Part shown: positions 1 through 64,000 of the stretch, piece by piece
How the letters are laid out: each line of letters opens with the position of its first letter
How positions within the stretch are numbered: position 1 is the first letter of the stretch
IMG/VR virus record: IMGVR_UViG_3300028045_000001
Span: 62,001 to 126,000 of that record
Strand: one strand, 5' to 3'
Length of the DNA: 64,000 nucleotides
Position numbers and translations under genes: made by a program
Notes under the pieces: generated by a model
Database searches by the model: none
What the model was told of the DNA's origin: nothing
Seen by the model: only the letters and a program-made list of their open reading frames with translations

Positions 1-80
1 GACATTACTGCAGTATTCGAAAGACTCATCGGCGTATTGCACGCAGACAACATTTAAATGTTGTGCTATTAAACTTACCT

Positions 81-114
81 ACTGACACGAGTCTCATATG
101 AGACTCGTGTCAGT
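81..114. repeat. Perfect 34-bp loopless palindrome (centre CATATG); likely terminator/cruciform
   Basis: ACTGACACGAGTCTCAT|ATGAGACTCGTGTCAGT, checked base by base; intergenic, 20 nt upstream of a TTATATATTAC motif. Confidence 0.9.
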
Positions 115-134
115 GCAGGTCATCATCATTTCAT

Positions 135-145
135 TTATATATTAC
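135..145 (+). promoter_or_regulatory. Putative early (virion RNAP) promoter motif TTATATATTAC
   Basis: One of 8 exact intergenic + strand copies; resembles the phiKZ early promoter core TATATTAC; upstream of AAGGAG + ATG 195. Confidence 0.7.
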
Positions 146-194
146 TATTATGTATATACGTCACTTATATTAATTTTAACATAAGGAGAAAATT

Positions 195-548
195 ATGGAT
201 AAACTTGCAAAAGCTATCGTAGAAAGCACTAACGAACTATTTGGTCCAATGGCCGCTTTAGATAGAATGATGATGCTGGAGATAGCCACTTTAGAGACGA
301 TAAAGGACACTCACATTAAGGGGGGCAGAGGATATGCGGGCGTAATTATGCCTACAAATGAATTCGGCGAGACAGCAGATATCATACTCGACCGCTCGGA
401 CGCGCTTCTAAATAGTGAATATTGTCTTAAACTAAGTAGATTAAAACAAAAAGCTGTGTTGGATTTTTTGCCAAAGATACAAGCTTTTCTTGATGAGGCT
501 GCGACACTATCTGATGAGGTAGAGAATCTTTTAAACAAGTTTAAATAA
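195..548 (+). CDS. Hypothetical protein (117 aa)
   Basis: ORF with AAGGAG RBS directly behind promoter motif; no family recognised. Confidence 0.75.
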   Translation: MDKLAKAIVESTNELFGPMAALDRMMMLEIATLETIKDTHIKGGRGYAGVIMPTNEFGETADIILDRSDALLNSEYCLKLSRLKQKAVLDFLPKIQAFLDEAATLSDEVENLLNKFK

Positions 549-578
549 AGGGTGCGAATAGATCACAAGGAATGAGTA

Positions 579-836
579 ATGGGAATCGTAAAGGAAAGTA
601 AAGCACTTCTATTTAAGTTAGATGATAATGCGATAAAGATCAGAGATATATTAATGCGGGTCTGTAAGGATAAAGAACAGTATCCGGACTCTTGTAAGGT
701 ACAATCCGAACTCGAAGAGATATATAGGCAAATCGCAATAGAGAGAGATGATCTACTGGACTTACAGCGTGAGATATCTGAAAGACTGACTACCTTAGTA
801 CAGTGGCATAGATATGGATTTTCAAAGTACGAATAA
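579..836 (+). CDS. Hypothetical helical protein (85 aa)
   Basis: Co-oriented ORF in same apparent operon; no family recognised. Confidence 0.6.
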   Translation: MGIVKESKALLFKLDDNAIKIRDILMRVCKDKEQYPDSCKVQSELEEIYRQIAIERDDLLDLQREISERLTTLVQWHRYGFSKYE

Positions 837-863
837 AATGAATTAGCTGAGGAGGGAGGTGCC

Positions 864-1955
864 ATGAAAACAGACACTAACGCGTTCATAACAAAGTGGG
901 AAGGCGAACAGATCGAACTGCCGTTAGATCCAGATGGAACATATGACTTCACAGTAGATTGGGGAGATGGTACATCGAACCGCATAACCGAGCATGATCA
1001 AAAAGAAATTATACATGGTTATGAGGATGGCCAGGTAGCGCATGAAGTAGTTATATCGGGAGTTATAGAAGGGTTTGGGTATAGGGGTCTCCATATGCAC
1101 GATTACGAGTTAACTAAAGGCATATTACTCGATGTCCTACAGTGGGGAGATGTTAAGTTACATAATAGAGGGAGTCAGTTTGACCATTGCACAGAACTAA
1201 AAGGCTTCAGCGCTAAGGATGTTCCAGATTTATCTAATGTCACTAATATGGGTGGGATGTTCTATGGAGCTTCATCATTCAACCAAGACATCTCTAACTG
1301 GGACGTAAGTAATGTAACTGATATGATAGGCATGTTCGGTTACGCCACATCATTCAATCAAGACATCTCTAACTGGGATGTGAGTAGCGTAACTGACATG
1401 GGTGCGATGTTCTCTGACACTTTACGCTTCAACCAAGATATCTCCGATTGGGATGTTAGTAACGTTATTGGCATGCACAGTATGTTCCATAACGCTACCT
1501 CCTTCAACCAAAATTTATCTAATTGGGATGTGAGTAATGTGGGTGATATGGGATTTATGTTCTATGGAGCTACATCCTTCGATCAGGACATATCTAACTG
1601 GGATGTGAGTAAGGTTACTTATATGGGATTTATGTTCCATGGAGCTACCTCGTTCAACCAAGATATCTCTAAGTGGAATGTTGGCAATGTCACTAATGTA
1701 GACTGCATGTTTCTCAAAGCTTCATCCTTCAACCAATCCATCTCTAACTGGGATGTGAGTAATGTTACTAGTATGTCGGGTATGTTCGCTAAAGCTTCAT
1801 CCTTCAACCAAGATATCTCCAACTGGGATGTTGGAAATGTTACTAATATGGAGGGCATGTTCGGTGAGGCTTCATCCTTCAACCAAGACATCTCTAAATG
1901 GAACATCAGTGATGCTGCTGCTGACACATGTAATATATATGGCGATAAATCATAA
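864..1955 (+). CDS. BspA-like / DUF285 leucine-rich repeat protein with N-terminal PKD-like domain
   Basis: About 9 tandem 25-aa repeats of type FNQDISNWDVSNVTxMxxMFxxAxS; N-terminal FTVDWGDG motif; GGAGG RBS; no signal peptide evident. Confidence 0.9.
   Translation: MKTDTNAFITKWEGEQIELPLDPDGTYDFTVDWGDGTSNRITEHDQKEIIHGYEDGQVAHEVVISGVIEGFGYRGLHMHDYELTKGILLDVLQWGDVKLHNRGSQFDHCTELKGFSAKDVPDLSNVTNMGGMFYGASSFNQDISNWDVSNVTDMIGMFGYATSFNQDISNWDVSSVTDMGAMFSDTLRFNQDISDWDVSNVIGMHSMFHNATSFNQNLSNWDVSNVGDMGFMFYGATSFDQDISNWDVSKVTYMGFMFHGATSFNQDISKWNVGNVTNVDCMFLKASSFNQSISNWDVSNVTSMSGMFAKASSFNQDISNWDVGNVTNMEGMFGEASSFNQDISKWNISDAAADTCNIYGDKS
1265..1905 (+). repeat. 75-nt period tandem coding repeat (DUF285 units)
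   Basis: Recurrent TTCAACCAAGAxATCTCTAACTGGGAxGTxAGTAA units at 75-nt spacing; boundaries approximate. Confidence 0.85.
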
Positions 1956-1958
1956 CAT

Positions 1959-1990
1959 CATAGAGACGGCATTAGACTGCCGTCTCTATG
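1959..1990. terminator. 13-bp stem hairpin after DUF285 gene
   Basis: CATAGAGACGGCA-ttagac-TGCCGTCTCTATG just after the stop at 1955. Confidence 0.7.
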
Positions 1991-2009
1991 AAACCCAGTA
2001 TTTTTTTAT

Positions 2010-2020
2010 TTATATATTAC
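2010..2020 (+). promoter_or_regulatory. Putative early promoter TTATATATTAC upstream of gyrB-like gene
   Basis: Exact motif copy, intergenic. Confidence 0.7.
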
Positions 2021-2133
2021 TTACATGAACCCAAAGGATAGAGGGTAGCACTCTTAATTTTTATGTAGTAATTACATTATATATGTATTGAGGTAATATT
2101 TAGTATTTTAAACGGCACGCATTGGAGAACAAA

Positions 2134-4563
2134 ATGGCAAATAATGAGATAGCAGATTACGGGATGGATGACATTGCGGACTACTCTGACAATAACTTAC
2201 TCGGGATAAGGGTATCGCCGACATCTGTTCTTGGAGAGCTTGGTCCAAAGGGACAGGTATTATGTGCCCGAGAAGTGATTGATAACAGTGTGGATGAGCA
2301 CGTGAAAGCAAAGGTCGCTGTCCCTATAAAAGTATGGATACACGAGTATCGTGGTGGGTATGAGATCAAAGTACTGGACTTTGGTAGGGGCATACCTCCT
2401 GAGGGACTTGAGATAGTAGCAACTAAATTATACACCTCTGCTAAGCAGGGTGGCACTGCTTACGGAGGTGCTACAGCCGGTACATTTGGTATAGGTCTTG
2501 TTGCATCGGCAGCCGCATCCAGATTGTTTTATTGTATTGCTATGAGAGAGGGGGAGTATGCCAAGATAGCGATTGAAGAAGGCAATACCAAAGAGTACAT
2601 CCATGATACGAAAATGGGATTTACACAAAGTGGCACTTACACCTTCATACAGTCGGATCCAAAAATATTTGAGGACTGTGATGAGTTTATTGGTGGTGAG
2701 GGCGAGAAAAGATTAATGGAGTTCTTACACTTCATTTCTGCAGTGTCTCCAAAACACCTACAAATAGAAGTTTATAAATCAAAAGGTAGGCGGACAACCA
2801 TAAAAGACTTACTTGCAGATACTTCAGATGTATTGCGCCAATTCGAAATACCTCCAAGAGCACAAATAATATTTAAAACCAACCCAGACGATACAATGAA
2901 GGAGTATGTCCAACAATATTATGGGATCAGGCCAGAGAATACACTTTTCGATATAACTGAATTGAAAAGGGAGCTTACAGATACTGGCGACATGGGATTC
3001 AATGTAAGTTTTGTAGTAGCCAATAATATGCGGGCCCCAGTACAAGTAATGTCGGCAGTCAACCGTGTATTCATGCGACTCCAAACCTCGGATCACATAA
3101 CTGTATTTTTAAGTACGATCAAAGAAATGGTACTACCCTATATAGACGATGAGGACATTGGAATATTCTTTAGGTCACAATATAGACTACCCATATACCC
3201 ATCAATACTTGTTAATTTAAGGGAGGTCAAATTTGTAGGAGCCTCAAAAGAAGGATTCAAAAGTAATAAATTTAGGGACCGTTACAGGAATGCATTGATA
3301 GAGTGTTTCAATACCCTTCCTGAAAAATGGGAAGAGCTGCATGAAGTATTAAAGGACGACATAGACACTAAGTATAAAGCATTCAGTAAAACAATAGTTC
3401 GCCACAAAGGTTTGAATAATGTATTTGAACATTTGAATAAGCCAAAGAACTATAAGGGTTGTCGAAGTAAAGACAGTCGAATTATAGAATTATTTCTTAC
3501 TGAAGGAAACTCTGCCGGTGATGCATTAAAGACATCACGGGATTCCACCACACAGGCACTGTATTATTTAATGGGGAAACCTGTAAATGCCCTGCAGAAA
3601 AGTAAATACGATGCCGATGAGATATATCAAGATCTTAAGCAGCTAATAGGTGTCGAATCGCATGACGCTACACTTGACAATATGTCGTTTAATAAGGTGC
3701 TCATACTGGCAGATGCCGATGCTGATGGACTGCACATCACAACGTTACTCATAAGTATTTTTTACAAGATCAATCCATTGATTATATCTGAGGGAAGGGT
3801 AGCTATCTGTAACCCGCCATTGTATTCGTTCTCGGTTGGCAACAAGACTTTATTTATGAGGGATGAAAACGCTAGACGCGACATGTTGATAAAGTTAGTG
3901 TATGCTCCGGCGCTGGATATTTTTATACAGACTGGGGATACGGTCATTAAGTTAGAAGGAGACAGCTACAGAGACCTATGCTACATGGTATTGAACGTCG
4001 GCACACGTATAGAGAATGCTGCTAAGATAGTGACTATGGACCCATCTTTGATGGAGCTATTCGCACCAGTAGTAGAGTTACTGAACCCAGATAAGATAGA
4101 CATAAAGGGACTCCAGGAGTATATTGAACTGCCTCTCAGTTATAACGAGATTGATAAAGCTATCATCATAGATATGCAGGATGGCTCCGAAAAAACAATA
4201 CCAATTAATAATTTATACGCTCAATTAAAGGAGGAAGTTTGTCCAGTATTGGATTCAATAAATGCAAAGTACTTTAATTTGTCTGTAACTACAAAGCAGA
4301 CCGATTACTACGAGGATCAACAGGTGACCTTTGTGTATCTACTCGGGCTATTTAAGTTGCTCGATAAGCAGGCAATTATATCTAGATTCAAAGGGATAGG
4401 GCAATTGAATCCCGATCAAATCGGACACACTTGTGTATCTCCAGCGACGCGATCCATAATAAATATATATGCTATAGGGGATGTGGAAAAGATAATGGCA
4501 TATCTTGGAGAAGACCCTTCTATTAGAAAATCAATAATAGAAAATGTTGATGCAATAATTTAG
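2134..4563 (+). CDS. gyrB: Type IIA topoisomerase subunit B (GyrB/ParE-like)
   Basis: GHKL motifs EVIDNSVDE, DFGRGIP, GTFGIG; TOPRIM EGNSAG, GKPVN, DADADG; C-terminal RFKGIG; ATG 2134 follows GGAGAA (ORF track starts at TTG 2122). Confidence 0.9.
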   Translation: MANNEIADYGMDDIADYSDNNLLGIRVSPTSVLGELGPKGQVLCAREVIDNSVDEHVKAKVAVPIKVWIHEYRGGYEIKVLDFGRGIPPEGLEIVATKLYTSAKQGGTAYGGATAGTFGIGLVASAAASRLFYCIAMREGEYAKIAIEEGNTKEYIHDTKMGFTQSGTYTFIQSDPKIFEDCDEFIGGEGEKRLMEFLHFISAVSPKHLQIEVYKSKGRRTTIKDLLADTSDVLRQFEIPPRAQIIFKTNPDDTMKEYVQQYYGIRPENTLFDITELKRELTDTGDMGFNVSFVVANNMRAPVQVMSAVNRVFMRLQTSDHITVFLSTIKEMVLPYIDDEDIGIFFRSQYRLPIYPSILVNLREVKFVGASKEGFKSNKFRDRYRNALIECFNTLPEKWEELHEVLKDDIDTKYKAFSKTIVRHKGLNNVFEHLNKPKNYKGCRSKDSRIIELFLTEGNSAGDALKTSRDSTTQALYYLMGKPVNALQKSKYDADEIYQDLKQLIGVESHDATLDNMSFNKVLILADADADGLHITTLLISIFYKINPLIISEGRVAICNPPLYSFSVGNKTLFMRDENARRDMLIKLVYAPALDIFIQTGDTVIKLEGDSYRDLCYMVLNVGTRIENAAKIVTMDPSLMELFAPVVELLNPDKIDIKGLQEYIELPLSYNEIDKAIIIDMQDGSEKTIPINNLYAQLKEEVCPVLDSINAKYFNLSVTTKQTDYYEDQQVTFVYLLGLFKLLDKQAIISRFKGIGQLNPDQIGHTCVSPATRSIINIYAIGDVEKIMAYLGEDPSIRKSIIENVDAII

Positions 4564-4602
4564 TTACGTTATCGGAATATAGGTTTCTCAATATTACAAT
4601 AG

Positions 4603-4613
4603 TTATATATTAC
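4603..4613 (+). promoter_or_regulatory. Putative early promoter TTATATATTAC
   Basis: Exact motif copy between gyrB stop and next ORF. Confidence 0.65.
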
Positions 4614-4662
4614 TATATAGATGTATCATGGCATACTTTTTAGAGAGAAAGGTGGTATAATT

Positions 4663-5052
4663 ATGGAACCAGAGTCGGCAGCGGAGTTAAGGAAGCGGGT
4701 CGCTATATTGGAGCGATCTACAGGACCTCAAATTATACAAAACATTGGACAGTGTCTCACCGGCAATACGTTGAAACAGTTGGCGGTATCTATTCTAGAA
4801 CGAAATAAAATAGGGGTGACTTACTTTAGATCAAAGTGCGATGAGTTATTTAGACAAGAAGGAATACGGAACAATAGAAGACGGAGTAGTCTAATATATA
4901 ACTATATAGATATGCTCAAAACTAAGCCAAACATCACTTGGCCAAAGTTCATACATTTGTTGATGTATTTGGATTTTAAATTACTGAAGGTTACAATCGA
5001 GATAGAAGTAGATGGAGAGGCGCAGACCCATGTAGTTGAGTCAGACGAATAG
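4663..5052 (+). CDS. Hypothetical basic protein between topoisomerase subunits
   Basis: ORF track 4621..5052; ATG 4663 preceded by AAAGGTGG; C-terminal ITWPKFIHLLMYL segment reminiscent of a phiKZ-like hypothetical family (recall only). Confidence 0.7.
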   Translation: MEPESAAELRKRVAILERSTGPQIIQNIGQCLTGNTLKQLAVSILERNKIGVTYFRSKCDELFRQEGIRNNRRRSSLIYNYIDMLKTKPNITWPKFIHLLMYLDFKLLKVTIEIEVDGEAQTHVVESDE

Positions 5053-5068
5053 TTATTAGGCGGATGCA

Positions 5069-5108
5069 TCAGACAGCGCCTTGATTCATCCATCAAGGCG
5101 CTGTCTGA
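5069..5108. terminator. 17-bp stem hairpin
   Basis: TCAGACAGCGCCTTGAT-tcatcc-ATCAAGGCGCTGTCTGA, 16 nt after the stop at 5052. Confidence 0.7.
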
Positions 5109-5209
5109 AGGCTATAGAAATTAAGAAGCATCGCCTTGTATCCCGGCAAGATGTCACTCTAAAATTAAAAAAAATAAATATTGTTTGATTCAAACTTGGA
5201 GACACTCGT

Positions 5210-7435
5210 ATGAAAAAAGAAGGACATGGATTTTTAGGACTAACTGACGATGCGACGTCATCTGACGTAATAGAACAATTCAGCATCGAGTATATGTTGT
5301 CCCTATTGCAACAGCGAGCCAGACATGGGATCGATGGCCTGTCAAAGGTTCTAAGAAGGATAATATATGTTGTTCACGCAGTCAATAAAAAGAAGAAAGT
5401 CTATAATCATACTGGCATGGTCATGGATTATCACCCATCAGGTGACAGTAGCATAAGTGACGCTATGACCAGCCTCATGCAGCCATGGGTAAATGCTATC
5501 CCATTGTTGGACAATCAAGGCGGTATAGGTAGCTACAGTGGAAGCAGGGCTGCTGCAAGTAGGTACCTAGAGGGCATGGTATCCCAATTCACAAGGGACG
5601 TATTCATAACCCCATCCTTTAATAAAACATTGACTATGATACCGGTATCTGGAGAAAAGCTATATGAACCAGAATACTTTATACCGAAAATTCCAACTGC
5701 ATTTATAATGGGGTCTAATGTAACTGCAAAAGGATTTCGAACTAAATCGCCTCAGTATAATTTTAACGACGTGTGCGAATTAGTTAAATATTTATCAGAG
5801 CATATATTGGAAAAACAGACCGATCTAACGGATGAGCATCTTGATGAGATGGCTAAGTACCTTATCCCAGACCCACCGTCGCACGCCCATCTAAGGAATA
5901 GGCGGCAATTATTGGCAGGTATAAAGGAGCGAAGGTTTGATATCCCATTGGCATTCGATGGGCATTTGGACATAAGTAGGTCCTCTGTGATCGTCAAGAG
6001 CATACCGCCTGGATACTCCTTCGTTAAAAATGTCGATGACAAACTCAAAGACCTTATCAGAGATAAGAAATCCTGGCTATGGCCGATACAAGAAAACTAC
6101 AATGATGAGACCGATCAGAGGTCCTCTGTTATGTGGGCAAAAGCCCGGATAGAATTAAAGAGATCGGCGGATGTGTTTGAGCATTTGCATTCATTCAAAT
6201 CAGCCGTAGGGTTCTCTCAAAATAATGTTTATAATTATAAATGGCTATATAGAGGACAACTTAGGGTTCTTAATCCAATAGAAATGCTAACGCTCTGGGC
6301 TAAAGAACGAATGAGCAACATTGGCTCGGAGTACACTCATTCAATAAAAACAAAGATTGAGGAGAACAGACGGTTAAAGGCACTGATAAAAATACAAGGC
6401 CACACCAAGGAAGTTATTAGAATCATTGAGGATAGCGAGGACACAGTTGACGCAAACAAAGCGCTAGCTAATAAATTCGAGATATCTGTGTATCAGGCGT
6501 CCGCTATAACTGCGATGCGAACTGGGCAACTAACCAAACGAAGTAAGGCAGTGCTCATGGAAGATGAGAAACAATCCGTGCGCTCTATAAAAGAACTAAA
6601 TAATGCATTCAAACAAATACCAGAACGGATGTTCCAGGAAGCGGACCAATTGCAAAATAAGTATAGTGGGAGAGCGGGCAGAAGGACCAGTTTTTCTAAT
6701 TTCAGTATGTATGTACAAATATTCAATAGAACGAGTACAGGATTCATCCAGTTGTACAGCATGGATGAATTAAAAAAGAAGTTTGTTGATTTCAAGGGAG
6801 TGCCTATGAATATAGGTAGTTTTTCAAAAGGTCGAGATTATAAGTACATTCTGGTAGACGGATCAGTTATAACTGAAGTTAAAAAAGACTTGCCGAAAGA
6901 ATCAACTGGCGTGCTGGTAACCAGTCCCAATAAACTTATGTATACGGTTAAGCTGAGTGATGGTACTATATGTTATTTAAATAAACTATATGCTATTGAA
7001 AATGGAACGTTGGTTTCTGACAAAGTATTATTGGTAACCAGAAAGGGAACCCTAACTGAGACAGCCACTACTTCGCTCCCTCTTAGGAAAAGTGCAAAAG
7101 CAGTCGGCAATATGACCGATGTCAAGCATGTTGCCAATGTCCCAGGAAAACAATATTATGTCGTTTATGTTGACCCAAAAGAAAAGAATGTAATACGGGC
7201 CACTATGGTGACGACACCACAGGGCAGTATAAAGCAAGTTTCAGTACGAACAAAAATACTGGCTGTGAATAAAATGACTCAACCATTGATGGTGACACTG
7301 CCATCAGACGTGATAAATAGACTCAGTACAAACCACATCTATATAAGTGACATGCGCCCAAGATTTGATAAGTCTGCCCACATCGTAATCGATGTTAAAA
7401 AATTAAAGAAGAAAAGATCACTATTGATTGGTTAG
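5210..7435 (+). CDS. gyrA: Type IIA topoisomerase subunit A (GyrA/ParC-like)
   Basis: DGLSKVLRRI (canonical DGLKPVxRR), YHPSGDSSI (YHPHGDxxI), catalytic AAASRYLE (AAAMRYTE), coiled-coil QAxAI..MR, ~240-aa beta-rich C-terminal region. Confidence 0.88.
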   Translation: MKKEGHGFLGLTDDATSSDVIEQFSIEYMLSLLQQRARHGIDGLSKVLRRIIYVVHAVNKKKKVYNHTGMVMDYHPSGDSSISDAMTSLMQPWVNAIPLLDNQGGIGSYSGSRAAASRYLEGMVSQFTRDVFITPSFNKTLTMIPVSGEKLYEPEYFIPKIPTAFIMGSNVTAKGFRTKSPQYNFNDVCELVKYLSEHILEKQTDLTDEHLDEMAKYLIPDPPSHAHLRNRRQLLAGIKERRFDIPLAFDGHLDISRSSVIVKSIPPGYSFVKNVDDKLKDLIRDKKSWLWPIQENYNDETDQRSSVMWAKARIELKRSADVFEHLHSFKSAVGFSQNNVYNYKWLYRGQLRVLNPIEMLTLWAKERMSNIGSEYTHSIKTKIEENRRLKALIKIQGHTKEVIRIIEDSEDTVDANKALANKFEISVYQASAITAMRTGQLTKRSKAVLMEDEKQSVRSIKELNNAFKQIPERMFQEADQLQNKYSGRAGRRTSFSNFSMYVQIFNRTSTGFIQLYSMDELKKKFVDFKGVPMNIGSFSKGRDYKYILVDGSVITEVKKDLPKESTGVLVTSPNKLMYTVKLSDGTICYLNKLYAIENGTLVSDKVLLVTRKGTLTETATTSLPLRKSAKAVGNMTDVKHVANVPGKQYYVVYVDPKEKNVIRATMVTTPQGSIKQVSVRTKILAVNKMTQPLMVTLPSDVINRLSTNHIYISDMRPRFDKSAHIVIDVKKLKKKRSLLIG

Positions 7436-7441
7436 TAAGTT

Positions 7442-7470
7442 ATGTTTGGTCTCTACACGAGACCAAACAT
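7442..7470. terminator. 12-bp stem hairpin after gyrA
   Basis: ATGTTTGGTCTC-tacac-GAGACCAAACAT. Confidence 0.65.
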
Positions 7471-7504
7471 GATATACAGTTAATTTTTTACATGGAGCTA
7501 CTAT

Positions 7505-8170
7505 ATGACTTCCAAACAAAAGAAAATGATAGATTTTTTATACAAGGAATATCTTAAGGTTGACCCAAGTGGTGCTAATGCTAAGAGAATAAAAGCTAAG
7601 CTATCCGCTATGGATAACTCACAACTTGAGAAGTTTATGAATGGTCTAAAAAATAAAACGGAGATGCTCGATCTTGAATGTCCAAACATGAAAGTCAATC
7701 TACAAATAAGTGACCTATTAAATGGAATAGAGTCATTAGGGGTTGAGTTATTTTCAAGGCTTCAATTAACAGACCCCATAGCGAATAGACCATACCTAAC
7801 GAACGAGAAATTTATGGTGCTAACTGTTCCAGTTAGACGAGCTGGCATGCAGAGCCTCCGATTAAAAATGAACTTATCTGAAAATGACAGACATGTCGAT
7901 CAGGCAACTGGACAAGTTATAGGTGATGATAAGGCGGCTAAGGTGTCGTTTCCTGAGGCACATGCTCTGAACGCCAAGGGCCTCGGGGTTGTATTAAAAG
8001 AAGTAATGAATGTTAGGGGTGGAAATTTCCACTCTTGGGCACAAATGAAAACACTATTAGAAGAGACTGGAGAGTGCAACCTTAGTGAGATAGTCCCAGT
8101 ATCCAGAACTCGAAGTGTCGTAACAACTAAAAATCTTATGCTTGGTTTACACTACGACGTTAACCTATAG
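7505..8170 (+). CDS. Virion RNA polymerase beta C-terminal subunit (phiKZ gp149-like)
   Basis: DQATGQVIGDDKAAKVSFPEAHALNAKGL aligns to the RpoB C-terminal SLVTQQP..GQRFGEMEVWALEAYG region; RGGN motif; size typical of gp149. Confidence 0.75.
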   Translation: MTSKQKKMIDFLYKEYLKVDPSGANAKRIKAKLSAMDNSQLEKFMNGLKNKTEMLDLECPNMKVNLQISDLLNGIESLGVELFSRLQLTDPIANRPYLTNEKFMVLTVPVRRAGMQSLRLKMNLSENDRHVDQATGQVIGDDKAAKVSFPEAHALNAKGLGVVLKEVMNVRGGNFHSWAQMKTLLEETGECNLSEIVPVSRTRSVVTTKNLMLGLHYDVNL

Positions 8171-8181
8171 GGGAGGTCGCT

Positions 8182-9081
8182 ATGTCTGCATTATTTACGA
8201 CGTCTACTACTAAGTCTGTATCTAAAGAGATACCGGATACCTCATTTGGAGGTGCTGCTTCAAAAAAAACAGTAGATGAAAAGGGCCCGGCTTATGTCAA
8301 GGCCATGTCAGAGAAATCCGACACACCTATAAAATCCGATAAAGACATATCCGTGGCTAAGATTAAACTGGCCAAGGAATACGCGGATAACAAAATAACT
8401 TCAACTACAACCACTATATCCAGAAAAATAGATACGGTAAAGTCAAGTGTAAGCGATGGTGTGAGCGTCGTGATAGATGGCGAGCACAGTCCAATTAAGG
8501 CCGCGCTCGATTTAAAAAGGTCGCTGGTGTCAAACATACAGAGTGCTTGCGAGGGAGCCAACGATCTAATTGGAAATATGATCAATGGGATAAATACTAC
8601 TTTGAATCAGTTGCAGTTCGATGATATCTTTGATGACGTACTAAAAGATATTAATTTATCTGATCTATTGGAAGTTCTCTCAAAGTGTGTATTCTGGGCC
8701 AAGTCACACTCAGTAAAATTGGCCAGTAGTGCAGAGGAGTTCACTAAACTTGGAGATGTAGGTACATATAAAAACATACTAAAGGCAGGCGTTGTCCTTC
8801 CAAGTGGGATTGATCGAAAGTGTAAGAATAACGTGATCAATAAGCCAGCACCAGGAAGGACAAAATCTGAACACGTTGCGGATGTGGAATCGGCGTTCAC
8901 ATCGACAGGTGATACTACGTCCGAATTTTACAAGACAACGTCAGAAGGCATTAGCACAGTCCAAACTGATATCTCCTCCGATACATTCGATATGGACAAA
9001 ACGGACATAGACGTGGCCTTGCTGTTTGGGGATGAATCCACCATTAAAATGGCATCTGCTATAAAACAACAATACGTATAA
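8182..9081 (+). CDS. Hypothetical S/T/K-rich protein (299 aa)
   Basis: GGGGAGG RBS, 11 nt after RNAP subunit stop; no family recognised. Confidence 0.75.
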   Translation: MSALFTTSTTKSVSKEIPDTSFGGAASKKTVDEKGPAYVKAMSEKSDTPIKSDKDISVAKIKLAKEYADNKITSTTTTISRKIDTVKSSVSDGVSVVIDGEHSPIKAALDLKRSLVSNIQSACEGANDLIGNMINGINTTLNQLQFDDIFDDVLKDINLSDLLEVLSKCVFWAKSHSVKLASSAEEFTKLGDVGTYKNILKAGVVLPSGIDRKCKNNVINKPAPGRTKSEHVADVESAFTSTGDTTSEFYKTTSEGISTVQTDISSDTFDMDKTDIDVALLFGDESTIKMASAIKQQYV

Positions 9082-9085
9082 CTGA

Positions 9086-9120
9086 ACCACTATCCCTCTC
9101 CAACGGAGAGGGATAGTGGT
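9086..9120. terminator. 16-bp stem hairpin
   Basis: ACCACTATCCCTCTCC-aac-GGAGAGGGATAGTGGT. Confidence 0.75.
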
Positions 9121-9141
9121 GTATTCTCAGTTATGTTTTAT

Positions 9142-9152
9142 TTATATATTAC
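9142..9152 (+). promoter_or_regulatory. Putative early promoter TTATATATTAC
   Basis: Exact motif copy upstream of AAGGAG + ATG 9211. Confidence 0.7.
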
Positions 9153-9210
9153 AATTATGAAAAGCACGTATTGATTACTAATCACACCTTTACAAAAAAG
9201 GAGAACTGCT

Positions 9211-10428
9211 ATGTATGATGATCTTTGCACTACGTCCACACAAGGGACACCAGATGAAAAGCATGCTAGCGTTTATTTGCAAAAATTACTAAATTCTGGT
9301 TGGACGCAGGTAAAAGAGTCAGAGGTACAGAAACATTATGTGCAGAGTAAGTGGATCTGCGGCGTACTGGTAGTGAATACTTCAATGACCCCAATTTTAA
9401 TAGTAGGTAAAGATGGGGATAAAAGGATAGTATCCCCTTACTACGATAAAGCACGCAATGTGGTCGATATATACAAACCGATAGGTGAAGCAAGTGGATC
9501 CTTTTGGAAAGAGAAATTTGGTATCTCACATAATCCCGCCTACCCAAAATACAATACCTGTGTCACATGGTTAAAGAAAACAATACCGGTGCACAGTATC
9601 AAACTAAGTGTAAATAAAAATAATTTTTATTTATGTAATGACCAAGGCTTGCCATCGATGATCATTGCAACTGATACATCGGAGGAAAACTTCAATACTC
9701 TAACTTATCCAGAAAAAGGGATGGATATAGATACTATTGTGAAGCACTGCGGCACTGAATTAAATGCGTTATTCAAGAATAGATTACCAAAAATAGTCGT
9801 AAATGATCCATGTAGTAAATTAAAGAATATAGACGTATATTTTGCATTGGACACATTCATACTTCCTGTAGAGGTTGTATGTAACATAGGACAAATCGAG
9901 TCCATAACATTGGTTGGAGTTGGACACTGTGGTGCAGTTAAGATCTTATTCAAGGCAGAGGACACTGATGTTTTAGAAAGACTTTATAATGAACGACATG
10001 AAGCTATATTAGTACAGTCAGATATCGATGTGCCTCCAAGAGAAATACACATGTCTGGCAGCGTAGTCGCATTGGAGCAAGTTATAGAGGATAATCGACG
10101 CGCATTAAATACTGCGGATGTGGTGACCGAAGAACTACAAAAAATAAAAATGGAGAACGATGAGCTGGTAGGGGAAAAAGAAAAATTAAACGATCAATAT
10201 GTAAAAGTTAAAATAGAAAATAGGAGTATGAAAGATAAACTCAGTGTCGAAGCTGAGAAAGAAGCCAAGGCTAAACGAGAATATGAAAGAAGATCCAGAG
10301 AAGAGACTTTGAAAGGAGAAAAAATAAAACATAAGACGTCAATAATGGGAATGATAAAAACTATAGTTGGTGCCATACTAACACTGGCGTCATCCATATT
10401 GTTGTGGAAAGTAAAATATGGCAAATGA
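9211..10428 (+). CDS. Hypothetical protein with C-terminal coiled coil and hydrophobic tail (405 aa)
   Basis: AAGGAG RBS; E/K-rich heptads then IVGAILTLASSILLW at the C-terminus. Confidence 0.8.
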   Translation: MYDDLCTTSTQGTPDEKHASVYLQKLLNSGWTQVKESEVQKHYVQSKWICGVLVVNTSMTPILIVGKDGDKRIVSPYYDKARNVVDIYKPIGEASGSFWKEKFGISHNPAYPKYNTCVTWLKKTIPVHSIKLSVNKNNFYLCNDQGLPSMIIATDTSEENFNTLTYPEKGMDIDTIVKHCGTELNALFKNRLPKIVVNDPCSKLKNIDVYFALDTFILPVEVVCNIGQIESITLVGVGHCGAVKILFKAEDTDVLERLYNERHEAILVQSDIDVPPREIHMSGSVVALEQVIEDNRRALNTADVVTEELQKIKMENDELVGEKEKLNDQYVKVKIENRSMKDKLSVEAEKEAKAKREYERRSREETLKGEKIKHKTSIMGMIKTIVGAILTLASSILLWKVKYGK

Positions 10429-10616
10429 TTAACGACACAGCGATGTGTTTAGACGACCCGTCATTATAAAATATGTAGTCACACTCATTGTATGGGCTCT
10501 ATCCGCTTCTTTGGAGATGAGAGCTGCTTTACTTGATCACTCGGTAGTTGCGATACAAGAGAGGAGAGGGTGCGTAGGGTATAATAGCACGGTTAGCTAA
10601 AGGAGGCACGAAAAAT

Positions 10617-12128
10617 ATGGCAAAGTGGGATGTGGTTTTTAGTAACGTGTCAGACAAGTTACCTAAATTTAATGACAAGCTATTGTTAGATTTTAGGAAT
10701 GACTCTGTCGATCAGGCTATAAATTATTTGGAATATTTATTCCAAGAAAGCTTGAAGACATTCGAAGGAAGAGTGACGTTTAAACAGCATTATATTCTAA
10801 GTCCAGAAGAGCAAGTCAAGCATGAATTCAAAACCAAACCTCCATGGAAAATAGAGGTGAAGCCCTCCGAATGGAGACTAGTCAGGTTTGATTTTGAATT
10901 CAACTCGGAGATATACTCTTCGTACCTATATGTGCCACATTTAGTCAATGGGAAGCATTTCGTACTTAATGGCTTGGAATTATATCCTATATTTGGATTA
11001 ATAGAAAAAGGCATACACAGGGCACCGAAGGGAATTGTTATCAAAGTTCTTAGGGCATGGATATCTGCTAACAGATCGGCACACATAAAGTTAGTGGATA
11101 TGTTCGAAAAACATGTTAGTCTTGAGAACAGCGTAGTCTGTAAAGTTCACCATAGGAAGAAGATGGATCCACCACCGATATTCCTGTTTCATTTAATTCG
11201 ACAGGGGTTCTACGGGGCCTTTCAAAGGGTGGGATTTGAAACTGGACAGATAGATGTTGTTGATGTCGCAGTAGAAAATGATGATGAATTTTTGTACTTT
11301 CTACTAAGAAAGGATGTCTATTTAAAAGTTCATAAATCATTTAAAACTAACCTTCGATTAAAGAGATCTGTGGTAGCATTTATTGAGATAACAAAGAGAG
11401 GAAAGAAGCGATTTCTAATTGAGGACTTACTACATCCACATGGTGATTATTACAAAGTATGTATGGGGAGGTATATATTCAAAGTGGGCAGTGAGCCATT
11501 ATTGTGTAGCAATATAATAGACCACATGAGCAGCTTGGAGCAATTTATTGATCCGAAAGCAATAATGCAATTGTCTAAAGTAGATATATATGCAAAGGAT
11601 ATATATGAGTTGTTTGAAATCATCGAGTTAAAGATAGATGAGTGGCTGGTACACTATAAGCCAACAGATATGTTTCAAAAGCGATTGGGCGCAATGGATG
11701 AGTTACAAACGTCATTCATCCAGGAGATTTTTAATAGTGCGTATGATATCGGAAATAAGAAAAATAGAGTACTGACCCCCGACGTAGTTAAAGCATTCAC
11801 GAAGAAGATTCCATCCGGGAGTATAGTGCATCATATGCGCGGCAATAAGATGTTACAAATGCCACAAAAATATAACTCTAACTGGCTCATTACCATAGGG
11901 GCAAAGCAAATAAGATCTATTGATAACATAGAGAAGCGATCGGCTCCGAATAAGTCCAGAAGAATATCGGACTACCTTGTTCTCGCAGATGAAAGTGTCC
12001 CAGTTGTTGAGACAATGTTGACTTACCCTACATCAGCCCCATGTACGTCCGGAAATATAAATCCATTTATAGAAGTGGATTCTACCGGTGGTATAATTGA
12101 ACCGGATTATGCAAAAGTAGACAAGTGA
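10617..12128 (+). CDS. Non-virion RNA polymerase beta N-terminal subunit (phiKZ gp123-like)
   Basis: LPKFNDKLL..YLEYLFQ, FEFNSEIYSSYLYVP, C-terminal NPFIEVDSTG pattern and ~500-aa length as in the gp123 family; AAGGAGG RBS. Confidence 0.72.
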   Translation: MAKWDVVFSNVSDKLPKFNDKLLLDFRNDSVDQAINYLEYLFQESLKTFEGRVTFKQHYILSPEEQVKHEFKTKPPWKIEVKPSEWRLVRFDFEFNSEIYSSYLYVPHLVNGKHFVLNGLELYPIFGLIEKGIHRAPKGIVIKVLRAWISANRSAHIKLVDMFEKHVSLENSVVCKVHHRKKMDPPPIFLFHLIRQGFYGAFQRVGFETGQIDVVDVAVENDDEFLYFLLRKDVYLKVHKSFKTNLRLKRSVVAFIEITKRGKKRFLIEDLLHPHGDYYKVCMGRYIFKVGSEPLLCSNIIDHMSSLEQFIDPKAIMQLSKVDIYAKDIYELFEIIELKIDEWLVHYKPTDMFQKRLGAMDELQTSFIQEIFNSAYDIGNKKNRVLTPDVVKAFTKKIPSGSIVHHMRGNKMLQMPQKYNSNWLITIGAKQIRSIDNIEKRSAPNKSRRISDYLVLADESVPVVETMLTYPTSAPCTSGNINPFIEVDSTGGIIEPDYAKVDK

Positions 12129-12138
12129 GGTGAACCAC

Positions 12139-14025
12139 ATGATAGGCACGCATAACGCATACAATCAAGCGCAACAAATTACTACAATACAGGCTATACA
12201 TGGGGATGAGCGGGTAACGCTTCCAAATGGCAGTATTATTACAATCCCATACGGGTATGAGTTGTTACTTTCAAATGAAAGGCCCATTTTAAATACTGCT
12301 GGCAATCCAACCATACAGCCGATCAGTACTAATAATTTTCATACCAACACGTCCAACTGGCAGCCACGTAATGGAGGAATGGTGCACCGGCATAACCAAG
12401 ATGTTTATTATAGTGCCATGCAATCCTTATGTAATGCAATAAGAACGGATGGCGACATTAGTGAGGATGAGTACAAGTTCTTTTGTGAGAATATGAACGT
12501 TATCGCAAGGAAGTATCATATGTGGGTAGAGCAATTCCCACAAGCAGCCGAGAATCATCTCATACAAGCAAGGTTGAAGATAGTTGAAAATATATTGGCG
12601 CAGTATCGCGAACAACGAAATAGAAACGGACTTGGTTCAGGCATAACATTGGAGGATTTCGAAGTAGAGGTTTACGATCGAGATATGTATGTTATAGAAA
12701 GTAATGTATCCTTTGCGAGTCCGAAGTCAAGCAAACCTACTGTTCGTAGGCCAAGTAGTTTATCCGACGCCGGTTTGCTTGCGGCTCCGGAGTATACACG
12801 CAAGTCATTATTAAGTACCCCGGAATCACCTGAAGTCGACAACGTTTTTGGATATGGGAATGCATGTAAGGTAATAGAAAGGCAGGAATCGATTATTGAT
12901 GAGGCTGATGCGTTCAGGTATTACTCTGGAGACGAGCCGCTTGCGTTTGATAATCCGTTCAAGCCAAAAATAGAAGTGGAATTAGATCAAGGTAATATTA
13001 AACAAGAAGACGACTCACTTCATTTCAATCTAAGTTATAAATTAGTAGGGAGGAAGGATACAATGAACAGTATGGCAGATGCACTGAAAAAGGCCATGGA
13101 AGAGAAAGTAGAATCCCCTGAGATAGCCCCATTATCTTGGGACAAAGTGACAGGTGAGATGATCGAGCAGGATACAATCCGTTTCGAAAAACTCCGAGAA
13201 TCTAACGACATCTCTACATTCTTAGCGAAGAGTCACAGTCGTGTCCAATCAATAGAAAGTATTAATGAGTTAATTAAGGTACCTCCGTTTTATGATGCAC
13301 ATGGATTTGTAAACGAAGCATCCGGATACATCATTGAATGCACGTCCGAAAAAGTGAAGCGCTTACCCATCCCATATTCAGCGTTTCGTGATTTTAAGGA
13401 GTCCAACGAGGCATTTATGTCTGATGGGTTTCTTAAAGCATGGGATGCGTATATAGTTAATAGAGGCAATGAGCTCCTATATCATTTGACACTTGGTGAC
13501 ACGTTTCCTTCAGCGGAAAGCTCAGTGGATTTTGTAGATTTTGCTAAGGAACACAAGGATTGGCTAGTAAAACATAAAGCTAACGCGAGGTATTACGATA
13601 TACTAAGCCAAATTAGGGACATTCCGAATTTTGTTGTCACCGACCCAGAAGAAATAGTAATGTCAGACATTATGTGTCCATCTGGTGTGGCGTGGTCGTT
13701 TGGAGAGTTTATAAAACCCGATGGGGATAAGGAGAAGCAAGGAGAGACTATTCTTAGAGCCATATGTAAAAATAATATATTTGTAAAAGAACCATGCGTT
13801 TATATAAATACCAATTTGTTGTTTGAAGGTATGACGCAATACGGAGAGTTTTCTGTTACTCAAATACAAGATGAGTTATTTGATGTCATCAGTAACAGCA
13901 TGACAATGAAGTGTCCTCTGATACTTATAACCTTTCCAAGAAAGTCAGGATGTAAGCGGTATAAGGTAACTATCCCACTTAGTGCTACATTTCGCAATAA
14001 AATAAAATTTATTCCAGATGTATAG
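12139..14025 (+). CDS. Hypothetical protein (~628 aa) coupled to nvRNAP subunit gene
   Basis: ORF track 12130..14025; GAGGTG RBS overlapping upstream stop then ATG 12139. Confidence 0.8.
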   Translation: MIGTHNAYNQAQQITTIQAIHGDERVTLPNGSIITIPYGYELLLSNERPILNTAGNPTIQPISTNNFHTNTSNWQPRNGGMVHRHNQDVYYSAMQSLCNAIRTDGDISEDEYKFFCENMNVIARKYHMWVEQFPQAAENHLIQARLKIVENILAQYREQRNRNGLGSGITLEDFEVEVYDRDMYVIESNVSFASPKSSKPTVRRPSSLSDAGLLAAPEYTRKSLLSTPESPEVDNVFGYGNACKVIERQESIIDEADAFRYYSGDEPLAFDNPFKPKIEVELDQGNIKQEDDSLHFNLSYKLVGRKDTMNSMADALKKAMEEKVESPEIAPLSWDKVTGEMIEQDTIRFEKLRESNDISTFLAKSHSRVQSIESINELIKVPPFYDAHGFVNEASGYIIECTSEKVKRLPIPYSAFRDFKESNEAFMSDGFLKAWDAYIVNRGNELLYHLTLGDTFPSAESSVDFVDFAKEHKDWLVKHKANARYYDILSQIRDIPNFVVTDPEEIVMSDIMCPSGVAWSFGEFIKPDGDKEKQGETILRAICKNNIFVKEPCVYINTNLLFEGMTQYGEFSVTQIQDELFDVISNSMTMKCPLILITFPRKSGCKRYKVTIPLSATFRNKIKFIPDV

Positions 14026-14031
14026 GTGAGT

Positions 14032-14065
14032 TTTACAAGGGTCGACATATGTCGACCCTTGTAAA
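14032..14065. terminator. Perfect 34-bp loopless palindrome (centre CATATG) between convergent genes
   Basis: TTTACAAGGGTCGACAT|ATGTCGACCCTTGTAAA followed by a T-rich tract on +. Confidence 0.85.
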
Positions 14066-14082
14066 TTTATTTTTTTTTACTA

Positions 14083-14907
14083 TCATCCAATTATTAATGA
14101 CTTATGGCTACCTATGCTAACCTTCCTTGCTTCTACAGCCTCCATAGTATTTAGTGGTATGCTCTGACAACAAGTTTTATTGACTAACTTAGTATCTAAC
14201 AATTCTGTGTATTCTATAGTCGAGGGGGTGGCAGTAAGGCCAATTACTGTTTTTTCTATACCCGAGTATATTCCGAACTCAGATATTTTGCATTTTCTGA
14301 GATCATTGAACATTATGTTTATAACCTCCAGTACCTCCGCCCCGGTAACCCTAAGGATGCAATCAAACTTAGCATTGATTGTTTCCGTCAGAGCAACGCC
14401 ACCTGAGGAGGGGGCCTTGGTTGGCTCAGGGTATAACTGTACTGGATCAATAGTGAACGGTACCGTTGATCCATCTGAAGTTGTTTTTGAAAGAGTCACA
14501 ACATTACTCTTCTCTATAAGTTTCAGCCAATAAAGAAAGTATTCGATCCCGTTAATATTGCGCTTTTCCCTTAGACGATACATGGCCCGTTCGCTTGAAA
14601 TGAGGTCCTCATCAACTGGAACAATCCTGAATGGTATGGGGGTATATAGATCAAGCTCATCCGCACTTGGATCGTACGCTTCGCTTCCTTGATCAGTGTC
14701 AATATTATACTCACCTTCGATGCCTATACCAAAGGCGTGTATAGTTGGATAACCAACAGGAACTTCCTCATCTTCAGCAATCGAATACTTTTTATTTAAA
14801 GTTATATTAGGATTTGGGATGTACGTCATACCAAGTTGATTGAATAATGAATCTTTAAGCCCGGCTATTGTATTGACACTCCTTGATACTTTTAATAAAT
14901 TGTTCAT
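14083..14907 (-). CDS. phiKZ-like virion structural protein (274 aa)
   Basis: FGIGIEG...IPFRIVP.DEDL...ER..YRLR..RNINGIEYFLYWLK pattern recalled from phiKZ-like structural genes next to the portal. Confidence 0.6.
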   Translation of the reverse strand: MNNLLKVSRSVNTIAGLKDSLFNQLGMTYIPNPNITLNKKYSIAEDEEVPVGYPTIHAFGIGIEGEYNIDTDQGSEAYDPSADELDLYTPIPFRIVPVDEDLISSERAMYRLREKRNINGIEYFLYWLKLIEKSNVVTLSKTTSDGSTVPFTIDPVQLYPEPTKAPSSGGVALTETINAKFDCILRVTGAEVLEVINIMFNDLRKCKISEFGIYSGIEKTVIGLTATPSTIEYTELLDTKLVNKTCCQSIPLNTMEAVEARKVSIGSHKSLIIG

Positions 14908-14917
14908 CTTGTTCTCC

Positions 14918-17083
14918 TCAAGTTAAATCCGAAAAGTCGTAAGTGAATTTCATGTCTAACTCGTAATTAATATTAGTTTGATTATCAACTGCAGAGCTTA
15001 TTGTTAGCTCTTCAGATAAGTCTACTTTGCCCTCAGACGCATGTTTCACACAGCTCACAATGTCGATGTTCAAGCTTACTGGCTTTTGTCTGTCAGTGCG
15101 ACTTACATCTGAATCTATCTTTAACATAGATTGTATTAGATTGGCATTAGATGAATGGTTGACTCCTTTATTGGTATATTTTTTATTAAGTAATGTTAGC
15201 CAACGGCTCTCATTGTACGGCCTATCTAAAATACAAATATTATAGCTACTAAGATAGGTTAGTAATTCTTTAAGGCCCACTAAATTAATGGACTGATCTT
15301 CATTTATGTTCCCATACTTTGCAAACAATCTCGGATCTAAACTAAATGAGGATTGACTTATAGCTGATGCCAACAGGGACCATTTAGTATGCTCATTTAC
15401 ATTTGAGCTATCAACCGCAGTGACTAATTTAAAAATATTGTCACGTAATATGAACCATTCGTTATATGTAGTGTACCCTGGAATAAGCTCAACTACGCTG
15501 TACTCATTATTAAATAATTGCTCGAACAAACGATTGGCCGCTTCTACGGCGATGCCATCGGCAGTTTTACAGATGAAGTTAAAGTACCCATGTAGCACGC
15601 TTACTTGACACAGCATCAATTCTTCAAAATCTTCATTAGTCTCACATACTTGTGATACTGTGGATAACTTAGATAATATAGATTCAACATCAATATAGTC
15701 TGTTATTTTGTATGCGGCACCGTCGTAATCAAAATTCAAATTTATATCTGCAACTAAGGTTGGAAGAGGAATTTTGAATACGCGCGGGCTACTATATACA
15801 GTCGGTATAGTGGTCGGTTCTTCTATGCCATCCATCCTCCGCATACAGTAATGTAGCAACGCCAACGATTCGGAACTACTTAATACTATATCCGCTACAT
15901 ATGTATTCTCCAATACAGATATTTTATTGGCTTCCGCCTTGCTCACTAGATATAAGTATGAGCTAATTATGAATGTCCTCATGATCTCATTAAAATCATT
16001 CGTAACATTCTCATTGGACAATTCTATAAACTTAGTTGGTATACAAGCAGTAGGTTGAATCGATAACAATTCAGTTTGCTTATTAATGAATTGAGCATCG
16101 ACTATTGGCTCTGTATTCGGATGACTACTGAGAAAGTATTCGAACGTTTTAAGAGAAGAGATTTTACCTGGTTCAATATGTGTGTTCTGCATAGTTGAAT
16201 CACTGTAGTGCTCGGTCACAATTTTCGGAGTTAGCCGTAGCGTCTCAGTAGAATTTTCTTTGCTTAGATAGATAGTTTTATTATCTATAGCCCCACCTAT
16301 CTCGGTAAATAATCTACTAATTAGGGTATCAAAATTAGATTGCTTCCCTCTGTTCTTTAAAAGGTAATCAATATTTTGATACAGGAATAAGGATTGTTTG
16401 TGGGTTAAAGCGGAAGTATATTTGCCCAATCCTTTGGAAGAAAGATATTCGAAAATATGGTACGAATGAACCTCACTGGTTCTTATGTTCCTATTACGTT
16501 GTAGCAACAGTGAAAGACTTAGATGATACCAAGTAGTTGCCCAGAACACGATTGGGTAGAATGCCTCATAGTTAAACTCCTTCAAGTACCACCGCTCTTT
16601 AAGCATCGATAGGGTATCTTTCATGCATTTAACAAGGCTATCCACTTCCTGCGATTCGAGTATGGTTGAGTCATAATTTAATACTTCAAAATCATCCGCA
16701 TCTATTGCACGATCAATGGACTTGACTGGGTAGCGTATGGACTTTATAAGATCGATTTGATCCGGATAAGCTAAACATAATTTTTTATAAAAATCACTAG
16801 TGATATTATAAGCTGTCCTTGTTTTATTATGTATGGATAGGTTTTCTTTAGAGTACAATATCCTCGCATGCGTATCTAAAGAGGTTATATACATTGGCTC
16901 ATCTAATAAAGAATATTCTCCTATAAGATTTAAATAGTAAGGGTTTTCTTTATCCTGCAGACTCCCAACATTTAATTCTGTTGAGGTGTTGTCCCTAATG
17001 AGCTCAGCAAAAGTAGTATTTTTTATAGTAACCGTTTGTAAAAAATCGGAGATTTCTTTCAAATAAATACTTGTCCGAATCAT
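14918..17083 (-). CDS. phiKZ-like virion structural protein (gp128-like, ~720 aa)
   Basis: VHSYHIFEYLSSKGLGKY...LTHKQSLFLYQNIDYL..NRGK motif; divergent from portal as in phiKZ; likely start ATG 17083 (ORF track 17134). Confidence 0.65.
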   Translation of the reverse strand: MIRTSIYLKEISDFLQTVTIKNTTFAELIRDNTSTELNVGSLQDKENPYYLNLIGEYSLLDEPMYITSLDTHARILYSKENLSIHNKTRTAYNITSDFYKKLCLAYPDQIDLIKSIRYPVKSIDRAIDADDFEVLNYDSTILESQEVDSLVKCMKDTLSMLKERWYLKEFNYEAFYPIVFWATTWYHLSLSLLLQRNRNIRTSEVHSYHIFEYLSSKGLGKYTSALTHKQSLFLYQNIDYLLKNRGKQSNFDTLISRLFTEIGGAIDNKTIYLSKENSTETLRLTPKIVTEHYSDSTMQNTHIEPGKISSLKTFEYFLSSHPNTEPIVDAQFINKQTELLSIQPTACIPTKFIELSNENVTNDFNEIMRTFIISSYLYLVSKAEANKISVLENTYVADIVLSSSESLALLHYCMRRMDGIEEPTTIPTVYSSPRVFKIPLPTLVADINLNFDYDGAAYKITDYIDVESILSKLSTVSQVCETNEDFEELMLCQVSVLHGYFNFICKTADGIAVEAANRLFEQLFNNEYSVVELIPGYTTYNEWFILRDNIFKLVTAVDSSNVNEHTKWSLLASAISQSSFSLDPRLFAKYGNINEDQSINLVGLKELLTYLSSYNICILDRPYNESRWLTLLNKKYTNKGVNHSSNANLIQSMLKIDSDVSRTDRQKPVSLNIDIVSCVKHASEGKVDLSEELTISSAVDNQTNINYELDMKFTYDFSDLT

Positions 17084-17121
17084 AATTTTAACCCTTTGTG
17101 ATAGTAAGGAGAATTTTAATA

Positions 17122-19704
17122 ATGTCTGATACAAAAAATAATGAGCCTCTCTACATCAAGACACAAAGATTTCTGACAGAGATCTTTGGAGGAAGCGGGA
17201 CTGTGAGCGTCCCAAACAAGCATAGCGATCTAATAAATAGGGATCTACTTTACGGAGCTAGCCTGCATACGAAGGAAGAAATGCTCAGGATCTTGGATCC
17301 AGGTGGACAGGTGGAAAAGAGCGATCATACTGCTAATGATATAACCTCCCTTGTGTCAGATATATTGACATCAAACAGGTCTGTTACAGAAACAAATGAA
17401 GAATTGATTTCTTTATCGCCTGAATTAAAGCAGGCTGGAAAATTGCTTATATCGTCTATATTATCTCCAGATGACTTACAAAATAATTCGTTATCGTTTA
17501 CTCAAGATCACCCACTCCTAACACAGGAGACCAATAACGCTATCTCTGAACTTATATCGGAACACATGTGTAAGACTCGCAATCTTCATAAACTGTTACC
17601 TAAGTGGTTATATAATATTTTACTTGGCTCAGGTGCCACCCCGATAATGGTGTTACCTAATAGTAACAATAGGATATTGGATGACTTGGCCAAGCAGATA
17701 GACATAGTACGAAACAACAACATAGATACTCCGGTGGAGTACAGGGTCAGAGATAGTGTGCTTAGAGATGAGTTGGATTTCAAAAAGAGTTTTTTTCAAG
17801 AGAGTCCAAGTCCATCATTGCGTAGTTTCGGCGGCATCTCATCTCTCCCGAAGCTTGAAGATGCGTATAAAGCCGATATTATAGAAACATTTAAAGATGA
17901 GAAATTATGGGAGGACGCAAATAAAAATATAGTTCCATTATTGAGTGCCCTCGACGATAACGAAGTAGTCATTGTGTCCGATAACTTTCCTGCGATAGGT
18001 AAGGGCAGGAAGAATGTAATCAAAGCTGAAAAAAGAATCAGCGATATTGTAAAGCAACGATTCATCAGTAAGGCTAGAGATATTTATAAGATAGATGATA
18101 ACCTTATGTTGGCCGAAGGCGATCATCCGACCATGCTTCCACTGGATTCGAATACTGTTATACCTGTCGGGGTTCCAGGATCCTCATCGGAGCATGTTGG
18201 CTATTTTGTTACAGTAGATGAGTTGGGTTCTCCTATGGGCGCTTCTGATACAGACAGACGCGGGGCAACAGTGCCAGAACTGAGTAAGACCACCTTTGAC
18301 GTAATGTTCGACGGATCTAAAAGCCTTGCCAAACTATCTGCAGATGATAAAGTAAAATACTCTAAGACAATATTTAATATTGCACTGAAACAAATGATAG
18401 AGAGTAAGCTTACTGACATTGGATTAGCTGGAAGTAAGTTAGAAACTTTTAATAACGTGGCGGGGTTTATTTTTAATAACTTCATTAAAAAGAATAAAGT
18501 TCGATTGGTATTTGTTCCGGCAGAATTGATGGTATATATTGCACTTGATCATCGTCAGGACGGTACAGGTAAGAGCAGGCTGGAGGATGGTGCATCTCTC
18601 ATATTAGCTTTGAAAAATACACTAATCGTTTCAAACATCATGCGAGCTATGTCGAATGCCATGCCACAAAAAACTATATCAGTGGATGTGCCGGATGACG
18701 TAATTAACATCCCTGCCTTATTTGAAGATATATACAATATACATTCACAGAAGAAGACATTCAATGGCGTCACTAATCCGATAGCGATCTCCAAAGGAAT
18801 AGTGGACCAGCACCTGACTATAGTCCCTAAGAACCTCAAAGGGCTAGAGGGTCTGGAGAATATGGAGGAGGCAATGAAGTCCACCTCGAGTGGCGACGAC
18901 AACGATAATCTAATTGAGAGGTTCGATAGGCAGTCCTGTATTAGCATAGGGCTACCGCATCACACACTGGGTAAATTAAACGAGTCTGATTTTGCGACAT
19001 CGATCACCTCTAACAATCTATTATTCTCAGCCTCAGTTAGGACTGATCAAAAGACAGTGACAGATCACCTTACACGGCTGGCTCAATTGGAGCTCACTTA
19101 TTCTGAACCACTACAGCGCAATATCGTCAGTATAATCAAAAAGGATAGTAAGTTTGTAAAGGATTTGGCGAAAGAAGGTAAGAAGACGTTGAAGCAAGAT
19201 GAAGAGTCGGCCGACAAGGGAATATATGGCCTCTCTAATCTGGCAAATGACAATGGGTCTATGGAAGGAGTTCCAGATAAGATCATTACCATATTGAAAT
19301 CAATCATAAGTGGCCTATACGCTACATTACCGGCACCAAATAATGTAGTCGACAATGCCCGATTTGAAGAGCTCCAGAAATTTATCGATATTGCTGATAA
19401 ATTGGCAGATAAGATATGTAGCCCAGAATTATTGGCCAAGGAAGATCGAGAGGACGAGCGGGTCTTGATGGCGGCAAAGGCGCAGATCGTTAAAAATATT
19501 GTACAAAAATTTATAGCAGAGCAAGGTTTCGGTGGAGTATTCGAGGCAGATATCAAACGTGACTTTGATGTCACCGATGTAGCATCGTTGGCACTATTCG
19601 TTAAGAATGTCAGGGCTTCAGTCGATGATCCTGCTAGGATAATAGCCGAGAAGCGTAAAGCTGCTGGAGGAGACGAAGGTGGTGGTGGAGGCAATAACTG
19701 GTAA
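17122..19704 (+). CDS. Portal protein (phiKZ gp129-like)
   Basis: ~860 aa; QAGKLLISSILSPDDL, VIPVGVPG...HVGYFVTVDELG, FVPAELMVYIA.D...DGTGKS.LE patterns; AAGGAG RBS before ATG 17122. Confidence 0.75.
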   Translation: MSDTKNNEPLYIKTQRFLTEIFGGSGTVSVPNKHSDLINRDLLYGASLHTKEEMLRILDPGGQVEKSDHTANDITSLVSDILTSNRSVTETNEELISLSPELKQAGKLLISSILSPDDLQNNSLSFTQDHPLLTQETNNAISELISEHMCKTRNLHKLLPKWLYNILLGSGATPIMVLPNSNNRILDDLAKQIDIVRNNNIDTPVEYRVRDSVLRDELDFKKSFFQESPSPSLRSFGGISSLPKLEDAYKADIIETFKDEKLWEDANKNIVPLLSALDDNEVVIVSDNFPAIGKGRKNVIKAEKRISDIVKQRFISKARDIYKIDDNLMLAEGDHPTMLPLDSNTVIPVGVPGSSSEHVGYFVTVDELGSPMGASDTDRRGATVPELSKTTFDVMFDGSKSLAKLSADDKVKYSKTIFNIALKQMIESKLTDIGLAGSKLETFNNVAGFIFNNFIKKNKVRLVFVPAELMVYIALDHRQDGTGKSRLEDGASLILALKNTLIVSNIMRAMSNAMPQKTISVDVPDDVINIPALFEDIYNIHSQKKTFNGVTNPIAISKGIVDQHLTIVPKNLKGLEGLENMEEAMKSTSSGDDNDNLIERFDRQSCISIGLPHHTLGKLNESDFATSITSNNLLFSASVRTDQKTVTDHLTRLAQLELTYSEPLQRNIVSIIKKDSKFVKDLAKEGKKTLKQDEESADKGIYGLSNLANDNGSMEGVPDKIITILKSIISGLYATLPAPNNVVDNARFEELQKFIDIADKLADKICSPELLAKEDREDERVLMAAKAQIVKNIVQKFIAEQGFGGVFEADIKRDFDVTDVASLALFVKNVRASVDDPARIIAEKRKAAGGDEGGGGGNNW

Positions 19705-19714
19705 AATGTAATAC

Positions 19715-19748
19715 ATACATACCTCTCCTACGTAGGAGAGGTATGTAT
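19715..19748. terminator. Perfect 34-bp loopless palindrome (centre TACGTA) between convergent portal and tail tube genes
   Basis: ATACATACCTCTCCTAC|GTAGGAGAGGTATGTAT. Confidence 0.85.
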
Positions 19749-19760
19749 AAAATTTACAAT

Positions 19761-20615
19761 TTATCCATTGACATGCTTAGGTAAGTTCGATAGCTCTTTA
19801 GAGATTCCACTTGATTTAATGGCGTCACTTACTTGGGAATAAGTTGGTGGAAGAAGGTTCAGATCAACTTTATGGAGTTGTAGTTCTGTAGCTATCGCTT
19901 TTCCAATATTTCGTACAGCTTGATTGTGCTGCAACATTCCGGAAAAAGCGATCGTTCGATCTGGACTCTTACTGGTAGCTATGTTCTTTTCCATACCTAT
20001 CGCCCCGCCAGGATCTTTCGGGAACATATTCGTAACGAAACCAACATCGATGATATTTTCCGGTCGATGGCTTGGATCAAACTGTATGAACATAATCGAC
20101 ATACTGTACGAAGATGGGATGTATGGAGGTGGATTCTCAAACCGTGAGAATGCGATGCCACTATCTGGATGCTTCGTATCCCAGGCCCATTGGGTGAAAA
20201 TATTCCATACCGGATTACCAAAAATCTCTGGTATTACAAATGATGGGGATATCGGAGATCGCTTTGTTTGGATTGGAACTTCCATTTGTTGCCCGTCATT
20301 ACCAGCGGGTCTAGCGGCCACATCCATAGTGTATTGGATATCGATGCCGGAGATTGTGGTAACGCGGGTTTCAATTAAATTCTTAATAGCCCCCTGTAGT
20401 AACGGATATGGGTTGTACATGTCAGGAAGTTTGATGACTATAGGTACCACCGGCTCAAGTACTAATGGTGCGGATGCATCAATGTACCTTGTCTGGGTCG
20501 CCGTCCCATACATACCGGGCCTGCCAATATTGGCAATGAAGTCGTTCTTTCCAATACTGATAATTTCCGATGCATCGGCTACAATGTTTTCTAAACCGTC
20601 CAATTTATTCGGCAT
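19761..20615 (-). CDS. Tail tube protein (phiKZ gp30-like)
   Basis: 284 aa directly downstream of sheath; NLIET..TTISGID, IPEIFGNPVWNIFTQW, FIQFDP, TNMFPK patterns. Confidence 0.75.
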   Translation of the reverse strand: MPNKLDGLENIVADASEIISIGKNDFIANIGRPGMYGTATQTRYIDASAPLVLEPVVPIVIKLPDMYNPYPLLQGAIKNLIETRVTTISGIDIQYTMDVAARPAGNDGQQMEVPIQTKRSPISPSFVIPEIFGNPVWNIFTQWAWDTKHPDSGIAFSRFENPPPYIPSSYSMSIMFIQFDPSHRPENIIDVGFVTNMFPKDPGGAIGMEKNIATSKSPDRTIAFSGMLQHNQAVRNIGKAIATELQLHKVDLNLLPPTYSQVSDAIKSSGISKELSNLPKHVNG

Positions 20616-20642
20616 ATTTATAAATCCTCTTCATTATTTATA

Positions 20643-20685
20643 ATACTCGGGAATTATACCTATAGAAGGTATACTTCCCGAGTAT
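20643..20685. terminator. Imperfect hairpin between sheath and tube genes
   Basis: ATACTCGGGAA-T-TATACCT-ataga-AGGTATA-C-TTCCCGAGTAT (one mismatch). Confidence 0.55.
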
Positions 20686-20696
20686 ACAAGTTAAAC

Positions 20697-22787
20697 TTAT
20701 TCTGGCGTAAAGCCTTCACGACTACAGTTGATATCAACATTCCAAACTCGGTTGGTTGCAGGTGCTTGGATATCGACTGCAACATGCGTCTCATACCCAC
20801 GTTTCTGTTCTTCAGCAGTTTGATACACCCTCACACTGAATACATATTTTCCATTGTAGGTAGTCGCAAGCTTGTTGGTGAGGTCATCTGTAATCTGCTG
20901 CTGCAAAATATCAAATGGTATGTCCATTCCAGAGAAAAGCGTCCAGCTTTTTCCAATAAGTTGTTTTGTATACGTGAGCGTATCCACAAAATACAGGCTA
21001 CTTAAGACTGAAGTTTCATGACGATACCCAGTTCGAAGGGCTGCGTAGAAGAGGCCAACTCTATCGAAGTAACTTAAATAGTTACCACCTGCCGCCCAGA
21101 GGCGTCCCTTAGAGTCTTCGCTGGATGGCGTGTAGTTAACCGATTCAAATAGGTTACACTCGCTATTAGGTCTTCCCCCAAACGATCCCTGTAAAATCTC
21201 TGTCCCCATGTACTCAGATCGCATCTGGGCAATCCTCAGCGAGCAGGGCACCAGTTCATTTGAGGGCAGCGTTCCAACCTGCATCCCAATACTGAACCTA
21301 CAAGCTCCTGTGCCCTTATCTATTGATTCTGGAAACAACAAACCGTATGCCCGTAAAGAGATAGCAACACTCTCATCCTGATACTCGTTATTGATGGGAG
21401 GTCGTAAACCATTGGTTGGGTTGGCCGACCCAGACTCGTATACTGGAGTCTCTCCATCCTTATAGTGCACGGATAGGTCTTGAGTAGCGACCGTCACTAT
21501 CAAATCGTCCCGAAGCGTCATAGCCTCAAGCAATGCTTTCTTCGTATCCAAGGAACACCCCATGTCATACACGTGGGTCATAGGGTATCGAAGTTTATCC
21601 ACGATAGTTGGGGCAAGCGTACCACTGCAAAATTTAATAAGCTCACCTTCGATTGTGACATCATCTAATACACCGTCGGTCCCATTTGTAGCATAGATAT
21701 TGTTTGCCGAATTAAAATTTAATCCAGCCTCTACATTAAGTCCAGATAGTTCTGTTTCAGATGTGACTACCCACAATCCCGGATACGGATCATTTTTAAA
21801 GTCCTTGCCGGTAAAGATATCCACCATCATTCCATTGTCCGTAATGACGATGCCCTCATCATCATAACTTCCGGATTGAACATCAGTGAGCCATGCTTGA
21901 CCAATGGCGTTGATGTTTTCATGATAGATTGCAAATGAAGCTGGGAGGTCGGAGTATCTGGTTGGAAAGTGATCTCCGAAATACATCTTAGCAGTCGTAA
22001 CTGGATCCTTCGCGTCTGGTAAGAATGAAAATTGATTAGACACATTTCCATTCTCGTCAAGAACGTTAGCAACAGAAACGTTCCCATACAGCTTTTTCTT
22101 CGGGGCCATTGTATAAATCTGACTTCCGATATTTTGTATCATCAGAGCGTCGAGATTTGCAAAATCGCGGTATAGTGAAAAACATCTGTCGCTACCGAGT
22201 GCGCCTGGATATGCATCCAATTCAACCATGATAGGATAGGTGATCTCGTCCCCATTTGTAGAAGGGGAAATGTTCCCTATCCCATTTTCCAACTCAGTGT
22301 CCAGTAATGCTCTTGTTCTCCACACAATGGACATACCTGTCTGAGTTACAATGGCGGGTGGAGTCGCGGTGTCCATTTCGGGTACTGGCTTTCCAAGAAC
22401 AGTGTTGACTATGCCGTCGGAGTCGCGCGACCATGTAGGGCAATCTGTATCTTTTGTAACAACGGCTTCAAGTACCACATTTGCAGACGTAGCAGTATCG
22501 TCAGCCAAGCGAATAATCCAAACCCCATGCCTTTCAAACATGGTCTTAGCCAGCTTCGCCTGTAGAGAATAATATAATTTATTATCCTCATTGAATGTTT
22601 CGCTTCCATATACAGTCTTAGCGAATTTGAAATCTGGGCACCAAACCAGTTCGCCCACTGGACCACTCTGGGCCTTCATTGGACAAATCAATTTATGCAA
22701 GGGCAGACTCTCGTCTTCGATTGGTCGATAAATACTGTTATCAACTACGTTGATTTTCCAATGCGGGTGAGGTTGTATGCTAGCCAT
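20697..22787 (-). CDS. Tail sheath protein (phiKZ gp29-like)
   Basis: ~696 aa; LPLHKLICPMKAQSGP, YGSETFN, LRYPMTHVYDMG, FPES...GTGACR patterns; AAGGAG RBS before ATG 22787 (ORF track 22985). Confidence 0.8.
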   Translation of the reverse strand: MASIQPHPHWKINVVDNSIYRPIEDESLPLHKLICPMKAQSGPVGELVWCPDFKFAKTVYGSETFNEDNKLYYSLQAKLAKTMFERHGVWIIRLADDTATSANVVLEAVVTKDTDCPTWSRDSDGIVNTVLGKPVPEMDTATPPAIVTQTGMSIVWRTRALLDTELENGIGNISPSTNGDEITYPIMVELDAYPGALGSDRCFSLYRDFANLDALMIQNIGSQIYTMAPKKKLYGNVSVANVLDENGNVSNQFSFLPDAKDPVTTAKMYFGDHFPTRYSDLPASFAIYHENINAIGQAWLTDVQSGSYDDEGIVITDNGMMVDIFTGKDFKNDPYPGLWVVTSETELSGLNVEAGLNFNSANNIYATNGTDGVLDDVTIEGELIKFCSGTLAPTIVDKLRYPMTHVYDMGCSLDTKKALLEAMTLRDDLIVTVATQDLSVHYKDGETPVYESGSANPTNGLRPPINNEYQDESVAISLRAYGLLFPESIDKGTGACRFSIGMQVGTLPSNELVPCSLRIAQMRSEYMGTEILQGSFGGRPNSECNLFESVNYTPSSEDSKGRLWAAGGNYLSYFDRVGLFYAALRTGYRHETSVLSSLYFVDTLTYTKQLIGKSWTLFSGMDIPFDILQQQITDDLTNKLATTYNGKYVFSVRVYQTAEEQKRGYETHVAVDIQAPATNRVWNVDINCSREGFTPE

Positions 22788-22857
22788 AGGTAAACTCTCC
22801 TTCTGAAATAAATGATATAATTTTATAAACCAAAGAAAACATTTAGGAGTTAATGAG

Positions 22858-23871
22858 ATGAACTTTAGAATACTGAACAACTCGTTCGTGCGAATGCACA
22901 ACTTCCAGCTCCAAGTGGCAGAGGCCGTTAAATTTTTAAATAAAAATCCACAATGTATAATAGATAATATTAACAAGCAGCACATCTTAAACCAAAAGAC
23001 GTTGATAAACAGTCCAATAGAGACTATCTATACTTCTATCAGAGATTTGGGTCTCGATGAAAAGTTCGCCCTAGTTGATTTTACACATGTGGTCAGCGGT
23101 TCCGCCCCTGACATATTTAATTTAACAATCGTGCCAATCTTTATAAACGATCATCAACTCGTGGTGAACATAACGCCGTTTATCAAAAGAAGAAGATTTG
23201 CCGAAGACAGAATCATCCTATCCGATATTGGGCTGTTCCATAGCCTCATCGTACGGGGTATGCTAATGACCTCGTACGAACAATTCCTTGCCGATAATAC
23301 AAAAAATGATGTGTGGATAGGTCATAATATTGTAATACCATTGGCTATATCTTATAGTATGATTATGACATACCTAATCCCAATGTCGCAGGATATGAAA
23401 GATGTGGAGACGGTCAAAACTATCTTCGTGTGGTTCTTTATGGCCCGCGTACAAAAAACAGACAAGCTGCAAGAACTCAGTAACCCACCATTACTATATC
23501 AGTGTAAAATAAATCTATCGAAGATGGAGATCGACAATGTATTACATGAATTTCTAAAGGACTTCGATTTAAACAGCGAGATGTCACTCAGGGAATTGTC
23601 ACATAGGATAAAAAAGGTCGTACCAACTGTCCCAAAGAACTTTGATGATGCGTGGCTATTGAGGCGATTTACGGGCGGCCATAAGAATGTAAATGAGCTC
23701 ATGGTCGGTATATCTTACCCACCATACTGGCTCTTCCATATCCTCACTATAGTGTCAGGCGCAAAGGACCCACACACGACCCTATTAAAAAAGTTTAGAT
23801 TGTACGATCAAATGTTGATTATGACATCAAGGCTTTTAAAGTCTAAAGGATTCTTAACTAAAATAAAATGA
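22858..23871 (+). CDS. Putative virion protein (phiKZ gp28-like by synteny)
   Basis: Divergent from sheath; AGGAG RBS; YPPYW motif. Confidence 0.55.
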   Translation: MNFRILNNSFVRMHNFQLQVAEAVKFLNKNPQCIIDNINKQHILNQKTLINSPIETIYTSIRDLGLDEKFALVDFTHVVSGSAPDIFNLTIVPIFINDHQLVVNITPFIKRRRFAEDRIILSDIGLFHSLIVRGMLMTSYEQFLADNTKNDVWIGHNIVIPLAISYSMIMTYLIPMSQDMKDVETVKTIFVWFFMARVQKTDKLQELSNPPLLYQCKINLSKMEIDNVLHEFLKDFDLNSEMSLRELSHRIKKVVPTVPKNFDDAWLLRRFTGGHKNVNELMVGISYPPYWLFHILTIVSGAKDPHTTLLKKFRLYDQMLIMTSRLLKSKGFLTKIK

Positions 23872-23878
23872 GATAACG

Positions 23879-26464
23879 GTGAATGATATGGTAACGAACG
23901 GGGCTATAGCTGCACTACATTCCTACGTGATAGAGAACATATGGAATGAACCGCACAAAGAATCTAGAACAAATATTAAACCGGTTAAGGTATATACTGA
24001 ATCGCGGATTAATGCCATGTTCATAAATGACACCCAAGTACAATTGCCTACTAATGAGCCATATTTTATTATGTATATAAATAAGGGCGATTTACCTGGA
24101 CCGGCAATTGCAGATGGCTGGACGTCTGGGACGGAACTCATTATAAAATATCGAAGAATAGTGGAAATATTTTCTGAGAAAGGATGCATGTTTCCAAAAA
24201 ACTCATTCTATTTATTGTTCGATCTGACTATAGATACGATCATTATAGCTGTAAAAAAATCTATGTTCATCCAGTTAGGTGTCATTGGGCAAGATACGTA
24301 CGTCTCGACCTGGTCCGACTCCACGATAGAAGATAATTATACTGTAACTTCCAGCCGCATAAGTAATGAGATAGATCAATCCAATATGTTCGATTTAAGT
24401 TATGACGGGACATTGTATGTAAATGGAAGAATCTCTTCTCCGATAGCTCCTGCACAAATTCCAATCGGATCCTATGTGGAACATGTCAAAGATGACGATG
24501 TGAAAATAAAATTTCGTATCGACTTAGATGATCCATATGAGAACAGAATGTATCTTGACGCCTCTGGGGTACAACGACAAATAATCCATACGCCAAAGGC
24601 ATTAAATCCAGATGGACTGATACTTACTTTAAATACTGTCAAGGTTTATGCTAGAAAAAAGATCGGAGACCTATCTGGAATTCTTGTAAGTGATGCAACC
24701 TACAACCATAACTTTTCACAAATTACACACGCCGATTTCGGAATACCAAGGTACATAATAGAGGATGCCCAGAGTATACTTGGGGTGGACAACATATATC
24801 TTGAAGTACATATCAGCATGTATGGTAATGATAATGTTGTCACGCAAGATAATAATTACATTAATCAATTATACGGCCTGAGCGATGTCGAAATAGTTAG
24901 GATATTATCCGGAGAGGAGGCCACCCTCCCATTCTGGTCGGCCGAAGTGTTGCAAGAGACCCCATATCTAAAAGCTTTCTACGAAGTAGAGGAGAATCCA
25001 AGCTGGGGATACTTTACAAGTATACTTGGCTGCTACTATGCGACTTCTTTGTTATCCAAGGTTATGTTCTCCTTTGATTTAGGGGATGTGGCAACTGACG
25101 TAATAACGATAAGTAAGGATTACATTGCCTCCGATTCCTCCCAAGTCATACTGTTTGAAGATGGGCTAAAGATAAGTGACGAGTATTTCATATCCAACGA
25201 TCTTGGGAACGCGGTATCATTCGAGTTCAATAGTGCGTTCACACCAAAGAATGATTCTGCATACAACGGTCGTATAATTGAAAGAATCCAAACTGATAAG
25301 TTCCATAAGTATACGTCGACGAGTGGAGACGAAGAACTAACCTTTAATTTTAAACCTATGGTGTACCTACAGGGCGAGTTCACTGCTATAAAACTATCAG
25401 ACATGTTGATGGAAGACAGGTCCATTTATTGGCAATCATTGACTCAGACGAATGTTTACAATTCATCTGTAGATAATAATGATGGGACATGGACGCTGGC
25501 CTTCACTCCATTGGCGATAGATCGAACATTCATTATAGCAGAAGACTTGCCTGAAAACTTGATTACTCCAACTTATCATAAGTATGACCTATCCGAATTG
25601 AAAACAAATAATAAACCATTTGTGTTTGATCTGATATGTAAAGATATAAATGATGTGGATGTTCCGATATTAAAATTGAATAGTCTGCTGATCTATCTTA
25701 ATGGTAAAAAATTAACTATGGGAATTGATTACAAGATAGCTACCATAGCGTATGATGAGCGGATTGTTGCACATCAAATTTGCATAACTTCATTATCTTA
25801 CATACGACGAGTTGGCAGCAATGCGTGTGAGGTGTACACTAATAATGAATATGAACTATTTAATCATCTTGGGTTCGCTGCATATACGGACCTTGGTGTA
25901 CTACCTATGAAGGGATCGTATTTTAAAGATTTATCCGAGCTCACCGTATTAGGTCGGTTGATCACAAACCCAAGGGTAGTTGCGGATAGCTTGCATGTGG
26001 ATGATCCAACGTACATGGCTTGCTCGCCGTACAGTATAAATACCCGCATACCCGAGGCAGCAAATAAAAGTATAGAGGGGTATTTAAAAATTGCCCAGAA
26101 CAAAAAGATAGCTACGATCCAGGACTATGTCAGTAACCTCGATACGCATCAGTTAGGGGCATTTGTCACACCACCGTTCTTTTATAGGCTTTACTCTATC
26201 TATACCCAGGTATTGTGCAAGGACATCTTGTTGGGGAAGATAACTGCAATACCCAATGATCCAGATGGAATAGATGATACTGCGACATTCTCAAAGTATC
26301 AATTGCTCAAAGAACATGATATCGTATATGGCACCGATGTTAATTGGGACTACATTGATGCGGATGTAATGCACTCAGATGTAGTGACTTCTCCAAGCAA
26401 ATACGCTATGATAAATACTATAAGGGGCCTGTTGCCAAAAGACAACATAAAGGATGATAATTAA
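23879..26464 (+). CDS. Virion structural protein (phiKZ gp27-like, 861 aa)
   Basis: IENIWNEP..E.R.NI motif, YNHNFSQITHADFGIP; synteny with the sheath cluster. Confidence 0.65.
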   Translation: MNDMVTNGAIAALHSYVIENIWNEPHKESRTNIKPVKVYTESRINAMFINDTQVQLPTNEPYFIMYINKGDLPGPAIADGWTSGTELIIKYRRIVEIFSEKGCMFPKNSFYLLFDLTIDTIIIAVKKSMFIQLGVIGQDTYVSTWSDSTIEDNYTVTSSRISNEIDQSNMFDLSYDGTLYVNGRISSPIAPAQIPIGSYVEHVKDDDVKIKFRIDLDDPYENRMYLDASGVQRQIIHTPKALNPDGLILTLNTVKVYARKKIGDLSGILVSDATYNHNFSQITHADFGIPRYIIEDAQSILGVDNIYLEVHISMYGNDNVVTQDNNYINQLYGLSDVEIVRILSGEEATLPFWSAEVLQETPYLKAFYEVEENPSWGYFTSILGCYYATSLLSKVMFSFDLGDVATDVITISKDYIASDSSQVILFEDGLKISDEYFISNDLGNAVSFEFNSAFTPKNDSAYNGRIIERIQTDKFHKYTSTSGDEELTFNFKPMVYLQGEFTAIKLSDMLMEDRSIYWQSLTQTNVYNSSVDNNDGTWTLAFTPLAIDRTFIIAEDLPENLITPTYHKYDLSELKTNNKPFVFDLICKDINDVDVPILKLNSLLIYLNGKKLTMGIDYKIATIAYDERIVAHQICITSLSYIRRVGSNACEVYTNNEYELFNHLGFAAYTDLGVLPMKGSYFKDLSELTVLGRLITNPRVVADSLHVDDPTYMACSPYSINTRIPEAANKSIEGYLKIAQNKKIATIQDYVSNLDTHQLGAFVTPPFFYRLYSIYTQVLCKDILLGKITAIPNDPDGIDDTATFSKYQLLKEHDIVYGTDVNWDYIDADVMHSDVVTSPSKYAMINTIRGLLPKDNIKDDN

Positions 26465-28064
26465 TATGAATGATCAAGTAATAGCTATAGGTGATCAACG
26501 GCCAGAGGTATACTCTGAGTCCACTATATATGATCCCGATATTCACGGCTCCGATACATCAGTTTTGGGGGGACTCGGTGGACCTTACGTCCCGCAACTC
26601 GATGCTCTTGTAATGGATATGAAAGGAAGGCTTAAGCGGGTAGTGTCAGTGGATCCAGATACCTACAAAGTGACTTATGCCAGGATCCATACAGACTCGG
26701 ATGGAAAAGAAGATTCATTGATAAATTATGGCAATGAAATTTATTGCATCTACTACGATAACGCCATCAATCCGAATAAACTAATTATCGATGCGAAGGT
26801 TGCTATATTTGGAACAAATGCATACGAGTATAGATTGATGAAAGTAATAGAGGGGGCTCCGATCTCGATAGGCTTGTACATCGATATCCACGGCACTGTG
26901 CAAGGGGATCGTATACCAATGATTGAATCGGGCGTCAGCAGCGTTAAGACCTGCGCAAATGCATACACTAATATTGTATTACATCCAAATGAACTTGTGA
27001 ACATGGAGATCTATGACAGCAACGGAGAGATGCTGAGTGAGATAAAGTTAATCTCTTGTAAAGCAAATGCTATAAGTCAATTGCCAGTCATAACTAACCC
27101 AATAGTGGACTTTGTCATACATAGCTCACAAGAGCGAGGCAATGAGATAATCTGCTATTCCGATCAGGATGTAACTGAGATAGGGTTATATCCAACGATT
27201 GTATATTCTGATGGTTCGACCCAGAGCATAGCAATTGATGGGCAGGACTGCATTATGTATGGTCTGGAGCACATAGTGCAACCGTACATTGGGACACGCT
27301 TCAAACTCATTTGTAAGTACTACCCTGGAGTGACTACAGATGTTGCAGATGGAGCAATAGCCCCCGGACTGAATCACCTAATTGCTGAAAAATATGTAGT
27401 GATAGAAGAACGTGAAGAGCATCAAATCGCCAAAGTTTCCTTACTTCCGGTATGGGACAGCAACATGACTGGTTGGAAAATACGAGCGAGGGCATATAAA
27501 TTTGATAGAAGCTCCCCAGAGGACGTCACTGCACAGATACATTGGATAAATGGGATTAACACTGCCCTATACAACTCAGAGCAATTATATAATCTTGAAA
27601 TTAGGGATGGTGATATTGTGCTGCACTCGCAGATAGGGAGCGTAACACTCAGGCAACCTACTCATGCTATCCCATGGATAATTGATACATACGGCGGAGA
27701 CTCCCCATTATCTCCAAGACCTTTCATATCCTGCGTCGAGGATGTTTATTTCATAGATGCCAATAAGTTCCCAGATGTGGGTTTATTTTTACAATCTTTC
27801 TTTATGAACGCGGTTCCACCGTATAACGTCCCAGGAGGTGAAACAGAAACCCCAACTCCTACACATTTCGTTATCCGGGATATTGAGTTCGGACAAATGA
27901 TAGTGCCCGAAGTACTTCCAATCGATGACTACAGCTTTATACTAAACATCATAGAGGATAGTTCGAGTTTGTATAAGGATACAAATGTAATAATTGAGTT
28001 CTTGATTGAAGTTGGATCGGCTGCGTTTTCAACTATTTATGGAGTGCCAGTTGAAATAAAATAA
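26454..28064 (+). CDS. Virion structural protein (phiKZ gp26-like, 536 aa)
   Basis: IYDPD......YVPQLDALV, YCIYYD...NP..L.IDAK patterns; overlaps upstream stop. Confidence 0.65.
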   Translation: MIINMNDQVIAIGDQRPEVYSESTIYDPDIHGSDTSVLGGLGGPYVPQLDALVMDMKGRLKRVVSVDPDTYKVTYARIHTDSDGKEDSLINYGNEIYCIYYDNAINPNKLIIDAKVAIFGTNAYEYRLMKVIEGAPISIGLYIDIHGTVQGDRIPMIESGVSSVKTCANAYTNIVLHPNELVNMEIYDSNGEMLSEIKLISCKANAISQLPVITNPIVDFVIHSSQERGNEIICYSDQDVTEIGLYPTIVYSDGSTQSIAIDGQDCIMYGLEHIVQPYIGTRFKLICKYYPGVTTDVADGAIAPGLNHLIAEKYVVIEEREEHQIAKVSLLPVWDSNMTGWKIRARAYKFDRSSPEDVTAQIHWINGINTALYNSEQLYNLEIRDGDIVLHSQIGSVTLRQPTHAIPWIIDTYGGDSPLSPRPFISCVEDVYFIDANKFPDVGLFLQSFFMNAVPPYNVPGGETETPTPTHFVIRDIEFGQMIVPEVLPIDDYSFILNIIEDSSSLYKDTNVIIEFLIEVGSAAFSTIYGVPVEIK

Positions 28065-28071
28065 TAATAGC

Positions 28072-28103
28072 CTGCCCATGCTAACAATTGTTAGCATGGG
28101 CAG
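28072..28103. terminator. Perfect 32-bp loopless palindrome (centre CAATTG)
   Basis: CTGCCCATGCTAACAA|TTGTTAGCATGGGCAG; no U-tract. Confidence 0.8.
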
Positions 28104-28122
28104 CACATAAGGATGTTGGACT

Positions 28123-29421
28123 ATGGAAATAAAAGCCATAACAATAAAAACAGGACACGAGGTACATTCCCAGTGTAAGAATACCCATACCTATAAAGAA
28201 CTACTTAACTCCATAGATATTGATGTAGAGATAGCAGTACATTTTATCGATGTATATGGGAATATATACAATGTGGATATAAATAAACTACATCTGAACT
28301 TACCCGAGTTGGGTGACACTTGGGAAGAGTTTGAATATAATGTAACATTACAATTGGCTATGACTGGATATATGTCAGATCTTAGAGTGGAGAATGTCAT
28401 CAGTACCATCGGAGAGGATGGTCGCACTGACTATGTTTATTCGGAGGAAGATATGTATCAGGAAGATCGTATAAGGATAGTGCCCACTGAAGCGCTACAA
28501 AGTATCGACATCAAGCGAGGTAGTATACAAATCCCAGACGATATAGACAATTCATTATTGAACCTTAAAAATAATGATCTAAGAATTAAAATATCCGATT
28601 CCGATGCTGGAATAATAAATTTAGAGAATAGTATCTGTGTAATAAATGGAAAGGCGTTCTATCCATTAATGTTTGAGGGAGACATGTGGGTGACTCAGTG
28701 TGTTGATACATTGTCCCAGACTTCGGGTGATGCCTTTTTTATAGATTTCACAAACGTAGGTGGACACACCTTATATAAATTCTCAGAACTTAATTATGAA
28801 TTATTGAATAATGTCCTCCTCGATGATCAAAAATGCAGTGGGACGGTCTCTCTAAGTTTACCGACCGATGTCACTATGTACAATAAAACTCCATTGTTAG
28901 TTATAGAAGGTAGGATATTTTTCCCGAATGAGTTTAACTACACTAACAGTAGGGTAACGTTCGATCTAACTAAATTTCCAATAGAGGCAATGCTTGTGTC
29001 CGACTATGGAAAAGATATAAAGACTACTAAGTCATCTGGTACAGACACAGAGATAGCCCTTAAGGATGTAATAGAAAAAAAATGGGCGGATGTCAACTAT
29101 ACTGGATCATTTTTAATACTGGTTAATTCAGAATTATTAATCCATCAAAGAACATTGTATAATACGTTTATAGAGTCGGCTGTATTCGATCAAGCGTTCA
29201 CAAATCAATCCTTACTTGTAAAACAAAGTACAAGAGAGTTCGTGAATTACGTGCAGGATGAGACAGAGTATAGGTACTTATTATCATTTAAACCATCCAA
29301 GGACCAAATGCTACTATCAAGGGACATGTCTACCTTGGCGACATATGGTAAATCGGATCCACGAATGGGATTAAATCTAAAACATGGGTACTACACAGTA
29401 CTTAATATAAAAAAGAGGTAG
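28123..29421 (+). CDS. Putative virion protein (432 aa)
   Basis: Long ORF upstream of the gp176/gp175-like pair; function by context only. Confidence 0.55.
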   Translation: MEIKAITIKTGHEVHSQCKNTHTYKELLNSIDIDVEIAVHFIDVYGNIYNVDINKLHLNLPELGDTWEEFEYNVTLQLAMTGYMSDLRVENVISTIGEDGRTDYVYSEEDMYQEDRIRIVPTEALQSIDIKRGSIQIPDDIDNSLLNLKNNDLRIKISDSDAGIINLENSICVINGKAFYPLMFEGDMWVTQCVDTLSQTSGDAFFIDFTNVGGHTLYKFSELNYELLNNVLLDDQKCSGTVSLSLPTDVTMYNKTPLLVIEGRIFFPNEFNYTNSRVTFDLTKFPIEAMLVSDYGKDIKTTKSSGTDTEIALKDVIEKKWADVNYTGSFLILVNSELLIHQRTLYNTFIESAVFDQAFTNQSLLVKQSTREFVNYVQDETEYRYLLSFKPSKDQMLLSRDMSTLATYGKSDPRMGLNLKHGYYTVLNIKKR

Positions 29422-29424
29422 CGT

Positions 29425-30108
29425 ATGAAATTCCAACCCGATCACTTCTTTAAAAGATCGAAAGGACAGGTTATATTCACCGGTAAGATAATGACGATCG
29501 ATATCCCAGACAGGTATGGAAAATTAGGTTGGCTGAACTGGGGCGAACAAATGGAAGTCATAGGTATATTCACTATGGTTATCAATGAGGATATATCTGT
29601 TGGATATAATTGTCAGGCACTGATAACGACCATGCCTTCATCCACGGAAAGAATAAACATCGACGGCTCCGCGTATGTCAGGCTAATATACAACAAGAAT
29701 GATGTCTTCTTGGTATCTGAAGATATTATAAAACAAAATAGTATACCGTACAACATACTCAATGAATTTATTTTCTTGGGTAACCTCCCAGCGTGGATGA
29801 ACTATAAAAATTCATATGAACTATTTGAAAACACCTCTGCATTAACTGGGGTAAATTTTTCAGCAGACAGGGTTTACTTTCATGTAATGCTGTCCCACTG
29901 TTGGAGGGATAGGGACAATGTGATGAAGATGTATAGGAATACGGGAATGCATGCTCCTGGTATCTTTATACCGATGAGGTCAACGCCGTATTCCGCACTA
30001 ACTACTATGGCTCGCACAATAGGTTCTTTTGATAGTGATGGGATCACATCCGCTATCGTAAGCCCTACCGAAGAGGTTTCTGACTTAGAAAACATTATGA
30101 GGGATTAA
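29425..30108 (+). CDS. Virion RNAP beta' C-terminal subunit (phiKZ gp176 / SPN3US gp244-like)
   Basis: DRVYFHVMLSHCWRD and TTMARTIGSFDSDGITSAIVSPTEEVSDLENIMR resemble the RpoC C-terminal KHIEVIVRQM and SFISAASFQ..VLTEAA....LKENVI segments; adjacent to prohead protease as in phiKZ/SPN3US. Confidence 0.6.
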   Translation: MKFQPDHFFKRSKGQVIFTGKIMTIDIPDRYGKLGWLNWGEQMEVIGIFTMVINEDISVGYNCQALITTMPSSTERINIDGSAYVRLIYNKNDVFLVSEDIIKQNSIPYNILNEFIFLGNLPAWMNYKNSYELFENTSALTGVNFSADRVYFHVMLSHCWRDRDNVMKMYRNTGMHAPGIFIPMRSTPYSALTTMARTIGSFDSDGITSAIVSPTEEVSDLENIMRD

Positions 30109-30112
30109 TAAA

Positions 30113-30979
30113 ATGAAATCAAAACAATTAGCTAAGCGAGTATTTCAGGCTATAGGTATAGCCAGGGAACTCAATGGGTATGTACTATCCGCGTCAAGGC
30201 CAGATGAGAAAGGGTATTTCAGATCACCGGTCATACAACTTGATACAGAGTGGCGAGGTGGAGTACCGGGGCAGTATGATACGGATTCGTTGTTGGATGC
30301 CATAGAAAATCCAATAAAGTCGTTTAACATCGCACTTCGAAGTGGGAATTGTTACGGAGAATACTACCATCCTATATACTCAGGTCAGCCACTTGGAGCA
30401 TGGGTGAAACGATGCATGACCATAGATGGATCATGTGAAAGTCATTTCATATCACACATTGAACCTGGCCCCGACATTAATGATAAGCCGGTCCTTGTTA
30501 TGGTGCATAAACCATCCGGACCATATGCAGAGCAATTGGACGGATCACTAAGGGACCCGGATAAAAATACTTCCTATTCCATTAGGTGTCTTGTCAATAA
30601 GCGCAGAACCCAATCTGGCAAGCTACACGTAGACGTCGTTAAGACATTTGACCACTGCGACTGTCCGGGGTTTGAAGTTGCCGGTACAAGATATCAGCCA
30701 CACATACATCGAGTAGCATCGAACAACATGGGGCCAATCGATGGTCATGATTTGGATGTTAGTATGGTAATGGCGGATCTTATGCGCGATCATGAATCCG
30801 ACAGGGTCAGACTACATAGTGACATTATAAATGATTTGAAACTAATCTTGGATGACGATGCAATGCGAATGCCGGATATGGTACAATTCATTGATAAGGT
30901 GAATAAAAAAGCAGTGTTCACAGACGGCACTGAAAAATCTGCATTCGAGTGCTTCTTTATCGGAGGTGGTCATGACTAA
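30113..30979 (+). CDS. Prohead (head maturation) serine protease, phiKZ gp175 / T4 gp21 family
   Basis: GEYYHP (His), YSIRC (Ser), TFDHCDCPG (Asp) in family order. Confidence 0.8.
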   Translation: MKSKQLAKRVFQAIGIARELNGYVLSASRPDEKGYFRSPVIQLDTEWRGGVPGQYDTDSLLDAIENPIKSFNIALRSGNCYGEYYHPIYSGQPLGAWVKRCMTIDGSCESHFISHIEPGPDINDKPVLVMVHKPSGPYAEQLDGSLRDPDKNTSYSIRCLVNKRRTQSGKLHVDVVKTFDHCDCPGFEVAGTRYQPHIHRVASNNMGPIDGHDLDVSMVMADLMRDHESDRVRLHSDIINDLKLILDDDAMRMPDMVQFIDKVNKKAVFTDGTEKSAFECFFIGGGHD

Positions 30980-31766
30980 TATCATTAAACGATTGTTGGA
31001 TCCAACTCCCGCTTGCAATTTTACTCCTGTGAGTCTAAAGGCAGATTGGAAATTGCCAAAGACACCCAGGACTACTCGTCCCGACAGTGCAGTAGATATG
31101 AAAGGTTTATCTCTAAATGATGCGCAGGGCGGTGAAAGTGACGGTATAGTTACCATTGATACGTTTCTTGAAGGCGGAGCCAAAGATGCCGCTACAGAAT
31201 GCAATGGTGAATCCACTGTAACGGATCTCCCTTTCTCATTAAAATTAGAGAAAGTATTGGATGGGTCGTTGCATCTAACGGTGATCATAATGGGATACAT
31301 TGATCAGCCATTCTCATGGATACAATTAGAGAAGGTACTGATGCGATTATCGGAGTCAGATAGTGTTACTATGTACATTATCTCTGGCGGTGGCAGCATT
31401 GCGGGTGGCATGTGCGTAGTGTCTGCTATGAAAAAATGTAAGGCGAGGATAACGACTGTTGGCATGGGAGTAATTGGATCAATGGGGTCTGCTATTTGGA
31501 TGTACGGGGATGAGTTGATCGCTATGCCGATGTGTGAGATAATGTACCATATGTCTGCTGGAATGTCATTTGGAAACTCCCTTGCTGCGAAAGAGGACGC
31601 CGAAAACATTGTGGATTATATTAACAGCATTTTTTTACGGAAGGCTGTGGAGTTAAATATCATTACTCCAGAAGAAGCTGAAATGATAAATAAGAATAAA
31701 CAGGATGTTTACATAACAGCTGAGGAGTACAATGCTCGACAGGGGGGAAGTAGAGATGATCAATAA
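30972..31766 (+). CDS. clpP: ClpP-like serine protease with intact triad and ~90-aa N-terminal extension
   Basis: MYIISGGGS (INSPGG), IGSMGS (Ser), IMYH (His), QDVYITAEE (Asp); GGAGGTGG RBS, ATG 30972 overlaps protease stop. Confidence 0.8.
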   Translation: MTNIIKRLLDPTPACNFTPVSLKADWKLPKTPRTTRPDSAVDMKGLSLNDAQGGESDGIVTIDTFLEGGAKDAATECNGESTVTDLPFSLKLEKVLDGSLHLTVIIMGYIDQPFSWIQLEKVLMRLSESDSVTMYIISGGGSIAGGMCVVSAMKKCKARITTVGMGVIGSMGSAIWMYGDELIAMPMCEIMYHMSAGMSFGNSLAAKEDAENIVDYINSIFLRKAVELNIITPEEAEMINKNKQDVYITAEEYNARQGGSRDDQ

Positions 31767-32445
31767 AGGCGCTGCAAGCGTAGGGATGATCGACAGTATT
31801 GTCTCTATGAACGATATGGAGGATATAGAACATATCTCTAAGATAGTCGTAGGGGAGGCTCCTGTCAAGGAGAGTAAAGGGGATGACGAGGATAGCCCTG
31901 GTAAATGCTTCGACGTCGTCTATGATGCACATGGACAAAGGACAATTGTTTCTTACATCGAGGATTTATGTGAATGGGACACCACAACATTTACATTACT
32001 ATCTATTTTGTTATCTGAACCTGAAGATACGACTATAGTCATAAATGCGGGTAGTATGTATGCCCAGCCACATACACTTATTGCTACCATGAATGCAATA
32101 GCTAATTCAAACGCAAAGGTTATAGTTGATATCAGATGGGGAAACGCAGCTACGTATTTATTAGCTGCTGTTGCGGATGAGGTTACTGTCAATGAGACAT
32201 CGTGCGTGGTGTTCAATCAGTTTAGAGCCTATGGGTCTGGTACAGTAGAACAGGCCAGACAGAGGACAACGGTAGCATCAAAAAGAATCAGTGCGCTCTA
32301 CGAAATATTAAGATCAACTGGGCTATTGACAGATGACGAAATTAATAAACTATCCACTGAACATACTACTTCTATTTGGTTATATGGCGATGAGCTAATG
32401 GAACGAATAGCAAAGAAGAACTCGATGTCAGTTAGCAAAGTATAA
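31756..32445 (+). CDS. ClpP-fold protein lacking catalytic triad (ClpR-like)
   Basis: Collinear with upstream ClpP: GNAATYLL (Ser->Asn), VVFNQ (His->Asn), TSIWLYGDE (Asp->Ser); ATG 31756 overlaps the end of clpP (ORF track 31732). Confidence 0.65.
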   Translation: MINKGAASVGMIDSIVSMNDMEDIEHISKIVVGEAPVKESKGDDEDSPGKCFDVVYDAHGQRTIVSYIEDLCEWDTTTFTLLSILLSEPEDTTIVINAGSMYAQPHTLIATMNAIANSNAKVIVDIRWGNAATYLLAAVADEVTVNETSCVVFNQFRAYGSGTVEQARQRTTVASKRISALYEILRSTGLLTDDEINKLSTEHTTSIWLYGDELMERIAKKNSMSVSKV

Positions 32446-32462
32446 CATTTTCGATAACCCAC

Positions 32463-32496
32463 CACATCGCGTGTTTTAATAGAAACACGCGATGTG
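32463..32496. terminator. 14-bp stem hairpin ending the protease cluster
   Basis: CACATCGCGTGTTT-taatag-AAACACGCGATGTG. Confidence 0.7.
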
Positions 32497-32519
32497 ATTA
32501 CATATATGAGGTATATGAA

Positions 32520-33782
32520 ATGCACAATATATTTGTTCAATTTAATGAGTCCAACAAAAAACTTACAGATATGGATATATTGGAATCAACTATGAAGTTC
32601 TTTGAAGAGTTTGAAGAAGTAGATGAGTTATTCCGAGAGCTCGATTCTGAGTTGAACAGGTGCAGTAATGCACAACTTATTTGTGCTACAGTGAGCGAGT
32701 TCGGGCTTACTCCCGCCGTAGCCAAAGTTACAAGTGACCATGACTTAACAATGGCACTTGGTGAGCAAACCGCGTCATTGCAGCAATTTATAGATGGAAC
32801 TTCTGAAAAGGCCATTGAAGTAGAAGTCGTAATGAATGAAATGAAAAAATTCATTCAGGACAGTATGAATACTCTAGTAAAGATAGTGCTCACAGTAGTT
32901 AAAAAACTCATAGAGCTTAGTGGGAAAGTAGTGACCTACATAATCCGTGCGCTTAATCACAATAAAGACGAGGTTCGTGAATTACGGGAAACCATGGATG
33001 AGACCATCAAAGAAGTTACGGAGGTGTCAACCAAAGATATCAGTTCAAGAAACCCAATGTATACAGATGAATATGTCATGAATGTAGAATTATGGCATGC
33101 TGGGAAACATCCAAAGCAAGCGGAAATCGAATTGACTCCTACTACTAACTATGCTGCGTTTGTTAAAATTCGTGAGACACTGGCGAATAAGGCAAGCATG
33201 CTGCAGGATACTGACGCTTTGATCCAAGACTTCGTCGGTAATTTAGATACGGAATACTACAATACGTTCCAAGAAATTTTAAAGGGATTGCATTTCGATT
33301 TCTATTGGGATAAGAAGAACCTAAGTCTAAATAGATTATCATTAGATAAATCTAAAATTGGAAAGAAGGGCGGCGCTAAGGGAATAGACAATAAGACGAA
33401 GAAGCCTCATTTCGAGGCTAAGTTAAATGAGCTGCTAACTGGGCAATTAGATAATCAAATGGCACCAGTACTCGTTATGATTAATGCACAAAATGGATTG
33501 ATCAAAGATACGAAGAAGTATCTTACCGAATTAATTAAATCATTTGATGGAACTAATATACAGCCCAATGATAAACATTATCAAGTGGCCTCACAATTGG
33601 AAGAACGATATGGCTCTACTGGTAGAAGCGATGACGGTAAGGGTGGGATCCATGAGCTGAGTAAGGCGGTTCTCGCATACAGAAGATCTATAATGGAACG
33701 ATGCCTGTATGTAAGTAATACGCATACAAAAATGATTAGCATTATATGCAAAACTATGGCTTCGACCATACCAAAAAAATAA
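32520..33782 (+). CDS. Putative internal head (ejection/inner body) protein, paralog 1
   Basis: Acidic N-terminal propeptide-like region, SLQQFID...EVVMN motif, then amphipathic helix, as in phiKZ internal head paralogs. Confidence 0.6.
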   Translation: MHNIFVQFNESNKKLTDMDILESTMKFFEEFEEVDELFRELDSELNRCSNAQLICATVSEFGLTPAVAKVTSDHDLTMALGEQTASLQQFIDGTSEKAIEVEVVMNEMKKFIQDSMNTLVKIVLTVVKKLIELSGKVVTYIIRALNHNKDEVRELRETMDETIKEVTEVSTKDISSRNPMYTDEYVMNVELWHAGKHPKQAEIELTPTTNYAAFVKIRETLANKASMLQDTDALIQDFVGNLDTEYYNTFQEILKGLHFDFYWDKKNLSLNRLSLDKSKIGKKGGAKGIDNKTKKPHFEAKLNELLTGQLDNQMAPVLVMINAQNGLIKDTKKYLTELIKSFDGTNIQPNDKHYQVASQLEERYGSTGRSDDGKGGIHELSKAVLAYRRSIMERCLYVSNTHTKMISIICKTMASTIPKK

Positions 33783-33791
33783 TGCTTTATG

Positions 33792-33821
33792 ATAGCAGCT
33801 CCAAACATTTGGAGCTGCTAT
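33792..33821. terminator. 14-bp stem inverted repeat with 2-nt centre
   Basis: ATAGCAGCTCCAAA-ca-TTTGGAGCTGCTAT. Confidence 0.7.
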
Positions 33822-33841
33822 AAGTAAGAGGGCGACGATAA

Positions 33842-35962
33842 ATGGATACTGTGTTGTTATATTTCAAAGATTACTTGGCTAAGTGTGCGGTTATTTATGA
33901 TGCAGAGACGCCCAATAAATCCTTTATTAAACTGAGTACCATTTATAAAAAAAAGGGGATAGAGAACAATAAATGGATGTTAGCTCTGTGCCAAAAAGAT
34001 CTAATAGGGGTTGATCCACATAGTAGTGAATTATCGTATGATCAGAAATTAAAAATAGGACTCGAGTGCAAGATAAACCCCATATATTTTTTTAGAGAAG
34101 TTTGTCGTGTGCCAGTGACGGGATCTAACCCAGTTCCTTTTTTGGCGGACCAAGCTAACCTACCTGTACTGTGGCTGTTTCTTAGTAGTATAAACTTGTT
34201 CGAAGTCATAGCAAGACAAATTGGTAAGACTGTATGTATGTTAGCAATATATGAGTATATAACGTATATAGGCTACTACAACTCCTCATCGAGTATGGTA
34301 ACACAGACAGACAAACTCCGCGTTGAAAATATCTCTAGGCTAAAGGTAATGCGCGATGCCCTTCCTAAATGGATGCTGCATAAATCCATAAGGGACAGTG
34401 ATAACAAAGAGGAGCTGTACTACGAAGCGTTGGGCAATAAGCTACTCACCTTTGTTGGGTCGGCGGATCGAAATGCAGCGGATGGTAAGGTACGTGGCCT
34501 TACTGTACCAACTCTAGGCTGGGACGAGTTCCCGTACATCAAAAATAATGAGGTCATGTATAAAGCTGCCACTGCCACCATGTCTACTGCAATTGAACAA
34601 GCGCGGGAAGCTGGAGTGCCCTCAGCCAATATGATATTCACAACGGCAGGGGATCTCACCACAAGGGATGGTAAGTTTGCTTACTCGCTTGTACTTGGCG
34701 CGATGTCATGGCAGGATATACTATTTGATAGCATTGATATGAGTAGCCTAAAGAAAACTGTCAATGCAAACAGCGTTAATGATATGGTTTATATCACCAA
34801 ATCCTATCTGCAATTGGGGAAGACTAAGGAGTGGTTAGAAGAGCGTAGAAGAAAGAACTCGTTGTCTGAAGCAGAGTTAGATAAAGATTTTAGATGCATT
34901 TGGTCAACGGGGAACAGGGAAACTTCAGTGGTTGATCCTACGATACTCAAACTATTAAACGAGTATCAAAGGGATCCCGAGTATATACAACAATATGACA
35001 ATACTCATATATGTTGGTTTAAAAGTAAGGCTGACATTGATAGGATTGCTCCAACAATATCGTGTGTTATGGGGGCTGACGGCAGTGAGGCCATAGGAGC
35101 TGATTTCACGACATTCGTTATAACTGACTCCTCTGATCTTTCTGTGCTCGGCACATGTAAATGCAATATATCCAACTTGTTACAATTATCAGAGATGATA
35201 TTTGAACTGCTGATGAAATTTAAACGCATGATCTTCGTGCCAGAACGCAATAGCACAGGGGCGGCCATAGTAGACAACATATTGATATTCTTTTCACGTG
35301 CGAATGTCAATCCATATAAACGAATATTTAATACATTTGTTGATACAGGGGATAATTTAGCAGTTAGTAAAATAAACCAACTTATAAGTCCACTTGGCTC
35401 AGATAAAAAACGATTTGGATTTAGGACTACGGGAAGATCAAGAGATCTACTATACAATACTGTATTACACGACAGTATATCCGAATGTAAAACCAAACTA
35501 TATGATCAAAGACTTATAGAAGAGATACAAGGGTTGGAGAAAAGGAATGGTAGGATTGATCACTCTGAGGCCGGACACGATGATTTACTTGTGGCTTGGC
35601 TACTGTGTCTGTGGTTCATAAAGTACGCCAGGAATACACATCTTTACGATATAGATAGTTCTAAATTTATGGTCAACCATATAGATCCACACGCCAAGTA
35701 TACCAAGCAAGAAATAGAGCAACAAATGCAGCTTAGAGTACGCCGAGAAGGATTGGTGGAACTTATAAAAATATCATTCTCCAATTCTATGGGCGAGGTA
35801 TATAAACGAGAACTGAGGCTCATTGAATCGGCTATCAATGAAGATATTAAAGTTCCCGTTAAAACCGCCAGTGACGTTGAAGAATCTGTCCGCAAAAAAA
35901 GAGATAATAGAAAGAGGGATTTGCCAGCAACGTTACGACGCTTTTACCCACCGGCAGTATAA
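33842..35962 (+). CDS. terL: Terminase large subunit (phiKZ gp25-like)
   Basis: Walker A ARQIGKT, Walker B LGWDEF, coupling motif TTAG, nuclease MGADGSE and RIDH...GHDDLLVAWL. Confidence 0.92.
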   Translation: MDTVLLYFKDYLAKCAVIYDAETPNKSFIKLSTIYKKKGIENNKWMLALCQKDLIGVDPHSSELSYDQKLKIGLECKINPIYFFREVCRVPVTGSNPVPFLADQANLPVLWLFLSSINLFEVIARQIGKTVCMLAIYEYITYIGYYNSSSSMVTQTDKLRVENISRLKVMRDALPKWMLHKSIRDSDNKEELYYEALGNKLLTFVGSADRNAADGKVRGLTVPTLGWDEFPYIKNNEVMYKAATATMSTAIEQAREAGVPSANMIFTTAGDLTTRDGKFAYSLVLGAMSWQDILFDSIDMSSLKKTVNANSVNDMVYITKSYLQLGKTKEWLEERRRKNSLSEAELDKDFRCIWSTGNRETSVVDPTILKLLNEYQRDPEYIQQYDNTHICWFKSKADIDRIAPTISCVMGADGSEAIGADFTTFVITDSSDLSVLGTCKCNISNLLQLSEMIFELLMKFKRMIFVPERNSTGAAIVDNILIFFSRANVNPYKRIFNTFVDTGDNLAVSKINQLISPLGSDKKRFGFRTTGRSRDLLYNTVLHDSISECKTKLYDQRLIEEIQGLEKRNGRIDHSEAGHDDLLVAWLLCLWFIKYARNTHLYDIDSSKFMVNHIDPHAKYTKQEIEQQMQLRVRREGLVELIKISFSNSMGEVYKRELRLIESAINEDIKVPVKTASDVEESVRKKRDNRKRDLPATLRRFYPPAV

Positions 35963-35995
35963 AATATTAAATTGTTGGGATAAGGATATATTAAA

Positions 35996-37243
35996 ATGTA
36001 TAAGAATCTGAAAGAGGCGTTCAATAAAAACTTTGAAGTTATAATAACCCCAGCCATTATAAATCATATAGAAAATTATTGTATCCAATGGGAGCTACAT
36101 AAGAAACATCCTTTGACATTAAACAGCGTATACATAGGAATCCACAAATTAAGTTTTTTAAACAGTGAGGATGGCCAATACCTACTTGGGTTATTCGATA
36201 CAACCATTAAAGAAGTAGCTGCTGTGTTAAAGAAGACAGAGGGTGTAGAGTTCAAGCACAACGTAGCATCCCACCCTTACAATCTTTTTGCTTTGTGGGT
36301 GTACTACAAAATAGTTCATTCCAATGTATCGGCTAAACAGAAGCATACTGCGTGCTTTTGTTTGTTGAAGATGCTGCAGTATAAATTTTTTTCTGGGAGA
36401 ATACGGATACATTTTAAGCATCCTCCAGATCAAGCAACTATGGATTATACATTAAATGAACTGGATAACAAATTCGATATCGTTAAGTATGGGACATGGA
36501 AGAAGGTAATAGAGGCTGCATCACTCGATATCATGGACAAGAAGTCCATTCACTATAATGCACTACGGACATTTGCAACAGATAAGGACGTAAGAGATGT
36601 GGTGGTCAATACGTTCAATAAAGTCTCAAGTAGGGTTAAGATTATAGCGCAAGCATGGTACCGTAACAAAGCACATGATAGGGTCATCACCTCGTCTGCG
36701 TTGACTACGGAATTTGAAGGGAAAAAGATAATAAAGAATATAAGTGGGATTGAGAACATGCTGTCCTCCATACATTCGCAAATAATATCTGGTCCAGCAT
36801 TTATAGATCATAACGATATGGAGATAGTGGTATCTATAACTAGAAAAATTAGCTCCGAGATGCTGCAGCGAACACTTATGCAACTATCAGATGTAGCATT
36901 GCAACAGGCCCGTATGGATAAGCACGAAGCTATTACAAAAATTAAGGGGTATGAGACAATAGTAAGTATGAGGATGTTAGTTAATGAATTACTACTAGTT
37001 GTTTACAATGCATGCCTTTTAGAAAAAGTTAATACAAAGAACCCACTTAGGATAATAGAGAAGGCATCCAACTTAATGCAGTCGTCACAGATAAAAGACC
37101 TGCGTGTACTAAGAGTTAAACGATCATTGGATCACTTCATAACTGAACTCGGCATTAGTCGACGCCACGCTACGATAGTGTCACTTAGATCGGCAGTTGT
37201 AATATATCTCTTATTGAGGTCATTTAAATACATGGCGAATTAA
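35996..37243 (+). CDS. phiKZ-like conserved virion/head protein (415 aa)
   Basis: HNVASHPYNLF, LQYKFFSG, L.NKFDIVKYGTWKKVI patterns recalled from the phiKZ gp32-like family. Confidence 0.55.
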   Translation: MYKNLKEAFNKNFEVIITPAIINHIENYCIQWELHKKHPLTLNSVYIGIHKLSFLNSEDGQYLLGLFDTTIKEVAAVLKKTEGVEFKHNVASHPYNLFALWVYYKIVHSNVSAKQKHTACFCLLKMLQYKFFSGRIRIHFKHPPDQATMDYTLNELDNKFDIVKYGTWKKVIEAASLDIMDKKSIHYNALRTFATDKDVRDVVVNTFNKVSSRVKIIAQAWYRNKAHDRVITSSALTTEFEGKKIIKNISGIENMLSSIHSQIISGPAFIDHNDMEIVVSITRKISSEMLQRTLMQLSDVALQQARMDKHEAITKIKGYETIVSMRMLVNELLLVVYNACLLEKVNTKNPLRIIEKASNLMQSSQIKDLRVLRVKRSLDHFITELGISRRHATIVSLRSAVVIYLLLRSFKYMAN

Positions 37244-37244
37244 C

Positions 37245-37288
37245 TATGTGACATACGAACGCCTTGCAAGGCGTTCGTATGTCACATA
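37245..37288. terminator. Perfect 44-bp loopless palindrome (centre TTGCAA) between convergent genes
   Basis: TATGTGACATACGAACGCCTTG|CAAGGCGTTCGTATGTCACATA. Confidence 0.88.
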
Positions 37289-37293
37289 TGTAC

Positions 37294-38508
37294 TTACCTT
37301 AAAGAATCTAATTCCTTTTTAACGTATTTTTCTGTAGCTATCGATATAGTGGAAATATCTCCTATAAAGCTATACGCCATCTTAGTTATTTCATGTAATA
37401 ATTTTGACCCACATGTTATGGCGGCGGCAGAGTGTTTCTGAACTTTTCGGTACTCAGTTGGGTCCCCTTTTGTTTCAGTTAGGAGTTTGCTGTATTCGTT
37501 TAGTTCTTTCGTTATTAACTGACCCGCCTTGGTTATAGCAACACCCCCACCCTCGACTGCAGTATCAATAGTAAATAAATAATCTGTGTCTAAGAATAGC
37601 TGGAAAATAAAGTATGCTTTCGTTAAATTATCAACGGTGCCGAATCGAAATTCGCCGGCAGTCATGGTTACCACTTCATATTTCATTTCTGGAGAAATAG
37701 CAACGTTGATGCCAAGCAGTCTAAATGCTTCAAATAGCTCAGTTGAGAGTGCTTCAGAATAATCTGGATCAGAATCATACCCTTTTCTTAAACTTTTTAT
37801 TTTTGTTTCCCAGGGAGTTATTAGTGACCCAAGTTGAGCGTACTTAAGTTTTTTAATTATTTTAATCTTTTCAACTATATCCTGAACTTTAGTTTTTATA
37901 ACAACTCTTTCTTTGAGTAGGTTGTTCTTGCTTTTTTTTGTGAACCACTCATGTGTAGCATCAATGACTTCTTTTTTGTTTGGGACTCTTTCTCCTCCGA
38001 GTGTACGTATAGCCAATTGGCGCAGTAGGTGATCTAATGTTGTCTCTTTCTTTTTTAGATCGGATTTAGATATCTTAGAAAATAGCTTAAATTTTCTAAG
38101 CAGCTTAATAAACATCTGGCGTAGTAGGGCTAAGAGTTTAACGAACTTATCATATCCAGTTTTAATAAGCTTAGTGATGCTATTCATCATGACTTCTTGC
38201 ACGATATCGACATCGTCAATATCATCCATATATCCTTGTAGAGATACATCCGATTCGATGAACAGCTCGTTGTAGTTCCGCTTTATGGCCAACTGAGCCA
38301 TCCCTTTATTTAGCCCATTCTCCGAGATTACTTCTGCAAATTGAGATACAGTCCCTATGTCATTAATGAGGGTGTCCATTTCAAAAACTACAGTATCTAT
38401 CTCATTGAATATCTCATTGATATCAATCCTTGCAGCAATAATATCAGAAGAAGTAGCCTCCTCAGTTCCCATTTCAAATAAAACTTCAATTTTATTTTTA
38501 TTTTTCAT
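37294..38508 (-). CDS. Putative internal head protein, paralog 2
   Basis: SLQGYMDD...QEVMMN motif; N-terminal similarity to 32520..33782 and 38540..39871. Confidence 0.6.
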   Translation of the reverse strand: MKNKNKIEVLFEMGTEEATSSDIIAARIDINEIFNEIDTVVFEMDTLINDIGTVSQFAEVISENGLNKGMAQLAIKRNYNELFIESDVSLQGYMDDIDDVDIVQEVMMNSITKLIKTGYDKFVKLLALLRQMFIKLLRKFKLFSKISKSDLKKKETTLDHLLRQLAIRTLGGERVPNKKEVIDATHEWFTKKSKNNLLKERVVIKTKVQDIVEKIKIIKKLKYAQLGSLITPWETKIKSLRKGYDSDPDYSEALSTELFEAFRLLGINVAISPEMKYEVVTMTAGEFRFGTVDNLTKAYFIFQLFLDTDYLFTIDTAVEGGGVAITKAGQLITKELNEYSKLLTETKGDPTEYRKVQKHSAAAITCGSKLLHEITKMAYSFIGDISTISIATEKYVKKELDSLR

Positions 38509-38539
38509 AGTTTTAATTTACATCTCCTCTTTTTATGCA

Positions 38540-39871
38540 TTACTCATGTTCTTTTTTAAGTTGCGTTAATAGTAATCCCAATTGATAGTTTACAGCGTTC
38601 CCGATTTTAATGAGTTCGGTCGTGTGTGCTGCCGTTGTTTTTAAAAGCTCCATGAGTATTTTGGAAGCTACCCCAACATTGATGCGTGACCTTTTTACCA
38701 CATAAGGAGTAGCAGTGCCGTTCTGCATATCCTCGGATTTAAACCTTTCGGCTTTCAATCTCAGAACCGTTTGATCCCACCAACGTAAAAAGAATTTATC
38801 TATAGATCTCAGTTCATCAGTGGATAATTTCTTCCAACTAAGGTATGCCTTTTTTGCCAACTCATCTGCAGTAGCTAACATCCGAGCTGGAGTGTGGCGG
38901 TAAATTTTACCATCGTTCATATATGCTATCGGCATATGATATTGTCTATATATGGTCAATAATTCATACAGGTCAGTAACTTTGTGTTTTACGCTGACGG
39001 GTTTTTTAGAAACTTTAAGTCCGTTGGAATTTAGTGGCCCTACTGCCACACCAAGTTTACTCAGATCCTCTATGACATCACTGGAGGATAGAAGTGTTGT
39101 ATAAAATGGAGTTGGAATAGGGATGGTGTTCTTTTTAAATGCATCCATCTCTTGTACAGATGCATCATGAAAGCTATTGATGGCATTGTAATCTATTGTA
39201 TTGAGTATCTCAATTGATTTAAACAACGAGGTAGGGGAATCACTAAGGTGTATGTTGGGCATTGTAACATTATGATCGCTGATTACTTCGAACACCCGAG
39301 AGTCGTCCACCCATTCGACTGTGCCGTCGCGCTTGAGCCTATCGGGTCCCTCATACATATCTATTATACCCCGAATGCGTTCAATAACGTCTTCGATCGA
39401 AATGTTATTTTTTTTTACTTTCACATCGGACTTAAACAAGAATGAAAAAACTTTTTTAGCTATCTTAATAAATAAGTCCCTAATATGATGCATGGCTTTG
39501 ACAATATTATCGTACCCCTTTTTAATGGTATCCGCAAGCCCATTCATCATAACTTCTTGAACAATAACTGAATCACACTGGTCGTCTATATATCCTTGAA
39601 GCGATGTATGCGAGTGCTTAAAAAAAGTATCGAGGTTATATTTAATTCCAAGGGTAGCCATCCCCTTGTCCAGTCCAGTTTCTTCAAGTGTAGTTTTAAA
39701 AATATCCATAGATTCTAACCTTCTATTATCGGAATCCATTTCATCTATGCTAACTGCAATTGTATCAAATAAATTATTTAGTTCGATCACGTCGTCAAGA
39801 TAATCTATCTCATTGTGGATAGGGATATTGCGTGATGGGTCAACATCCATATTTGCAAATAGGTCCTTCAT
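38540..39871 (-). CDS. Putative internal head protein, paralog 3
   Basis: SLQGYIDD...QEVMMN motif; AAGGAGAG RBS before ATG 39871 (ORF track 39937). Confidence 0.6.
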   Translation of the reverse strand: MKDLFANMDVDPSRNIPIHNEIDYLDDVIELNNLFDTIAVSIDEMDSDNRRLESMDIFKTTLEETGLDKGMATLGIKYNLDTFFKHSHTSLQGYIDDQCDSVIVQEVMMNGLADTIKKGYDNIVKAMHHIRDLFIKIAKKVFSFLFKSDVKVKKNNISIEDVIERIRGIIDMYEGPDRLKRDGTVEWVDDSRVFEVISDHNVTMPNIHLSDSPTSLFKSIEILNTIDYNAINSFHDASVQEMDAFKKNTIPIPTPFYTTLLSSSDVIEDLSKLGVAVGPLNSNGLKVSKKPVSVKHKVTDLYELLTIYRQYHMPIAYMNDGKIYRHTPARMLATADELAKKAYLSWKKLSTDELRSIDKFFLRWWDQTVLRLKAERFKSEDMQNGTATPYVVKRSRINVGVASKILMELLKTTAAHTTELIKIGNAVNYQLGLLLTQLKKEHE

Positions 39872-39890
39872 GTTGCTCTCCTTTGTATGA

Positions 39891-40730
39891 CTACACGATG
39901 TAATAAAGTAATCTGTTGAACTCCCTTTTATCGGCAATGATACTGGACCTTGAGAATTTTCTTAATTTTTCATTATATTCTGCTTCTTGATTTTCCCAGC
40001 TCCTGACTTTTTCAGCAAATGCCCCTATCTCAAATCCTCCTTCAATTCTTCCTTTATCCAATGACAATATTAGCTTATTATAAATATGCGCCTTTACTGC
40101 ACATACAGCTAAATCAACAAAAGATTGATACGCTGCCTCGCCAAGATTGTTTAAGTCCTTGTCATAATTAATCTTGAACGTTAGTACATAATTTAAGTGA
40201 GACTGAGTGGCTGGTATCAATTGGATTATGTTGGTACCAACTACTTCGGCTATTTGTGAGACACTTTCAGTTGCACCGGAGATCATTTCTATAACTCTTC
40301 CTCCAGCACCTGCCATTGTGTTAGTACCTCCAAGTCTAGAAAGCGAAAGGATTCCCGTCGCGTCACCAGTGGCGTTATCGAACACGGATGGGTAATTAAT
40401 AGATGTGACCGATGTTATATCGCCACCCTCTAATAGTTCTTTCGGTATTCTATAGATAGAGTATCGTCCTGAGGACCTTCGTTTATCGTTGTCATTTAAC
40501 TCTGGCATCACCGCCATTTCTTCCCTTAACATTATATCCTTGGTTCGAGCGCCCCTTAGATTTATATCTGGTAGTACCCAGGTGCCAAGGACTTGTTCCC
40601 TTATTACATTGTCTACATTGATCCTATTATCTCTCTTAGGATTAAATACCACATCAAGTATCTCTTTTGGCACAGTATTTGATAATCTCACAAAAAAAGT
40701 CTCTATTGGGTTGAATGAGCCACCAGGCAT
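39891..40730 (-). CDS. phiKZ-like conserved virion protein (~279 aa)
   Basis: NPI......VPKEIL..VF.....VDNVIREQVL..WVLPDINL.G pattern; GGAGG RBS before ATG 40730 (ORF track 40922). Confidence 0.6.
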   Translation of the reverse strand: MPGGSFNPIETFFVRLSNTVPKEILDVVFNPKRDNRINVDNVIREQVLGTWVLPDINLRGARTKDIMLREEMAVMPELNDNDKRRSSGRYSIYRIPKELLEGGDITSVTSINYPSVFDNATGDATGILSLSRLGGTNTMAGAGGRVIEMISGATESVSQIAEVVGTNIIQLIPATQSHLNYVLTFKINYDKDLNNLGEAAYQSFVDLAVCAVKAHIYNKLILSLDKGRIEGGFEIGAFAEKVRSWENQEAEYNEKLRKFSRSSIIADKREFNRLLYYIV

Positions 40731-40842
40731 AATTTGACCTCCTAAACTAGCCGTTAAAAGTGTACTGTAAGCAGTTATATAATAATCTAAAATTGATAAA
40801 TATTTTATACCCAATACAAGAATATTTATTAGGAGAACAGTT

Positions 40843-41076
40843 ATGGACAAAACAAAGCAGCCTCTTTCAAAGGTATTGTCAATGAAGCCAACAGAAGCTG
40901 ATCTTGGCTCCAGTGAGTTCAAAGAATTATGGAACTACATTAAGTCTTGGGAGATAAAAGTTCCCGGAGATACTGTCCACGATAGGGGGAGACCAGCAGG
41001 TCAGCATGTAATGGATATTCTGGTAGCAGTCGGCCTAAGGAACTCAGCCGATTATTTTAAATCAGATACAGAGTAA
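40843..41076 (+). CDS. Small hypothetical protein (77 aa)
   Basis: AGGAGA RBS; divergent from 40730. Confidence 0.65.
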   Translation: MDKTKQPLSKVLSMKPTEADLGSSEFKELWNYIKSWEIKVPGDTVHDRGRPAGQHVMDILVAVGLRNSADYFKSDTE

Positions 41077-41198
41077 TTCAGTCTAATATAAAAAAAGGGG
41101 GGGAGTCCCAATGTTTTATTTACTGACCGATCTTCAAAGTCTAAGAGTATAATAGACGTACTTTAAATGACTTTATTAAAATTATAAGATAGATAATC

Positions 41199-41232
41199 CA
41201 CAGGGCTGTGAGCATATGCTCACAGCCCTGTG
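41199..41232. terminator. Perfect 34-bp loopless palindrome (centre CATATG)
   Basis: CACAGGGCTGTGAGCAT|ATGCTCACAGCCCTGTG. Confidence 0.85.
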
Positions 41233-41263
41233 AGTAAATTGAATGTCTTTTAATTTTTTTCAT

Positions 41264-41274
41264 TTATATATTAC
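41264..41274 (+). promoter_or_regulatory. Putative early promoter TTATATATTAC with no downstream CDS
   Basis: Exact motif copy followed by ~600 nt without an ORF of 60 aa or more. Confidence 0.65.
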
Positions 41275-41900
41275 TATAATGAACATAGAAATTGTGACTT
41301 TACTTTTCCAAGTATAGTTATGGTTACTATGCTCTACTTTACTCCGATATCGGCATTCATATAAATGTGATTGAAACTTGTAGTTGGAAGGAGGTGAAGT
41401 CTAAAGTGGTAGATCTAGTGACACTAAATTAAAATAATTTGGAGTCCCTGATCGCCAGTGCTTATTGATTCATGTGTAGGAGAGTTCTCCTAACCTACGC
41501 AAATTGCATTAGAGTACTTGGAGAGGATGATCTTACGCATATGATGTGGGGATGCGGTCGTAACTAGTGTTATGGTTTAAGATTTTTAAAAATTAATAAT
41601 ACTATTCTTGGGACAATGACTAGAGTGGGGTAGCGTTGTTTTACATTTAATTGAAGTTTAATTTCAGGAAATGGAGATCAAAGATATGTGGGATAGATTT
41701 GATGTTTTAAGAATGTAACGATATAATTGAACGATAAGTTTTTTAAAATAATAAACTTTCGCTTTAGGTTAGTATGTGAACTGTATATACATTTCTCTTC
41801 ATAAGCATATTGACCTATGCCGACTATCGGTATATATGTATTGATGGCGTTCAAAAGGTTGATTTGATAATGGCGATGTTTTGACTATTATCAAATCAAC
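41275..41900 (+). ncRNA. Candidate early non-coding transcript (or decayed gene)
   Basis: Bracketed by promoter motif and hairpin 41858..41900; no ORF of 60 aa or more before 41881; no RNA family recognised. Confidence 0.25.
41858..41900. terminator. 14-bp stem hairpin downstream of sbcC stop
   Basis: GTTGATTTGATAAT...ATTATCAAATCAAC with 15-nt spacer. Confidence 0.55.
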
Positions 41901-41941
41901 TACCTTGATGATCTCAATTAGTTACCGTGTTTCTTTTTTAT

Positions 41942-44479
41942 TTAAAGTATACGTACGTGCTCATTGTAAATTTCCGGCAGGATCATACTCCCAGGGTCAG
42001 AGCTCAGGCAGATCACATCACTATTTGGCATGTTCATCAGCGATGCTTGATGATCGATTAAAAACATATGTGTTATTTTTTTATCCTTTAACAACGATAT
42101 TAGTAACTCCAATACTTTCTGTTGATGGACCTCTGTCATATTGGCAGATATCTCATCAAAGAAAATTGGGAACCTATTGTTCCAACCAGTCACTGTATAT
42201 ATTCCCAACTGAAATGCTAAGTTAATGGCATTCTTTTGTCCATCACTACACTCTTTTATTTCTGGGACAATGTGGTCTCCAACAGTGACTTTAAAATCAA
42301 ATGTTATCTCTGACCCTTTGTTGTATTTATGTATCTTTAACGGCTCAATCCACATGACCTTTAAGTATGAGTTGGCTTTGGCTATAACTCTGTTTGTAAA
42401 TGATCGTATATGTGTGTGAGGAATGGCATCGGGTGACAACTGCTCAGTTACCAATTCGTACTCATATATTTTTTCTTCGATCTCCTTTATATTTGGTAGA
42501 ATTTCTCCTTCTAGTCTAGTAATATAACTATCTTGTTCTTTAAGTATGGATGAGACCTGGATCAATCTATCAGTAGCCGATGCTTTAGCGGCATTGAGCT
42601 CTATTAAGTTTTCCCTGTAGAAGGTAATGGCTCCATTGGAAATAATCCACTCTATCACGTTATTAAAGGCTTCTTTGATGTCGGCTACCACGTCCAATTT
42701 TTTTTTATATTCTGTCGCCGATTTGAGGTCCGTGGTATGTATGTTCAGTGAACGTTTTATGGATGCTATTTCGAGGTTTAATTTCGATAGCTCGACTTCT
42801 TTGCTTATAATTGTCTTAGTTGTAAATTGGATAGTTTTATCCTTTGATTCCTGCAAGGTCTTTAACTTAAAACGATGCGTTGATAGCACTATGGATAATG
42901 CATCACGTTGTGCTCGCTTAGTTGAATTGGATACAAGTTTTCGAATGCGATTTAGTATGATGGATGGGTTGCTCGACAACACCTCATTGAGCGAGGACCC
43001 ATCCAATATATATTCGTTCATTTGCAACGAATCTAAAAATGATCTTAACTCAGTCAACGCCGACCTAATGCTATTTGTAAAGGGCTCTATTTTTGACATA
43101 GTTTCGTGCAATGAACTAACCGCACTTTGAATCTTCGCGTCTTGTACTTCAACAAGTCGTTCTAACTCTGTCACCTTGGCGGATAGTTTCTTTTCTTTAC
43201 CAACCATATCAGTTCGCAATGAACATTCGGTAGTACAGTCCATAGGGTATACAACTAATCTATGCTCATCGAGGTACTTGTGGGCCTGGTCTAAGTTATC
43301 AGTTACCATGGACAAGGTGCTTTGATATTCTGAGATTTTAGACCTAAGTATTTGGCAGGTATGTTCCATACTCTCTATCTCAGGCATTGGTAGTATCTTA
43401 GTACCACAGTCCCGTATAGTGTTTAGCAATGAATCAAGTTTATCAGTATTGTTTGATATATGTTCCATCTTTTCTCTATCAATAATTGGCAGAGAGTCGT
43501 CGAGTGTCAGCTTAGATAGCATATCTTCGTGTCCAGCTATTTTTGTTTCGTATCCACGCATAGTTTCATTTATGTCTATGTATCTAAGCTTACTATGCAT
43601 GTCCAATTCTTCTTTGATAGTTATCGCTTGATCAACTTGGCGTTCTTTCATGAAATTTAATTTATCAAGAACATTAGTTATAATTTGTATTGTATTAGCC
43701 ACCTCATATATTGGAGTAGTCATCGCTATGTCGGACAGTAACTCCTTGGCATTACGCACCATCTGCATGGACGACTCACTTGGTTTCTCCGGCATTCGAT
43801 TGCTGATGTCAGTTACTTTCTGTTCGAACACAACTATCAATTTATCCATAATATTAATCTGGGAGGTTAAGATGTCTGATTCTTTCCGGACATCCTTTAG
43901 GTTACTCTCTGGCAGGATTTGATCAAGTAGTGATAATTTTCGTGTAGTAAGTAGCTTTAGTTGACTCTTAGCTGCCCTCAATTCTCGGTGTATTTTTTTG
44001 TAGTGTTCTAACACAAACCCTATATCAACTGGGTTTGCTTTTATAAATAATTCCCGCCTTTCTATTTTGCTCATTTCACATAGTTTATATTCTCCGTGCA
44101 CTAGTTTGTTCACGACTGGCGTCCAATTTAGATATTCGATCATTAATTCTTGTTGGACGGTAGCCGTCCCAGACACATTCAAATCATCTGTATCATTTTT
44201 TATGAAGCTATGATTCTTACCCCCCTTAGAAAAGTCGCTAGTTATTTCATATACGTCTCCTGTGATAGTATCTTCTAAAATAAGTTTACACGACCCCTTC
44301 TTAAATTCAGGCTTGGTCTTTGGGGCAGGGGACATTAATTTGAACAAGCTACTTTTACCAACCCCGTTGGCCCCGGTAACTATATTACAGTTGTTGTATA
44401 CCTGGATGCTTAATTGCATTATGCCTCCAGTGATAAAAGGTATATGCCCAACTACATCTATACTCTTGATATTTAACAT
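41942..44479 (-). CDS. sbcC: SbcC/Rad50-like SMC ATPase
   Basis: Walker A GANGVGKS, long coiled coil, signature CSDGQ, Walker B FFDE, H-loop IDHQ. Confidence 0.9.
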   Translation of the reverse strand: MLNIKSIDVVGHIPFITGGIMQLSIQVYNNCNIVTGANGVGKSSLFKLMSPAPKTKPEFKKGSCKLILEDTITGDVYEITSDFSKGGKNHSFIKNDTDDLNVSGTATVQQELMIEYLNWTPVVNKLVHGEYKLCEMSKIERRELFIKANPVDIGFVLEHYKKIHRELRAAKSQLKLLTTRKLSLLDQILPESNLKDVRKESDILTSQINIMDKLIVVFEQKVTDISNRMPEKPSESSMQMVRNAKELLSDIAMTTPIYEVANTIQIITNVLDKLNFMKERQVDQAITIKEELDMHSKLRYIDINETMRGYETKIAGHEDMLSKLTLDDSLPIIDREKMEHISNNTDKLDSLLNTIRDCGTKILPMPEIESMEHTCQILRSKISEYQSTLSMVTDNLDQAHKYLDEHRLVVYPMDCTTECSLRTDMVGKEKKLSAKVTELERLVEVQDAKIQSAVSSLHETMSKIEPFTNSIRSALTELRSFLDSLQMNEYILDGSSLNEVLSSNPSIILNRIRKLVSNSTKRAQRDALSIVLSTHRFKLKTLQESKDKTIQFTTKTIISKEVELSKLNLEIASIKRSLNIHTTDLKSATEYKKKLDVVADIKEAFNNVIEWIISNGAITFYRENLIELNAAKASATDRLIQVSSILKEQDSYITRLEGEILPNIKEIEEKIYEYELVTEQLSPDAIPHTHIRSFTNRVIAKANSYLKVMWIEPLKIHKYNKGSEITFDFKVTVGDHIVPEIKECSDGQKNAINLAFQLGIYTVTGWNNRFPIFFDEISANMTEVHQQKVLELLISLLKDKKITHMFLIDHQASLMNMPNSDVICLSSDPGSMILPEIYNEHVRIL

Positions 44480-44563
44480 GTGCGACCTCCTTTACCTATG
44501 GTATACAATATGAGCAAGCTGTAAGAAACAATGTAGTTTTGACATAACTCAGTAAATTTTGAA

Positions 44564-44574
44564 TTATATATTAC
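44564..44574 (+). promoter_or_regulatory. Putative early promoter TTATATATTAC (tandem copy 1)
   Basis: Exact motif copy. Confidence 0.7.
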
Positions 44575-44634
44575 CGATATAGACGAGTCCACATTGGAAT
44601 GAAGAATCGAATAAATATTTCAGTGACATTTTAG

Positions 44635-44645
44635 TTATATATTAC
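44635..44645 (+). promoter_or_regulatory. Putative early promoter TTATATATTAC (tandem copy 2)
   Basis: Exact motif copy 71 nt after copy 1. Confidence 0.7.
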
Positions 44646-44794
44646 ATACATGGTATTACAATAACACAAACGGCTATGAATAAAAATATATGGGCAAGGA
44701 AAGGCATATTTTTTTAAGGTGGGTGTAACATGCTATGTCTAAGCACAGTAGTTACATTGAACTTGTTATTTTAATTTATTTTTAAAAGGAGAAA

Positions 44795-45241
44795 ATGAAA
44801 ATGGATCTTTTTACAAAACTTGATTACTCTTTTGGTGCAAGCGAAAAACATGGGACACCTGCACACAGAGCCAAGCCAGACAAAGCTAAACTCAGTAAAT
44901 TTTATACTGATGAGGGCATTACAGACGAAGAGTACAAGAAGTTTTCTGTAGCCACCGAAAAGATGATCGAGGGGGCTATGGTGCAGGTTGCTAAAGATGG
45001 GATCGCAGCAGGCGAAGCACGAGTTATCTCAGTACCAATGGGCGTAGGGGATACGTTTGAAGTCTCGTACCACCCAGAAAAACTCCAGCCAAATCCTCAG
45101 ACAGGCATTCCAACTCTTAAGAAGCACGCCGTCGGGGCTAAGCGAAAATACAGTATGACAACAAAGCAGAGAAGCTTGGCAGTTTCAATTTCAGAGAGTG
45201 CCATAGCTGCAGAGGGCTCTTCTAAGAAGAAGGCAGCGTAA
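44795..45241 (+). CDS. HU/IHF-like DNA-bending protein (divergent)
   Basis: TFEVSYHPEKLQPNPQTG aligns gap-free with HU TFKVNHRAERTGRNPQTG; AAGGAG RBS; Lys-rich C-tail. Confidence 0.68.
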   Translation: MKMDLFTKLDYSFGASEKHGTPAHRAKPDKAKLSKFYTDEGITDEEYKKFSVATEKMIEGAMVQVAKDGIAAGEARVISVPMGVGDTFEVSYHPEKLQPNPQTGIPTLKKHAVGAKRKYSMTTKQRSLAVSISESAIAAEGSSKKKAA

Positions 45242-45249
45242 AGCATGCG

Positions 45250-45285
45250 CTCATATACACTTACCGAATGGTAAGTGTATATGAG
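45250..45285. terminator. 16-bp stem hairpin between convergent HU-like and ruvC genes
   Basis: CTCATATACACTTACC-gaat-GGTAAGTGTATATGAG. Confidence 0.8.
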
Positions 45286-45299
45286 TAGTATTATATATT

Positions 45300-45875
45300 T
45301 CATCTAATGTGGACAAAGTCTGTATCTATAAATGTACACGCTACCGCAATCGCATCATACTCGTGCTCAGAAATTTTTTCTTTGTCAACCAAGCTTTGTT
45401 GTTTGAAAACAATTTCATTTGAGTTTAGCGTAGTAGATTTAATTAGCGCTTTACTCGCATTCCCATTTCCCGCAAATATGCTCTTTATTCGTCTGGGTGC
45501 ATACTTGTACAATGGGCTCTCGTATTTTCTAAACAACAACCTCTCTATGCATTGTATACACAGCAATAATGCAGGGAATGCGTTTGGGAACTTTCTATTC
45601 ATAAATGCATCTTCGGAGGCATGATAATCAGGAGAGAACGTCTCACATAGATCAGACAATACTTCTTCTATAATTTCCAGTGCTATCAGCCTTGAATAGA
45701 ATTTTTCGATAAGTCCTTTTCTTTTACTTGCTCTGTATGTGCCCTTCACGACGCCAGTTCTCATAACTGTACGGAGATTTGTTTTTACACTATAGTCAAT
45801 AATACACCAACCAAGTTTAGTTGTACCGGGATCTATCCCTATGATACGCACACAATCTTTTGTCTTTTTCATCAA
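45300..45875 (-). CDS. ruvC: RuvC-like Holliday junction resolvase
   Basis: IIGIDPGTTKLGW (Asp), ASED (Glu), GNGNASK, HEYDAIAVA (Asp). Confidence 0.88.
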   Translation of the reverse strand: MMKKTKDCVRIIGIDPGTTKLGWCIIDYSVKTNLRTVMRTGVVKGTYRASKRKGLIEKFYSRLIALEIIEEVLSDLCETFSPDYHASEDAFMNRKFPNAFPALLLCIQCIERLLFRKYESPLYKYAPRRIKSIFAGNGNASKALIKSTTLNSNEIVFKQQSLVDKEKISEHEYDAIAVACTFIDTDFVHIR

Positions 45876-46015
45876 TCCCCTCGCCCCACATTTATTTATT
45901 AATTTATGTACCGTTATGATTTAATTAGAGATATTAAAGTCGTGTATCACAATGGAAGGATGATACAAACGTTTTTATAACATAACGCTTAACTTTTATT
46001 TCAACGCCATATCGT

Positions 46016-46026
46016 TTATATATTAC
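46016..46026 (+). promoter_or_regulatory. Putative early promoter TTATATATTAC
   Basis: Exact motif copy upstream of AGGAG + ATG 46077. Confidence 0.7.
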
Positions 46027-46076
46027 TGTAATGAATTCAATAAAATAATTATAATTATTAACTAGGAGCAGTTACA

Positions 46077-46523
46077 ATGCCAAATAACAAAGATGCAACC
46101 ACTCTCATTGGTGAACTCACCAAGGACCTGGATATCGCTAAGGAACATGTCGAGATAGTTCTTGCACAATACAACTATCTATATTCACAAGTACAAAAGA
46201 TAGCCGACTCCATAGGTGCGGGAGATATACGCGCTATACCGTCAGCTATGCCGACACTTGGACCCGGCGGCTCTTCCGGCCCTTCCGGCTCTGGAGCACC
46301 GTTAGCGCCTCAGTTTGCTTCTGCTCCATTGACACAGCGGACTAGTTTGGCACCTCAGCAAGTACCGCAGCAGGTGTATTCAGACGGTCGGGGCGGGTTC
46401 TGTATAATGGATCAATATGGTAGACCGATCCCATGTGATCATAATGGCTATCCAATCCCAGGCAGGAATATCGGCCACGCCTCTTTTGCCCCGTCACCCA
46501 TGCTTAAGAAAACGGCTATATGA
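46077..46523 (+). CDS. Hypothetical protein: N-terminal coiled coil, G/S/P/Q-rich linker, repeated DxxGxPIP motif
   Basis: AGGAG RBS; composition read from translation. Confidence 0.75.
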   Translation: MPNNKDATTLIGELTKDLDIAKEHVEIVLAQYNYLYSQVQKIADSIGAGDIRAIPSAMPTLGPGGSSGPSGSGAPLAPQFASAPLTQRTSLAPQQVPQQVYSDGRGGFCIMDQYGRPIPCDHNGYPIPGRNIGHASFAPSPMLKKTAI

Positions 46524-46542
46524 TGTAAGTATATATGTGACA

Positions 46543-46580
46543 CACCCATGCTCCCTCTGTGCACAGAGGGAGCATGGGTG
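46543..46580. terminator. Perfect 38-bp loopless palindrome (centre GTGCAC) between convergent genes
   Basis: CACCCATGCTCCCTCTGTG|CACAGAGGGAGCATGGGTG. Confidence 0.88.
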
Positions 46581-46583
46581 GCG

Positions 46584-47933
46584 TTACCTTTTATTTTTTG
46601 TCTTGTCAGTGTACAATGATACCATACACTCAGTCCCATATACTTTATCGTGCCCTTGCTGTCCAATGACGCTTATGCTGAATACCAGTTCACGGCAAGT
46701 TGCAGGAACTATCTCGTATCCATTCTCCCCATCGAAATGATAAAACCACTGCGAGCCAGGCTTAATGTCTACAGCAAACGGATTTGCCATGTTCCAATTG
46801 AAGCTGGTCATAACACTTTTCATTCTGTTTAATTCCGTCATTATCGGATAAGGATTACCATAGGAGATCCCGTACCTTACCGATAGAGTATCTGACGTCA
46901 TGGTTTCAATATCGCCTATCTCTAGCACCCGTATTCTTTCTGCTAAGTCAACAGATACCTTATCTTGGTTTAATTGGTCACTATTACTTAGCAGTTCATC
47001 TCTAAAGTCTACTAATATCGTGTTGGCCACCTCCTCTGCATATATGGCCTGTCCGTCATGGTCTATGACTTTGCTATTCGAAACGATATGTAATTCATCA
47101 TCAATGATTTTGTGAAAACATTGCGAGCTAGTATATGCACTTGGATCCACGTTGTAGACATGTACTGTATCTGTATTCCAAACTCTACTCATGTCAACTT
47201 CGTAGTTTGGGTATATATACATGATCTTATTGTGTACATAGTAGCATACGCCCTTCTCGTATATGCCATAACGTTCTTGTAAATATCCAAATAGATTGGA
47301 TATATTTTTTAATGGCTCTATTAAAAAATTAGTGTAGGATTTTGTATTGTTCGGCTCTGCAACTTTGACTCCAGTTATGCCAAATTGATGTACGTACAAT
47401 TTTAAAGCTTCTATCAGTGTAATGTTCTCGTGTATCCCATTACATCGCATCTTTCTAAATTGATATTCTATTGGGTCCAATAATTGCCCTGTCACAGCCA
47501 ATCTTGCGGACATATGTCGTTCTTGTGGAAGCTCACCAGTGACGGGTAGAATTTTATCTTTTGGTAGCACTTTAAATAAATCAAGCTTCTCTTTAAAGAC
47601 TATGCGATTATCCATAGTGTGTAATGGGTCGTCCAGTTTTTTAATGGCGACGTCAGTCTTAAAGAAATTTATAACGCATCGAAGATCTTTATAGTGCTCC
47701 ATGGCTTGTATATATTCAGCTGGTGACAGATCGAACTCCACTTCAATATAATCTGAAAAAGATTTTTCAAAATTTCTAACAATATCTAATCTATCCGGGG
47801 ATCCAATTTCTATATGCATAGATTTGTCGTCAGAGATTAGAAACATTTTCATAAGTAGTATGTTATTGTCTTGATCGCTCATGACCTTATGTACACTATC
47901 GGCCAAAGCTTGACTCATAGATATGTGTGCCAT
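46584..47933 (-). CDS. Putative virion (baseplate hub/tail) protein, 449 aa
   Basis: EPNNTKSYTNFLIEP...LFGYLQERYGIYEKG..YY pattern recalled from phiKZ-like structural proteins. Confidence 0.5.
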   Translation of the reverse strand: MAHISMSQALADSVHKVMSDQDNNILLMKMFLISDDKSMHIEIGSPDRLDIVRNFEKSFSDYIEVEFDLSPAEYIQAMEHYKDLRCVINFFKTDVAIKKLDDPLHTMDNRIVFKEKLDLFKVLPKDKILPVTGELPQERHMSARLAVTGQLLDPIEYQFRKMRCNGIHENITLIEALKLYVHQFGITGVKVAEPNNTKSYTNFLIEPLKNISNLFGYLQERYGIYEKGVCYYVHNKIMYIYPNYEVDMSRVWNTDTVHVYNVDPSAYTSSQCFHKIIDDELHIVSNSKVIDHDGQAIYAEEVANTILVDFRDELLSNSDQLNQDKVSVDLAERIRVLEIGDIETMTSDTLSVRYGISYGNPYPIMTELNRMKSVMTSFNWNMANPFAVDIKPGSQWFYHFDGENGYEIVPATCRELVFSISVIGQQGHDKVYGTECMVSLYTDKTKNKR

Positions 47934-47944
47934 ATGTTAACCTT

Positions 47945-48406
47945 CTATATTTTCATAAGACGTTTTAATTTTGCAAACGGCGTATCCGCTTTCTGCAGCC
48001 TCAGATCAATCTGCATTCTCGAATCAATAAATTCTTGTAATTGTCCAATCAACATAATAGTTCCCTGCCTGTTCAGTTGTACCTTAGGATCATTCATATG
48101 CTGATTCCTTTCTTGCCAACTAAGCCATTCATTCAGTACGTGTATCATGTCTGGGATATGCTCTACGTTAGTTATTGAAAAGTACCTCTCAGCTAAAGTG
48201 AATTCTACTAAATGCATCAGTGAGACCTTGCCTTTATGCTGAAGTGGTGGTCCATCGTGTCCTGGTGGATCAATCCCCCTCTCAAGATATCTTGGATGGA
48301 TTGGATGCGTATTGATTGGACCCAATGTTTTAATCCAATGTAGGTTAGCATCCATAAGTTCGCTTACAGAGTTAATTGTTTTATTATAGTTAAACATTAC
48401 ACACAA
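47945..48406 (-). CDS. Hypothetical protein (153 aa)
   Basis: In-operon ORF. Confidence 0.7.
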   Translation of the reverse strand: MCVMFNYNKTINSVSELMDANLHWIKTLGPINTHPIHPRYLERGIDPPGHDGPPLQHKGKVSLMHLVEFTLAERYFSITNVEHIPDMIHVLNEWLSWQERNQHMNDPKVQLNRQGTIMLIGQLQEFIDSRMQIDLRLQKADTPFAKLKRLMKI

Positions 48407-48430
48407 TTCCCTTTATAGTAGAAGGTCAAA

Positions 48431-49855
48431 CTAGTTAGTTAGATTGAATACATATTCCTTTAGTATGTAAATTAGCATTGGAATATAATAAAATTGCTCT
48501 TTATCATTTAAACTTTTATAGGCCGTAGCATAAGTTACAACACTATCGTAATTTATTTCCTTGTTTATATAACTTACTACAATTGCCTCCATGGCACTTA
48601 GTGCAACCGAAGGATCCACGGGGGTATGTCCGATGCAGTCGGATGGATCGGCCAGATAACAACAAGGATCTGGTTCTATTTGTGAATCAGTGGCCTCGTA
48701 GAAATTTTGTGAGAAGATGTATAACTCAGAGGTACACGTGACCGAGACTTCATCTACCACTGTAGACTTATGATGCTTCTGGCAGGTTGGCACATTAGCA
48801 GCTCTTGTATCAGAGTAACCATATGGACATAGTGGCGCGTGCCGTATGTATAATTTTTCTATCAAATTATTTAGATTAACATCATTGGGAGAATACATAT
48901 GCTGCTCTATGTATAGCCACGGTAGTAACTCTTCAATTTCAAGATCCACGTCCCGTTCAAATATGCCCCATATAGTGCGGTCATAATGCAACGAGTCCAT
49001 GTACTTTCTTGGCATGTATCCGCACTCGGAGGTGCTTAAAAATTTAGATAAAAATTTCACGATGTATGGATCAAACACACCATCCCTTCTAATGACTGTC
49101 TTTATTCCATTGTCGTAGAATTTTGTAAAGTAATACCTGACCAGTTTAGTCACTAACCCTTTAGCACTTGTGTACGCTCGGTATTCCGAGGTCTCGAGCA
49201 TATTGTTGGATCCAGACAGAAAGGTGTCCTTTTCAAAATACAATTCTTTAACAACCGACTTTTGAAAATTATCAACATCTTGCCCAGTAGCGAACTTATG
49301 TAGTTCGAAGTTAATGCTAAATACAGTTAATTTACTGACCGACATACGTGTAATATTGGTTAGTTTGAAGATGCCTATTTGATTAGTAGCGATAGGGTAC
49401 AAGAACATATCGCCCTTAGTTGGTTTGAATCCAGGGTACGTATGTCCAGATCCAAGTATCCCACTTATATTACTATCATTGTCATATGTATAGTCGAACG
49501 ATTCATTTAATCGTATAGAGAAATTGTGAATACATACAAGATCCGTATCGAGTGGGTCAGTTGTGTGTGGGACATCATGTTGGCTTGTCTGGGATAAGAT
49601 ACTGTCCTTCAACCGTTGGTAGTATGCGACTTTTATATCTGTACCATTGATTGCTCCTATGATGCTGGAAATAACATCCTTGTCGGAATCCATATTGTAG
49701 GTAGTACGGACAGTTGAAATGTCGGCTATAGTGGCCATCTTTTGAATAGTGTCATAGGTGCTGTCGTCTGGACCTTGATCTGCTCGCTCTTCTATGATCT
49801 CTTCTACGAGGGTTACCTCGTCCTCGCTCAGTCCTTTTGTATTTATAAAGCCCAT
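48431..49855 (-). CDS. phiKZ-like virion structural protein (474 aa)
   Basis: VAYYQRL, YPGFKPTKGDMFLY..ATNQIGIFKLTNITR, FDPYIVKF patterns. Confidence 0.6.
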   Translation of the reverse strand: MGFINTKGLSEDEVTLVEEIIEERADQGPDDSTYDTIQKMATIADISTVRTTYNMDSDKDVISSIIGAINGTDIKVAYYQRLKDSILSQTSQHDVPHTTDPLDTDLVCIHNFSIRLNESFDYTYDNDSNISGILGSGHTYPGFKPTKGDMFLYPIATNQIGIFKLTNITRMSVSKLTVFSINFELHKFATGQDVDNFQKSVVKELYFEKDTFLSGSNNMLETSEYRAYTSAKGLVTKLVRYYFTKFYDNGIKTVIRRDGVFDPYIVKFLSKFLSTSECGYMPRKYMDSLHYDRTIWGIFERDVDLEIEELLPWLYIEQHMYSPNDVNLNNLIEKLYIRHAPLCPYGYSDTRAANVPTCQKHHKSTVVDEVSVTCTSELYIFSQNFYEATDSQIEPDPCCYLADPSDCIGHTPVDPSVALSAMEAIVVSYINKEINYDSVVTYATAYKSLNDKEQFYYIPMLIYILKEYVFNLTN

Positions 49856-49860
49856 TGTGT

Positions 49861-51345
49861 TTATTTCCCCCCTTGTTTATAATAAGAACTCATGTCACTA
49901 CCATCTGTGTAGTTTTCTCGGTACACATTAATGTCAACGTTCCATACAGTCAAAAACATTCCAGGCGACTCTTCTTTTATGTTCTTACTAAGAACTATCC
50001 TATATGAGTTCTTATTTATTCCAGCATTGAGTGCCACTTCGGTTCCGGATATGGATAAGTTCTCGTTCGCTACTTCAACATCATTAGAAAATATATTGAT
50101 TAATATCTTTGGCTCCGCGTATGGATTAAAACACTTAGCCTTGTCGTTAAGAATATGATCTATTGAATACTGGGTTAAAGTTATACCGTTGATGCTACCT
50201 GCTAAATCCAAGATGGTTGGCATCGGATCATCTATTGTGAATATCGAACTAAAGAACGGCATGTAATATTCATTTGTGTGTACAAAACTACTACTTGGTA
50301 CAGTCCACTTATCGAACCATGGTTCTTGTATCATGAGTCGCTCCGTATAAGGATGCTCGGTGACCGCATCAAGATATTTTTTAGAATACGCAACTGTGTT
50401 ATCCCAGTTATTTTTACTCTGCCATTCTCTTATGGCAAGGTACTCTTGGAATACCCTAACCGGATGATGGTCGTGTATATTCTTAGAGTTAAGTATTGGC
50501 TCCGGTGGGTGAAGGTCGTTTGGAATTAACATATTGTTTATTGTCTCGGAGTACTGCACGAATACCGCGTGGGAGTGTGTTATTATGGCGGACAATTTAA
50601 TATCAACAGAATAACTCTTACTCACCATATTGCTTACTTCTGGGTCAGAGCGCTCTTGGTCAAATTCTATTTTGACGTTGACCTTCGTTTGGCCATTCCG
50701 TATGACTAATTTTTTTCTATCCTCAAGAAAATCCGAATTGAAGGAGATAGATGTTTCGGATTTATCATATAGGTACTTATAAAAATTATTGGTGTCGGAG
50801 TCTAATAGCTTATATAAAGAGAACAGGACTAACTGCACCTTTTTTGGAATGGGGGTATCAAACGATATTGCCTGCACACTGTTAGTTAAGTTACTTCCAT
50901 ACACTGAATATAATCTAGCCATGAAATTGGCGGCTTCATTGTAGTCTACAAAAGTTATCTTATTTTGAAGCTCAACTCGAATTGGAACTAAGTGGCTTGA
51001 TAAGTATATTCTATTTTCATCATCTCTCAATATAGGGGCCTTTTCACCTAATCTATAAAAAGGGATACTATAGTTGGACATGTGCTCGGGGGTTAATAGT
51101 CCTTCTCGTTGACGTGGGTTAAGGGAATCCATAATTTCACACGTTATTCGGTTGTCAGTTAGTTTTGCATTATCATTTGAATCGTTTGTTTCTGAGCCCC
51201 CAGTCGTTGTAGATTTATAGTTGATGTTCCCTACAAAAAAATCAATGTACCCTAATTCCTTAAGTACTGTAGTCAGAATTTGTTGTGAGACAGGCTTTGT
51301 AAAATTAATAAAGGTGTCTCTTAAAGTCTCATAAAAAATCTGCAA
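49861..51345 (-). CDS. phiKZ-like virion structural protein (494 aa, TTG start)
   Basis: AAGGAGA RBS before TTG; FTKPVSQQIL, PILRDDENRI, PWFDKW.VP patterns. Confidence 0.6.
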   Translation of the reverse strand: MQIFYETLRDTFINFTKPVSQQILTTVLKELGYIDFFVGNINYKSTTTGGSETNDSNDNAKLTDNRITCEIMDSLNPRQREGLLTPEHMSNYSIPFYRLGEKAPILRDDENRIYLSSHLVPIRVELQNKITFVDYNEAANFMARLYSVYGSNLTNSVQAISFDTPIPKKVQLVLFSLYKLLDSDTNNFYKYLYDKSETSISFNSDFLEDRKKLVIRNGQTKVNVKIEFDQERSDPEVSNMVSKSYSVDIKLSAIITHSHAVFVQYSETINNMLIPNDLHPPEPILNSKNIHDHHPVRVFQEYLAIREWQSKNNWDNTVAYSKKYLDAVTEHPYTERLMIQEPWFDKWTVPSSSFVHTNEYYMPFFSSIFTIDDPMPTILDLAGSINGITLTQYSIDHILNDKAKCFNPYAEPKILINIFSNDVEVANENLSISGTEVALNAGINKNSYRIVLSKNIKEESPGMFLTVWNVDINVYRENYTDGSDMSSYYKQGGK

Positions 51346-51422
51346 TTTTAGTATCTCCTTTTTTATAATGAATCTCTGCCATTGTATAAAATAACCAGTA
51401 CGATAAAAGCGAGGGTAAATTT

Positions 51423-52814
51423 ATGTTATTCAGCGACAATAAAATAGCTAAGCAAATAGTACACTTTAATACCGATACTATATTTGATTTAGCTGTAGGT
51501 AAGTATATTAGGGGCCACAATGGGAAATGGCTACTCGATGGAGGAATATCTACATTAATGACGGCAGTTACTGGCCGACAACAGTGTTACAAATCCACTC
51601 TATCCCAATCATTGATGACCCGTACAATGCTATTATACGATTCGATTGAAGGTATGATATATGATAGTGAGACTTCTTTGTTGGACCCATACGCAAGATT
51701 TTCTTTTTTTTACGGTGATGCTGCCGCAACAGAATTAATGAAACGAATGAAAGTGTACAATAAAACAACTCACGCCATGGGAGACATGTTCGATCTTGTT
51801 ATGCGTACGGCCAAACAAAAGAGGAACTCCATCAAAGACTTTACTGTAGAGTCACCGTTCGTGGATGTTGAAACCGGAAAAAAATTAAAAGTAACGATAC
51901 CCTCGATAGTTTTATTTGATAGCTACACATACATGATGTCTATAGTGGAACTTGAAAAATATGAGGAAGTCTCAATAGAAGATTCCACTACAAATACACT
52001 AGCCATGACCGATGCCCGCAGTAAATCCAAATTCACTAGAGCTGCATCGGACTTTTGTCCAAATTCAGGCATTGCATTGATGTCCACTGCACACGTAGGT
52101 AGTAAGGTAGAGATAAGCAAGTATGCTATTTCGCCAAAACAACTCCAGTTTCAAAAAACTGGAGATACCATTAAATCTGTTGGGACTGGGTACAGCTTTT
52201 TAAACAGTATCTTAATTCAAACAGGATCCCCCAAGGTTATGGTAGCCAGTAGTAAAAAAGATGAGTGCATGTATCCTATCGATGGCGGAACAGGTGCGGA
52301 AGTTATAGAGACGCAGGTAGTGATTCAGAGATGTAAAAACAATTCCTCCGGTGACGTTCTATCTTTTATATTTTCCCAACATGAAGGTTTTTTATCGGAA
52401 GTAACAAACTATCACTTACTAAAATCTAATAAATATTATGGCCTGGATGGAAGTAAGATATCACACCACCTATCCTTATACCCAGATGTAAAACTATCCC
52501 GTACCAATATACGAGAAAAAATTAAACATGATTACAAGCTGGTGCGAGCACTGCAGTTAACTGCTGAATTGTGTTTCATTCAAACGTATTGGCACACTGC
52601 CAATATACCATTTGACATCGACATATCTCCAATTAAATTAAAAGAGGCTATAGAGGACCATCCAAAATTAACTATGGATGAGGTGCTCGAATCCAGGGGA
52701 TATTGGTCATTAGATGACAAGAAGGAAGCCCGTAAATATTTATCAATCATGGATATCTTAGAGATGATATCTCAAACACAGTCAAATGCCAAGGATAAGG
52801 TGAAGAAGCAATGA
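51423..52814 (+). CDS. recA: RecA/UvsX-like recombinase (phiKZ gp152-like)
   Basis: Walker A GRQQCYKST, IYDSETS, Walker B VLFDSYT, MSTAHVG, RCKNNSSG. Confidence 0.8.
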   Translation: MLFSDNKIAKQIVHFNTDTIFDLAVGKYIRGHNGKWLLDGGISTLMTAVTGRQQCYKSTLSQSLMTRTMLLYDSIEGMIYDSETSLLDPYARFSFFYGDAAATELMKRMKVYNKTTHAMGDMFDLVMRTAKQKRNSIKDFTVESPFVDVETGKKLKVTIPSIVLFDSYTYMMSIVELEKYEEVSIEDSTTNTLAMTDARSKSKFTRAASDFCPNSGIALMSTAHVGSKVEISKYAISPKQLQFQKTGDTIKSVGTGYSFLNSILIQTGSPKVMVASSKKDECMYPIDGGTGAEVIETQVVIQRCKNNSSGDVLSFIFSQHEGFLSEVTNYHLLKSNKYYGLDGSKISHHLSLYPDVKLSRTNIREKIKHDYKLVRALQLTAELCFIQTYWHTANIPFDIDISPIKLKEAIEDHPKLTMDEVLESRGYWSLDDKKEARKYLSIMDILEMISQTQSNAKDKVKKQ

Positions 52815-54289
52815 AAGACGCTATCGCAGGAATACACAACGAAGATCCCAATTTTATTGAGAGGGCAATTGCAGTAGGTTCAGAAGTCAGAAGTGGTGCT
52901 ATACAAAAAATTAATGAAATTTTTAACGACCCAACTATGTCGGAACTGTCTACAAGGGGACTGGATCTTTATGACACTATGAGGTTGGTTACCTTCACGA
53001 AAGAAAAAATGAACTCTCTTGTGAAAGATATGCCGGAGCAAAATAGAGCGCAAAACGCTCTCGGTAGATCAAAGAGCCAAATAGACAATCGACTTATGAC
53101 TGCGACACTTACTTCTGGTACTTCTCCAGCGGAAGTCATAAAGCAATGCCTTGCACAGATTGAATCTAAACGACAAGCATTGGCTGAGAACCAAGATAGA
53201 ATAAATAAATCCAATCTGTGGCTGTCCAGAATGGATAAAGAAATATATAGCTATAAAGATATTCTAGAAGTAAGAAAACGGCAATTGTTAAGAATAACTA
53301 AGGACATAGAGGAGACAGAACGTCACATTGAAGGCATGAAGGTAGAGCTTGTACGTAAAGAGCAACATACAAACGTTGCTACTGTAGAACGTGCAGAGAT
53401 AAGATTAGATGAAGTTATTGAAAAGCGAGCTAACAAAAAAATAGAGATAGCTAAGCTTGAAAATAAAATACGCACTATAGCAAACGAAATGATTAAGAGA
53501 GCAACTGGCATAGGATCCTCCATCGTATATGTGGAAGGATGCATTAAAGAAATAGCATCATTTAATGAGCTATACAAAAATGTATGTCGGAAGTATGGTT
53601 GGAAAATAGGAGAATGGGACGAAGAAGATCTTATGAATGCCGAGATACATAGTAAGTTGCGTTTAGCATTCACCCACGCTAAGCACGACATTCACGCAAA
53701 TGGTGTCGTTGGAAATGGTACACAATTTTGGATAGAGGGTCTTGGTATCCCTGTAACTACAGTGGCGCAGTTGACTCAAGAACACCTAATGGAAGAGCAT
53801 GAACTTTATAAGCAGTTGAATCGAAAATTACCTGCGGCTGTCGACCCAGACATGGAGTTGTATCTCAAAAATACAAACGATAATCCGCCTATCATAGTAA
53901 ATGGATTTATTTTAACCCATCCAGATGCTATCGGAGTTCGCGTTGGATTTAAAGGTAAGGATGGGTTCATAAACGGCATACTTAGGGACATACAACCGGA
54001 CTATCAGGATTCCGGAAATTCAATCCTACGATTAGTACTTGGGGATGGGAGCGGTGTTATATCAGTTGCCGTCAATGATATTGATATCGAGTCCTTTGGT
54101 TACGTTACACGTGACATATCAATTGAGTTTCAAGAGCAATGGCTCGACAGAATGTATGAAAGATTCAAGTATTCTTGGAGACCTGTAGCAGAACGATTGG
54201 GATTGACTTCACTGGTCAATAACGAATTCGCATACATCAATGAAAATAAAGCCCAATTAGATACGCCAAAGATTGATTTTTCTTGTTGA
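52811..54289 (+). CDS. Hypothetical long coiled-coil protein (492 aa) coupled to recA
   Basis: ATGA overlap with recA stop; central E/K/R heptads; WDEED...AF..A..DI...G..G.G...WIEGLGI segment. Confidence 0.8.
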   Translation: MKDAIAGIHNEDPNFIERAIAVGSEVRSGAIQKINEIFNDPTMSELSTRGLDLYDTMRLVTFTKEKMNSLVKDMPEQNRAQNALGRSKSQIDNRLMTATLTSGTSPAEVIKQCLAQIESKRQALAENQDRINKSNLWLSRMDKEIYSYKDILEVRKRQLLRITKDIEETERHIEGMKVELVRKEQHTNVATVERAEIRLDEVIEKRANKKIEIAKLENKIRTIANEMIKRATGIGSSIVYVEGCIKEIASFNELYKNVCRKYGWKIGEWDEEDLMNAEIHSKLRLAFTHAKHDIHANGVVGNGTQFWIEGLGIPVTTVAQLTQEHLMEEHELYKQLNRKLPAAVDPDMELYLKNTNDNPPIIVNGFILTHPDAIGVRVGFKGKDGFINGILRDIQPDYQDSGNSILRLVLGDGSGVISVAVNDIDIESFGYVTRDISIEFQEQWLDRMYERFKYSWRPVAERLGLTSLVNNEFAYINENKAQLDTPKIDFSC

Positions 54290-54308
54290 ACAAATCAATA
54301 GTCCTACG

Positions 54309-54338
54309 GTTCACTATGCCTGCGAGGGCATAGTGAAC
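54309..54338. terminator. 12-bp stem hairpin with possible GCGA tetraloop
   Basis: GTTCACTATGCC-tgcgag-GGCATAGTGAAC. Confidence 0.7.
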
Positions 54339-54391
54339 GTACATTTTATAAAGGGGTAACTTTATAATTTAAATAGAGGGGGAACATTAAC

Positions 54392-54475
54392 ATGGCAAAT
54401 ATTGTCTATACTTCGAAGGCCACGCAACAAAGACATGTGTTGGATGGCTTGGTGATTAAAAAAGACGTTCGTTGA
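54392..54475 (+). CDS. Candidate 27-aa small ORF (MANIVYTSKATQQRHVLDGLVIKKDVR)
   Basis: GAGGGGGAA RBS-like element upstream of ATG; below ORF-track cutoff. Confidence 0.3.
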   Translation: MANIVYTSKATQQRHVLDGLVIKKDVR

Positions 54476-54544
54476 TTTGGCAGCAGCCCTATGAAAATTA
54501 AAAAGAATAATTAAAGATCGGCGGACAATGAATAGGAGTCAGTA

Positions 54545-55444
54545 ATGATTGATTTGATGGAATATAAACATTTGTTATCGAATAAAGAAACTCATGATAT
54601 AGGGCAATCTATACGGGAGCTGGATGCGTTAATAATCATGTTGGATGATCAAGTTAGCCTGCAAGCTTTTTCTGCAATTGGACTTATCAAAGTAGTCTTT
54701 GATAAGTTCTCCGCATTGCTGCGTAACATGGCGTACACTATCACTAGGGCAACAAAGGACTTAACACAAAGTGAATTTATGTTGTTCTTTAATGGTAATA
54801 ATAGTAAAGTAAAAAGAGTCTTGGCATTGCCTTATGAGGTCGTTAAAGGTGTAACTATTGATACGCCAGCAGGACTAACTACGACATACGAAAAAGTAAC
54901 CAGTGATGTTGTCGTGACGTATAACGTGCTATCTATGTTGGAAACATCTACCAACGCACTTAGACTTTTTAATGCTGTGTTAACAGATACAACAGATAGT
55001 GCAGTGGAACGTAATTTGACGCAGGTAGTAAAAAAATCAATCAGCAACAGAATAAAGAATTCCGCCAAGCTCGTAAAAACAAACTTCGCCAAAGGAACTA
55101 CTGTACGAGCACCCTTCAATAGAGTTTTCGAATACGAAGATTCCCTTGGTAACACTGTCACTAATTTACGTTCGTTGGAAAACAGGCTACTGAACGTATC
55201 ATCTATACATAAAAACATGAAGGAGAGTGAAAGTATATGTGATACTCTAATCTCAAATCTGACTAGCGGCGACGGCGACGTGGTTGAATTATCGAACGGT
55301 TCATTGAAGACACTCAGTGAGTACGTTCGCAATATCGCAGGTATCTTTGAAAACTATGCTCTGACGCTCACGGTACACCAAGTGATAGAGCACAATATGC
55401 AATATGTTATCAAAGAGCTTGGGGCTAGTCACAAGATTTTTTAA
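54545..55444 (+). CDS. Putative internal head protein (299 aa)
   Basis: AGGAG RBS; short acidic N-terminus ending in VSLQAF; V..P.GL...Y pattern as in phiKZ-like head proteins. Confidence 0.5.
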   Translation: MIDLMEYKHLLSNKETHDIGQSIRELDALIIMLDDQVSLQAFSAIGLIKVVFDKFSALLRNMAYTITRATKDLTQSEFMLFFNGNNSKVKRVLALPYEVVKGVTIDTPAGLTTTYEKVTSDVVVTYNVLSMLETSTNALRLFNAVLTDTTDSAVERNLTQVVKKSISNRIKNSAKLVKTNFAKGTTVRAPFNRVFEYEDSLGNTVTNLRSLENRLLNVSSIHKNMKESESICDTLISNLTSGDGDVVELSNGSLKTLSEYVRNIAGIFENYALTLTVHQVIEHNMQYVIKELGASHKIF

Positions 55445-55457
55445 TGAGGTCCAAATT

Positions 55458-55991
55458 ATGACCGGAGAAGCGATTGAATCGGCTATAACAAAAGAGCAAT
55501 TGCAAGTAGCATTACAAAACAAAGATATCGAATACATTAAACACGAAATAACAGTTATCTCTGACAGCGTTAAAGAAGTGGCCTCCAATACCGTCGAAGC
55601 CATCAAAACCTATTCCATAGAGCTCACGGAAATAAGTAATAACATAGCCTCAATGTATGAAATAATGGTTTCTCTGAAAGAAGCGGATGTAAAGATAAAT
55701 AGTCGTATAGATAAGTCCGATGCCGTCCTTGATGACACAGCGGTAGAGATTAAAAATCTAATGATAGGGGCAAATATATACAAAGAAAAGATTTCAGAGT
55801 TAACCAAGCAACTATCAGATGTTAAAAAAGAAATCGACGACATTCGAAAAGATATAAAAGCGGTCAGTGCTTCGACCAATACGTTTTTCGGAAAATTGGT
55901 TGTAACAAAGAGTATCCTTACAACAATAGTGGCAGTGGCGTTGTTATTTGCTAAAGATATTTTTAAATGGCTACGCACCTTCTTTATTTAG
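55458..55991 (+). CDS. Coiled-coil protein with single C-terminal TM helix (holin-like candidate)
   Basis: Heptad-rich; ILTTIVAVALLFA then KDIFKWLRTFFI; GAGG RBS before ATG 55458 (ORF track 55404). Confidence 0.55.
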   Translation: MTGEAIESAITKEQLQVALQNKDIEYIKHEITVISDSVKEVASNTVEAIKTYSIELTEISNNIASMYEIMVSLKEADVKINSRIDKSDAVLDDTAVEIKNLMIGANIYKEKISELTKQLSDVKKEIDDIRKDIKAVSASTNTFFGKLVVTKSILTTIVAVALLFAKDIFKWLRTFFI

Positions 55992-56010
55992 TTGGAGTAG
56001 TTCTATTTTG

Positions 56011-56044
56011 ACATATAGGGGTCTCCATGGAGACCCCTATATGT
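56011..56044. terminator. Perfect 34-bp loopless palindrome (centre CCATGG) between convergent genes
   Basis: ACATATAGGGGTCTCCA|TGGAGACCCCTATATGT. Confidence 0.88.
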
Positions 56045-57550
56045 TTAAAACAAATCAGTTGTTGTCGAGTTATCTTTTTCGTCGTCCGCATACTCTGCGT
56101 ATATATCTTTTACTGCCTTAGACTCCGAAGCATAATCATCCATTATGCCGTTACTGTTAAATTTATATGCAAAAGATTTATCTTTAGCTGGTGTGTTATC
56201 TACGTATCTATGCTTACCTCTTAGGGCCGTAAGATATGGGTTGCCTAAATGATTTTCTTCTATGTGTGTGTACATTGTCAGGTCAAACTCATGTTCGAGT
56301 CCTTTACATACGGCTATACAACTAGGACTAAAGCGTTTAACAATATTGGCGGAGTCCGATGATATTGTTAGGGCTGTATGGTTTAGTTGGTTGGCTGTGA
56401 TATAGGCATAGCCGTGGTATCGTGCATGGTTGACAACATCCGTGGCCAACTTACTTAGTCCTCTTTCTGAATTTTCATTATTAAGTTGCATCTTTGCAAG
56501 GTAATCTTTTATGACAGCAAAGATCTCGTACCCTTCTTGTTTATATTGTTCAAATAAATCTAGATATGATTGGTAATCGAATGTGTCTCCAAGTCTTCTT
56601 ACAATTTTAAAATGCCATCCGTTCTTAGCGAACTCTTTATGTACAAAAGCCACTATATCCCTATCTGTGAAATCTTCTGGTGGGGCAGTATTGAATAGAT
56701 TGAGGTACAACTCTATAAACCATTTCCTGGTATTTTTCATTGCCTCGTTTTCAAGTGATATGAATAGGGCCAATGGCTTTAAATCAGTTTTAGGTGGCTT
56801 ATTTAGTGTCGTTATCCACCTTCCGATTTTTAGTAACCACCCAGACTTAAAGTGATGGGATAGTCCATATATCATCATGGTTTCGCCATAGCAAATACCT
56901 GCGTTTTCCCCCATCATTGCGTTCAGTCCCTGAAGGCCCATCTTGAGGACATTGGTCGATGCGGTTCTTTTTGAATCAGCAGCGAATGCACGCTCCATAG
57001 AATCAGTATCATTGAAATCTATCTCATCTACCCTATCAGTTGTTTGGATGGCCAACTTAGGTGGACTAAATGATCGGGCTGTCTGCAGTACACTATCCAG
57101 TAGTTCATCTTGTTTTGCTGGATTGGACGTGTACTTACATTTCCTTACCCTACTTATCATGGCACATACATGAGCATCGTACGAGTACCAAGTTATGCTC
57201 TTGTATAATTTAGATCGTATGCGCCTACACTTTTCAGGATTGATTGTATTGTCGATTATACACTTTATTGACTCTAATATTTCTGGATCGCCATCTATCT
57301 GCTTAGAATGCTGTAACTTGAGCAGTACATCATGAGCCCTCCCATCAGTTATATTCCCTGACTCATGCAGCATGGAATTTATTATTCCAACCAACAATAC
57401 GTTTATGTCAGAGTTTAGTTCATCGTCACGGTCAACCTCTTTTTCGAATACCTCCAGCACAGATCTAACTAATTCTTTGTCATCCGCCTCATCGCTATGG
57501 GTAATTAAGTAAACAATATCAATTAATAATTCATGATCGATGGTAATCAT
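56045..57550 (-). CDS. dnaB: DnaB-like replicative helicase (phiKZ gp118-like)
   Basis: GLQGLNAMMG..GICYGE, degenerate Walker A GLSHHFKSG, FISLENE, DYL, TANQL, RGKHR. Confidence 0.8.
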   Translation of the reverse strand: MITIDHELLIDIVYLITHSDEADDKELVRSVLEVFEKEVDRDDELNSDINVLLVGIINSMLHESGNITDGRAHDVLLKLQHSKQIDGDPEILESIKCIIDNTINPEKCRRIRSKLYKSITWYSYDAHVCAMISRVRKCKYTSNPAKQDELLDSVLQTARSFSPPKLAIQTTDRVDEIDFNDTDSMERAFAADSKRTASTNVLKMGLQGLNAMMGENAGICYGETMMIYGLSHHFKSGWLLKIGRWITTLNKPPKTDLKPLALFISLENEAMKNTRKWFIELYLNLFNTAPPEDFTDRDIVAFVHKEFAKNGWHFKIVRRLGDTFDYQSYLDLFEQYKQEGYEIFAVIKDYLAKMQLNNENSERGLSKLATDVVNHARYHGYAYITANQLNHTALTISSDSANIVKRFSPSCIAVCKGLEHEFDLTMYTHIEENHLGNPYLTALRGKHRYVDNTPAKDKSFAYKFNSNGIMDDYASESKAVKDIYAEYADDEKDNSTTTDLF

Positions 57551-57610
57551 TATTTATATTCCTAATTATTTTATATAAGTATGGAAATTCTCATAGGAGG
57601 TCTTTAAAAC

Positions 57611-59161
57611 ATGTCACATCTCTTTCACACATACATGGCACGTAGAACTAAAACTGAGTCTACGAAAGATATGCCATTTAGTGAACAAGTCTGGATAAAC
57701 AATGCAACCTCAGCTTACGATGCCTTATCATTGCGACACAAAATTATACATTGTGTCAGGCAACGTTTTATACATTCATATTTTAAGCATGTTTGTGATA
57801 TATATCATGTCGATGGCCCATCTATTTTTACGGACATGGAAGCCGAATTTAATCGAAGGGAGAAGCGGATTGATGACGAGATCAATTATGCTAACGTAGG
57901 AGACTATGACGATGCTTGGTCCATAGCTAAGTCATTCATCACCCGTTGCAGATACATTAAGGGATACATGCCACCGAACGAAGCTCGTGAATTGGTCAGG
58001 CCAGATATTAATGATATCATGGGATTTTTTATAGATCAGAATACAGAAGAAAATTTTGTACCGAGTGTAGGTGGGCTTGATGCAATTAAAGGGATAGTTG
58101 CCTTCATTTTATATGCGGTAAAGCAACATGTTCCGATAACTGAAATGGATACCTTTATTCCGGATCCTTGTGTCCTATATCCAATGTATTCTGGGAATGG
58201 AGTTGTCTGGGTGAATAAAGTCCAAGTAGCCGAGCCGGGCTACTTACCCGAACGCAAGCTTCGGGAAGACTATAAATTTCATGATCATATATTAAGCTAT
58301 TTGAACATGCTGAACTTATCCGGCCAAGATTTTAACGCCATCATGCTATCCCTTTCATGCTTAGCGGTTGTAAATGACTCCCGCTCTGCGACAGGCTTTC
58401 AAAGATTATGTAATGTTGTAAACAATTATTATCTTAGCGGACAAAGACTCTCCAATAAATGGGAGGCTAAACTACCAGCACCTATATTCTTAGCAACAAT
58501 GAGATTTATGAGTGCACTGGTGACCGAGAATAATGTAAAAGTAGACAATCTTCACCTGTTGCATTTCATCTATGATCATGCACCTCCAATATATGCAAAT
58601 CTTGGCGATGTTGTCAAAAAGGCAATTGGAGGCCGGTATGTAAACCAGCATGAGGTGGCTATGCTAAAGAAATATGGCATTTCTAAAATAGTGCCAATGA
58701 AACGTAGCTATGATCTTTATAATCATATAAGGATGAATGCGGCTGACGATGATTTAGGTGAAGATGAATCAGTTACTGAAAATGATACAGGTGAGGGCGA
58801 CGGAGAAGAGGTTACTGGCGATAAGAACGTTGATGCCGGTGACGCGGATTCTGATACTAACATTTCAGATCCAGATGCAGACGGATCTGCCGAAGGGGAG
58901 GAGGAACCTGAAGAAACCCATATCGTAAAGATTGATGACGCTGGTATAGAATTTGAATTAAGTAGCGGTAATCTCTCATTTGCTGAATATATTTTGAGAG
59001 AAAGAATTATAAAACGATTGAATACAATATTGGCCAACCCAGGTAATCTTTCGGCAGAGAAAGTTGAATACTTAAAGTATTTCAGAAATCACTGGATTTA
59101 CTTGGTCAGTATAAACACTCTGTTGGCAATAACAAAAAATCTCAATATTGAAGGAGTTTGA
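57611..59161 (+). CDS. Conserved protein between helicase and capsid gene (phiKZ gp119 position), acidic C-terminal linker
   Basis: AGGAGG RBS; D/E-rich low-complexity stretch then YILRERI...LKYFRNHWIYLVS; ATGA-type overlap with capsid gene. Confidence 0.65.
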   Translation: MSHLFHTYMARRTKTESTKDMPFSEQVWINNATSAYDALSLRHKIIHCVRQRFIHSYFKHVCDIYHVDGPSIFTDMEAEFNRREKRIDDEINYANVGDYDDAWSIAKSFITRCRYIKGYMPPNEARELVRPDINDIMGFFIDQNTEENFVPSVGGLDAIKGIVAFILYAVKQHVPITEMDTFIPDPCVLYPMYSGNGVVWVNKVQVAEPGYLPERKLREDYKFHDHILSYLNMLNLSGQDFNAIMLSLSCLAVVNDSRSATGFQRLCNVVNNYYLSGQRLSNKWEAKLPAPIFLATMRFMSALVTENNVKVDNLHLLHFIYDHAPPIYANLGDVVKKAIGGRYVNQHEVAMLKKYGISKIVPMKRSYDLYNHIRMNAADDDLGEDESVTENDTGEGDGEEVTGDKNVDAGDADSDTNISDPDADGSAEGEEEPEETHIVKIDDAGIEFELSSGNLSFAEYILRERIIKRLNTILANPGNLSAEKVEYLKYFRNHWIYLVSINTLLAITKNLNIEGV

Positions 59162-61254
59162 ACATGTTTCTAAATGAAATACTTTCTAGTATCGATGACA
59201 ACCATGATAATAAGGGCGATCTTGCTGCTGCCGGTGCGACAGCTATTGGGCGCAAGATCACAAAAACGGTAAATCAATGGACTGCCCACAACAACCTTGA
59301 CGGGACAGTAGGGACGTATCAAGTACCAGCTGTAAACTCTGCACTTGATGAGCACACACTCGAATCAATAGGGGTCGAAGCCATAGATGCGCTTGTAAAA
59401 TCCTGTGATATCACATCTGGTTCCCTCCAGGCAAAGAAACTTGTTGCTATCGATATTGCAAAGAATGCTGTCTGTTCTGGACCGGACATCATGTCTCTCC
59501 AAAATATGATGGACCCTATGAACTCGGAAGTTCAGTTTACTGATCCTGGGACACTATCATTCTTCCCAAGCTCTGTCCCCGATGCACATGCATTTGGTTC
59601 GGATATCGATAAGGTATCATCCGATTTACGTCTCACACTTTCAGTGGACATTATGTCATTTCATAATCGAATTGCCCACAGGTTGATGCACGTTAAACCA
59701 ACTCCAGATGCAATCATTCGCTATCGAAAAGTGAAAGCAGTGGTCTTCAACAACCAGGATATGGATGCTGCCACGATGGAGCTTGTGGATCTGTATGAAG
59801 ATGCATCGATCGTTAGTCCTACGCTTCCCAAAGTTATTCCACGGACAGCGAATGGTGCTCCAGAAGAGGGATACATAGAGCCAGGTTCAGATGATCTGTT
59901 TAAACTATCGATTGATGCTTCCAAGCCAGGGTACTCCTCTTACAATCGACAGGACACTATTGCTGATGGTGCCTTCATTGATAAGGTCAAGTGGGAAATT
60001 GGCCCAGATGCCGCTGGTCGATCTGATATGATCTATACCGTGGGTAAAGCGCGGGGCAAGCTTGGATTTACCACAAACTCCGAAGCATCTATGCGTACGC
60101 TATTCTTTGAGACCGACATCATTGTCGACAAAACAACAGAAGATGCCAGTGGTACTGCTGCTGCAGCTTTTGCTGGCATCCATGCGGATGACCAACTGGT
60201 AATTAAGTTGACACTCACTGTGAGACTTCACCTTCGCACCGGCGACATAAATACTACCGGAAGCGTTGCTGCAGTTAAAGTGGAAAAGAAGGGTGGGGGC
60301 ATAGCACAGCCGAGTTCTACTACCGCTCTAGAGGCTATCCAAACAGGCGTGGCGTTTACGAAAATATCTTCATATGCGATTGATGCAAGATTCTCAGAAG
60401 AAAATCTTCGAAAATCTTCTATTGAGATTGAAGCGATCCATTCCGAACTTGCTTACAACCTTCCAACTGGAGTTAACTACTTTTACAGCGAACCACTCAT
60501 GGGGAAAAAGAAAGATGACCGAGCGGTTGAGCTGCTGACTTCAATCATTGGGATCGGCCAGGATAAGAAAGTTGCAGGCGAGATCGAGCAGGTACTTAAT
60601 GATATCACGTCCGCTATTACTGTTACAGACGATAGTTACTCACACAATGGTGCTGGTACAAGCTATGCAGCCGGATCACTGGTACGGCCATTTGTATATA
60701 CTGGAAATATTGACTGTAACGATTTCAAAACACATGAAATCTCAAATCTGCCATATGATGTTAAACAATTTGTTATGACAACAATTGGAAATGTTCTGGA
60801 CAGAATTCATGCGACCAGTTTCTTTCCGCAACAGCTGGCAGGAAGAGCTCCCACATATAAGGTGCTAACTTCCGGGGACATCATCTCCAAGCTTTTCTCT
60901 CAGCCACGGATGGCAATTGCAGGACAACCGGACAAGTCCACCACTCTTGAGGGTGGATCTTCGTACAGACTGGAACTTCCAAATGGAGCCATCATTGAAC
61001 TTCATGCATCTACCCAGGCAGAGCATGCAGATAAAATTATCGGTATCCCATATGTGAGCGATCCAAATTCTGAACTTAACTTCGGAGCAAATTGGACATT
61101 CGGCATTGCAGTGGCCCATTATGTAAAGACTGGCGCGGCTGTTGCAAAACGCATTGTTGCTAACTCAAGGGAGGCATTCATTCCTACGAACCCACTTGGA
61201 TTCCTATTGAGTGTACGTAACCTTGATGATATTCTAAGTAACTACAAGGACTAG
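59158..61254 (+). CDS. Major capsid protein (phiKZ gp120/EL-type)
   Basis: 698 aa; position after helicase + gp119-like gene; AFG..DK...DLRLTL.V.IM.FH, DARFSEENLRK, C-terminal ELNFG...F...VAHY......RIVAN.RE..IPTNPLG..L.V patterns. Confidence 0.78.
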   Translation: MNMFLNEILSSIDDNHDNKGDLAAAGATAIGRKITKTVNQWTAHNNLDGTVGTYQVPAVNSALDEHTLESIGVEAIDALVKSCDITSGSLQAKKLVAIDIAKNAVCSGPDIMSLQNMMDPMNSEVQFTDPGTLSFFPSSVPDAHAFGSDIDKVSSDLRLTLSVDIMSFHNRIAHRLMHVKPTPDAIIRYRKVKAVVFNNQDMDAATMELVDLYEDASIVSPTLPKVIPRTANGAPEEGYIEPGSDDLFKLSIDASKPGYSSYNRQDTIADGAFIDKVKWEIGPDAAGRSDMIYTVGKARGKLGFTTNSEASMRTLFFETDIIVDKTTEDASGTAAAAFAGIHADDQLVIKLTLTVRLHLRTGDINTTGSVAAVKVEKKGGGIAQPSSTTALEAIQTGVAFTKISSYAIDARFSEENLRKSSIEIEAIHSELAYNLPTGVNYFYSEPLMGKKKDDRAVELLTSIIGIGQDKKVAGEIEQVLNDITSAITVTDDSYSHNGAGTSYAAGSLVRPFVYTGNIDCNDFKTHEISNLPYDVKQFVMTTIGNVLDRIHATSFFPQQLAGRAPTYKVLTSGDIISKLFSQPRMAIAGQPDKSTTLEGGSSYRLELPNGAIIELHASTQAEHADKIIGIPYVSDPNSELNFGANWTFGIAVAHYVKTGAAVAKRIVANSREAFIPTNPLGFLLSVRNLDDILSNYKD

Positions 61255-61296
61255 TGACAAGGTCACAGCATAAAGAAATGATGCATGTTTATTGAT

Positions 61297-61334
61297 GAGA
61301 CAACCAGCTTCCCATATGGGAAGCTGGTTGTCTC
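61297..61334 (+). terminator. Perfect 38-bp loopless palindrome (centre CATATG) after capsid gene, followed by T-tract
   Basis: GAGACAACCAGCTTCCCAT|ATGGGAAGCTGGTTGTCTC then CCTTTTTT. Confidence 0.88.
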
Positions 61335-61414
61335 CCTTTTTTATTATAGGTACCGCATCTGGTGAAATCCAGCTACTGCCCGTTGAGTTTCTTTTGTTCT
61401 TCAATAATTTTTGG

Positions 61415-61425
61415 TTATATATAAC
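61415..61425 (+). promoter_or_regulatory. One-mismatch promoter variant TTATATATAAC upstream of SDR pair
   Basis: 10/11 match to the 8-copy motif, at similar distance from an AGGAGG RBS. Confidence 0.45.
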
Positions 61426-61474
61426 TAACACGAGTAGTATTATTTATTAATCCAACTTATTAGGAGGTATCACC

Positions 61475-62188
61475 ATGAACAAAAAGAAAGTAGCTATTGT
61501 CGCAGGGACAGAAAAGTATGGGGCACATACTATCGGCAATGCCATAAGGGAAGCACTGTCGTTTAAATACGATGTGATAACGGTTGGCCGCTATGGTGGG
61601 GATATTGAGGTAGAAATATCAAGGGGAAATTATTTGAAATTACTGGATGCCATCGTCGATAAGTTAGATGGCAGGCATGTGGCGCTGTTAGTTAACTCAA
61701 TGGCTACAAACGAAGATGACTTATTAATCGAGGAGAATCTATTCCCCTATACAATACTGTACGATGTGCTGACAGACAATGGATTGTTCGGGAACAATAT
61801 AGTGGGCTTCCAGGAGTCCACTGAACCTAAGGCACACAGTGTGATTAACATTGGGGGCCTTAGTGCATATATGGTGGGTAGAGGGAAAAGGAACCACACC
61901 ATACTAAAGGCAGCTATTGATGGGTTTACCAAAAGTATAGCTGCACAGGGGGTGCGATGTAACACTATATCTCCGGATCGCGTTATGGCTCATTACGAAA
62001 TAACGGAGGGATCGGAAAAAGAGTTCGTGGAGAACTATCCAAAAGCGAGTGCCTGGAATCCTTTGGGCAAAGTACTTATGGCAAAGGACGTTGCAGAAGT
62101 GGTCGTCATGGTGGACAATTGCGCAGCTATCAATGGGCAAAATATATTGGTAGATTATGGACACTCTATCGTGCAGAAAGAATTTTAA
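61475..62188 (+). CDS. Short-chain dehydrogenase/reductase-fold protein 1 (catalytic Tyr replaced)
   Basis: KVAIVAG...IG, LLVNS, VINIG, HTILKAAIDGFTKSIAAQGVRCNTISP, DVAEVV...INGQNILVDYG. Confidence 0.8.
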   Translation: MNKKKVAIVAGTEKYGAHTIGNAIREALSFKYDVITVGRYGGDIEVEISRGNYLKLLDAIVDKLDGRHVALLVNSMATNEDDLLIEENLFPYTILYDVLTDNGLFGNNIVGFQESTEPKAHSVINIGGLSAYMVGRGKRNHTILKAAIDGFTKSIAAQGVRCNTISPDRVMAHYEITEGSEKEFVENYPKASAWNPLGKVLMAKDVAEVVVMVDNCAAINGQNILVDYGHSIVQKEF

Positions 62189-62257
62189 AGTTAGAAGCGC
62201 CCATAGTCATGCTGTACTCTGTTATTAACTTTTTTCGTATAAGGAGTAAAAAGGACC

Positions 62258-62974
62258 ATGCTAAACAAAAAGGTAGCTATAGTTACCGGTGCCTCAAAGA
62301 TGCGACCGAATATTATAAACAATGCCATAGGTAGGGCGTTGTCTGACAGGTACGATATAATAACGATAGATAAACATAGTGGAGATATTCAAATAGAGAT
62401 ATCCAGGGAGAATCAATTTGAGTTGTTGAATGCGATCAATGACAAATTGAAGGGTAGGCCAGTCTGGCTGCTAGTTAATGCAAACGCCATCCTTACATGC
62501 GACGAAAAACATCCGCCACATAATAAGTTATTTCCAAATCATAGCTTCCCTTACCTCATAATGTATGATATATTAATGAATAATGGATTATTCGTTAAAG
62601 CGGGATTTAAGCCGATACATAGTGTGATCAATATTAGAAGTGCATTTGCTGACGCCATTCAGAAAACCACTCATAATGACACTATGGTAAAGGCGGTAAT
62701 AAATGGGTTCACATATAAATTGGCAGCTGAGGGGGTGCGGTGCAATACTGTATCTATAGGGCCGGTTTTAATGAGGACTACTTCACAAAAATTGACGGAT
62801 GAAGAAATTAAAATGCTTTATCTTCAAATTAAAACATGTCCTCTAGATAGAACACTTATGCCGGAGGACGTTGGAGATGTGGTAGCTATGATAGATGCAT
62901 GTAAAGCTATCAGCGGGCAAAATATACGTGCCGATTATGGCCAACATGTATCCAACAATAACTTACATAGATAG
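62258..62974 (+). CDS. Short-chain dehydrogenase/reductase-fold protein 2 (catalytic Tyr replaced)
   Basis: KVAIVTGAS, LLVNANA, VINIRS, DTMVKAVINGFT..LAAEGVRCNTVSIG, PEDVGDVV...ISGQNIRADYG; tandem paralog. Confidence 0.8.
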   Translation: MLNKKVAIVTGASKMRPNIINNAIGRALSDRYDIITIDKHSGDIQIEISRENQFELLNAINDKLKGRPVWLLVNANAILTCDEKHPPHNKLFPNHSFPYLIMYDILMNNGLFVKAGFKPIHSVINIRSAFADAIQKTTHNDTMVKAVINGFTYKLAAEGVRCNTVSIGPVLMRTTSQKLTDEEIKMLYLQIKTCPLDRTLMPEDVGDVVAMIDACKAISGQNIRADYGQHVSNNNLHR

Positions 62975-63060
62975 AGAACTCGTACCTATGTATCGCCATA
63001 ATGGCGTAACGGAATCTGATATTAATTTACCACAGGTTGATAAAATAAGAGGTGAATACT

Positions 63061-63483
63061 GTGAAAGGAATTAAGCACAAGCATGACGACATTCGATTTC
63101 TAAAGGCAATCATAGAAGAAAATGCAATAGAAGAACATTGGTCATTTATTGATAAGTTGTTTTCTGAAATCATCAATAAGCGGCACGAGCTATTCTATGC
63201 GAAAAAGGCAGACCCAATTGAGTTTAACGTCACTATGTATTCTTCGGGCACGGATGGCTTTTTAGAATTATCATGTAAAATAATAGGGGTGCTGTATGAT
63301 AGCGAGTACAATAGCTCCAAATTATGTGTGGACATAGATGGGATTGTTTCGAGCTTGGACACAACTATGATCCTTTCTATAGATGGCACCCCATTCCATA
63401 AATGGCTTGGACAATGTCATTTAAAATTAATAGAAAGCATGAGAGCACAGTTGGACGAAGAAGTAGTTAACTTTTTTATATAA
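63061..63483 (+). CDS. Hypothetical protein (~140 aa)
   Basis: AGAGGTG RBS before GTG 63061 (ORF track 63052). Confidence 0.7.
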   Translation: MKGIKHKHDDIRFLKAIIEENAIEEHWSFIDKLFSEIINKRHELFYAKKADPIEFNVTMYSSGTDGFLELSCKIIGVLYDSEYNSSKLCVDIDGIVSSLDTTMILSIDGTPFHKWLGQCHLKLIESMRAQLDEEVVNFFI

Positions 63484-63520
63484 TTTAAAATCCATCTATT
63501 TAGTATAAAGGAGACTTGTT

Positions 63521-64000
63521 ATGAAGGACTTTACATCATTGGAGAATGAGCTACGCAGATCGGAAGAAGTAGTCTCAGAACATAAAGCTCAATTACTTGT
63601 GGCAGAAGAAGCACAGGTAATACTATTTGGACAGTTTAAGCTTCGGGAATATAAGTTATTTCGTGGTATCGTCAAATATTTTCTACTTAACGAATTTATT
63701 CGCGAGTGGACAATTACCACAAAGGTAAATGGCATTTATAAAACTATATCTGGGATAATGCTTGGTACAAGTACCGCAAATGAGTTGTATGTTCGCAATA
63801 CCGATGTCGCATGCACTTTCCCAACTTGGATACCGATGCACTCGATAACCACAATATCAGGATATAAGATACTCGATTGGATTAAACGATACTGTGAAGA
63901 AATCGAAATCCACAAAATGGCTCGAGCGATAGCGAACCGCCCCGTTCCAATTGGAACTAAGATCGCATATTGTTCAGGTAAGGATAAATTAAAATTCGTG
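63521..64000 (+). CDS. Hypothetical protein, truncated by window end (MKDFTSLENELRRSEE...)
   Basis: AAGGAG RBS, ATG 63521, open to the end of the window. Confidence 0.75.
   Translation, partial: MKDFTSLENELRRSEEVVSEHKAQLLVAEEAQVILFGQFKLREYKLFRGIVKYFLLNEFIREWTITTKVNGIYKTISGIMLGTSTANELYVRNTDVACTFPTWIPMHSITTISGYKILDWIKRYCEEIEIHKMARAIANRPVPIGTKIAYCSGKDKLKFV

What the first reader, a model, noticed from the sequence alone, without database searches (positions are those of the whole stretch)
81..61334. Nine perfect, loopless 32-44 bp palindromes punctuate operon junctions
Seen: exact dyads at 81-114, 14032-14065, 19715-19748, 41199-41232 and 56011-56044 (all 34 bp), 28072-28103 (32), 46543-46580 and 61297-61334 (38), 37245-37288 (44). 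Arms are unrelated in sequence; four share the centre CATATG. Ten further stems have loops. Most lack a U-tract. An RNA terminator hairpin does not need its loop bases to be self-complementary, so 9 of 19 being loopless suggests DNA-level dyad symmetry. Inference: cruciform sites, a phage-specific termination signal, or palindromes perfected by template switching. The phage also encodes RuvC, SbcC-like, HU-like and gyrase-like proteins, families that act on cruciform, bent or supercoiled DNA.
Basis: partly seen in the sequence, partly recalled or inferred. Interest (0 to 1): 0.7.

Follow-up and report, generated by a model that had tools for sequence, protein, structure and literature searches.

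The report
Flawless palindromic hairpins after phage genes
The nine perfect palindromes are real and belong to about 75 flawless hairpins that sit just after genes in an uncultivated marine jumbo phage; they probably end or stabilise transcripts, and their missing loops look like a by-product of DNA copying errors that flip and perfect such hairpins.

Summary
Observation confirmed. All nine sites are exact 32-44 bp palindromes. Contigs from four public runs support them, including the centres.

Genome-wide (239,960 bp, seawater metagenome, phiKZ-type capsid) there are about 75 perfect-stem hairpins:
- Stems are 12-22 bp: 1271 Watson-Crick pairs, one mismatch, no G.U.
- 25 are loopless. Where at least 10 pairs lie outside the central 4 nt, 25 of 46-47 sites have a self-complementary centre (6.8% expected, p about 1e-17).
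- phiKZ shows no such excess; distant relatives of this phage do.

The hairpins start a median 13 nt after a stop codon and avoid divergent junctions. A conserved promoter-like motif follows many of them. They lack U-tracts. I read them as 3'-end (terminator or stabiliser) hairpins.

The mechanistic clue comes from near-identical relatives. In genomes 99.3-99.7% identical, 34-38% of looped orthologous hairpins differ by an exact reverse-complement of the loop. Double compensatory changes also occur. This is the signature of template switching or arm-to-arm recombination, and a perfect palindrome is the state such flipping cannot change.

So looplessness is most likely a mutational end state, not a separate signal. 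No evidence supports a selected cruciform function, but none excludes it. Direct evidence in this phage itself is missing, because no close relative exists.

The parts
81..114 (.). 34-bp perfect palindrome, centre CATATG, co-directional junction; promoter-like core TATATTAC follows at 138-145
14032..14065 (.). 34-bp perfect palindrome, centre CATATG, fills a convergent junction (6 nt after the + gene stop, 17 nt from the - gene stop)
19715..19748 (.). 34-bp perfect palindrome at a convergent junction; the - gene 19761-20615 is a tail tube protein
28072..28103 (.). 32-bp perfect palindrome, co-directional junction, 7 nt after the stop codon
37245..37288 (.). 44-bp perfect palindrome (22-bp arms) at a convergent junction, 1 and 5 nt from the two stop codons
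41199..41232 (.). 34-bp perfect palindrome, centre CATATG; followed by a promoter-like motif (core at 41267-41274) and about 700 nt without a sizeable ORF
46543..46580 (.). 38-bp perfect palindrome at a convergent junction
56011..56044 (.). 34-bp perfect palindrome abutting the stop of the divergent DnaB-like gene (56045-57550, minus strand). Relative L001 has a hairpin (stem 18, loop 1) with unrelated arms at the same position.
61297..61334 (.). 38-bp perfect palindrome 42 nt after the major capsid gene (59158-61254). Relative L001 also has a 38-bp perfect palindrome after its capsid gene, with the same centre CCATATGG and different arms.
1958..1991 (+). looped member of the same class (stem 14, loop 6), 2 nt after a stop codon
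5069..5108 (+). looped member (stem 17, loop 6) between the gyrB-side genes and gyrA
7442..7470 (+). looped member (stem 12, loop 5) after gyrA (5210-7435)
9086..9120 (+). looped member (stem 16, loop 3); promoter-like core at 9145-9152
32463..32496 (+). looped member (stem 14, loop 6)
33792..33821 (+). near-loopless member (stem 14, loop 2)
45250..45285 (.). looped member (stem 16, loop 4) at the convergent junction next to RuvC (45300-45875, minus strand)
54309..54338 (+). looped member (stem 12, loop 6)

Best explanation
The nine palindromes are not a separate element. They are the loopless third of about 75 long hairpins with flawless stems, placed directly after stop codons throughout this jumbo phage. 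At the RNA level these hairpins most likely mark transcript 3' ends, as terminators for the phage's own RNA polymerase and/or barriers against 3' exonucleases (inferred from position). Their perfect dyad symmetry has a DNA-level, mutational cause. During replication or recombination the two arms template or recombine with each other. This inverts the loop, copies changes from one arm to the other, and can create or perfect a palindrome in one event. A perfect palindrome is the only state that further flipping cannot alter, so it accumulates until a point mutation in the neutral centre reopens a loop. Shown: the anatomy and statistics in this phage, and the loop flip-flop and compensatory changes in relatives and in phiKZ. 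Inferred: that the same process acts in this phage, and that it, rather than selection, produces looplessness.
For: Class and placement:
- About 75 perfect-stem hairpins, with a median 13 nt from stop codon to hairpin and 77.5 nt from hairpin to the next start.
- 13 of 22 convergent junctions carry one, against 2 of 22 divergent junctions (p=0.001).
- About 40 intergenic copies of a conserved TTTATATATTAC promoter-like motif; of the 84 core matches, 23 lie less than 150 nt after a hairpin.
- The phage encodes an RNA polymerase beta-like subunit.
- RNA folds of -23 to -35 kcal/mol.

DNA-level signature in this phage:
- 1271 Watson-Crick pairs, 1 mismatch, no G.U.
- Loops of 0 and 1 nt are over-represented.

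Clade habit:
- Five relatives (capsid identity 25-30%) have 35-41 such hairpins per 100 kb, with 15-36% loopless (p=1e-11 to 1e-31).
- Hairpin positions after the capsid and DnaB-like genes are conserved while the arms have turned over.

Dynamics:
- Between genomes 99.3-99.7% identical, 16-19 of 50-53 looped orthologous hairpins per pair differ by an exact reverse-complement of the loop. Across all pairwise comparisons, 48 of 69 changed loops of 2 nt or more are exact inversions.
- The odd genome out is evenly spread (8/9/7) while SNPs are 37/113/38, so flipping is far faster than substitution.
- There are compensatory double changes, a matched 1-bp deletion in both arms, and one cluster of three changes that separates a quasi-palindrome from a perfect one.
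- The cultured isolates phiKZ and PaSz-1 also show exact loop inversions, so the effect is not a metagenome artefact.
- Loopless centres change at about the neutral rate.

The mechanism and its footprints are described in PMC8794818.
Against: - No close relative or population variant of this phage exists in the collections. Six looped hairpins had the same orientation in two samples, so flipping is not shown in this genome itself.
- No transition from looped to loopless was caught with clear polarity. The prediction that loopless centres are flip/flop hybrids is only loosely met: ATAT and, in G003, AATT and TTAA fit, but CATG in this phage is not predicted.
- CATATG is over-represented among centres (6 of 25, p=3e-6), which could reflect selection.
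- phiKZ shows loop inversions but no loopless excess, so flipping alone does not guarantee looplessness.
- Some compensatory changes lie in locally divergent stretches and may be imported by recombination.
- Transcript ends were not measured.
Confidence: 0.6

Rival explanations
1. The perfect dyads are selected DNA-level sites. They would extrude as cruciforms in supercoiled phage DNA and be used by phage proteins such as the gyrase, the RuvC resolvase or the SMC/SbcC-like protein, for example for topology control, replication or polymerase arrest.
For: All nine are 32-44 bp with AT-rich centres, long enough for extrusion by established DNA biophysics (my knowledge, not tested). The phage encodes GyrA, GyrB, RuvC and an SMC_N-like protein in the same window. 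No G.U pairs in 1271 pairs. CATATG and ATAT centres are over-represented.
Against: Placement follows gene 3' ends and avoids divergent junctions, where negative supercoiling would favour extrusion. The arms have no common sequence. Loopless and looped hairpins form one continuous class. In relatives the centres mutate at about the neutral rate. A non-self-complementary 4-nt loop extrudes as well, so no known cruciform role needs zero spacer. The HU-like gene was not found.
Confidence: 0.1
2. Looplessness is selected because the hairpins act as bidirectional terminators at convergent genes, where both RNA strands must fold into the same hairpin.
For: In the window, 6 of the 7 hairpins at convergent junctions are loopless. 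Genome-wide it is 7 of 13 convergent against 16 of 52 co-directional. Pure Watson-Crick stems are what a two-strand terminator needs.
Against: The genome-wide association is not significant (Fisher p=0.19). Most loopless palindromes (16 or more) lie between co-directional genes. Function on both strands requires Watson-Crick stems, not a self-complementary loop.
Confidence: 0.1
3. The hairpins are RNA processing or stability elements rather than terminators: long perfect stems cut by a host RNase III or blocking 3' exonucleases, as in the Mimiviridae 'hairpin rule'. This rivals only the RNA-level role, not the origin of looplessness.
For: Stems are 12-22 bp without a U-tract. Palindromes unrelated in sequence at gene ends resemble the Mimivirus rule (PMC4402537, abstract as listed).
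Against: No RNase III domain is encoded in the genome. The host is unknown. No transcript data exist.
Confidence: 0.15
4. The palindromes are assembly or sequencing artefacts.
For: Logan contigs break at each palindrome and no single Logan contig bridges one.
Against: The breaks are the expected behaviour of a k=31 graph at a palindrome. Unitigs of 32-34 nt cover the centres with 0 differences at about 2x depth in runs from different samples and studies (X1, X2). Flanks have equal depth. The same habit occurs in independent assemblies of relatives.
Confidence: 0.01

Closest known systems
Template-switch mutations that create and maintain RNA hairpins (Monttinen and Loytynoja, PNAS 2022, PMC8794818); quasi-palindrome correction in bacteria and phage T4 (classical work, from my knowledge)
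   Same: Perfect stems, loop inversions, multi-base compensatory changes and one-step creation of reverse-complement repeats are exactly the footprints seen in the relatives.
   Different: Here the process appears to shape a whole genome's terminator set. A third of the hairpins are loopless and about 35% of loops are flipped between genomes 99.5% identical. In the rRNA and microRNA data such events are rare.
Small hairpin-loop inversions (flip-flop) in chloroplast non-coding DNA
   Same: Recurrent inversion of a few nucleotides flanked by short inverted repeats, homoplasious among close relatives. The comparison rests on my knowledge; the plastome papers found were not read.
   Different: A phage genome, at gene 3' ends, with much longer flawless arms and a large loopless class.
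Intrinsic (Rho-independent) terminators and phiKZ-type jumbo-phage terminators
   Same: Stem-loops directly after genes, some shared by convergent genes. In the phiKZ-like phage 201phi2-1 many mapped 3' ends (80 of 132) are also not classical intrinsic terminators (PMC11512511).
   Different: No U-tract. Stems are 12-22 bp without mismatch or G.U, against mostly 9-13 bp in phiKZ. The loopless excess is absent from phiKZ.
Mimiviridae 'hairpin rule' (palindromic 3'-end signals, PMC4402537)
   Same: Palindromes of unrelated sequence mark the 3' ends of most transcription units in a giant virus that uses its own transcription machinery.
   Different: No RNase III-like gene is encoded here. Polyadenylation is unknown. 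This is a bacterial virus.
Survey of perfect inverted repeats across 118,019 genomes (PMC13155455)
   Same: It reports that viral perfect inverted repeats prefer spacers of 0 or 4 bp, and that spacers near terminators carry excess substitutions.
   Different: The survey does not name template switching, and mentions inversions only for very large repeats. It gives no lineage-level picture such as this one.

Membership tests
Canonical intrinsic terminator | Stable stem-loop just downstream of a gene | tested here: met
   Median 13 nt after the stop codon; folding energy -13 to -44 kcal/mol
Canonical intrinsic terminator | U-tract immediately 3' of the stem | tested here: not met
   5 or more T in the first 8 nt in 10% of hairpins, against 11.5% for intergenic background; only a diffuse T-rich zone at +5 to +20
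phiKZ-type terminator hairpins | Same distribution of stem and loop lengths as in phiKZ | tested here: not met
   phiKZ stems are mostly 9-11 bp with loops of 4-6 nt and no loopless excess (7 of 69, p=0.2), against 25 of 46 here
Template-switch-shaped hairpins | Exact loop inversions between close relatives | tested here: met
   Met in relatives: 16-19 of 50-53 looped orthologues per pair, and also in phiKZ vs PaSz-1. Not testable in this genome itself: no close relative, and no variant in the reads.
Template-switch-shaped hairpins | Multi-base changes that keep or restore perfect pairing in one step | tested here: met
   Eight or more compensated pairs where about 0.02 are expected at 0.7% divergence; a matched deletion in both arms; a cluster of three changes between a quasi-palindrome and a perfect one. 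Some may be recombination imports.
Template-switch-shaped hairpins | Observed conversion of a looped hairpin into a loopless one by a single event, with known polarity | tested here: inconclusive
   Changes between loop 8 and loop 0 and between loop 5 and loop 1 were seen, but with unclear polarity and not as simple flip/flop hybrids
Mimiviridae hairpin rule | Virus-encoded RNase III-like hairpin-cleaving enzyme | tested here: not met
   No PF14622 match in the 240-kb genome; the control genomes match
Mimiviridae hairpin rule | Transcript cleavage and polyadenylation at the hairpin | not testable with these tools
   No RNA runs hold the phage
REP/BIME or MITE-like repeated palindromic elements | Copies share a common sequence | tested here: not met
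   Only one shared 9-mer pair; shared 8-mers within the range of shuffled arms
Cruciform-forming sites | Perfect inverted repeat of about 30 bp or more with a very short spacer | tested here: met
   32-44 bp with zero spacer; the length threshold comes from my knowledge of DNA biophysics
Cruciform-forming sites | Extrusion in supercoiled DNA, or use by a structure-specific protein | not testable with these tools
   Needs nuclease mapping on supercoiled clones

The most novel reading that the evidence does not exclude
Perfect, loopless dyads are themselves selected in this lineage of marine jumbo phages as DNA-level signals. For example, cruciforms or hairpins in the non-template strand could stop the phage's own RNA polymerase, or load its gyrase or SMC-like proteins. 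That would explain the missing U-tracts, the total absence of G.U pairs and the preferred ATAT and CATATG centres.
Probability: 0.1. Interest if true: 0.85.

Novelty: new variant of a known kind. Interest (0 to 1): 0.55.

Why it matters
If the reading holds, this lineage is a natural, genome-wide example of template switching building and maintaining functional RNA hairpins, an idea so far supported mainly by sparse events in rRNA and microRNA genes.

It offers dozens of independent hairpins per genome in which flip rate, arm length and loop length can be related. It would also explain why perfect inverted repeats in viral genomes so often have zero spacer.

In practice, loop flip-flop produces clusters of apparent SNPs at terminators, which can mislead strain typing and selection scans. 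Long U-less perfect hairpins paired with a strong conserved promoter are candidate insulating parts for synthetic biology.

It also cautions against reading perfect dyad symmetry as evidence of a DNA-binding or cruciform function.

Tried and rejected
- **Close relatives of this phage.** None in the INPHARED phage collection by DNA or capsid protein, none in IMG/VR by the single-protein scan, and only 29%-identical capsids among 5.8 billion proteins. An exact-pattern scan of the JGI metagenomes returned only the source contig.
- **Population variants.** Logan contigs of four runs show no other letters and no inverted loops at 6 looped hairpins. Contigs drop rare variants, so this is weak. No RNA run was found.
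- **More members of the G001-G003 group.** None beyond the three.
- **Convergent-junction explanation.** Not significant genome-wide.
- **Repeat-family explanation.** Rejected.
- **Flip/flop-hybrid prediction of centre sequences.** Inconclusive.
- **Rfam and tRNA scans of the window.** Nothing found.
- **Gene families in the genome.** No match for the HU, RecA or RNase III families.
- **Assembly ambiguity as the cause of loop inversions.** Rejected. The inner k-mers of a hairpin are orientation-blind, but arms of 12-19 bp are shorter than the usual k, so reads fix the orientation. Cultured isolates show the same events.
- **Not used.** The protein-structure and complex-prediction tools, because no claim here rests on them.


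Full report
**1. The observation**

The nine intervals are exact palindromes: five of 34 bp, one of 32, two of 38 and one of 44. Four have the centre CATATG.

A scan for perfect stems of at least 10 bp with loops up to 12 nt finds 21 sites in the window:
- the nine loopless palindromes;
- eight hairpins with stems of 12-17 bp and loops of 2-6 nt;
- four short or AT-only ones.

The window is positions 62001-126000 of a single 239,960-bp contig with 39% G+C. IMG/VR classes the contig as complete, with direct terminal repeats. It comes from a seawater metagenome.

The phage has these recognisable genes:
- a phiKZ-type major capsid protein, a gp29-like protein, GyrA and GyrB;
- RuvC, a divergent DnaB-like ATPase and a tail tube protein;
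- an RNA polymerase beta-like gene.

It has no close relative in any collection searched. The nearest capsid proteins are 29% identical.

**2. Genome-wide anatomy**

The genome holds about 75 perfect-stem hairpins with stems of 12-22 bp:

| Loop length (nt) | 0 | 1 | 2 | 3 | 4 | 5 | 6 | 7 | 9 |
|---|---|---|---|---|---|---|---|---|---|
| Hairpins | 25 | 4 | 9 | 6 | 12 | 5 | 10 | 2 | 2 |

To avoid ascertainment bias I required at least 10 perfect pairs outside the central four bases. Of 46-47 such sites, 25 have a fully self-complementary centre, where base composition predicts 6.8% (p about 1e-17).

A mismatch-tolerant scan finds 82 hairpins with 1271 Watson-Crick pairs and a single internal mismatch. 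No stem continues through a G.U pair. The arms share no sequence family.

As RNA, each of the nine folds into a 14-20-bp stem with a tetraloop, at -23 to -35 kcal/mol.

**3. The palindromes are real**

Logan contigs of four public runs, at least two from different samples and studies, match the stretch with no differences. Contigs break at each palindrome, as a k=31 graph must.

Unitigs of 32-34 nt cover the centres at roughly double depth: 135 against 77-80, and 157 against 80. That doubling is what canonical k-mer counting gives only if the sequence really equals its own reverse complement.

**4. Where the hairpins sit**

I used a simple gene call of 246 genes with 92% coding.
- Co-directional hairpins start a median 13 nt after the upstream stop codon and end a median 77.5 nt before the next start.
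- 13 of 22 convergent junctions carry a hairpin, against 2 of 22 divergent junctions (p=0.001).
- An immediate U-tract is no more frequent than in background.
- A conserved motif of about 30 nt ending in TTTATATATTAC occurs about 40 times in intergenic DNA, 45-65 nt before gene starts. Of the 84 core matches, 23 lie less than 150 nt after a hairpin.

This hairpin-promoter-gene order is that of transcription-unit boundaries. I therefore read the class as transcript 3'-end hairpins, acting as terminators and/or stabilisers. This is an inference from position; no RNA data exist.

Loopless members are somewhat commoner at convergent junctions (7 of 13 against 16 of 52), but not significantly so (p=0.19).

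**5. Is the habit typical?**

It is not typical of phiKZ or of Yersinia phage phiR1-37.
- The complete phiKZ genome has mostly 9-11-bp stems and loops of 4-6 nt.
- phiKZ has no excess of self-complementary centres: 7 of 69 and 5 of 40, p about 0.2.

An alignment of the three nearest capsid proteins retrieved 16 IMG/VR loci. All have long perfect hairpins.

I fetched five whole contigs (G001-G005, 198-302 kb). They carry 35-41 such hairpins per 100 kb, of which 15-36% are loopless. The centre test gives p=1e-11 to 1e-31.

In relative L001 the gene order DnaB-like, unknown gene, capsid is conserved, and hairpins sit at the same two gene ends as in the window. The one after the capsid gene is again a 38-bp perfect palindrome with the centre CCATATGG but entirely different arms. 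So position is conserved while sequence turns over.

**6. How the hairpins change**

G001, G002 and G003 are 99.3-99.7% identical. G004 and G005 are 96.5% identical. I compared orthologous hairpins using their flanks.

*In the G001-G003 trio:*
- 50-53 looped hairpins are comparable per pair.
- 16-19 of them differ by an exact reverse-complement of the loop (loops of 1-7 nt), for example ATTAC against GTAAT and CTTAAAA against TTTTAAG.
- Few other kinds of change occur.

*Across all pairwise comparisons,* 48 of 69 changed loops of 2 nt or more are exact inversions.

*Among 44 looped hairpins shared by all three genomes:*
- 24 are inverted in one genome.
- The odd genome out is spread evenly (8, 9, 7), whereas SNPs single out G002 three times as often (37, 113, 38).
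- Flipping is therefore roughly a hundred times faster per hairpin than substitution per site and is partly saturated, or both orientations coexist within populations.

*In the G004/G005 pair* there are:
- 6 exact inversions;
- 3 inversions with added substitutions;
- about 8 compensated pairs;
- a matched one-base deletion in both arms;
- a change between loop 8 and loop 0.

*One site in the trio* differs by three clustered changes that separate a quasi-palindrome from a perfect 24-bp palindrome, centre included.

Loopless centres change about as often as neutral sites would: 1 of about 25 in the trio and 1-2 of about 10 in the G004/G005 pair.

The events are not metagenome artefacts. The cultured isolates phiKZ and PaSz-1 (98.2% identical) show 5 exact loop inversions and 3 with added substitutions among about 69 looped hairpins. 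Relative to substitution, that rate is about 20-fold lower, in keeping with phiKZ's shorter arms.

**7. Mechanism**

Three footprints were seen: loop inversion, arm-to-arm copying, and one-step creation of perfect stems. These are the described footprints of replication template switching (PMC8794818). Recombination between the arms would give the same result.

The following is my reasoning, not a computed result. Any event that joins the left half of the 'flip' form to the right half of the 'flop' form yields a fully self-complementary centre. Such an event could be a switch, a crossover or patch repair within the loop. Odd loops would leave one central base.

A zero-spacer inverted copy can also arise directly by a switch to the opposite strand. 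A perfect palindrome is unchanged by further flips, so only point mutation removes it.

With a neutral centre of about 4 nt, a perfecting or birth rate of only about twice the per-site substitution rate would keep a third of the hairpins loopless. The flip rate is about 50 times higher than that.

The model accounts for the excess of loops of 0 and 1 nt, the flawless stems, the unrelated arms, and the continuity between loopless and looped members.

Its weak points are these:
- There is no direct evidence in this phage.
- No transition from looped to loopless has been polarised.
- The predicted centre sequences fit only loosely.
- CATATG is over-represented among centres (6 of 25, p=3e-6).

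**8. Alternatives**

A selected cruciform or dyad function cannot be excluded, but nothing specific supports it. Placement follows transcription rather than supercoiling logic, centres are not conserved, and no known cruciform role needs a zero spacer. The HU family is absent, and the SbcC-like assignment rests on a sub-threshold SMC_N hit.

Bidirectional termination explains pure Watson-Crick stems but not self-complementary loops, and most loopless sites lie between co-directional genes.

A processing role like the Mimivirus hairpin rule is possible for the RNA. However, no RNase III is encoded.

**9. Verdict**

The elements are 3'-end hairpins of a known general kind, in an unusual form: long, flawless, without U-tracts, and one third loopless. 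The form is shared by a poorly known clade of uncultivated jumbo phages.

The novelty lies in the scale and speed of the process in this lineage, not in a new kind of element.

Noticed in passing
window 138-145, 2013-2020, 9145-9152, 41267-41274, 46019-46026, 61418-61425 (cores); about 40 intergenic copies genome-wide: A strongly conserved promoter-like motif of about 30 nt: TCA, about 10 nt, a T-run, then TTTATATATTAC followed by TAT.ATG. It lies 45-65 nt before gene starts, and 23 of the 84 core matches lie less than 150 nt after a hairpin. It is probably a promoter class of the phage's own RNA polymerase.
   Followed up: partly
window 41233-41941: About 700 nt behind a strong copy of the promoter-like motif contain no ORF longer than 58 aa. 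The first 296 nt fold better than shuffles (z=-2.45), and there is no Rfam match. This is a candidate non-coding RNA or small-protein locus.
   Followed up: partly
G001-G003 (IMG/VR 3300045988 contigs), whole length: Loops of 1-5 nt flip between these near-identical genomes, while loops of 6 nt or more stayed fixed in all but two of about 36 pairwise comparisons (two 7-nt loops flipped). This suggests that a hairpin intermediate limits the rate. A-only and T-only loops dominate.
   Followed up: partly
phiKZ NC_004629 against PaSz-1 MN871480, e.g. phiKZ 14839-14875, 27659-27680, 235798-235826: Exact loop inversions also separate cultured phiKZ-group isolates, so flip-flop of terminator loops appears to be a general and little-noted source of clustered 'SNPs' in phage genomes.
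   Followed up: partly
genome 56064-56088 (outside the window): A (TA)12 run, the only simple-repeat 'palindrome' in the genome. It was excluded from all counts.
   Followed up: no
window 56045-61254 and L001 6721-12175: The gene order DnaB-like ATPase (minus strand), unknown protein of about 520-560 aa, major capsid protein is conserved between this phage and relatives whose capsids are only 29% identical.
   Followed up: partly
whole genome: No Pfam match to the HU, RecA or RNase III families. A Metallophos (SbcD/Mre11-like) gene lies at genome 143398 and an RNA polymerase beta-like gene at genome 176019.
   Followed up: yes

What the first reader, a model, noticed from the sequence alone, without database searches (positions are those of the whole stretch)
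2134..7435. Bacterial-architecture gyrase-like type IIA topoisomerase in a phiKZ-like phage
Seen: ~810-aa B subunit with ATPase, TOPRIM and an extra ~170-aa segment before RFKGIG; 741-aa A subunit with catalytic SRY and ~240-aa C-terminal domain with a degenerate blade-like motif (LPLRKSAKAVGN), but no canonical QRRGGKG GyrA-box. Known: T4-type topo II lacks such a CTD; the TOPRIM insertion is typical of Gram-negative GyrB; phiKZ itself has no annotated type II topoisomerase as far as recalled. Inference: a divergent enzyme that may supercoil or decatenate DNA in a host-excluded compartment. The substituted quinolone-pocket helix (YHPSGDSSISDAM) may alter drug sensitivity.
Basis: partly seen in the sequence, partly recalled or inferred. 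Interest (0 to 1): 0.65.

Follow-up and report, generated by a model that had tools for sequence, protein, structure and literature searches.

The report
Phage-encoded gyrase-like type II topoisomerase
A marine jumbo phage distantly related to phiKZ carries two intact genes for a bacterial-style (GyrB/GyrA-like) DNA-untangling enzyme from a phage-only branch. The enzyme kind is already known in related giant phages, so this is a well-described new variant rather than a new kind of system.

Summary
Window 2134-4563 encodes an 809-aa GyrB-like subunit and 5210-7435 a 741-aa GyrA-like subunit, with all catalytic residues intact.

- **B subunit:** structure prediction shows a full ATPase plus transducer, a TOPRIM domain, and a confidently folded ~150-170-aa insert. 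The insert sits at the same site, has about the same length, and superposes on the E. coli GyrB insert.
- **A subunit:** a bacterial-type cleavage core plus a very basic, all-beta C-terminal domain. That domain looks like a divergent GyrA/ParC pinwheel and lacks a GyrA-box in all 47 family members.
- **Family:** the pair belongs to a monophyletic phage-only clade (52 hits among 50%-identity cluster representatives). It shows conserved synteny in uncultured phiKZ-related jumbo phages, and it was absent from five cultured phiKZ-like phages.
- **Known relatives:** comparable split two-subunit enzymes are already annotated in AR9/PBS1, phiR1-37 and Staphylococcus jumbo phages, and were noted in a 2021 comparative study.
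- **Compartment:** chimallin and PhuZ were not detectable, so the "host-excluded compartment" idea is unsupported.
- **Likely role:** an early-expressed A2B2 enzyme that relaxes and decatenates phage DNA. Gyrase-type negative supercoiling is less likely.
- **Drug pocket:** the Ser83 and Asp87 equivalents are retained.

The parts
2010..2020 (+). TTATATATTAC motif (phiKZ-type early-promoter core) 114 nt upstream of the B gene
   Evidence: 8 copies in the window, all on the + strand, 0.23 expected. TATATTAC is listed as the phiKZ promoter core in PMC7058600. TATATTA[CT] lies 46-83 nt upstream of the B gene in 8 of 13 relatives. Function inferred, not shown.
2134..4563 (+). B subunit (GyrB-like), 809 aa, stop included
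   Evidence: model m8183ee973357 with pLDDT 88.4.
2185..3408 (+). GHKL ATPase plus transducer (aa 18-425)
3421..3855 (+). TOPRIM domain (aa 430-574) with E457 and D527/D529/D531
   Evidence: Pfam Toprim E 2.4e-9; invariant residues in A7; EGNSA at 457 and DADADG at 527.
3856..4368 (+). Insert domain (about aa 575-745), acidic (pI 4.4)
4369..4560 (+). GyrB C-terminal tail with RFKGIG (aa 746-809)
   Evidence: Pfam DNA_gyraseB_C E 2.4e-7; aligns to E. coli GyrB 735-768.
4603..4613 (+). Second TTATATATTAC motif, upstream of ORF-Y
4663..5052 (+). ORF-Y: small basic protein (129 aa from the ATG behind AGGTGG; the ORF is listed from 4621), conserved between B and A in the whole clade
   Evidence: Sequence. 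jackhmmer unites the ORFs at this position from all 15 loci; alignment A10. No Pfam or PHROG family, only a weak HTH_26 hint in one homologue (E 0.061). Role unknown.
5069..5108 (+). 17-bp perfect hairpin between ORF-Y and the A gene
   Evidence: -33.9 kcal/mol, z -6.6, 0 of 200 shuffles fold as well. No T-run follows, so a terminator or processing role is only inferred.
5210..7435 (+). A subunit (GyrA/ParC-like), 741 aa, stop included
   Evidence: model m973158daa3f8 with pLDDT 88.6.
5210..6676 (+). Breakage-reunion core (aa 1-489) with R118-Y119
6677..7432 (+). C-terminal domain (aa 490-741), all-beta, pI 10.0, no GyrA-box

Best explanation
Window 2134-4563 and 5210-7435 encode the B and A subunits of an active, ATP-dependent type IIA DNA topoisomerase (A2B2) of the bacterial gyrase/topo IV architecture.

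It belongs to a phage-only clade carried by uncultured jumbo phages distantly related to phiKZ. This genome is a complete 240-kb marine phage.

Mechanism, inferred from homology:
- The B ATPase gate captures one DNA duplex.
- TOPRIM (E457, DxDxD) together with A-subunit Tyr119 cleaves a second duplex.
- The first duplex is passed through and leaves by the A-subunit C-gate.
- The GyrB-type insert probably buttresses DNA binding and couples ATPase to strand passage, as it does in E. coli gyrase.
- The basic pinwheel-like CTD binds DNA but lacks the GyrA-box needed for chiral wrapping.

The enzyme most likely relaxes supercoils and decatenates or unknots replicating, transcribed and packaged phage DNA (topo IV-like output) rather than introducing negative supercoils. 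It is probably an early gene product, because a phiKZ-type early-promoter motif sits upstream of B. It is the only topoisomerase recognised in the genome among the families searched.

What is shown: gene integrity, folds, catalytic residues, clade, synteny and distribution. What is inferred: activity, output (relaxation or decatenation versus supercoiling), timing of expression, and the role of the insert.
For: - Family assignment: Pfam and PHROGs; PDB sequence search best to bacterial GyrA (7e-27) and E. coli GyrB (6e-31), with T4/T6 subunits far weaker (1e-11, 2.6e-10).
- Catalytic residues invariant across phage and bacterial rows: B E47, N51, D82, G-loop, K372, E457, D527/529/531; A R118-Y119.
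- Insert: same site and length as the bacterial one.
- CTD: pinwheel-like, strongly basic, and no GyrA-box in 47 of 47 members; 9 of 15 bacterial GyrA-like controls and E. coli GyrA have the box, while 0 of 12 ParC-like do.
- Clade: SH-aLRT 100. The CTD alone finds 52 hits, most at the C-terminus of ~730-785-aa proteins and about ten in shorter, probably partial sequences.
- Conserved synteny divDNApol...B-X-Y-A-RNAP beta.
- Promoter motif; AR9's B gene has an annotated early promoter.
- No type IA topoisomerase (PF01131) in the genome.
- The same DNA was found unchanged in contigs of four seawater runs.
Against: - No biochemical data exist for this or any related phage enzyme that I could find.
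- The B subunit carries the insert typical of gyrase, not of ParE, so the 'topo IV-like output' call rests mainly on the missing GyrA-box.
- Promoter function is inferred from a motif only.
- Type IB topoisomerases were not searched for.
Confidence: 0.6

Rival explanations
1. It is a true phage gyrase. The basic CTD, perhaps with its lysine-rich C-terminal tail and the GyrB-type insert, wraps DNA and the enzyme introduces negative supercoils without a canonical GyrA-box.
For: The B subunit has the insert found in GyrB of Gram-negative bacteria and not in ParE, and full-length E. coli GyrB is the best Foldseek match. The CTD is very basic (pI 10.0, 41 K+R against 19 D+E). The A-core tree does not place the clade inside the ParC clade.
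Against: No strict or loose GyrA-box in 47 of 47 family members. From established knowledge of gyrase, the GyrA-box is required for supercoiling. The best domain-only structural match of the CTD is ParC, not GyrA. The CTD is ~250 aa, which is ParC-sized, against ~310-350 aa in GyrA.
Confidence: 0.25
2. The enzyme's main role is host takeover or counter-defence, not phage DNA topology. For example, it could replace host gyrase or topo IV that the phage or the host's toxins inactivate, or act on the host nucleoid.
For: Early-promoter-like motif. Sporadic distribution among phiKZ-related phages suggests an accessory rather than a core function.
Against: There is no direct evidence. The conserved position next to DNA polymerase and RNAP genes fits a DNA-metabolism module. 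All catalytic residues are kept, as expected for a working topoisomerase either way.
Confidence: 0.1
3. The genes are decaying or non-catalytic relics, or a mis-assembled bacterial fragment in a viral contig.
For: Three domains escape Pfam (transducer, insert, CTD).
Against: Both frames are open, models are confident, and catalytic residues are invariant in 46-47 homologues. The genes sit among phiKZ-type genes in a complete contig with direct terminal repeats. The same synteny is found on more than 15 other phage contigs, and the clade is separate from bacterial sequences.
Confidence: 0.03

Closest known systems
E. coli DNA gyrase (GyrB with ~170-aa TOPRIM insert, PDB 3NUH/4TMA/6RKW; GyrA)
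   Different: 17-24% identity. The Pfam insert, transducer and CTD models do not fire. The CTD is ~250 aa instead of ~350, has no QRRGGKG GyrA-box, and has a basic instead of an acidic tail. B has Asn at the Asp426 position.
Bacterial topoisomerase IV (ParE/ParC)
   Same: The A subunit is ~740-750 aa with a GyrA-box-less CTD. E. coli ParC CTD (4mn4_A) is the only beta-domain-only entry among the top 50 structural matches, and full ParC 1zvu aligns over 538 residues.
   Different: ParE has no insert, whereas this B subunit has one. The tree does not nest the clade within the ParC clade.
Two-subunit topoisomerases of RNAP-encoding jumbo phages: Bacillus AR9/PBS1/Goe21, Yersinia phiR1-37, Staphylococcus DC4/S6; 'two-subunit phage-specific topoisomerase' of Iyer et al. 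2021 (PMC7824862)
   Same: A phage-encoded B plus A pair in phiKZ-related genomes. AR9 gp024 and phiR1-37 g314 also carry an extra ~140 aa at the insert site: DxDxDG-to-RxKGxG spacing is 209 and 216, against 224 here and 70-74 in insert-less proteins. phiR1-37 g329 aligns over 783 columns in BFVD, so it also has a CTD. AR9's B gene is annotated as early.
   Different: Only ~25% identity. They are not resolved as sisters in the tree. Their genes are interrupted by homing endonucleases or inteins, whereas here both genes are intact. The B-X-Y-A synteny with ORF-Y is specific to this clade.
T4/T6 topoisomerase II (gp39, gp60, gp52; PDB 8YLU, 8YO3, 8YON)
   Different: The T4-type A subunit stops after the core (~442-452 aa, no CTD) and its B subunit has no insert: only 195 residues of 8yo3_C align, against 335 for E. 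coli. Sequence E-values are 15-20 orders of magnitude weaker than to bacterial gyrase.

Membership tests
Type IIA topoisomerase, B subunit (GyrB/ParE type) | GHKL ATPase with catalytic Glu, Mg-binding Asn, adenine-binding Asp and a Gly-rich ATP lid | tested here: met
Type IIA topoisomerase, B subunit (GyrB/ParE type) | Transducer domain with QTK-loop lysine | tested here: met
   Residues 18-425 superpose on the GyrB 43K fragment at rmsd 2.6 A. Q370 is nearly invariant and K372 invariant. Pfam PF00204 is silent.
Type IIA topoisomerase, B subunit (GyrB/ParE type) | TOPRIM with catalytic Glu and DxDxD, followed by the C-terminal tail (PF00986) | tested here: met
   Pfam Toprim and DNA_gyraseB_C; E457 and D527/D529/D531 invariant.
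Type IIA topoisomerase, A subunit (GyrA/ParC type) | Winged-helix domain with catalytic Arg-Tyr, tower and coiled-coil C-gate | tested here: met
DNA gyrase in the strict sense | GyrA-box (QRRGGKG-like) on the first CTD blade | tested here: not met
   Absent under strict and loose patterns in 47 of 47 family members. Present in E. coli GyrA and 9 of 15 bacterial GyrA-like controls.
DNA gyrase in the strict sense | Six-bladed beta-pinwheel CTD that wraps DNA | tested here: inconclusive
   All-beta with about 20 strands and pinwheel-like by Foldseek, VIA and Atlas. Only ~250 aa long. The blade number was not determined because no CTD-only model could be made.
DNA gyrase in the strict sense | ATP-dependent negative supercoiling | not testable with these tools
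   Needs the purified enzyme.
GyrB of Gram-negative type (insert-bearing) | ~170-aa domain inserted in TOPRIM between PPLY and RYKGLG | tested here: met
   Spacing 190 aa, against 192-211 in most bacterial insert-bearing proteins (one at 285) and 36-40 in most insert-less ones. 4tma_B aligns over 335 of 374 residues. Sequence homology is weak (hhalign E 1.3e-3; PF18053 not hit).
Topoisomerase IV | ParE without insert; ParC CTD without GyrA-box | tested here: inconclusive
   The CTD criterion is met. The ParE criterion is not met because an insert is present. The tree does not place the clade in ParC.
T4-type phage topoisomerase II | A subunit without CTD; B subunit without insert | tested here: not met
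   A has a 250-aa CTD and B has an insert.
Chimalliviridae (nucleus-forming phiKZ-like phages) | Chimallin (ChmA) shell protein | tested here: not met
   phrog_4795 finds 5 of 5 cultured phiKZ-like phages (E 3e-33 to 3e-240) but nothing in this complete genome at E up to 10. A custom 5-sequence HMM run with --max also finds nothing. A very divergent chimallin cannot be excluded.
Chimalliviridae (nucleus-forming phiKZ-like phages) | Split multisubunit RNAP and phiKZ-type virion genes | tested here: met
   phrog_3233 RNAP beta subunit 2.9e-49, plus sheath, capsid, terminase and virion-protein PHROGs. The sheath hits listed are phiKZ-like jumbo phages at ~24% identity; 25 of 217 records were shown.

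The most novel reading that the evidence does not exclude
This clade's enzyme is a self-sufficient phage gyrase that negatively supercoils DNA without a GyrA-box, using its basic CTD and the GyrB-type insert. The universally co-located small protein ORF-Y would be a dedicated accessory or regulatory factor. The enzyme would then free a chimallin-less (or highly divergent-shell) branch of phiKZ-related phages from any dependence on host topoisomerases.
Probability: 0.08. Interest if true: 0.7.

Novelty: new variant of a known kind. Interest (0 to 1): 0.35.

Why it matters
How giant phages manage the topology of 200-300-kb genomes is poorly understood. In the studied nucleus-forming phages, host topoisomerase I is imported into the phage nucleus, and most chimallin-encoding phages have no annotated topoisomerase.

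This clade shows that one uncultured branch of phiKZ-related phages instead carries its own complete bacterial-style type IIA enzyme. The enzyme combines a GyrB-type insert with a GyrA-box-less CTD, a mix that neither canonical gyrase nor topo IV shows.

It is a tractable target, with two soluble-looking subunits. It could be used to ask what the GyrB insert and a minimal CTD contribute to supercoiling versus decatenation. The gain is incremental, because the enzyme class and its presence in related jumbo phages are already known.

Tried and rejected
- Megablast of the locus against 50,697 phage records found nothing.
- Pfam at E up to 10 on the CTD, the insert and the transducer alone gave only noise.
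- hhalign of the CTD profile against the bacterial CTD profile found only one blade-like stretch (Prob 3.9%), which is not significant.
- hhalign self-comparison to count blades returned nothing, even for the bacterial positive control, so it is uninformative.
- VIA 'pdb_via' lists were filled by the large domains and could not test the CTD or the insert. The wide search did.
- Chimallin was sought with phiKZ gp54, phrog_4795 and a custom HMM, with no hit.
- The 631-aa ORF at 12130-14025 was considered as a chimallin candidate. It has no Pfam, PHROG, PDB or Atlas support, and the Atlas model is poor.
- ORF-X of the relatives has no counterpart in this genome.
- Laying contigs of four seawater runs showed no single-letter substitutions. 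One 1-base deletion appeared at 2661 in a single low-depth X3 contig and may be an error. No selection test was possible.
- I considered testing ORF-Y binding with complex prediction but did not run it. I do not claim binding, and the alignment hints at a helix-turn-helix protein instead.
- The third word-based protein search and the 'atlas' fold search were left unused as not decisive.

Full report
**1. What is there**

The window is bases 62001-126000 of a 239,960-bp IMG/VR virus record with direct terminal repeats, estimated complete. On the + strand lie three relevant ORFs:
- An ORF listed from TTG 2122 to 4563.
- A small ORF at 4621-5052.
- An ORF at 5210-7435.

For the first ORF, ATG 2134 follows a GGAGA ribosome-binding site. 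The public protein cluster for this genome also starts there (P0124, 809 aa).

No GyrA-box is present.

**2. B subunit**

Pfam detects HATPase_c, Toprim and DNA_gyraseB_C, but not the transducer (PF00204) or the insert (PF18053). The best PDB sequence match is full-length E. coli GyrB (6e-31). In that alignment, query 438-592 pairs with E. coli 401-559, and query 751-784 pairs with 734-767. The unaligned middle therefore lies exactly where the E. coli insert lies.

I built a 46-row alignment of 15 phage-clade and 31 bacterial B subunits (A7). The following are invariant: E47, N51, D82, the Gly-rich lid, K372 of the QTK loop, E457 and D527/D529/D531.

The AlphaFold model has mean pLDDT 88.4, and the insert reaches 94-97.
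- Insert-less halves align over only 184-225 residues, and the T4 equivalent over 195.
- The seven best Foldseek matches are all full-length E. coli GyrB.

The PPLY-to-RxKGxG spacing compares as follows:

| Group | Spacing (aa) |
|---|---|
| Phage clade | 188-206 |
| Insert-bearing bacterial GyrB | 192-211 (one outlier at 285) |
| Insert-less GyrB | 36-40 in most, 67-79 in a few |

Profile-profile comparison of the two insert alignments gives a collinear 94-column match, but only at E 1.3e-3 and Prob 18.6%.

I conclude that the extra segment is a GyrB-type insert domain at the canonical site, strongly diverged in sequence. It is acidic, with pI 4.4.

**3. A subunit**

Pfam sees only DNA_topoisoIV, over aa 41-469. 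PDB sequence matches are best to bacterial GyrA (7e-27), against 1e-11 for T4/T6 gp52.

Residues 490-741 form a confident all-beta domain of about 20 strands. Four lines of evidence tie it to the GyrA/ParC pinwheel:
- Foldseek ranks full-length GyrA/ParC entries (827-863 aligned columns, E 3e-34 to 8e-29) above core-only entries (about 3e-27).
- In the ESM Atlas, all 30 named feature neighbours of residues 490-741 carry PF03989. The Atlas's own model matches a PF03989 cluster at TM 0.46/0.50.

Blade number and the fold of residues 490-575 therefore stay open.

The CTD is strongly basic (pI 10.0; 41 K+R against 19 D+E), as expected for a DNA-binding surface. No member of the family has a GyrA-box. 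The same pattern finds E. coli GyrA and 9 of 15 bacterial GyrA-like controls, and none of 12 ParC-like controls.

**4. Family, distribution and context**

*Family size.* Word-based searches found only three to four full-length relatives of each subunit, at 25-44% identity. An exhaustive HMMER search with the CTD alone found 52 hits among the 50%-identity cluster representatives. Most hits lie at the C-terminus of ~730-785-aa proteins; about ten are in shorter, probably partial, sequences. IMG/VR holds 13 close loci on contigs of 40-361 kb.

*Synteny.* The order is conserved: divergent DNA polymerase, then B, then ORF-X (220-330 aa), then ORF-Y (121-190 aa), then A, then an RNAP beta-like gene. 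The window lacks ORF-X anywhere in its genome but keeps ORF-Y. All 15 ORFs at the ORF-Y position form one family.

*Tree.* A tree of 74 A-subunit cores gives the clade SH-aLRT 100 on a stem of 1.09 changes per site. The clade lies outside the bacterial GyrA and ParC clades, and the backbone is unresolved. That run used the quick IQ-TREE search, so stars on long branches deserve caution.

*Genome type.* The surrounding genes are phiKZ-type:
- An RNAP beta subunit (phrog_3233, 2.9e-49).
- Sheath, capsid, terminase and virion proteins.
- The sheath matches 217 phage records at about 24% identity; the 25 shown are phiKZ-like jumbo phages.

*Cultured relatives.* PF00521 is absent from phiKZ and four diverse cultured relatives, with 12 of the 14 control genomes ringing.

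*Chimallin.* The chimallin profile that detects all five of those cultured phages finds nothing in this genome. phiKZ gp54, a custom HMM and a tubulin profile also find nothing. 'phiKZ-related' is therefore supported, but 'nucleus-forming' is not.

*Habitat.* The same DNA occurs in contigs of four seawater runs with no substitutions; one 1-base deletion in a single low-depth contig may be an error.

**5. What was already known**

- Iyer et al. [quoted passage not shown]
- A 2025 survey notes that topoisomerases are annotated in individual chimallin phages only (PMC12625630).
- Annotated B plus A pairs exist in AR9/PBS1/Goe21, phiR1-37 and Staphylococcus DC4-like phages. They are often interrupted by homing endonucleases or an intein.
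- AR9 gp024 and phiR1-37 g314 also carry an extra ~140 aa at the insert site.
- phiR1-37 g329 aligns over 783 columns in BFVD, so it too has a CTD.

The architecture is therefore not unique to this phage. I found no biochemical study of any of these enzymes in the searched library.

**6. Expression signals**

The 11-mer TTATATATTAC contains the published phiKZ promoter core TATATTAC (PMC7058600). It occurs 8 times in the window, all on the + strand, against 0.23 expected. Two copies lie directly upstream of B (2010-2020) and of ORF-Y (4603-4613).

Genome-wide, the 8-mer is 39 (+) against 11 (-). In 8 of 13 relatives, TATATTA[CT] lies 46-83 nt upstream of the B gene. This suggests early transcription by the virion RNAP, but that is inference.

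A 17-bp hairpin (5069-5108, -33.9 kcal/mol, z -6.6) separates ORF-Y from A.

**7. Drug pocket**

By alignment to E. coli GyrA 77-87 (numbering from established knowledge), the window has S80 and D84 at the Ser83 and Asp87 positions. It has Ser at the His80, Ala84 and Tyr86 positions. Across the family the Ser83 position is highly variable, while Asp87 is mostly Asp or Glu.

B has Asn459 at the position of E. coli GyrB Asp426 and keeps the Lys447 equivalent (K482). The novobiocin-contact Arg136 and Thr165 equivalents (R138, T168) are conserved.

The sequence gives no strong reason to predict unusual drug behaviour. An assay would decide.

**8. Verdict**

It belongs to a sizeable phage-only clade and combines a GyrB-type insert with a GyrA-box-less, ParC-sized CTD.

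My estimates are:
- About 0.9 that it is an active type IIA topoisomerase.
- About 0.55-0.6 that its output is relaxation and decatenation.
- About 0.25 that it supercoils.

It is a new variant of a known kind, and interest is moderate.

Noticed in passing
window 135-145, 2010-2020, 4603-4613, 9142-9152, 41264-41274, 44564-44574, 44635-44645, 46016-46026: TTATATATTAC occurs 8 times, all on the + strand, against 0.23 expected. It contains the published phiKZ early-promoter core. Genome-wide the 8-mer is 39 (+) against 11 (-). This is probably the early-promoter set of this phage.
   Followed up: partly
window 4663-5052 (ORF listed from 4621): ORF-Y is a small basic protein conserved after the B gene in all 15 clade loci, even where A is not adjacent. 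It belongs to no known family and shows only a weak HTH hint (E 0.061) in one homologue. It could be a regulator or an accessory factor.
   Followed up: partly
relatives L011, L014, L003, L009, L021, L018, L015, L019 (between B and ORF-Y): ORF-X (220-330 aa, no family) is present in the relatives but has no counterpart anywhere in the window's genome. By BLASTP the ORF-X proteins fall into several groups that are barely alike.
   Followed up: partly
window 5069-5108: A perfect 17-bp hairpin (-33.9 kcal/mol, z -6.6) lies between ORF-Y and the A gene, with no T-run after it.
   Followed up: partly
L002 6026-8835: In one relative on a 363-kb contig, the B gene is split at the DADxDG motif into 533-aa and 261-aa ORFs with ~420 bp between them. 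About 20 residues are missing from both, which suggests an intron or another insertion.
   Followed up: no
L091 4498-8286; L099 1095-4583; L093 3505-7211: In phiR1-37 both topoisomerase genes are interrupted by endonuclease genes (g311/g313/g314 and g327/g328/g329). In AR9-like Goe21, gyrA is split at the same early position, after ~70 aa.
   Followed up: partly
window 864-1955 and 1958-1991: A 363-aa protein made of DUF285 (BspA-type leucine-rich) repeats (Pfam 5e-108) is followed by a 14-bp terminator-like hairpin and a T-run just before the topoisomerase module.
   Followed up: no
window 12130-14025: A 631-aa ORF has no Pfam, PHROG, PDB or Atlas relative, and its Atlas model is poor. I considered it as a divergent chimallin candidate because of its size and position, but nothing supports that.
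   Followed up: partly
whole genome G000: No chimallin, tubulin (PhuZ) or type IA topoisomerase was detectable in a complete phiKZ-related genome. This marine clade may lack the phage nucleus, or may have a shell protein beyond the reach of sequence searches.
   Followed up: partly

What the first reader, a model, noticed from the sequence alone, without database searches (positions are those of the whole stretch)
30113..32445. Translationally coupled three-gene protease cassette: prohead protease + active ClpP + catalytically dead ClpR-like subunit
Seen: gp175-type protease (His/Ser/Asp intact) overlaps the start of a ClpP with complete triad (GSMG/MYH/QDVY) and a ~90-aa N-terminal extension. 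That gene overlaps a collinear ClpP-fold paralog with all three catalytic residues replaced (S->N, H->N, D->S). One hairpin closes the cassette. Known: ClpP/ClpR hetero-oligomers occur in cyanobacteria, plastids and Plasmodium; some siphoviruses use ClpP-like head proteases instead of, not alongside, a gp21/gp175-type enzyme. No ClpX/ClpA ATPase is in the window. Inference: a phage-encoded ClpPR complex, either a second head-maturation protease (fitting the altered SLQ motifs) or a device to hijack or poison host Clp ATPases. This is the best candidate for an undescribed system here.
Basis: partly seen in the sequence, partly recalled or inferred. Interest (0 to 1): 0.82.

Follow-up and report, generated by a model that had tools for sequence, protein, structure and literature searches.

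The report
Jumbo-phage protease trio with dead ClpP
A marine giant phage carries, right after its normal head-maturation protease, a ClpP-like protease and a permanently inactivated ClpP-like partner; this three-gene unit is conserved across a whole uncultured branch of phiKZ-like phages and is fused into one protein in one of them, so the pair almost certainly works as one particle whose job is still unknown.

Summary
Window 30113-32445 holds three overlapping + strand genes. The first is a Peptidase_S80 prohead protease with H86/S156/D180 intact. The second is a ClpP-fold peptidase ("P1", ATG 30972) with Ser170, His193, Asp245 and a disordered N-terminal extension of about 90 aa. The third is a ClpP-fold paralog ("P2") that has lost Ser, His, Asp and the oxyanion GG. 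A perfect 15-bp hairpin follows.

The unit is not a one-off. S80-P1-P2 with spacing of 12 nt or less recurs in about 10 divergent uncultured jumbo-phage lineages. These form one 100/100-supported branch of the S80 tree. P1 always keeps Ser and His, and P2 never does. In one lineage P1 and P2 are a single 491-aa ORF. No GenBank phage has P2, and six cultured phiKZ-like phages have no ClpP-like gene beside S80.

Both proteins belong to the phage-type ClpP-like family, not to cellular ClpP or ClpR.

Best reading: an obligate hetero-oligomer of active and dead subunits, made with the prohead protease, probably an auxiliary head-maturation peptidase. Hijack of a host Clp ATPase is less supported. 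This is a new variant of known kinds, and its function is inferred.

The parts
28072..28103 (.). Perfect 14-bp palindromic hairpin upstream. It is the likely 5' boundary of the transcription unit that ends with the cassette.
   Evidence: listed on the - strand, no proper T tract. It is the same style of hairpin as the one at 32463-32496.
28123..29421 (+). 432-aa protein of unknown function. It is the first gene of the unit and is syntenic in relatives.
   Evidence: Searches give no family hit. Orthologous 433-aa and 429-aa genes sit at the same place in L004 and L007.
29425..30108 (+). Virion structural protein (phrog_2926). It always precedes the S80 protease, also in cultured phiKZ-like phages.
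   Evidence: 6.6e-45. The same neighbour is seen in sm033 and Noxifer.
30113..30979 (+). Prohead protease of the Peptidase_S80 (phiKZ gp175 / SPN3US gp245) family, with H86, S156 and D180 intact.
30972..31766 (+). P1: a phage-type ClpP-fold serine peptidase. It has Ser170, His193, Asp245 and the oxyanion GG, plus a ~90-aa poorly conserved N-terminal extension. Its start overlaps the S80 stop by 8 nt.
31732..32445 (+). P2: a ClpP-fold pseudo-peptidase. Ser, His, Asp and the oxyanion loop are all replaced, and about the first 50 residues of the model (numbered from the alternative ATG at 31756) are disordered. It overlaps the end of P1.
32463..32496 (+). 15-bp perfect hairpin that closes the unit. 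There is no U tract.
   Evidence: -27.6 kcal/mol, z -6.84.
32520..33782 (+). 420-aa coiled-coil-like protein, one of four paralogs with an invariant S-L-Q. It lies between the cassette and terminase only in this phage, because relatives go straight from P2 to TerL.
33842..35962 (+). Terminase large subunit. It is the conserved downstream neighbour of the cassette in relatives.
   Evidence: phrog_2, 1.1e-38. Long ORFs of 702-720 aa, of the same size as the window's 706-aa TerL, follow P2 in L004, L007, L117 and L120. These were not themselves scanned against the families.

Best explanation
What it is. The three genes are a conserved morphogenesis-operon module of an uncultured branch of phiKZ-like (S80-protease) jumbo phages.

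The two ClpP-fold proteins. P1 is a phage-type ClpP-fold serine peptidase whose conserved chemistry is a Ser-His dyad plus the oxyanion loop. P2 is an ancient paralog-like ClpP-fold protein that kept the fold, including the long 'handle' helix, but lost every catalytic element.

How they are made and assembled. Both are translated in fixed proportion from overlapping or abutting reading frames. I infer that they assemble into one hetero-oligomeric, self-compartmentalised particle. The simplest 1:1 geometry is an active P1 ring stacked on a dead P2 ring.

Proposed job. The module is made together with the S80 prohead protease and a virion protein, so I propose that the particle acts in head maturation as a second, non-specific peptidase. 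It would clear the large propeptides and core fragments that the site-specific S80 enzyme releases, or process a subset of head proteins.

Shown: the fold, the active/dead status, the conservation, the linkage and the fusion.
Inferred: co-assembly, stoichiometry, location in or at the prohead, and substrates.
For: Fold and status:
- P1 hits Pfam CLP_protease and PDB ClpP chains.
- The AlphaFold model of P2 has pLDDT ~90 over residues 50-226. Its best Foldseek matches, at probability 1.0, are ClpP chains in PDB (TM 0.57-0.67) and mostly phage Clp proteases in BFVD (TM up to 0.80).
- P2 family against phage-type ClpP profile: 99.5%, E 2e-22. P1 family against the same profile: 99.0%, E 3e-18.
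- Language-model neighbours of P2 are viral Clp-protease clusters.

Active versus dead:
- All 11 P1 sequences keep GG, Ser and His. All 10 P2 sequences lack all three.

Conservation and linkage:
- S80-P1-P2 with spacing of 12 nt or less occurs in the window, L004, L005/L007/L115, L116, L117/118, L119, L121 and L130. L006 holds P1 and P2. L003 holds S80 and P1, with the next gene cut by the contig end.
- 10 of the 11 sequences on one 100/100 branch of the S80 tree carry the pair. None of the 7 on the other branch do.
- P1 diverges in step with S80 (mean identity 29% against 31%). P2 diverges faster (18%) but is never lost.

Physical association:
- L120 encodes P1 and P2 as one 491-aa ORF with two ClpP-like domains.

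Morphogenetic context:
- The genes lie in one hairpin-bounded unit with a virion protein and the S80 protease.
- A 702-720-aa ORF of the window TerL's size follows directly in four relatives.
- The best NCBIfam hit of 7 of 8 P1 sequences is 'head maturation protease, ClpP-related'.
- [S/G/N]-L-Q, the candidate processing motif of this phage's capsid and paralogous head-like proteins, also occurs in the N-terminal extensions or linker of P2 in L117, L119, L120 and L130.
Against: - There is no direct evidence of assembly, activity, timing or virion association. No member is cultured.
- The nearest cultured-phage homologs are single genes in early or nucleotide-metabolism regions, not head modules. 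These are the T5 early 'putative Clp protease', nt-1, CR9, SSBI34 and AD45-P1. Two of the metagenomic homologs sit next to PhoH or a 5'-3' exonuclease.
- Gene order in phiKZ-like genomes is a weak guide to function.
- The window's own P1 and P2 contain no SLQ.
- The NCBIfam head-maturation hit is far below its cut-off, 51 against 120 bits.
- The P2 model was built with an alignment that included ClpP homologs. The single-sequence model was poor, pLDDT 47.
- In the tree, P1 groups weakly (89/90) with cellular ClpP rather than with P2, so a tandem-duplication origin is not shown.
Confidence: 0.45

Rival explanations
1. Host Clp-ATPase hijack or poison. The P1/P2 particle docks to the host's ClpX, ClpA or ClpC. 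It would either redirect ATP-dependent degradation to host or defence proteins, or titrate the ATPases with a half-dead core. This would be a phage ClpP/ClpR analog in the functional sense.
For: - P1 has real similarity to cellular ClpP: 30-33% identity to Listeria and Enterococcus ClpP in the core, hhalign 98%, and a weak grouping with cellular ClpP in the tree.
- Iyer et al. 2021 (PMC7824862) read patchy ClpP genes of phiKZ-like and other jumbo phages as host-directed.
- Some giant phages encode whole Clp sets (PMC6102473).
Against: - P1 matches only positions 40-168 of the 182-position Pfam model. The profile alignment to cellular ClpP covers 114 columns starting at the first core strand.
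- The N-terminal pore-loop and helix-A segment used for ATPase communication (established ClpP knowledge) is replaced by a non-conserved extension followed by a beta-hairpin, as in P2.
- All cellular ClpP equivalog models are missed by about 200-330 bits.
- P2 has no detectable similarity to cellular ClpP or ClpR.
- No Clp ATPase or adaptor was found in the window.
- Strict linkage to the prohead protease is not expected for a host-takeover factor.
Confidence: 0.15
2. ATPase-independent cytoplasmic peptidase. P1/P2 would have the same unknown, non-structural role as the single ClpP-like early genes of T5, Vequintavirinae, N4-like and T4-like Vibrio phages, for example peptide or amino-acid recycling or removal of particular host proteins. 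Its position beside S80 would be historical, not functional.
For: - The closest cultured homologs lie in early or nucleotide-metabolism regions and are not head proteases of those phages. Metagenomic homologs lie next to PhoH, RNA ligase or a 5'-3' exonuclease.
- phrog_1827 is filed under 'other', not 'head and packaging'.
Against: - None of those homologs has a dead partner.
- In the S80 branch the pair has stayed glued to S80, with a TerL-sized ORF after it in four relatives, through divergence down to ~25% identity. This is so although phiKZ-like genomes are otherwise rearranged.
- One homolog of the same family (L008) does sit in a terminase, 481-aa, ClpP-like, 285-aa head-type module.
Confidence: 0.22
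3. P2 is a decaying duplicate, or a scaffold-like protein that does not bind P1. The 'pair' would then be only an active protease followed by a remnant.
For: P2 evolves fastest of the three, with mean identity 18%, and has lost every catalytic element.
Against: - Intact ORFs of 206-294 aa are retained in every lineage that has P1.
- The predicted ClpP core and handle helix are preserved, and the P2 family forms a 99/99 clade.
- The structural Gly (G162) is shared with all ClpP-like sequences.
- P2 is fused in frame to P1 in L120.
Confidence: 0.05

Closest known systems
ClpP/ClpR and ClpP1/ClpP2 hetero-oligomeric Clp cores (cyanobacteria, plastids, Plasmodium; Mycobacterium, Listeria, Chlamydia, Streptomyces)
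   Same: - An active ClpP-fold subunit is paired with a second paralogous subunit. In ClpR that subunit lacks the catalytic residues.
- The genes are often adjacent.
- Stacked-ring 7+7 cores are known for ClpP1P2 (PMC3280978, PMC6889138 abstracts). That geometry would fit the 1:1 dosage and the fusion seen here.
   Different: - There is no orthology. P2 has no profile similarity to cellular ClpP or ClpR, and P1 fails the cellular equivalog models.
- Both proteins lack the conserved ClpP N-terminus and carry variable disordered extensions.
- No cognate AAA+ partner is known.
- They are encoded by a virus next to its prohead protease.
Phage-type ClpP-like proteins (phrog_1827/5410; NCBIfam NF045542 'head maturation protease, ClpP-related'; T5 early 'putative Clp protease')
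   Same: This is the closest sequence family for both P1 and P2. The core is the same and the chemistry is Ser-His.
   Different: - Known members are single genes. They are either the sole prohead protease of a small phage (context as in L008) or an uncharacterised early gene.
- None comes with a dead partner, and none sits behind an S80 protease.
- Scores are below the curated cut-off.
phiKZ gp175 / SPN3US gp245 prohead protease (Peptidase S80)
   Same: ORF1 is a member, with conserved His, Ser and Asp and the same upstream structural-gene neighbour. In the model phages this enzyme alone carries out head maturation at [S/A/G]-x-E sites (PMC7411985).
   Different: - The window's enzyme belongs to a separate, uncultured S80 branch that always carries the extra P1/P2 pair.
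- The candidate processing motif in this phage looks like S-L-Q rather than A-x-E. That point is untested.

Membership tests
Peptidase S80 (phiKZ gp175-type prohead protease) - ORF1 | Match to Pfam PF20034 above the gathering score | tested here: met
   69.8 bits against 23.4, E 2.6e-19. phrog_3014 matches at 4.5e-19.
Peptidase S80 (phiKZ gp175-type prohead protease) - ORF1 | Conserved catalytic His and Ser (plus a third acidic residue) | tested here: met
   H86, S156 and D180 are invariant in 18 S80 sequences, including Noxifer and sm033. The catalytic Ser/His principle comes from PMC7411985.
Peptidase S80 (phiKZ gp175-type prohead protease) - ORF1 | Cleaves head proteins at [S/A/G]-x-E and removes its own C-terminal propeptide | not testable with these tools
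   There are no proteomic data. Candidate S-L-Q sites in the MCP and in paralogous proteins suggest a different motif, but which enzyme cuts them is unknown.
[quoted passage not shown] | ClpP domain (Pfam PF00574) above the gathering score | tested here: met
   55.9 bits against 20.2, but only profile positions 40-168 of 182 are matched.
[quoted passage not shown] | Ser-His-Asp triad | tested here: met
   S170, H193 and D245 are present in the window protein. In orthologs the Asp is D, N, A or E, so it is not a constrained family feature.
[quoted passage not shown] | Reaches the curated equivalog or subfamily score (TIGR00493, NF001368 and others) | tested here: not met
   40.6 against 308.6 bits, and 45.8 against 249 bits.
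[quoted passage not shown] | Conserved N-terminal pore loop and helix A, and docking to a Clp AAA+ unfoldase | tested here: inconclusive
   Alignments to ClpP start only at the first core strand. The preceding ~90 residues are not conserved. Docking itself cannot be tested here.
ClpR-type inactive ClpP paralog - ORF3 | ClpP fold | tested here: met
   AlphaFold model with alignment: pLDDT ~90 for residues 50-226. Its best Foldseek matches in PDB are ClpP chains at probability 1.0. hhalign to phage-type ClpP gives 99.5%. Caveat: the alignment used for the model contained ClpP homologs.
ClpR-type inactive ClpP paralog - ORF3 | Catalytic residues replaced | tested here: met
   Ser, His, Asp and the oxyanion GG are absent in the window protein and in all 10 family members.
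ClpR-type inactive ClpP paralog - ORF3 | Common descent with cyanobacterial or plastid ClpR and cellular ClpP | tested here: not met
   There is no profile match to cellular ClpP (0.2%). In the tree it lies among phage-type ClpP-like proteins. It is therefore an analog, not a member.
ClpR-type inactive ClpP paralog - ORF3 | Co-assembles with the active subunit | not testable with these tools
   Only indirect evidence exists: coupled translation, strict co-occurrence and the natural P1-P2 fusion in L120.
ClpP-related head maturation protease (NCBIfam NF045542) - ORF2 | Reaches the curated score | tested here: not met
   It is the best hit, but with 51.3 bits against a cut-off of 120. Orthologs score 43-60 bits.
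ClpP-related head maturation protease (NCBIfam NF045542) - ORF2 | Encoded in the head-assembly module and processes capsid or scaffold proteins | tested here: inconclusive
   The position requirement is met: the gene lies between the S80 protease and terminase. Processing activity cannot be tested here.

The most novel reading that the evidence does not exclude
This branch of jumbo phages may mature its giant capsid with two proteases of unrelated folds. A site-specific S80 endoprotease would work beside a virus-encoded, ATPase-independent, asymmetric Clp-like chamber made of an active P1 ring and a dead P2 ring. The chamber would be targeted to the prohead by cleavable N-terminal extensions and would digest the released propeptides and core. 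The shift of the maturation motif to S-L-Q would be tied to this second enzyme.
Probability: 0.25. Interest if true: 0.75.

Novelty: new variant of a known kind. Interest (0 to 1): 0.6.

Why it matters
Head maturation in phiKZ-like phages is thought to rest on one protease, gp175 in phiKZ and gp245 in SPN3US. How the many large propeptides leave the capsid is not explained.

A whole branch of these phages, so far known only from metagenomes, adds an obligate active/dead ClpP-fold pair to that protease. One lineage fuses the pair, which gives a Rosetta-stone argument for a heteromeric particle.

If the pair works in the prohead, it is a new two-protease maturation scheme. If it works in the cytoplasm, it is the first viral counterpart of the ClpP/ClpR principle, and it gives a handle on the uncharacterised ClpP-like early genes of T5-like, Vequintavirinae and T4-like Vibrio phages.

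P2 is invisible to Pfam and NCBIfam, so it is currently annotated as hypothetical. The profiles built here make it findable.

Tried and rejected
- Megablast of the cassette, and tblastn of ORF3 and of the L117 P2, against GenBank phages gave no match.
- Word-based protein searches found almost nothing. For ORF3 only itself turned up. For ORF2 there was one relative, P0003. For the ORF3-family alignment only known members appeared.
- The exhaustive HMMER search gave the first P2 relatives.
- Single-sequence AlphaFold of ORF3 was uninformative, pLDDT 47.
- A PDB profile search with the 4-sequence P2 alignment gave only chance hits.
- The genome-contig scan with the P1 alignment returned only bacterial clpP genes and no prophage or host clue. 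The metagenome scan added nothing new.
- I tested whether other phage ClpP-like genes have a hidden dead partner. The AD45-P1 neighbour is MazG-like and has no similarity to P2. T5, nt-1 and CR9 have no second ClpP-like gene annotated beside theirs.
- I tried to test the S-L-Q motif in relatives by fetching their capsid and paralog genes. Only the window's own contig came back, or the alignment was too loose to search with. The loci of relatives held no informative substrates.
- Read laying gave no polymorphism usable for a selection test.
- I could not identify which cultured 'group 1' phages Iyer et al. meant by ClpP QDJ96709.1, because no supplement is held.
- Rejected: a recent tandem duplication as the origin of P2, because the two families are not sisters in the tree and each is closer to generic phage-type ClpP than to the other.
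- Rejected: programmed frameshift fusion of ORF1 and ORF2. Relatives have small gaps instead of overlaps.
Full report
**1. What is at 30113-32445**

The window is part of a 239,960-bp IMG/VR contig from seawater. The phage is phiKZ-like. The window holds a multisubunit RNA polymerase beta piece, a phiKZ-type polymerase, a tail sheath, a phrog_3231 major head protein and a terminase.

Three + strand ORFs fill the stated interval.

- ORF1 (30113-30979) is a Peptidase_S80 prohead protease, with Pfam 69.8 bits against 23.4. H86, S156 and D180 are invariant in 18 family members.
- ORF2 is a ClpP-domain protein (Pfam 6.3e-15; PDB ClpP chains to 3e-10). Its likely start is ATG 30972, behind a GGAGG and inside the ORF1 stop (ATGACTAA). 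It matches the 264-aa product on record. It has Ser170, His193 and Asp245. The first ~90 residues are non-conserved.
- ORF3 (31732-32445, or from the alternative ATG at 31756) overlaps the end of ORF2. It has no Pfam, NCBIfam or PDB sequence hit.

A perfect 15-bp hairpin follows at 32463-32496 (-27.6 kcal/mol, z -6.8). A similar hairpin at 28072-28103 brackets a five-gene unit: a 432-aa protein, a phrog_2926 virion protein, S80, ORF2 and ORF3. Two independently assembled seawater runs carry the stretch without a single difference.

**2. ORF3 is a ClpP-fold protein without a catalytic site**

- It matches phrog_1827 at 3.4e-8.
- An exhaustive HMMER search of 1.84 billion representatives found three family members (P0004, P0005, P0010) and then active-looking phage ClpP-like proteins.
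- Profile-profile comparison gives 94.9% (E 4e-8, 160 collinear columns) to the ORF2 family. It gives 99.5% (E 2e-22) to phage-type ClpP-like proteins.
- Language-model neighbours are viral Clp-protease clusters.
- With a 16-sequence alignment, AlphaFold gives pLDDT ~90 for residues 50-226 (numbered from the alternative ATG at 31756). The model has the alternating strand/helix core and a 24-residue 'handle' helix.
- Its best Foldseek matches, at probability 1.0, are ClpP chains in PDB (TM 0.57-0.67) and mostly phage Clp proteases in BFVD (TM up to 0.80).
- Caveat: the alignment used for the model contained ClpP homologs, and the single-sequence model was poor.

In every alignment the positions of the oxyanion GG, the Ser, the His and the Asp are occupied by other residues. 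The exact residue opposite the Ser shifts between A, N and T with the alignment, but no Ser is conserved there.

**3. The trio is a conserved module of an uncultured branch**

The contexts of the ORF3 relatives all show the same order: S80, ClpP, ORF3-like. These are L004 (a 221-kb NCBI MAG contig), L005/L007 (JGI, 107 kb) and L006. L003 is cut after the ClpP gene.

I then searched IMG/VR with an S80 alignment, which gave 21 loci. I scanned their ORFs with profiles built here. A ClpP-like gene ("P1") lies directly behind S80 in 10 loci, representing 8 phages. A second ClpP-like gene ("P2") lies directly behind P1 in L116, L117/118 (254 kb), L119 (265 kb), L121 and L130. Spacing is always 12 nt or less, or an overlap.

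In L120 (149 kb) P1 and P2 are one 491-aa ORF with two ClpP-like domains, at residues 75-254 and 328-481.

All 11 P1 sequences keep GG, Ser and His, while the Asp varies (D, N, A or E). All 10 P2 sequences lack GG, Ser and His. P1 always hits Pfam CLP_protease and P2 never does, which explains why P2 is unannotated.

In an S80 tree a 100/100 split separates two branches. One holds 10 pair-bearing phages plus one without the pair. The other holds Noxifer, sm033 and five contigs, with no ClpP-like gene within 5 kb.

Six cultured phiKZ-like phages have nothing ClpP-like beside S80: Noxifer, sm033, AgentSmith, pVa-21, C-ZP2022 and SPLA10. P2 of either subtype has no tblastn match in 50,697 GenBank phage records.

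Mean pairwise identity is 31% for S80, 29% for P1 and 18% for P2. P1 is therefore as constrained as the prohead protease. P2 is looser but is never lost.

**4. What family the two proteins belong to**

Both are closer to phage-type ClpP-like proteins than to each other or to cellular ClpP. The hhalign scores are 148 (P2 to phage-type), 124 (P1 to phage-type), 93 over only 114 columns (P1 to cellular), 45-59 (P1 to P2), and none for P2 to cellular.

In a maximum-likelihood tree the P2 family is a 99/99 clade among phage-type proteins. The core P1 family is a 99/96 clade that joins cellular ClpP only weakly, at 89/90. A tandem duplication is therefore not shown.

NCBIfam ranks 'head maturation protease, ClpP-related' first for 7 of 8 P1 sequences, but at 43-60 bits against a cut-off of 120. 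The cellular ClpP models are missed by about 200-330 bits.

P1 aligns to ClpP only from the first core strand onward. The segment that in cellular ClpP forms the axial loops and helix A is replaced by a variable extension and a beta-hairpin. P2 is built the same way.

**5. What the relatives do elsewhere**

The same family occurs as a single gene in two kinds of setting. In L008 it lies in a terminase, 481-aa, ClpP-like, 285-aa head-type module. Elsewhere it lies in early or nucleotide-metabolism regions:

- T5, between dnk and the holin gene
- nt-1, between frd and uvsX
- CR9 and SSBI34
- AD45-P1
- metagenomic homologs next to PhoH or a 5'-3' exonuclease

None of these has a dead partner. Iyer et al. 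2021 noted ClpP in some phiKZ-like and other jumbo phages and guessed at a host-directed role (PMC7824862). I found no paper describing a P1/P2 pair or its link to S80.

**6. Mechanism**

Shown:
- two ClpP-fold proteins, one with and one without a catalytic site
- fixed adjacency, and co-inheritance with the prohead protease across a deep branch
- an in-frame fusion in one lineage

Inferred with good support (about 0.7): the two proteins form one hetero-oligomer. A 1:1 dosage and a fusion fit an active ring stacked on a dead ring better than a mixed heptamer.

Inferred with moderate support (about 0.45): the particle serves head maturation. The arguments are the operon with S80 and a virion protein, and the position next to the terminase (a TerL-sized ORF follows P2 in four relatives). 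Two further arguments are the head-protease-like best family hit and the variable disordered N-terminal extensions, which resemble propeptides.

One more hint comes from a motif. The tripeptide S-L-Q is over-represented in this window, 9 observed against 3.9 expected. It is the only invariant tripeptide in four paralogous proteins, at residues 38-112. It occurs twice in the N-terminal region of the capsid protein. [S/G/N]-L-Q also occurs in the P2 extensions or linker of L117, L119, L120 and L130. If S-L-Q is the maturation site, it differs from the [S/A/G]-x-E of phiKZ and SPN3US (PMC7411985). Which of the two proteases cuts it is open. ORF1, ORF2 and ORF3 of the window have no S-L-Q themselves.

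**7. Rivals**

- Host Clp-ATPase hijack (0.15) lacks any positive evidence and is disfavoured by the missing ClpP N-terminus.
- A cytoplasmic, ATPase-independent role like that of the single early genes (0.22) remains a serious rival.
- A decaying remnant (0.05) is contradicted by retention and by the fusion.

**8. Verdict**

This is a new variant of known kinds, confined so far to uncultured marine and other environmental jumbo phages.

Noticed in passing
window 32520-33782 (+), 37294-38508 (-), 38603-39937 (-), 54545-55444 (+); capsid gene 59158-61254 (+): Four paralogous proteins of 15-21% identity share an invariant S-L-Q at residues 38-112, followed by a conserved G-[YF]-[IM]-D-D...IVQEVMMN block. 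The major head protein has S-L-Q at residues 89 and 113. This looks like a prohead-protease processing motif with Gln at P1, unlike the [S/A/G]-x-E of phiKZ and SPN3US.
   Followed up: partly
L120:4217-5692: P1 and P2 are fused in one 491-aa ORF. The ~70-residue linker contains two G-L-Q tripeptides (NGLQ, RGLQ), which could be cleavage sites that separate the domains after translation.
   Followed up: partly
L119:5853-7433: In this 265-kb contig P1 has a short N-terminus but a C-terminal extension of ~330 residues with no family hit.
   Followed up: no
window 28072-28103 and 32463-32496: Perfect 14-15-bp palindromic hairpins without T tracts sit in intergenic gaps of the late-gene block. They may be this phage's terminators or RNA-processing sites for its own RNA polymerase.
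   Followed up: partly
L135 (T5 21075-21674), L134 (nt-1), L136 (CR9), L111 (SSBI34), L112 (AD45-P1): Many cultured virulent phages carry one phage-type ClpP-like gene in early or nucleotide-metabolism regions, and I found no paper describing its function. tblastn with the L117 P1 found more than 1,100 GenBank records. In SSBI34 the gene is fused to an N-terminal phrog_7224 domain.
   Followed up: partly
window 864-1955 (+): A 363-aa protein gives multiple repeated matches to several PHROGs of unknown function (phrog_17273 at 4e-113, phrog_3649, phrog_35701), so it has an internally repetitive domain.
   Followed up: no
window 2122-4563 and 5210-7435 (+); 61475-62188 (+): The phage encodes both subunits of a type II topoisomerase. 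It also encodes a short-chain dehydrogenase / enoyl-ACP-reductase-like protein (adh_short_C2, 2e-11) just after the capsid gene.
   Followed up: no
window 32520-33782 compared with L004 and L007: The 420-aa S-L-Q paralog between P2 and terminase is absent at that position in relatives, where P2 is followed directly by TerL. It is therefore a lineage-specific insertion of a paralog next to the protease cassette.
   Followed up: partly
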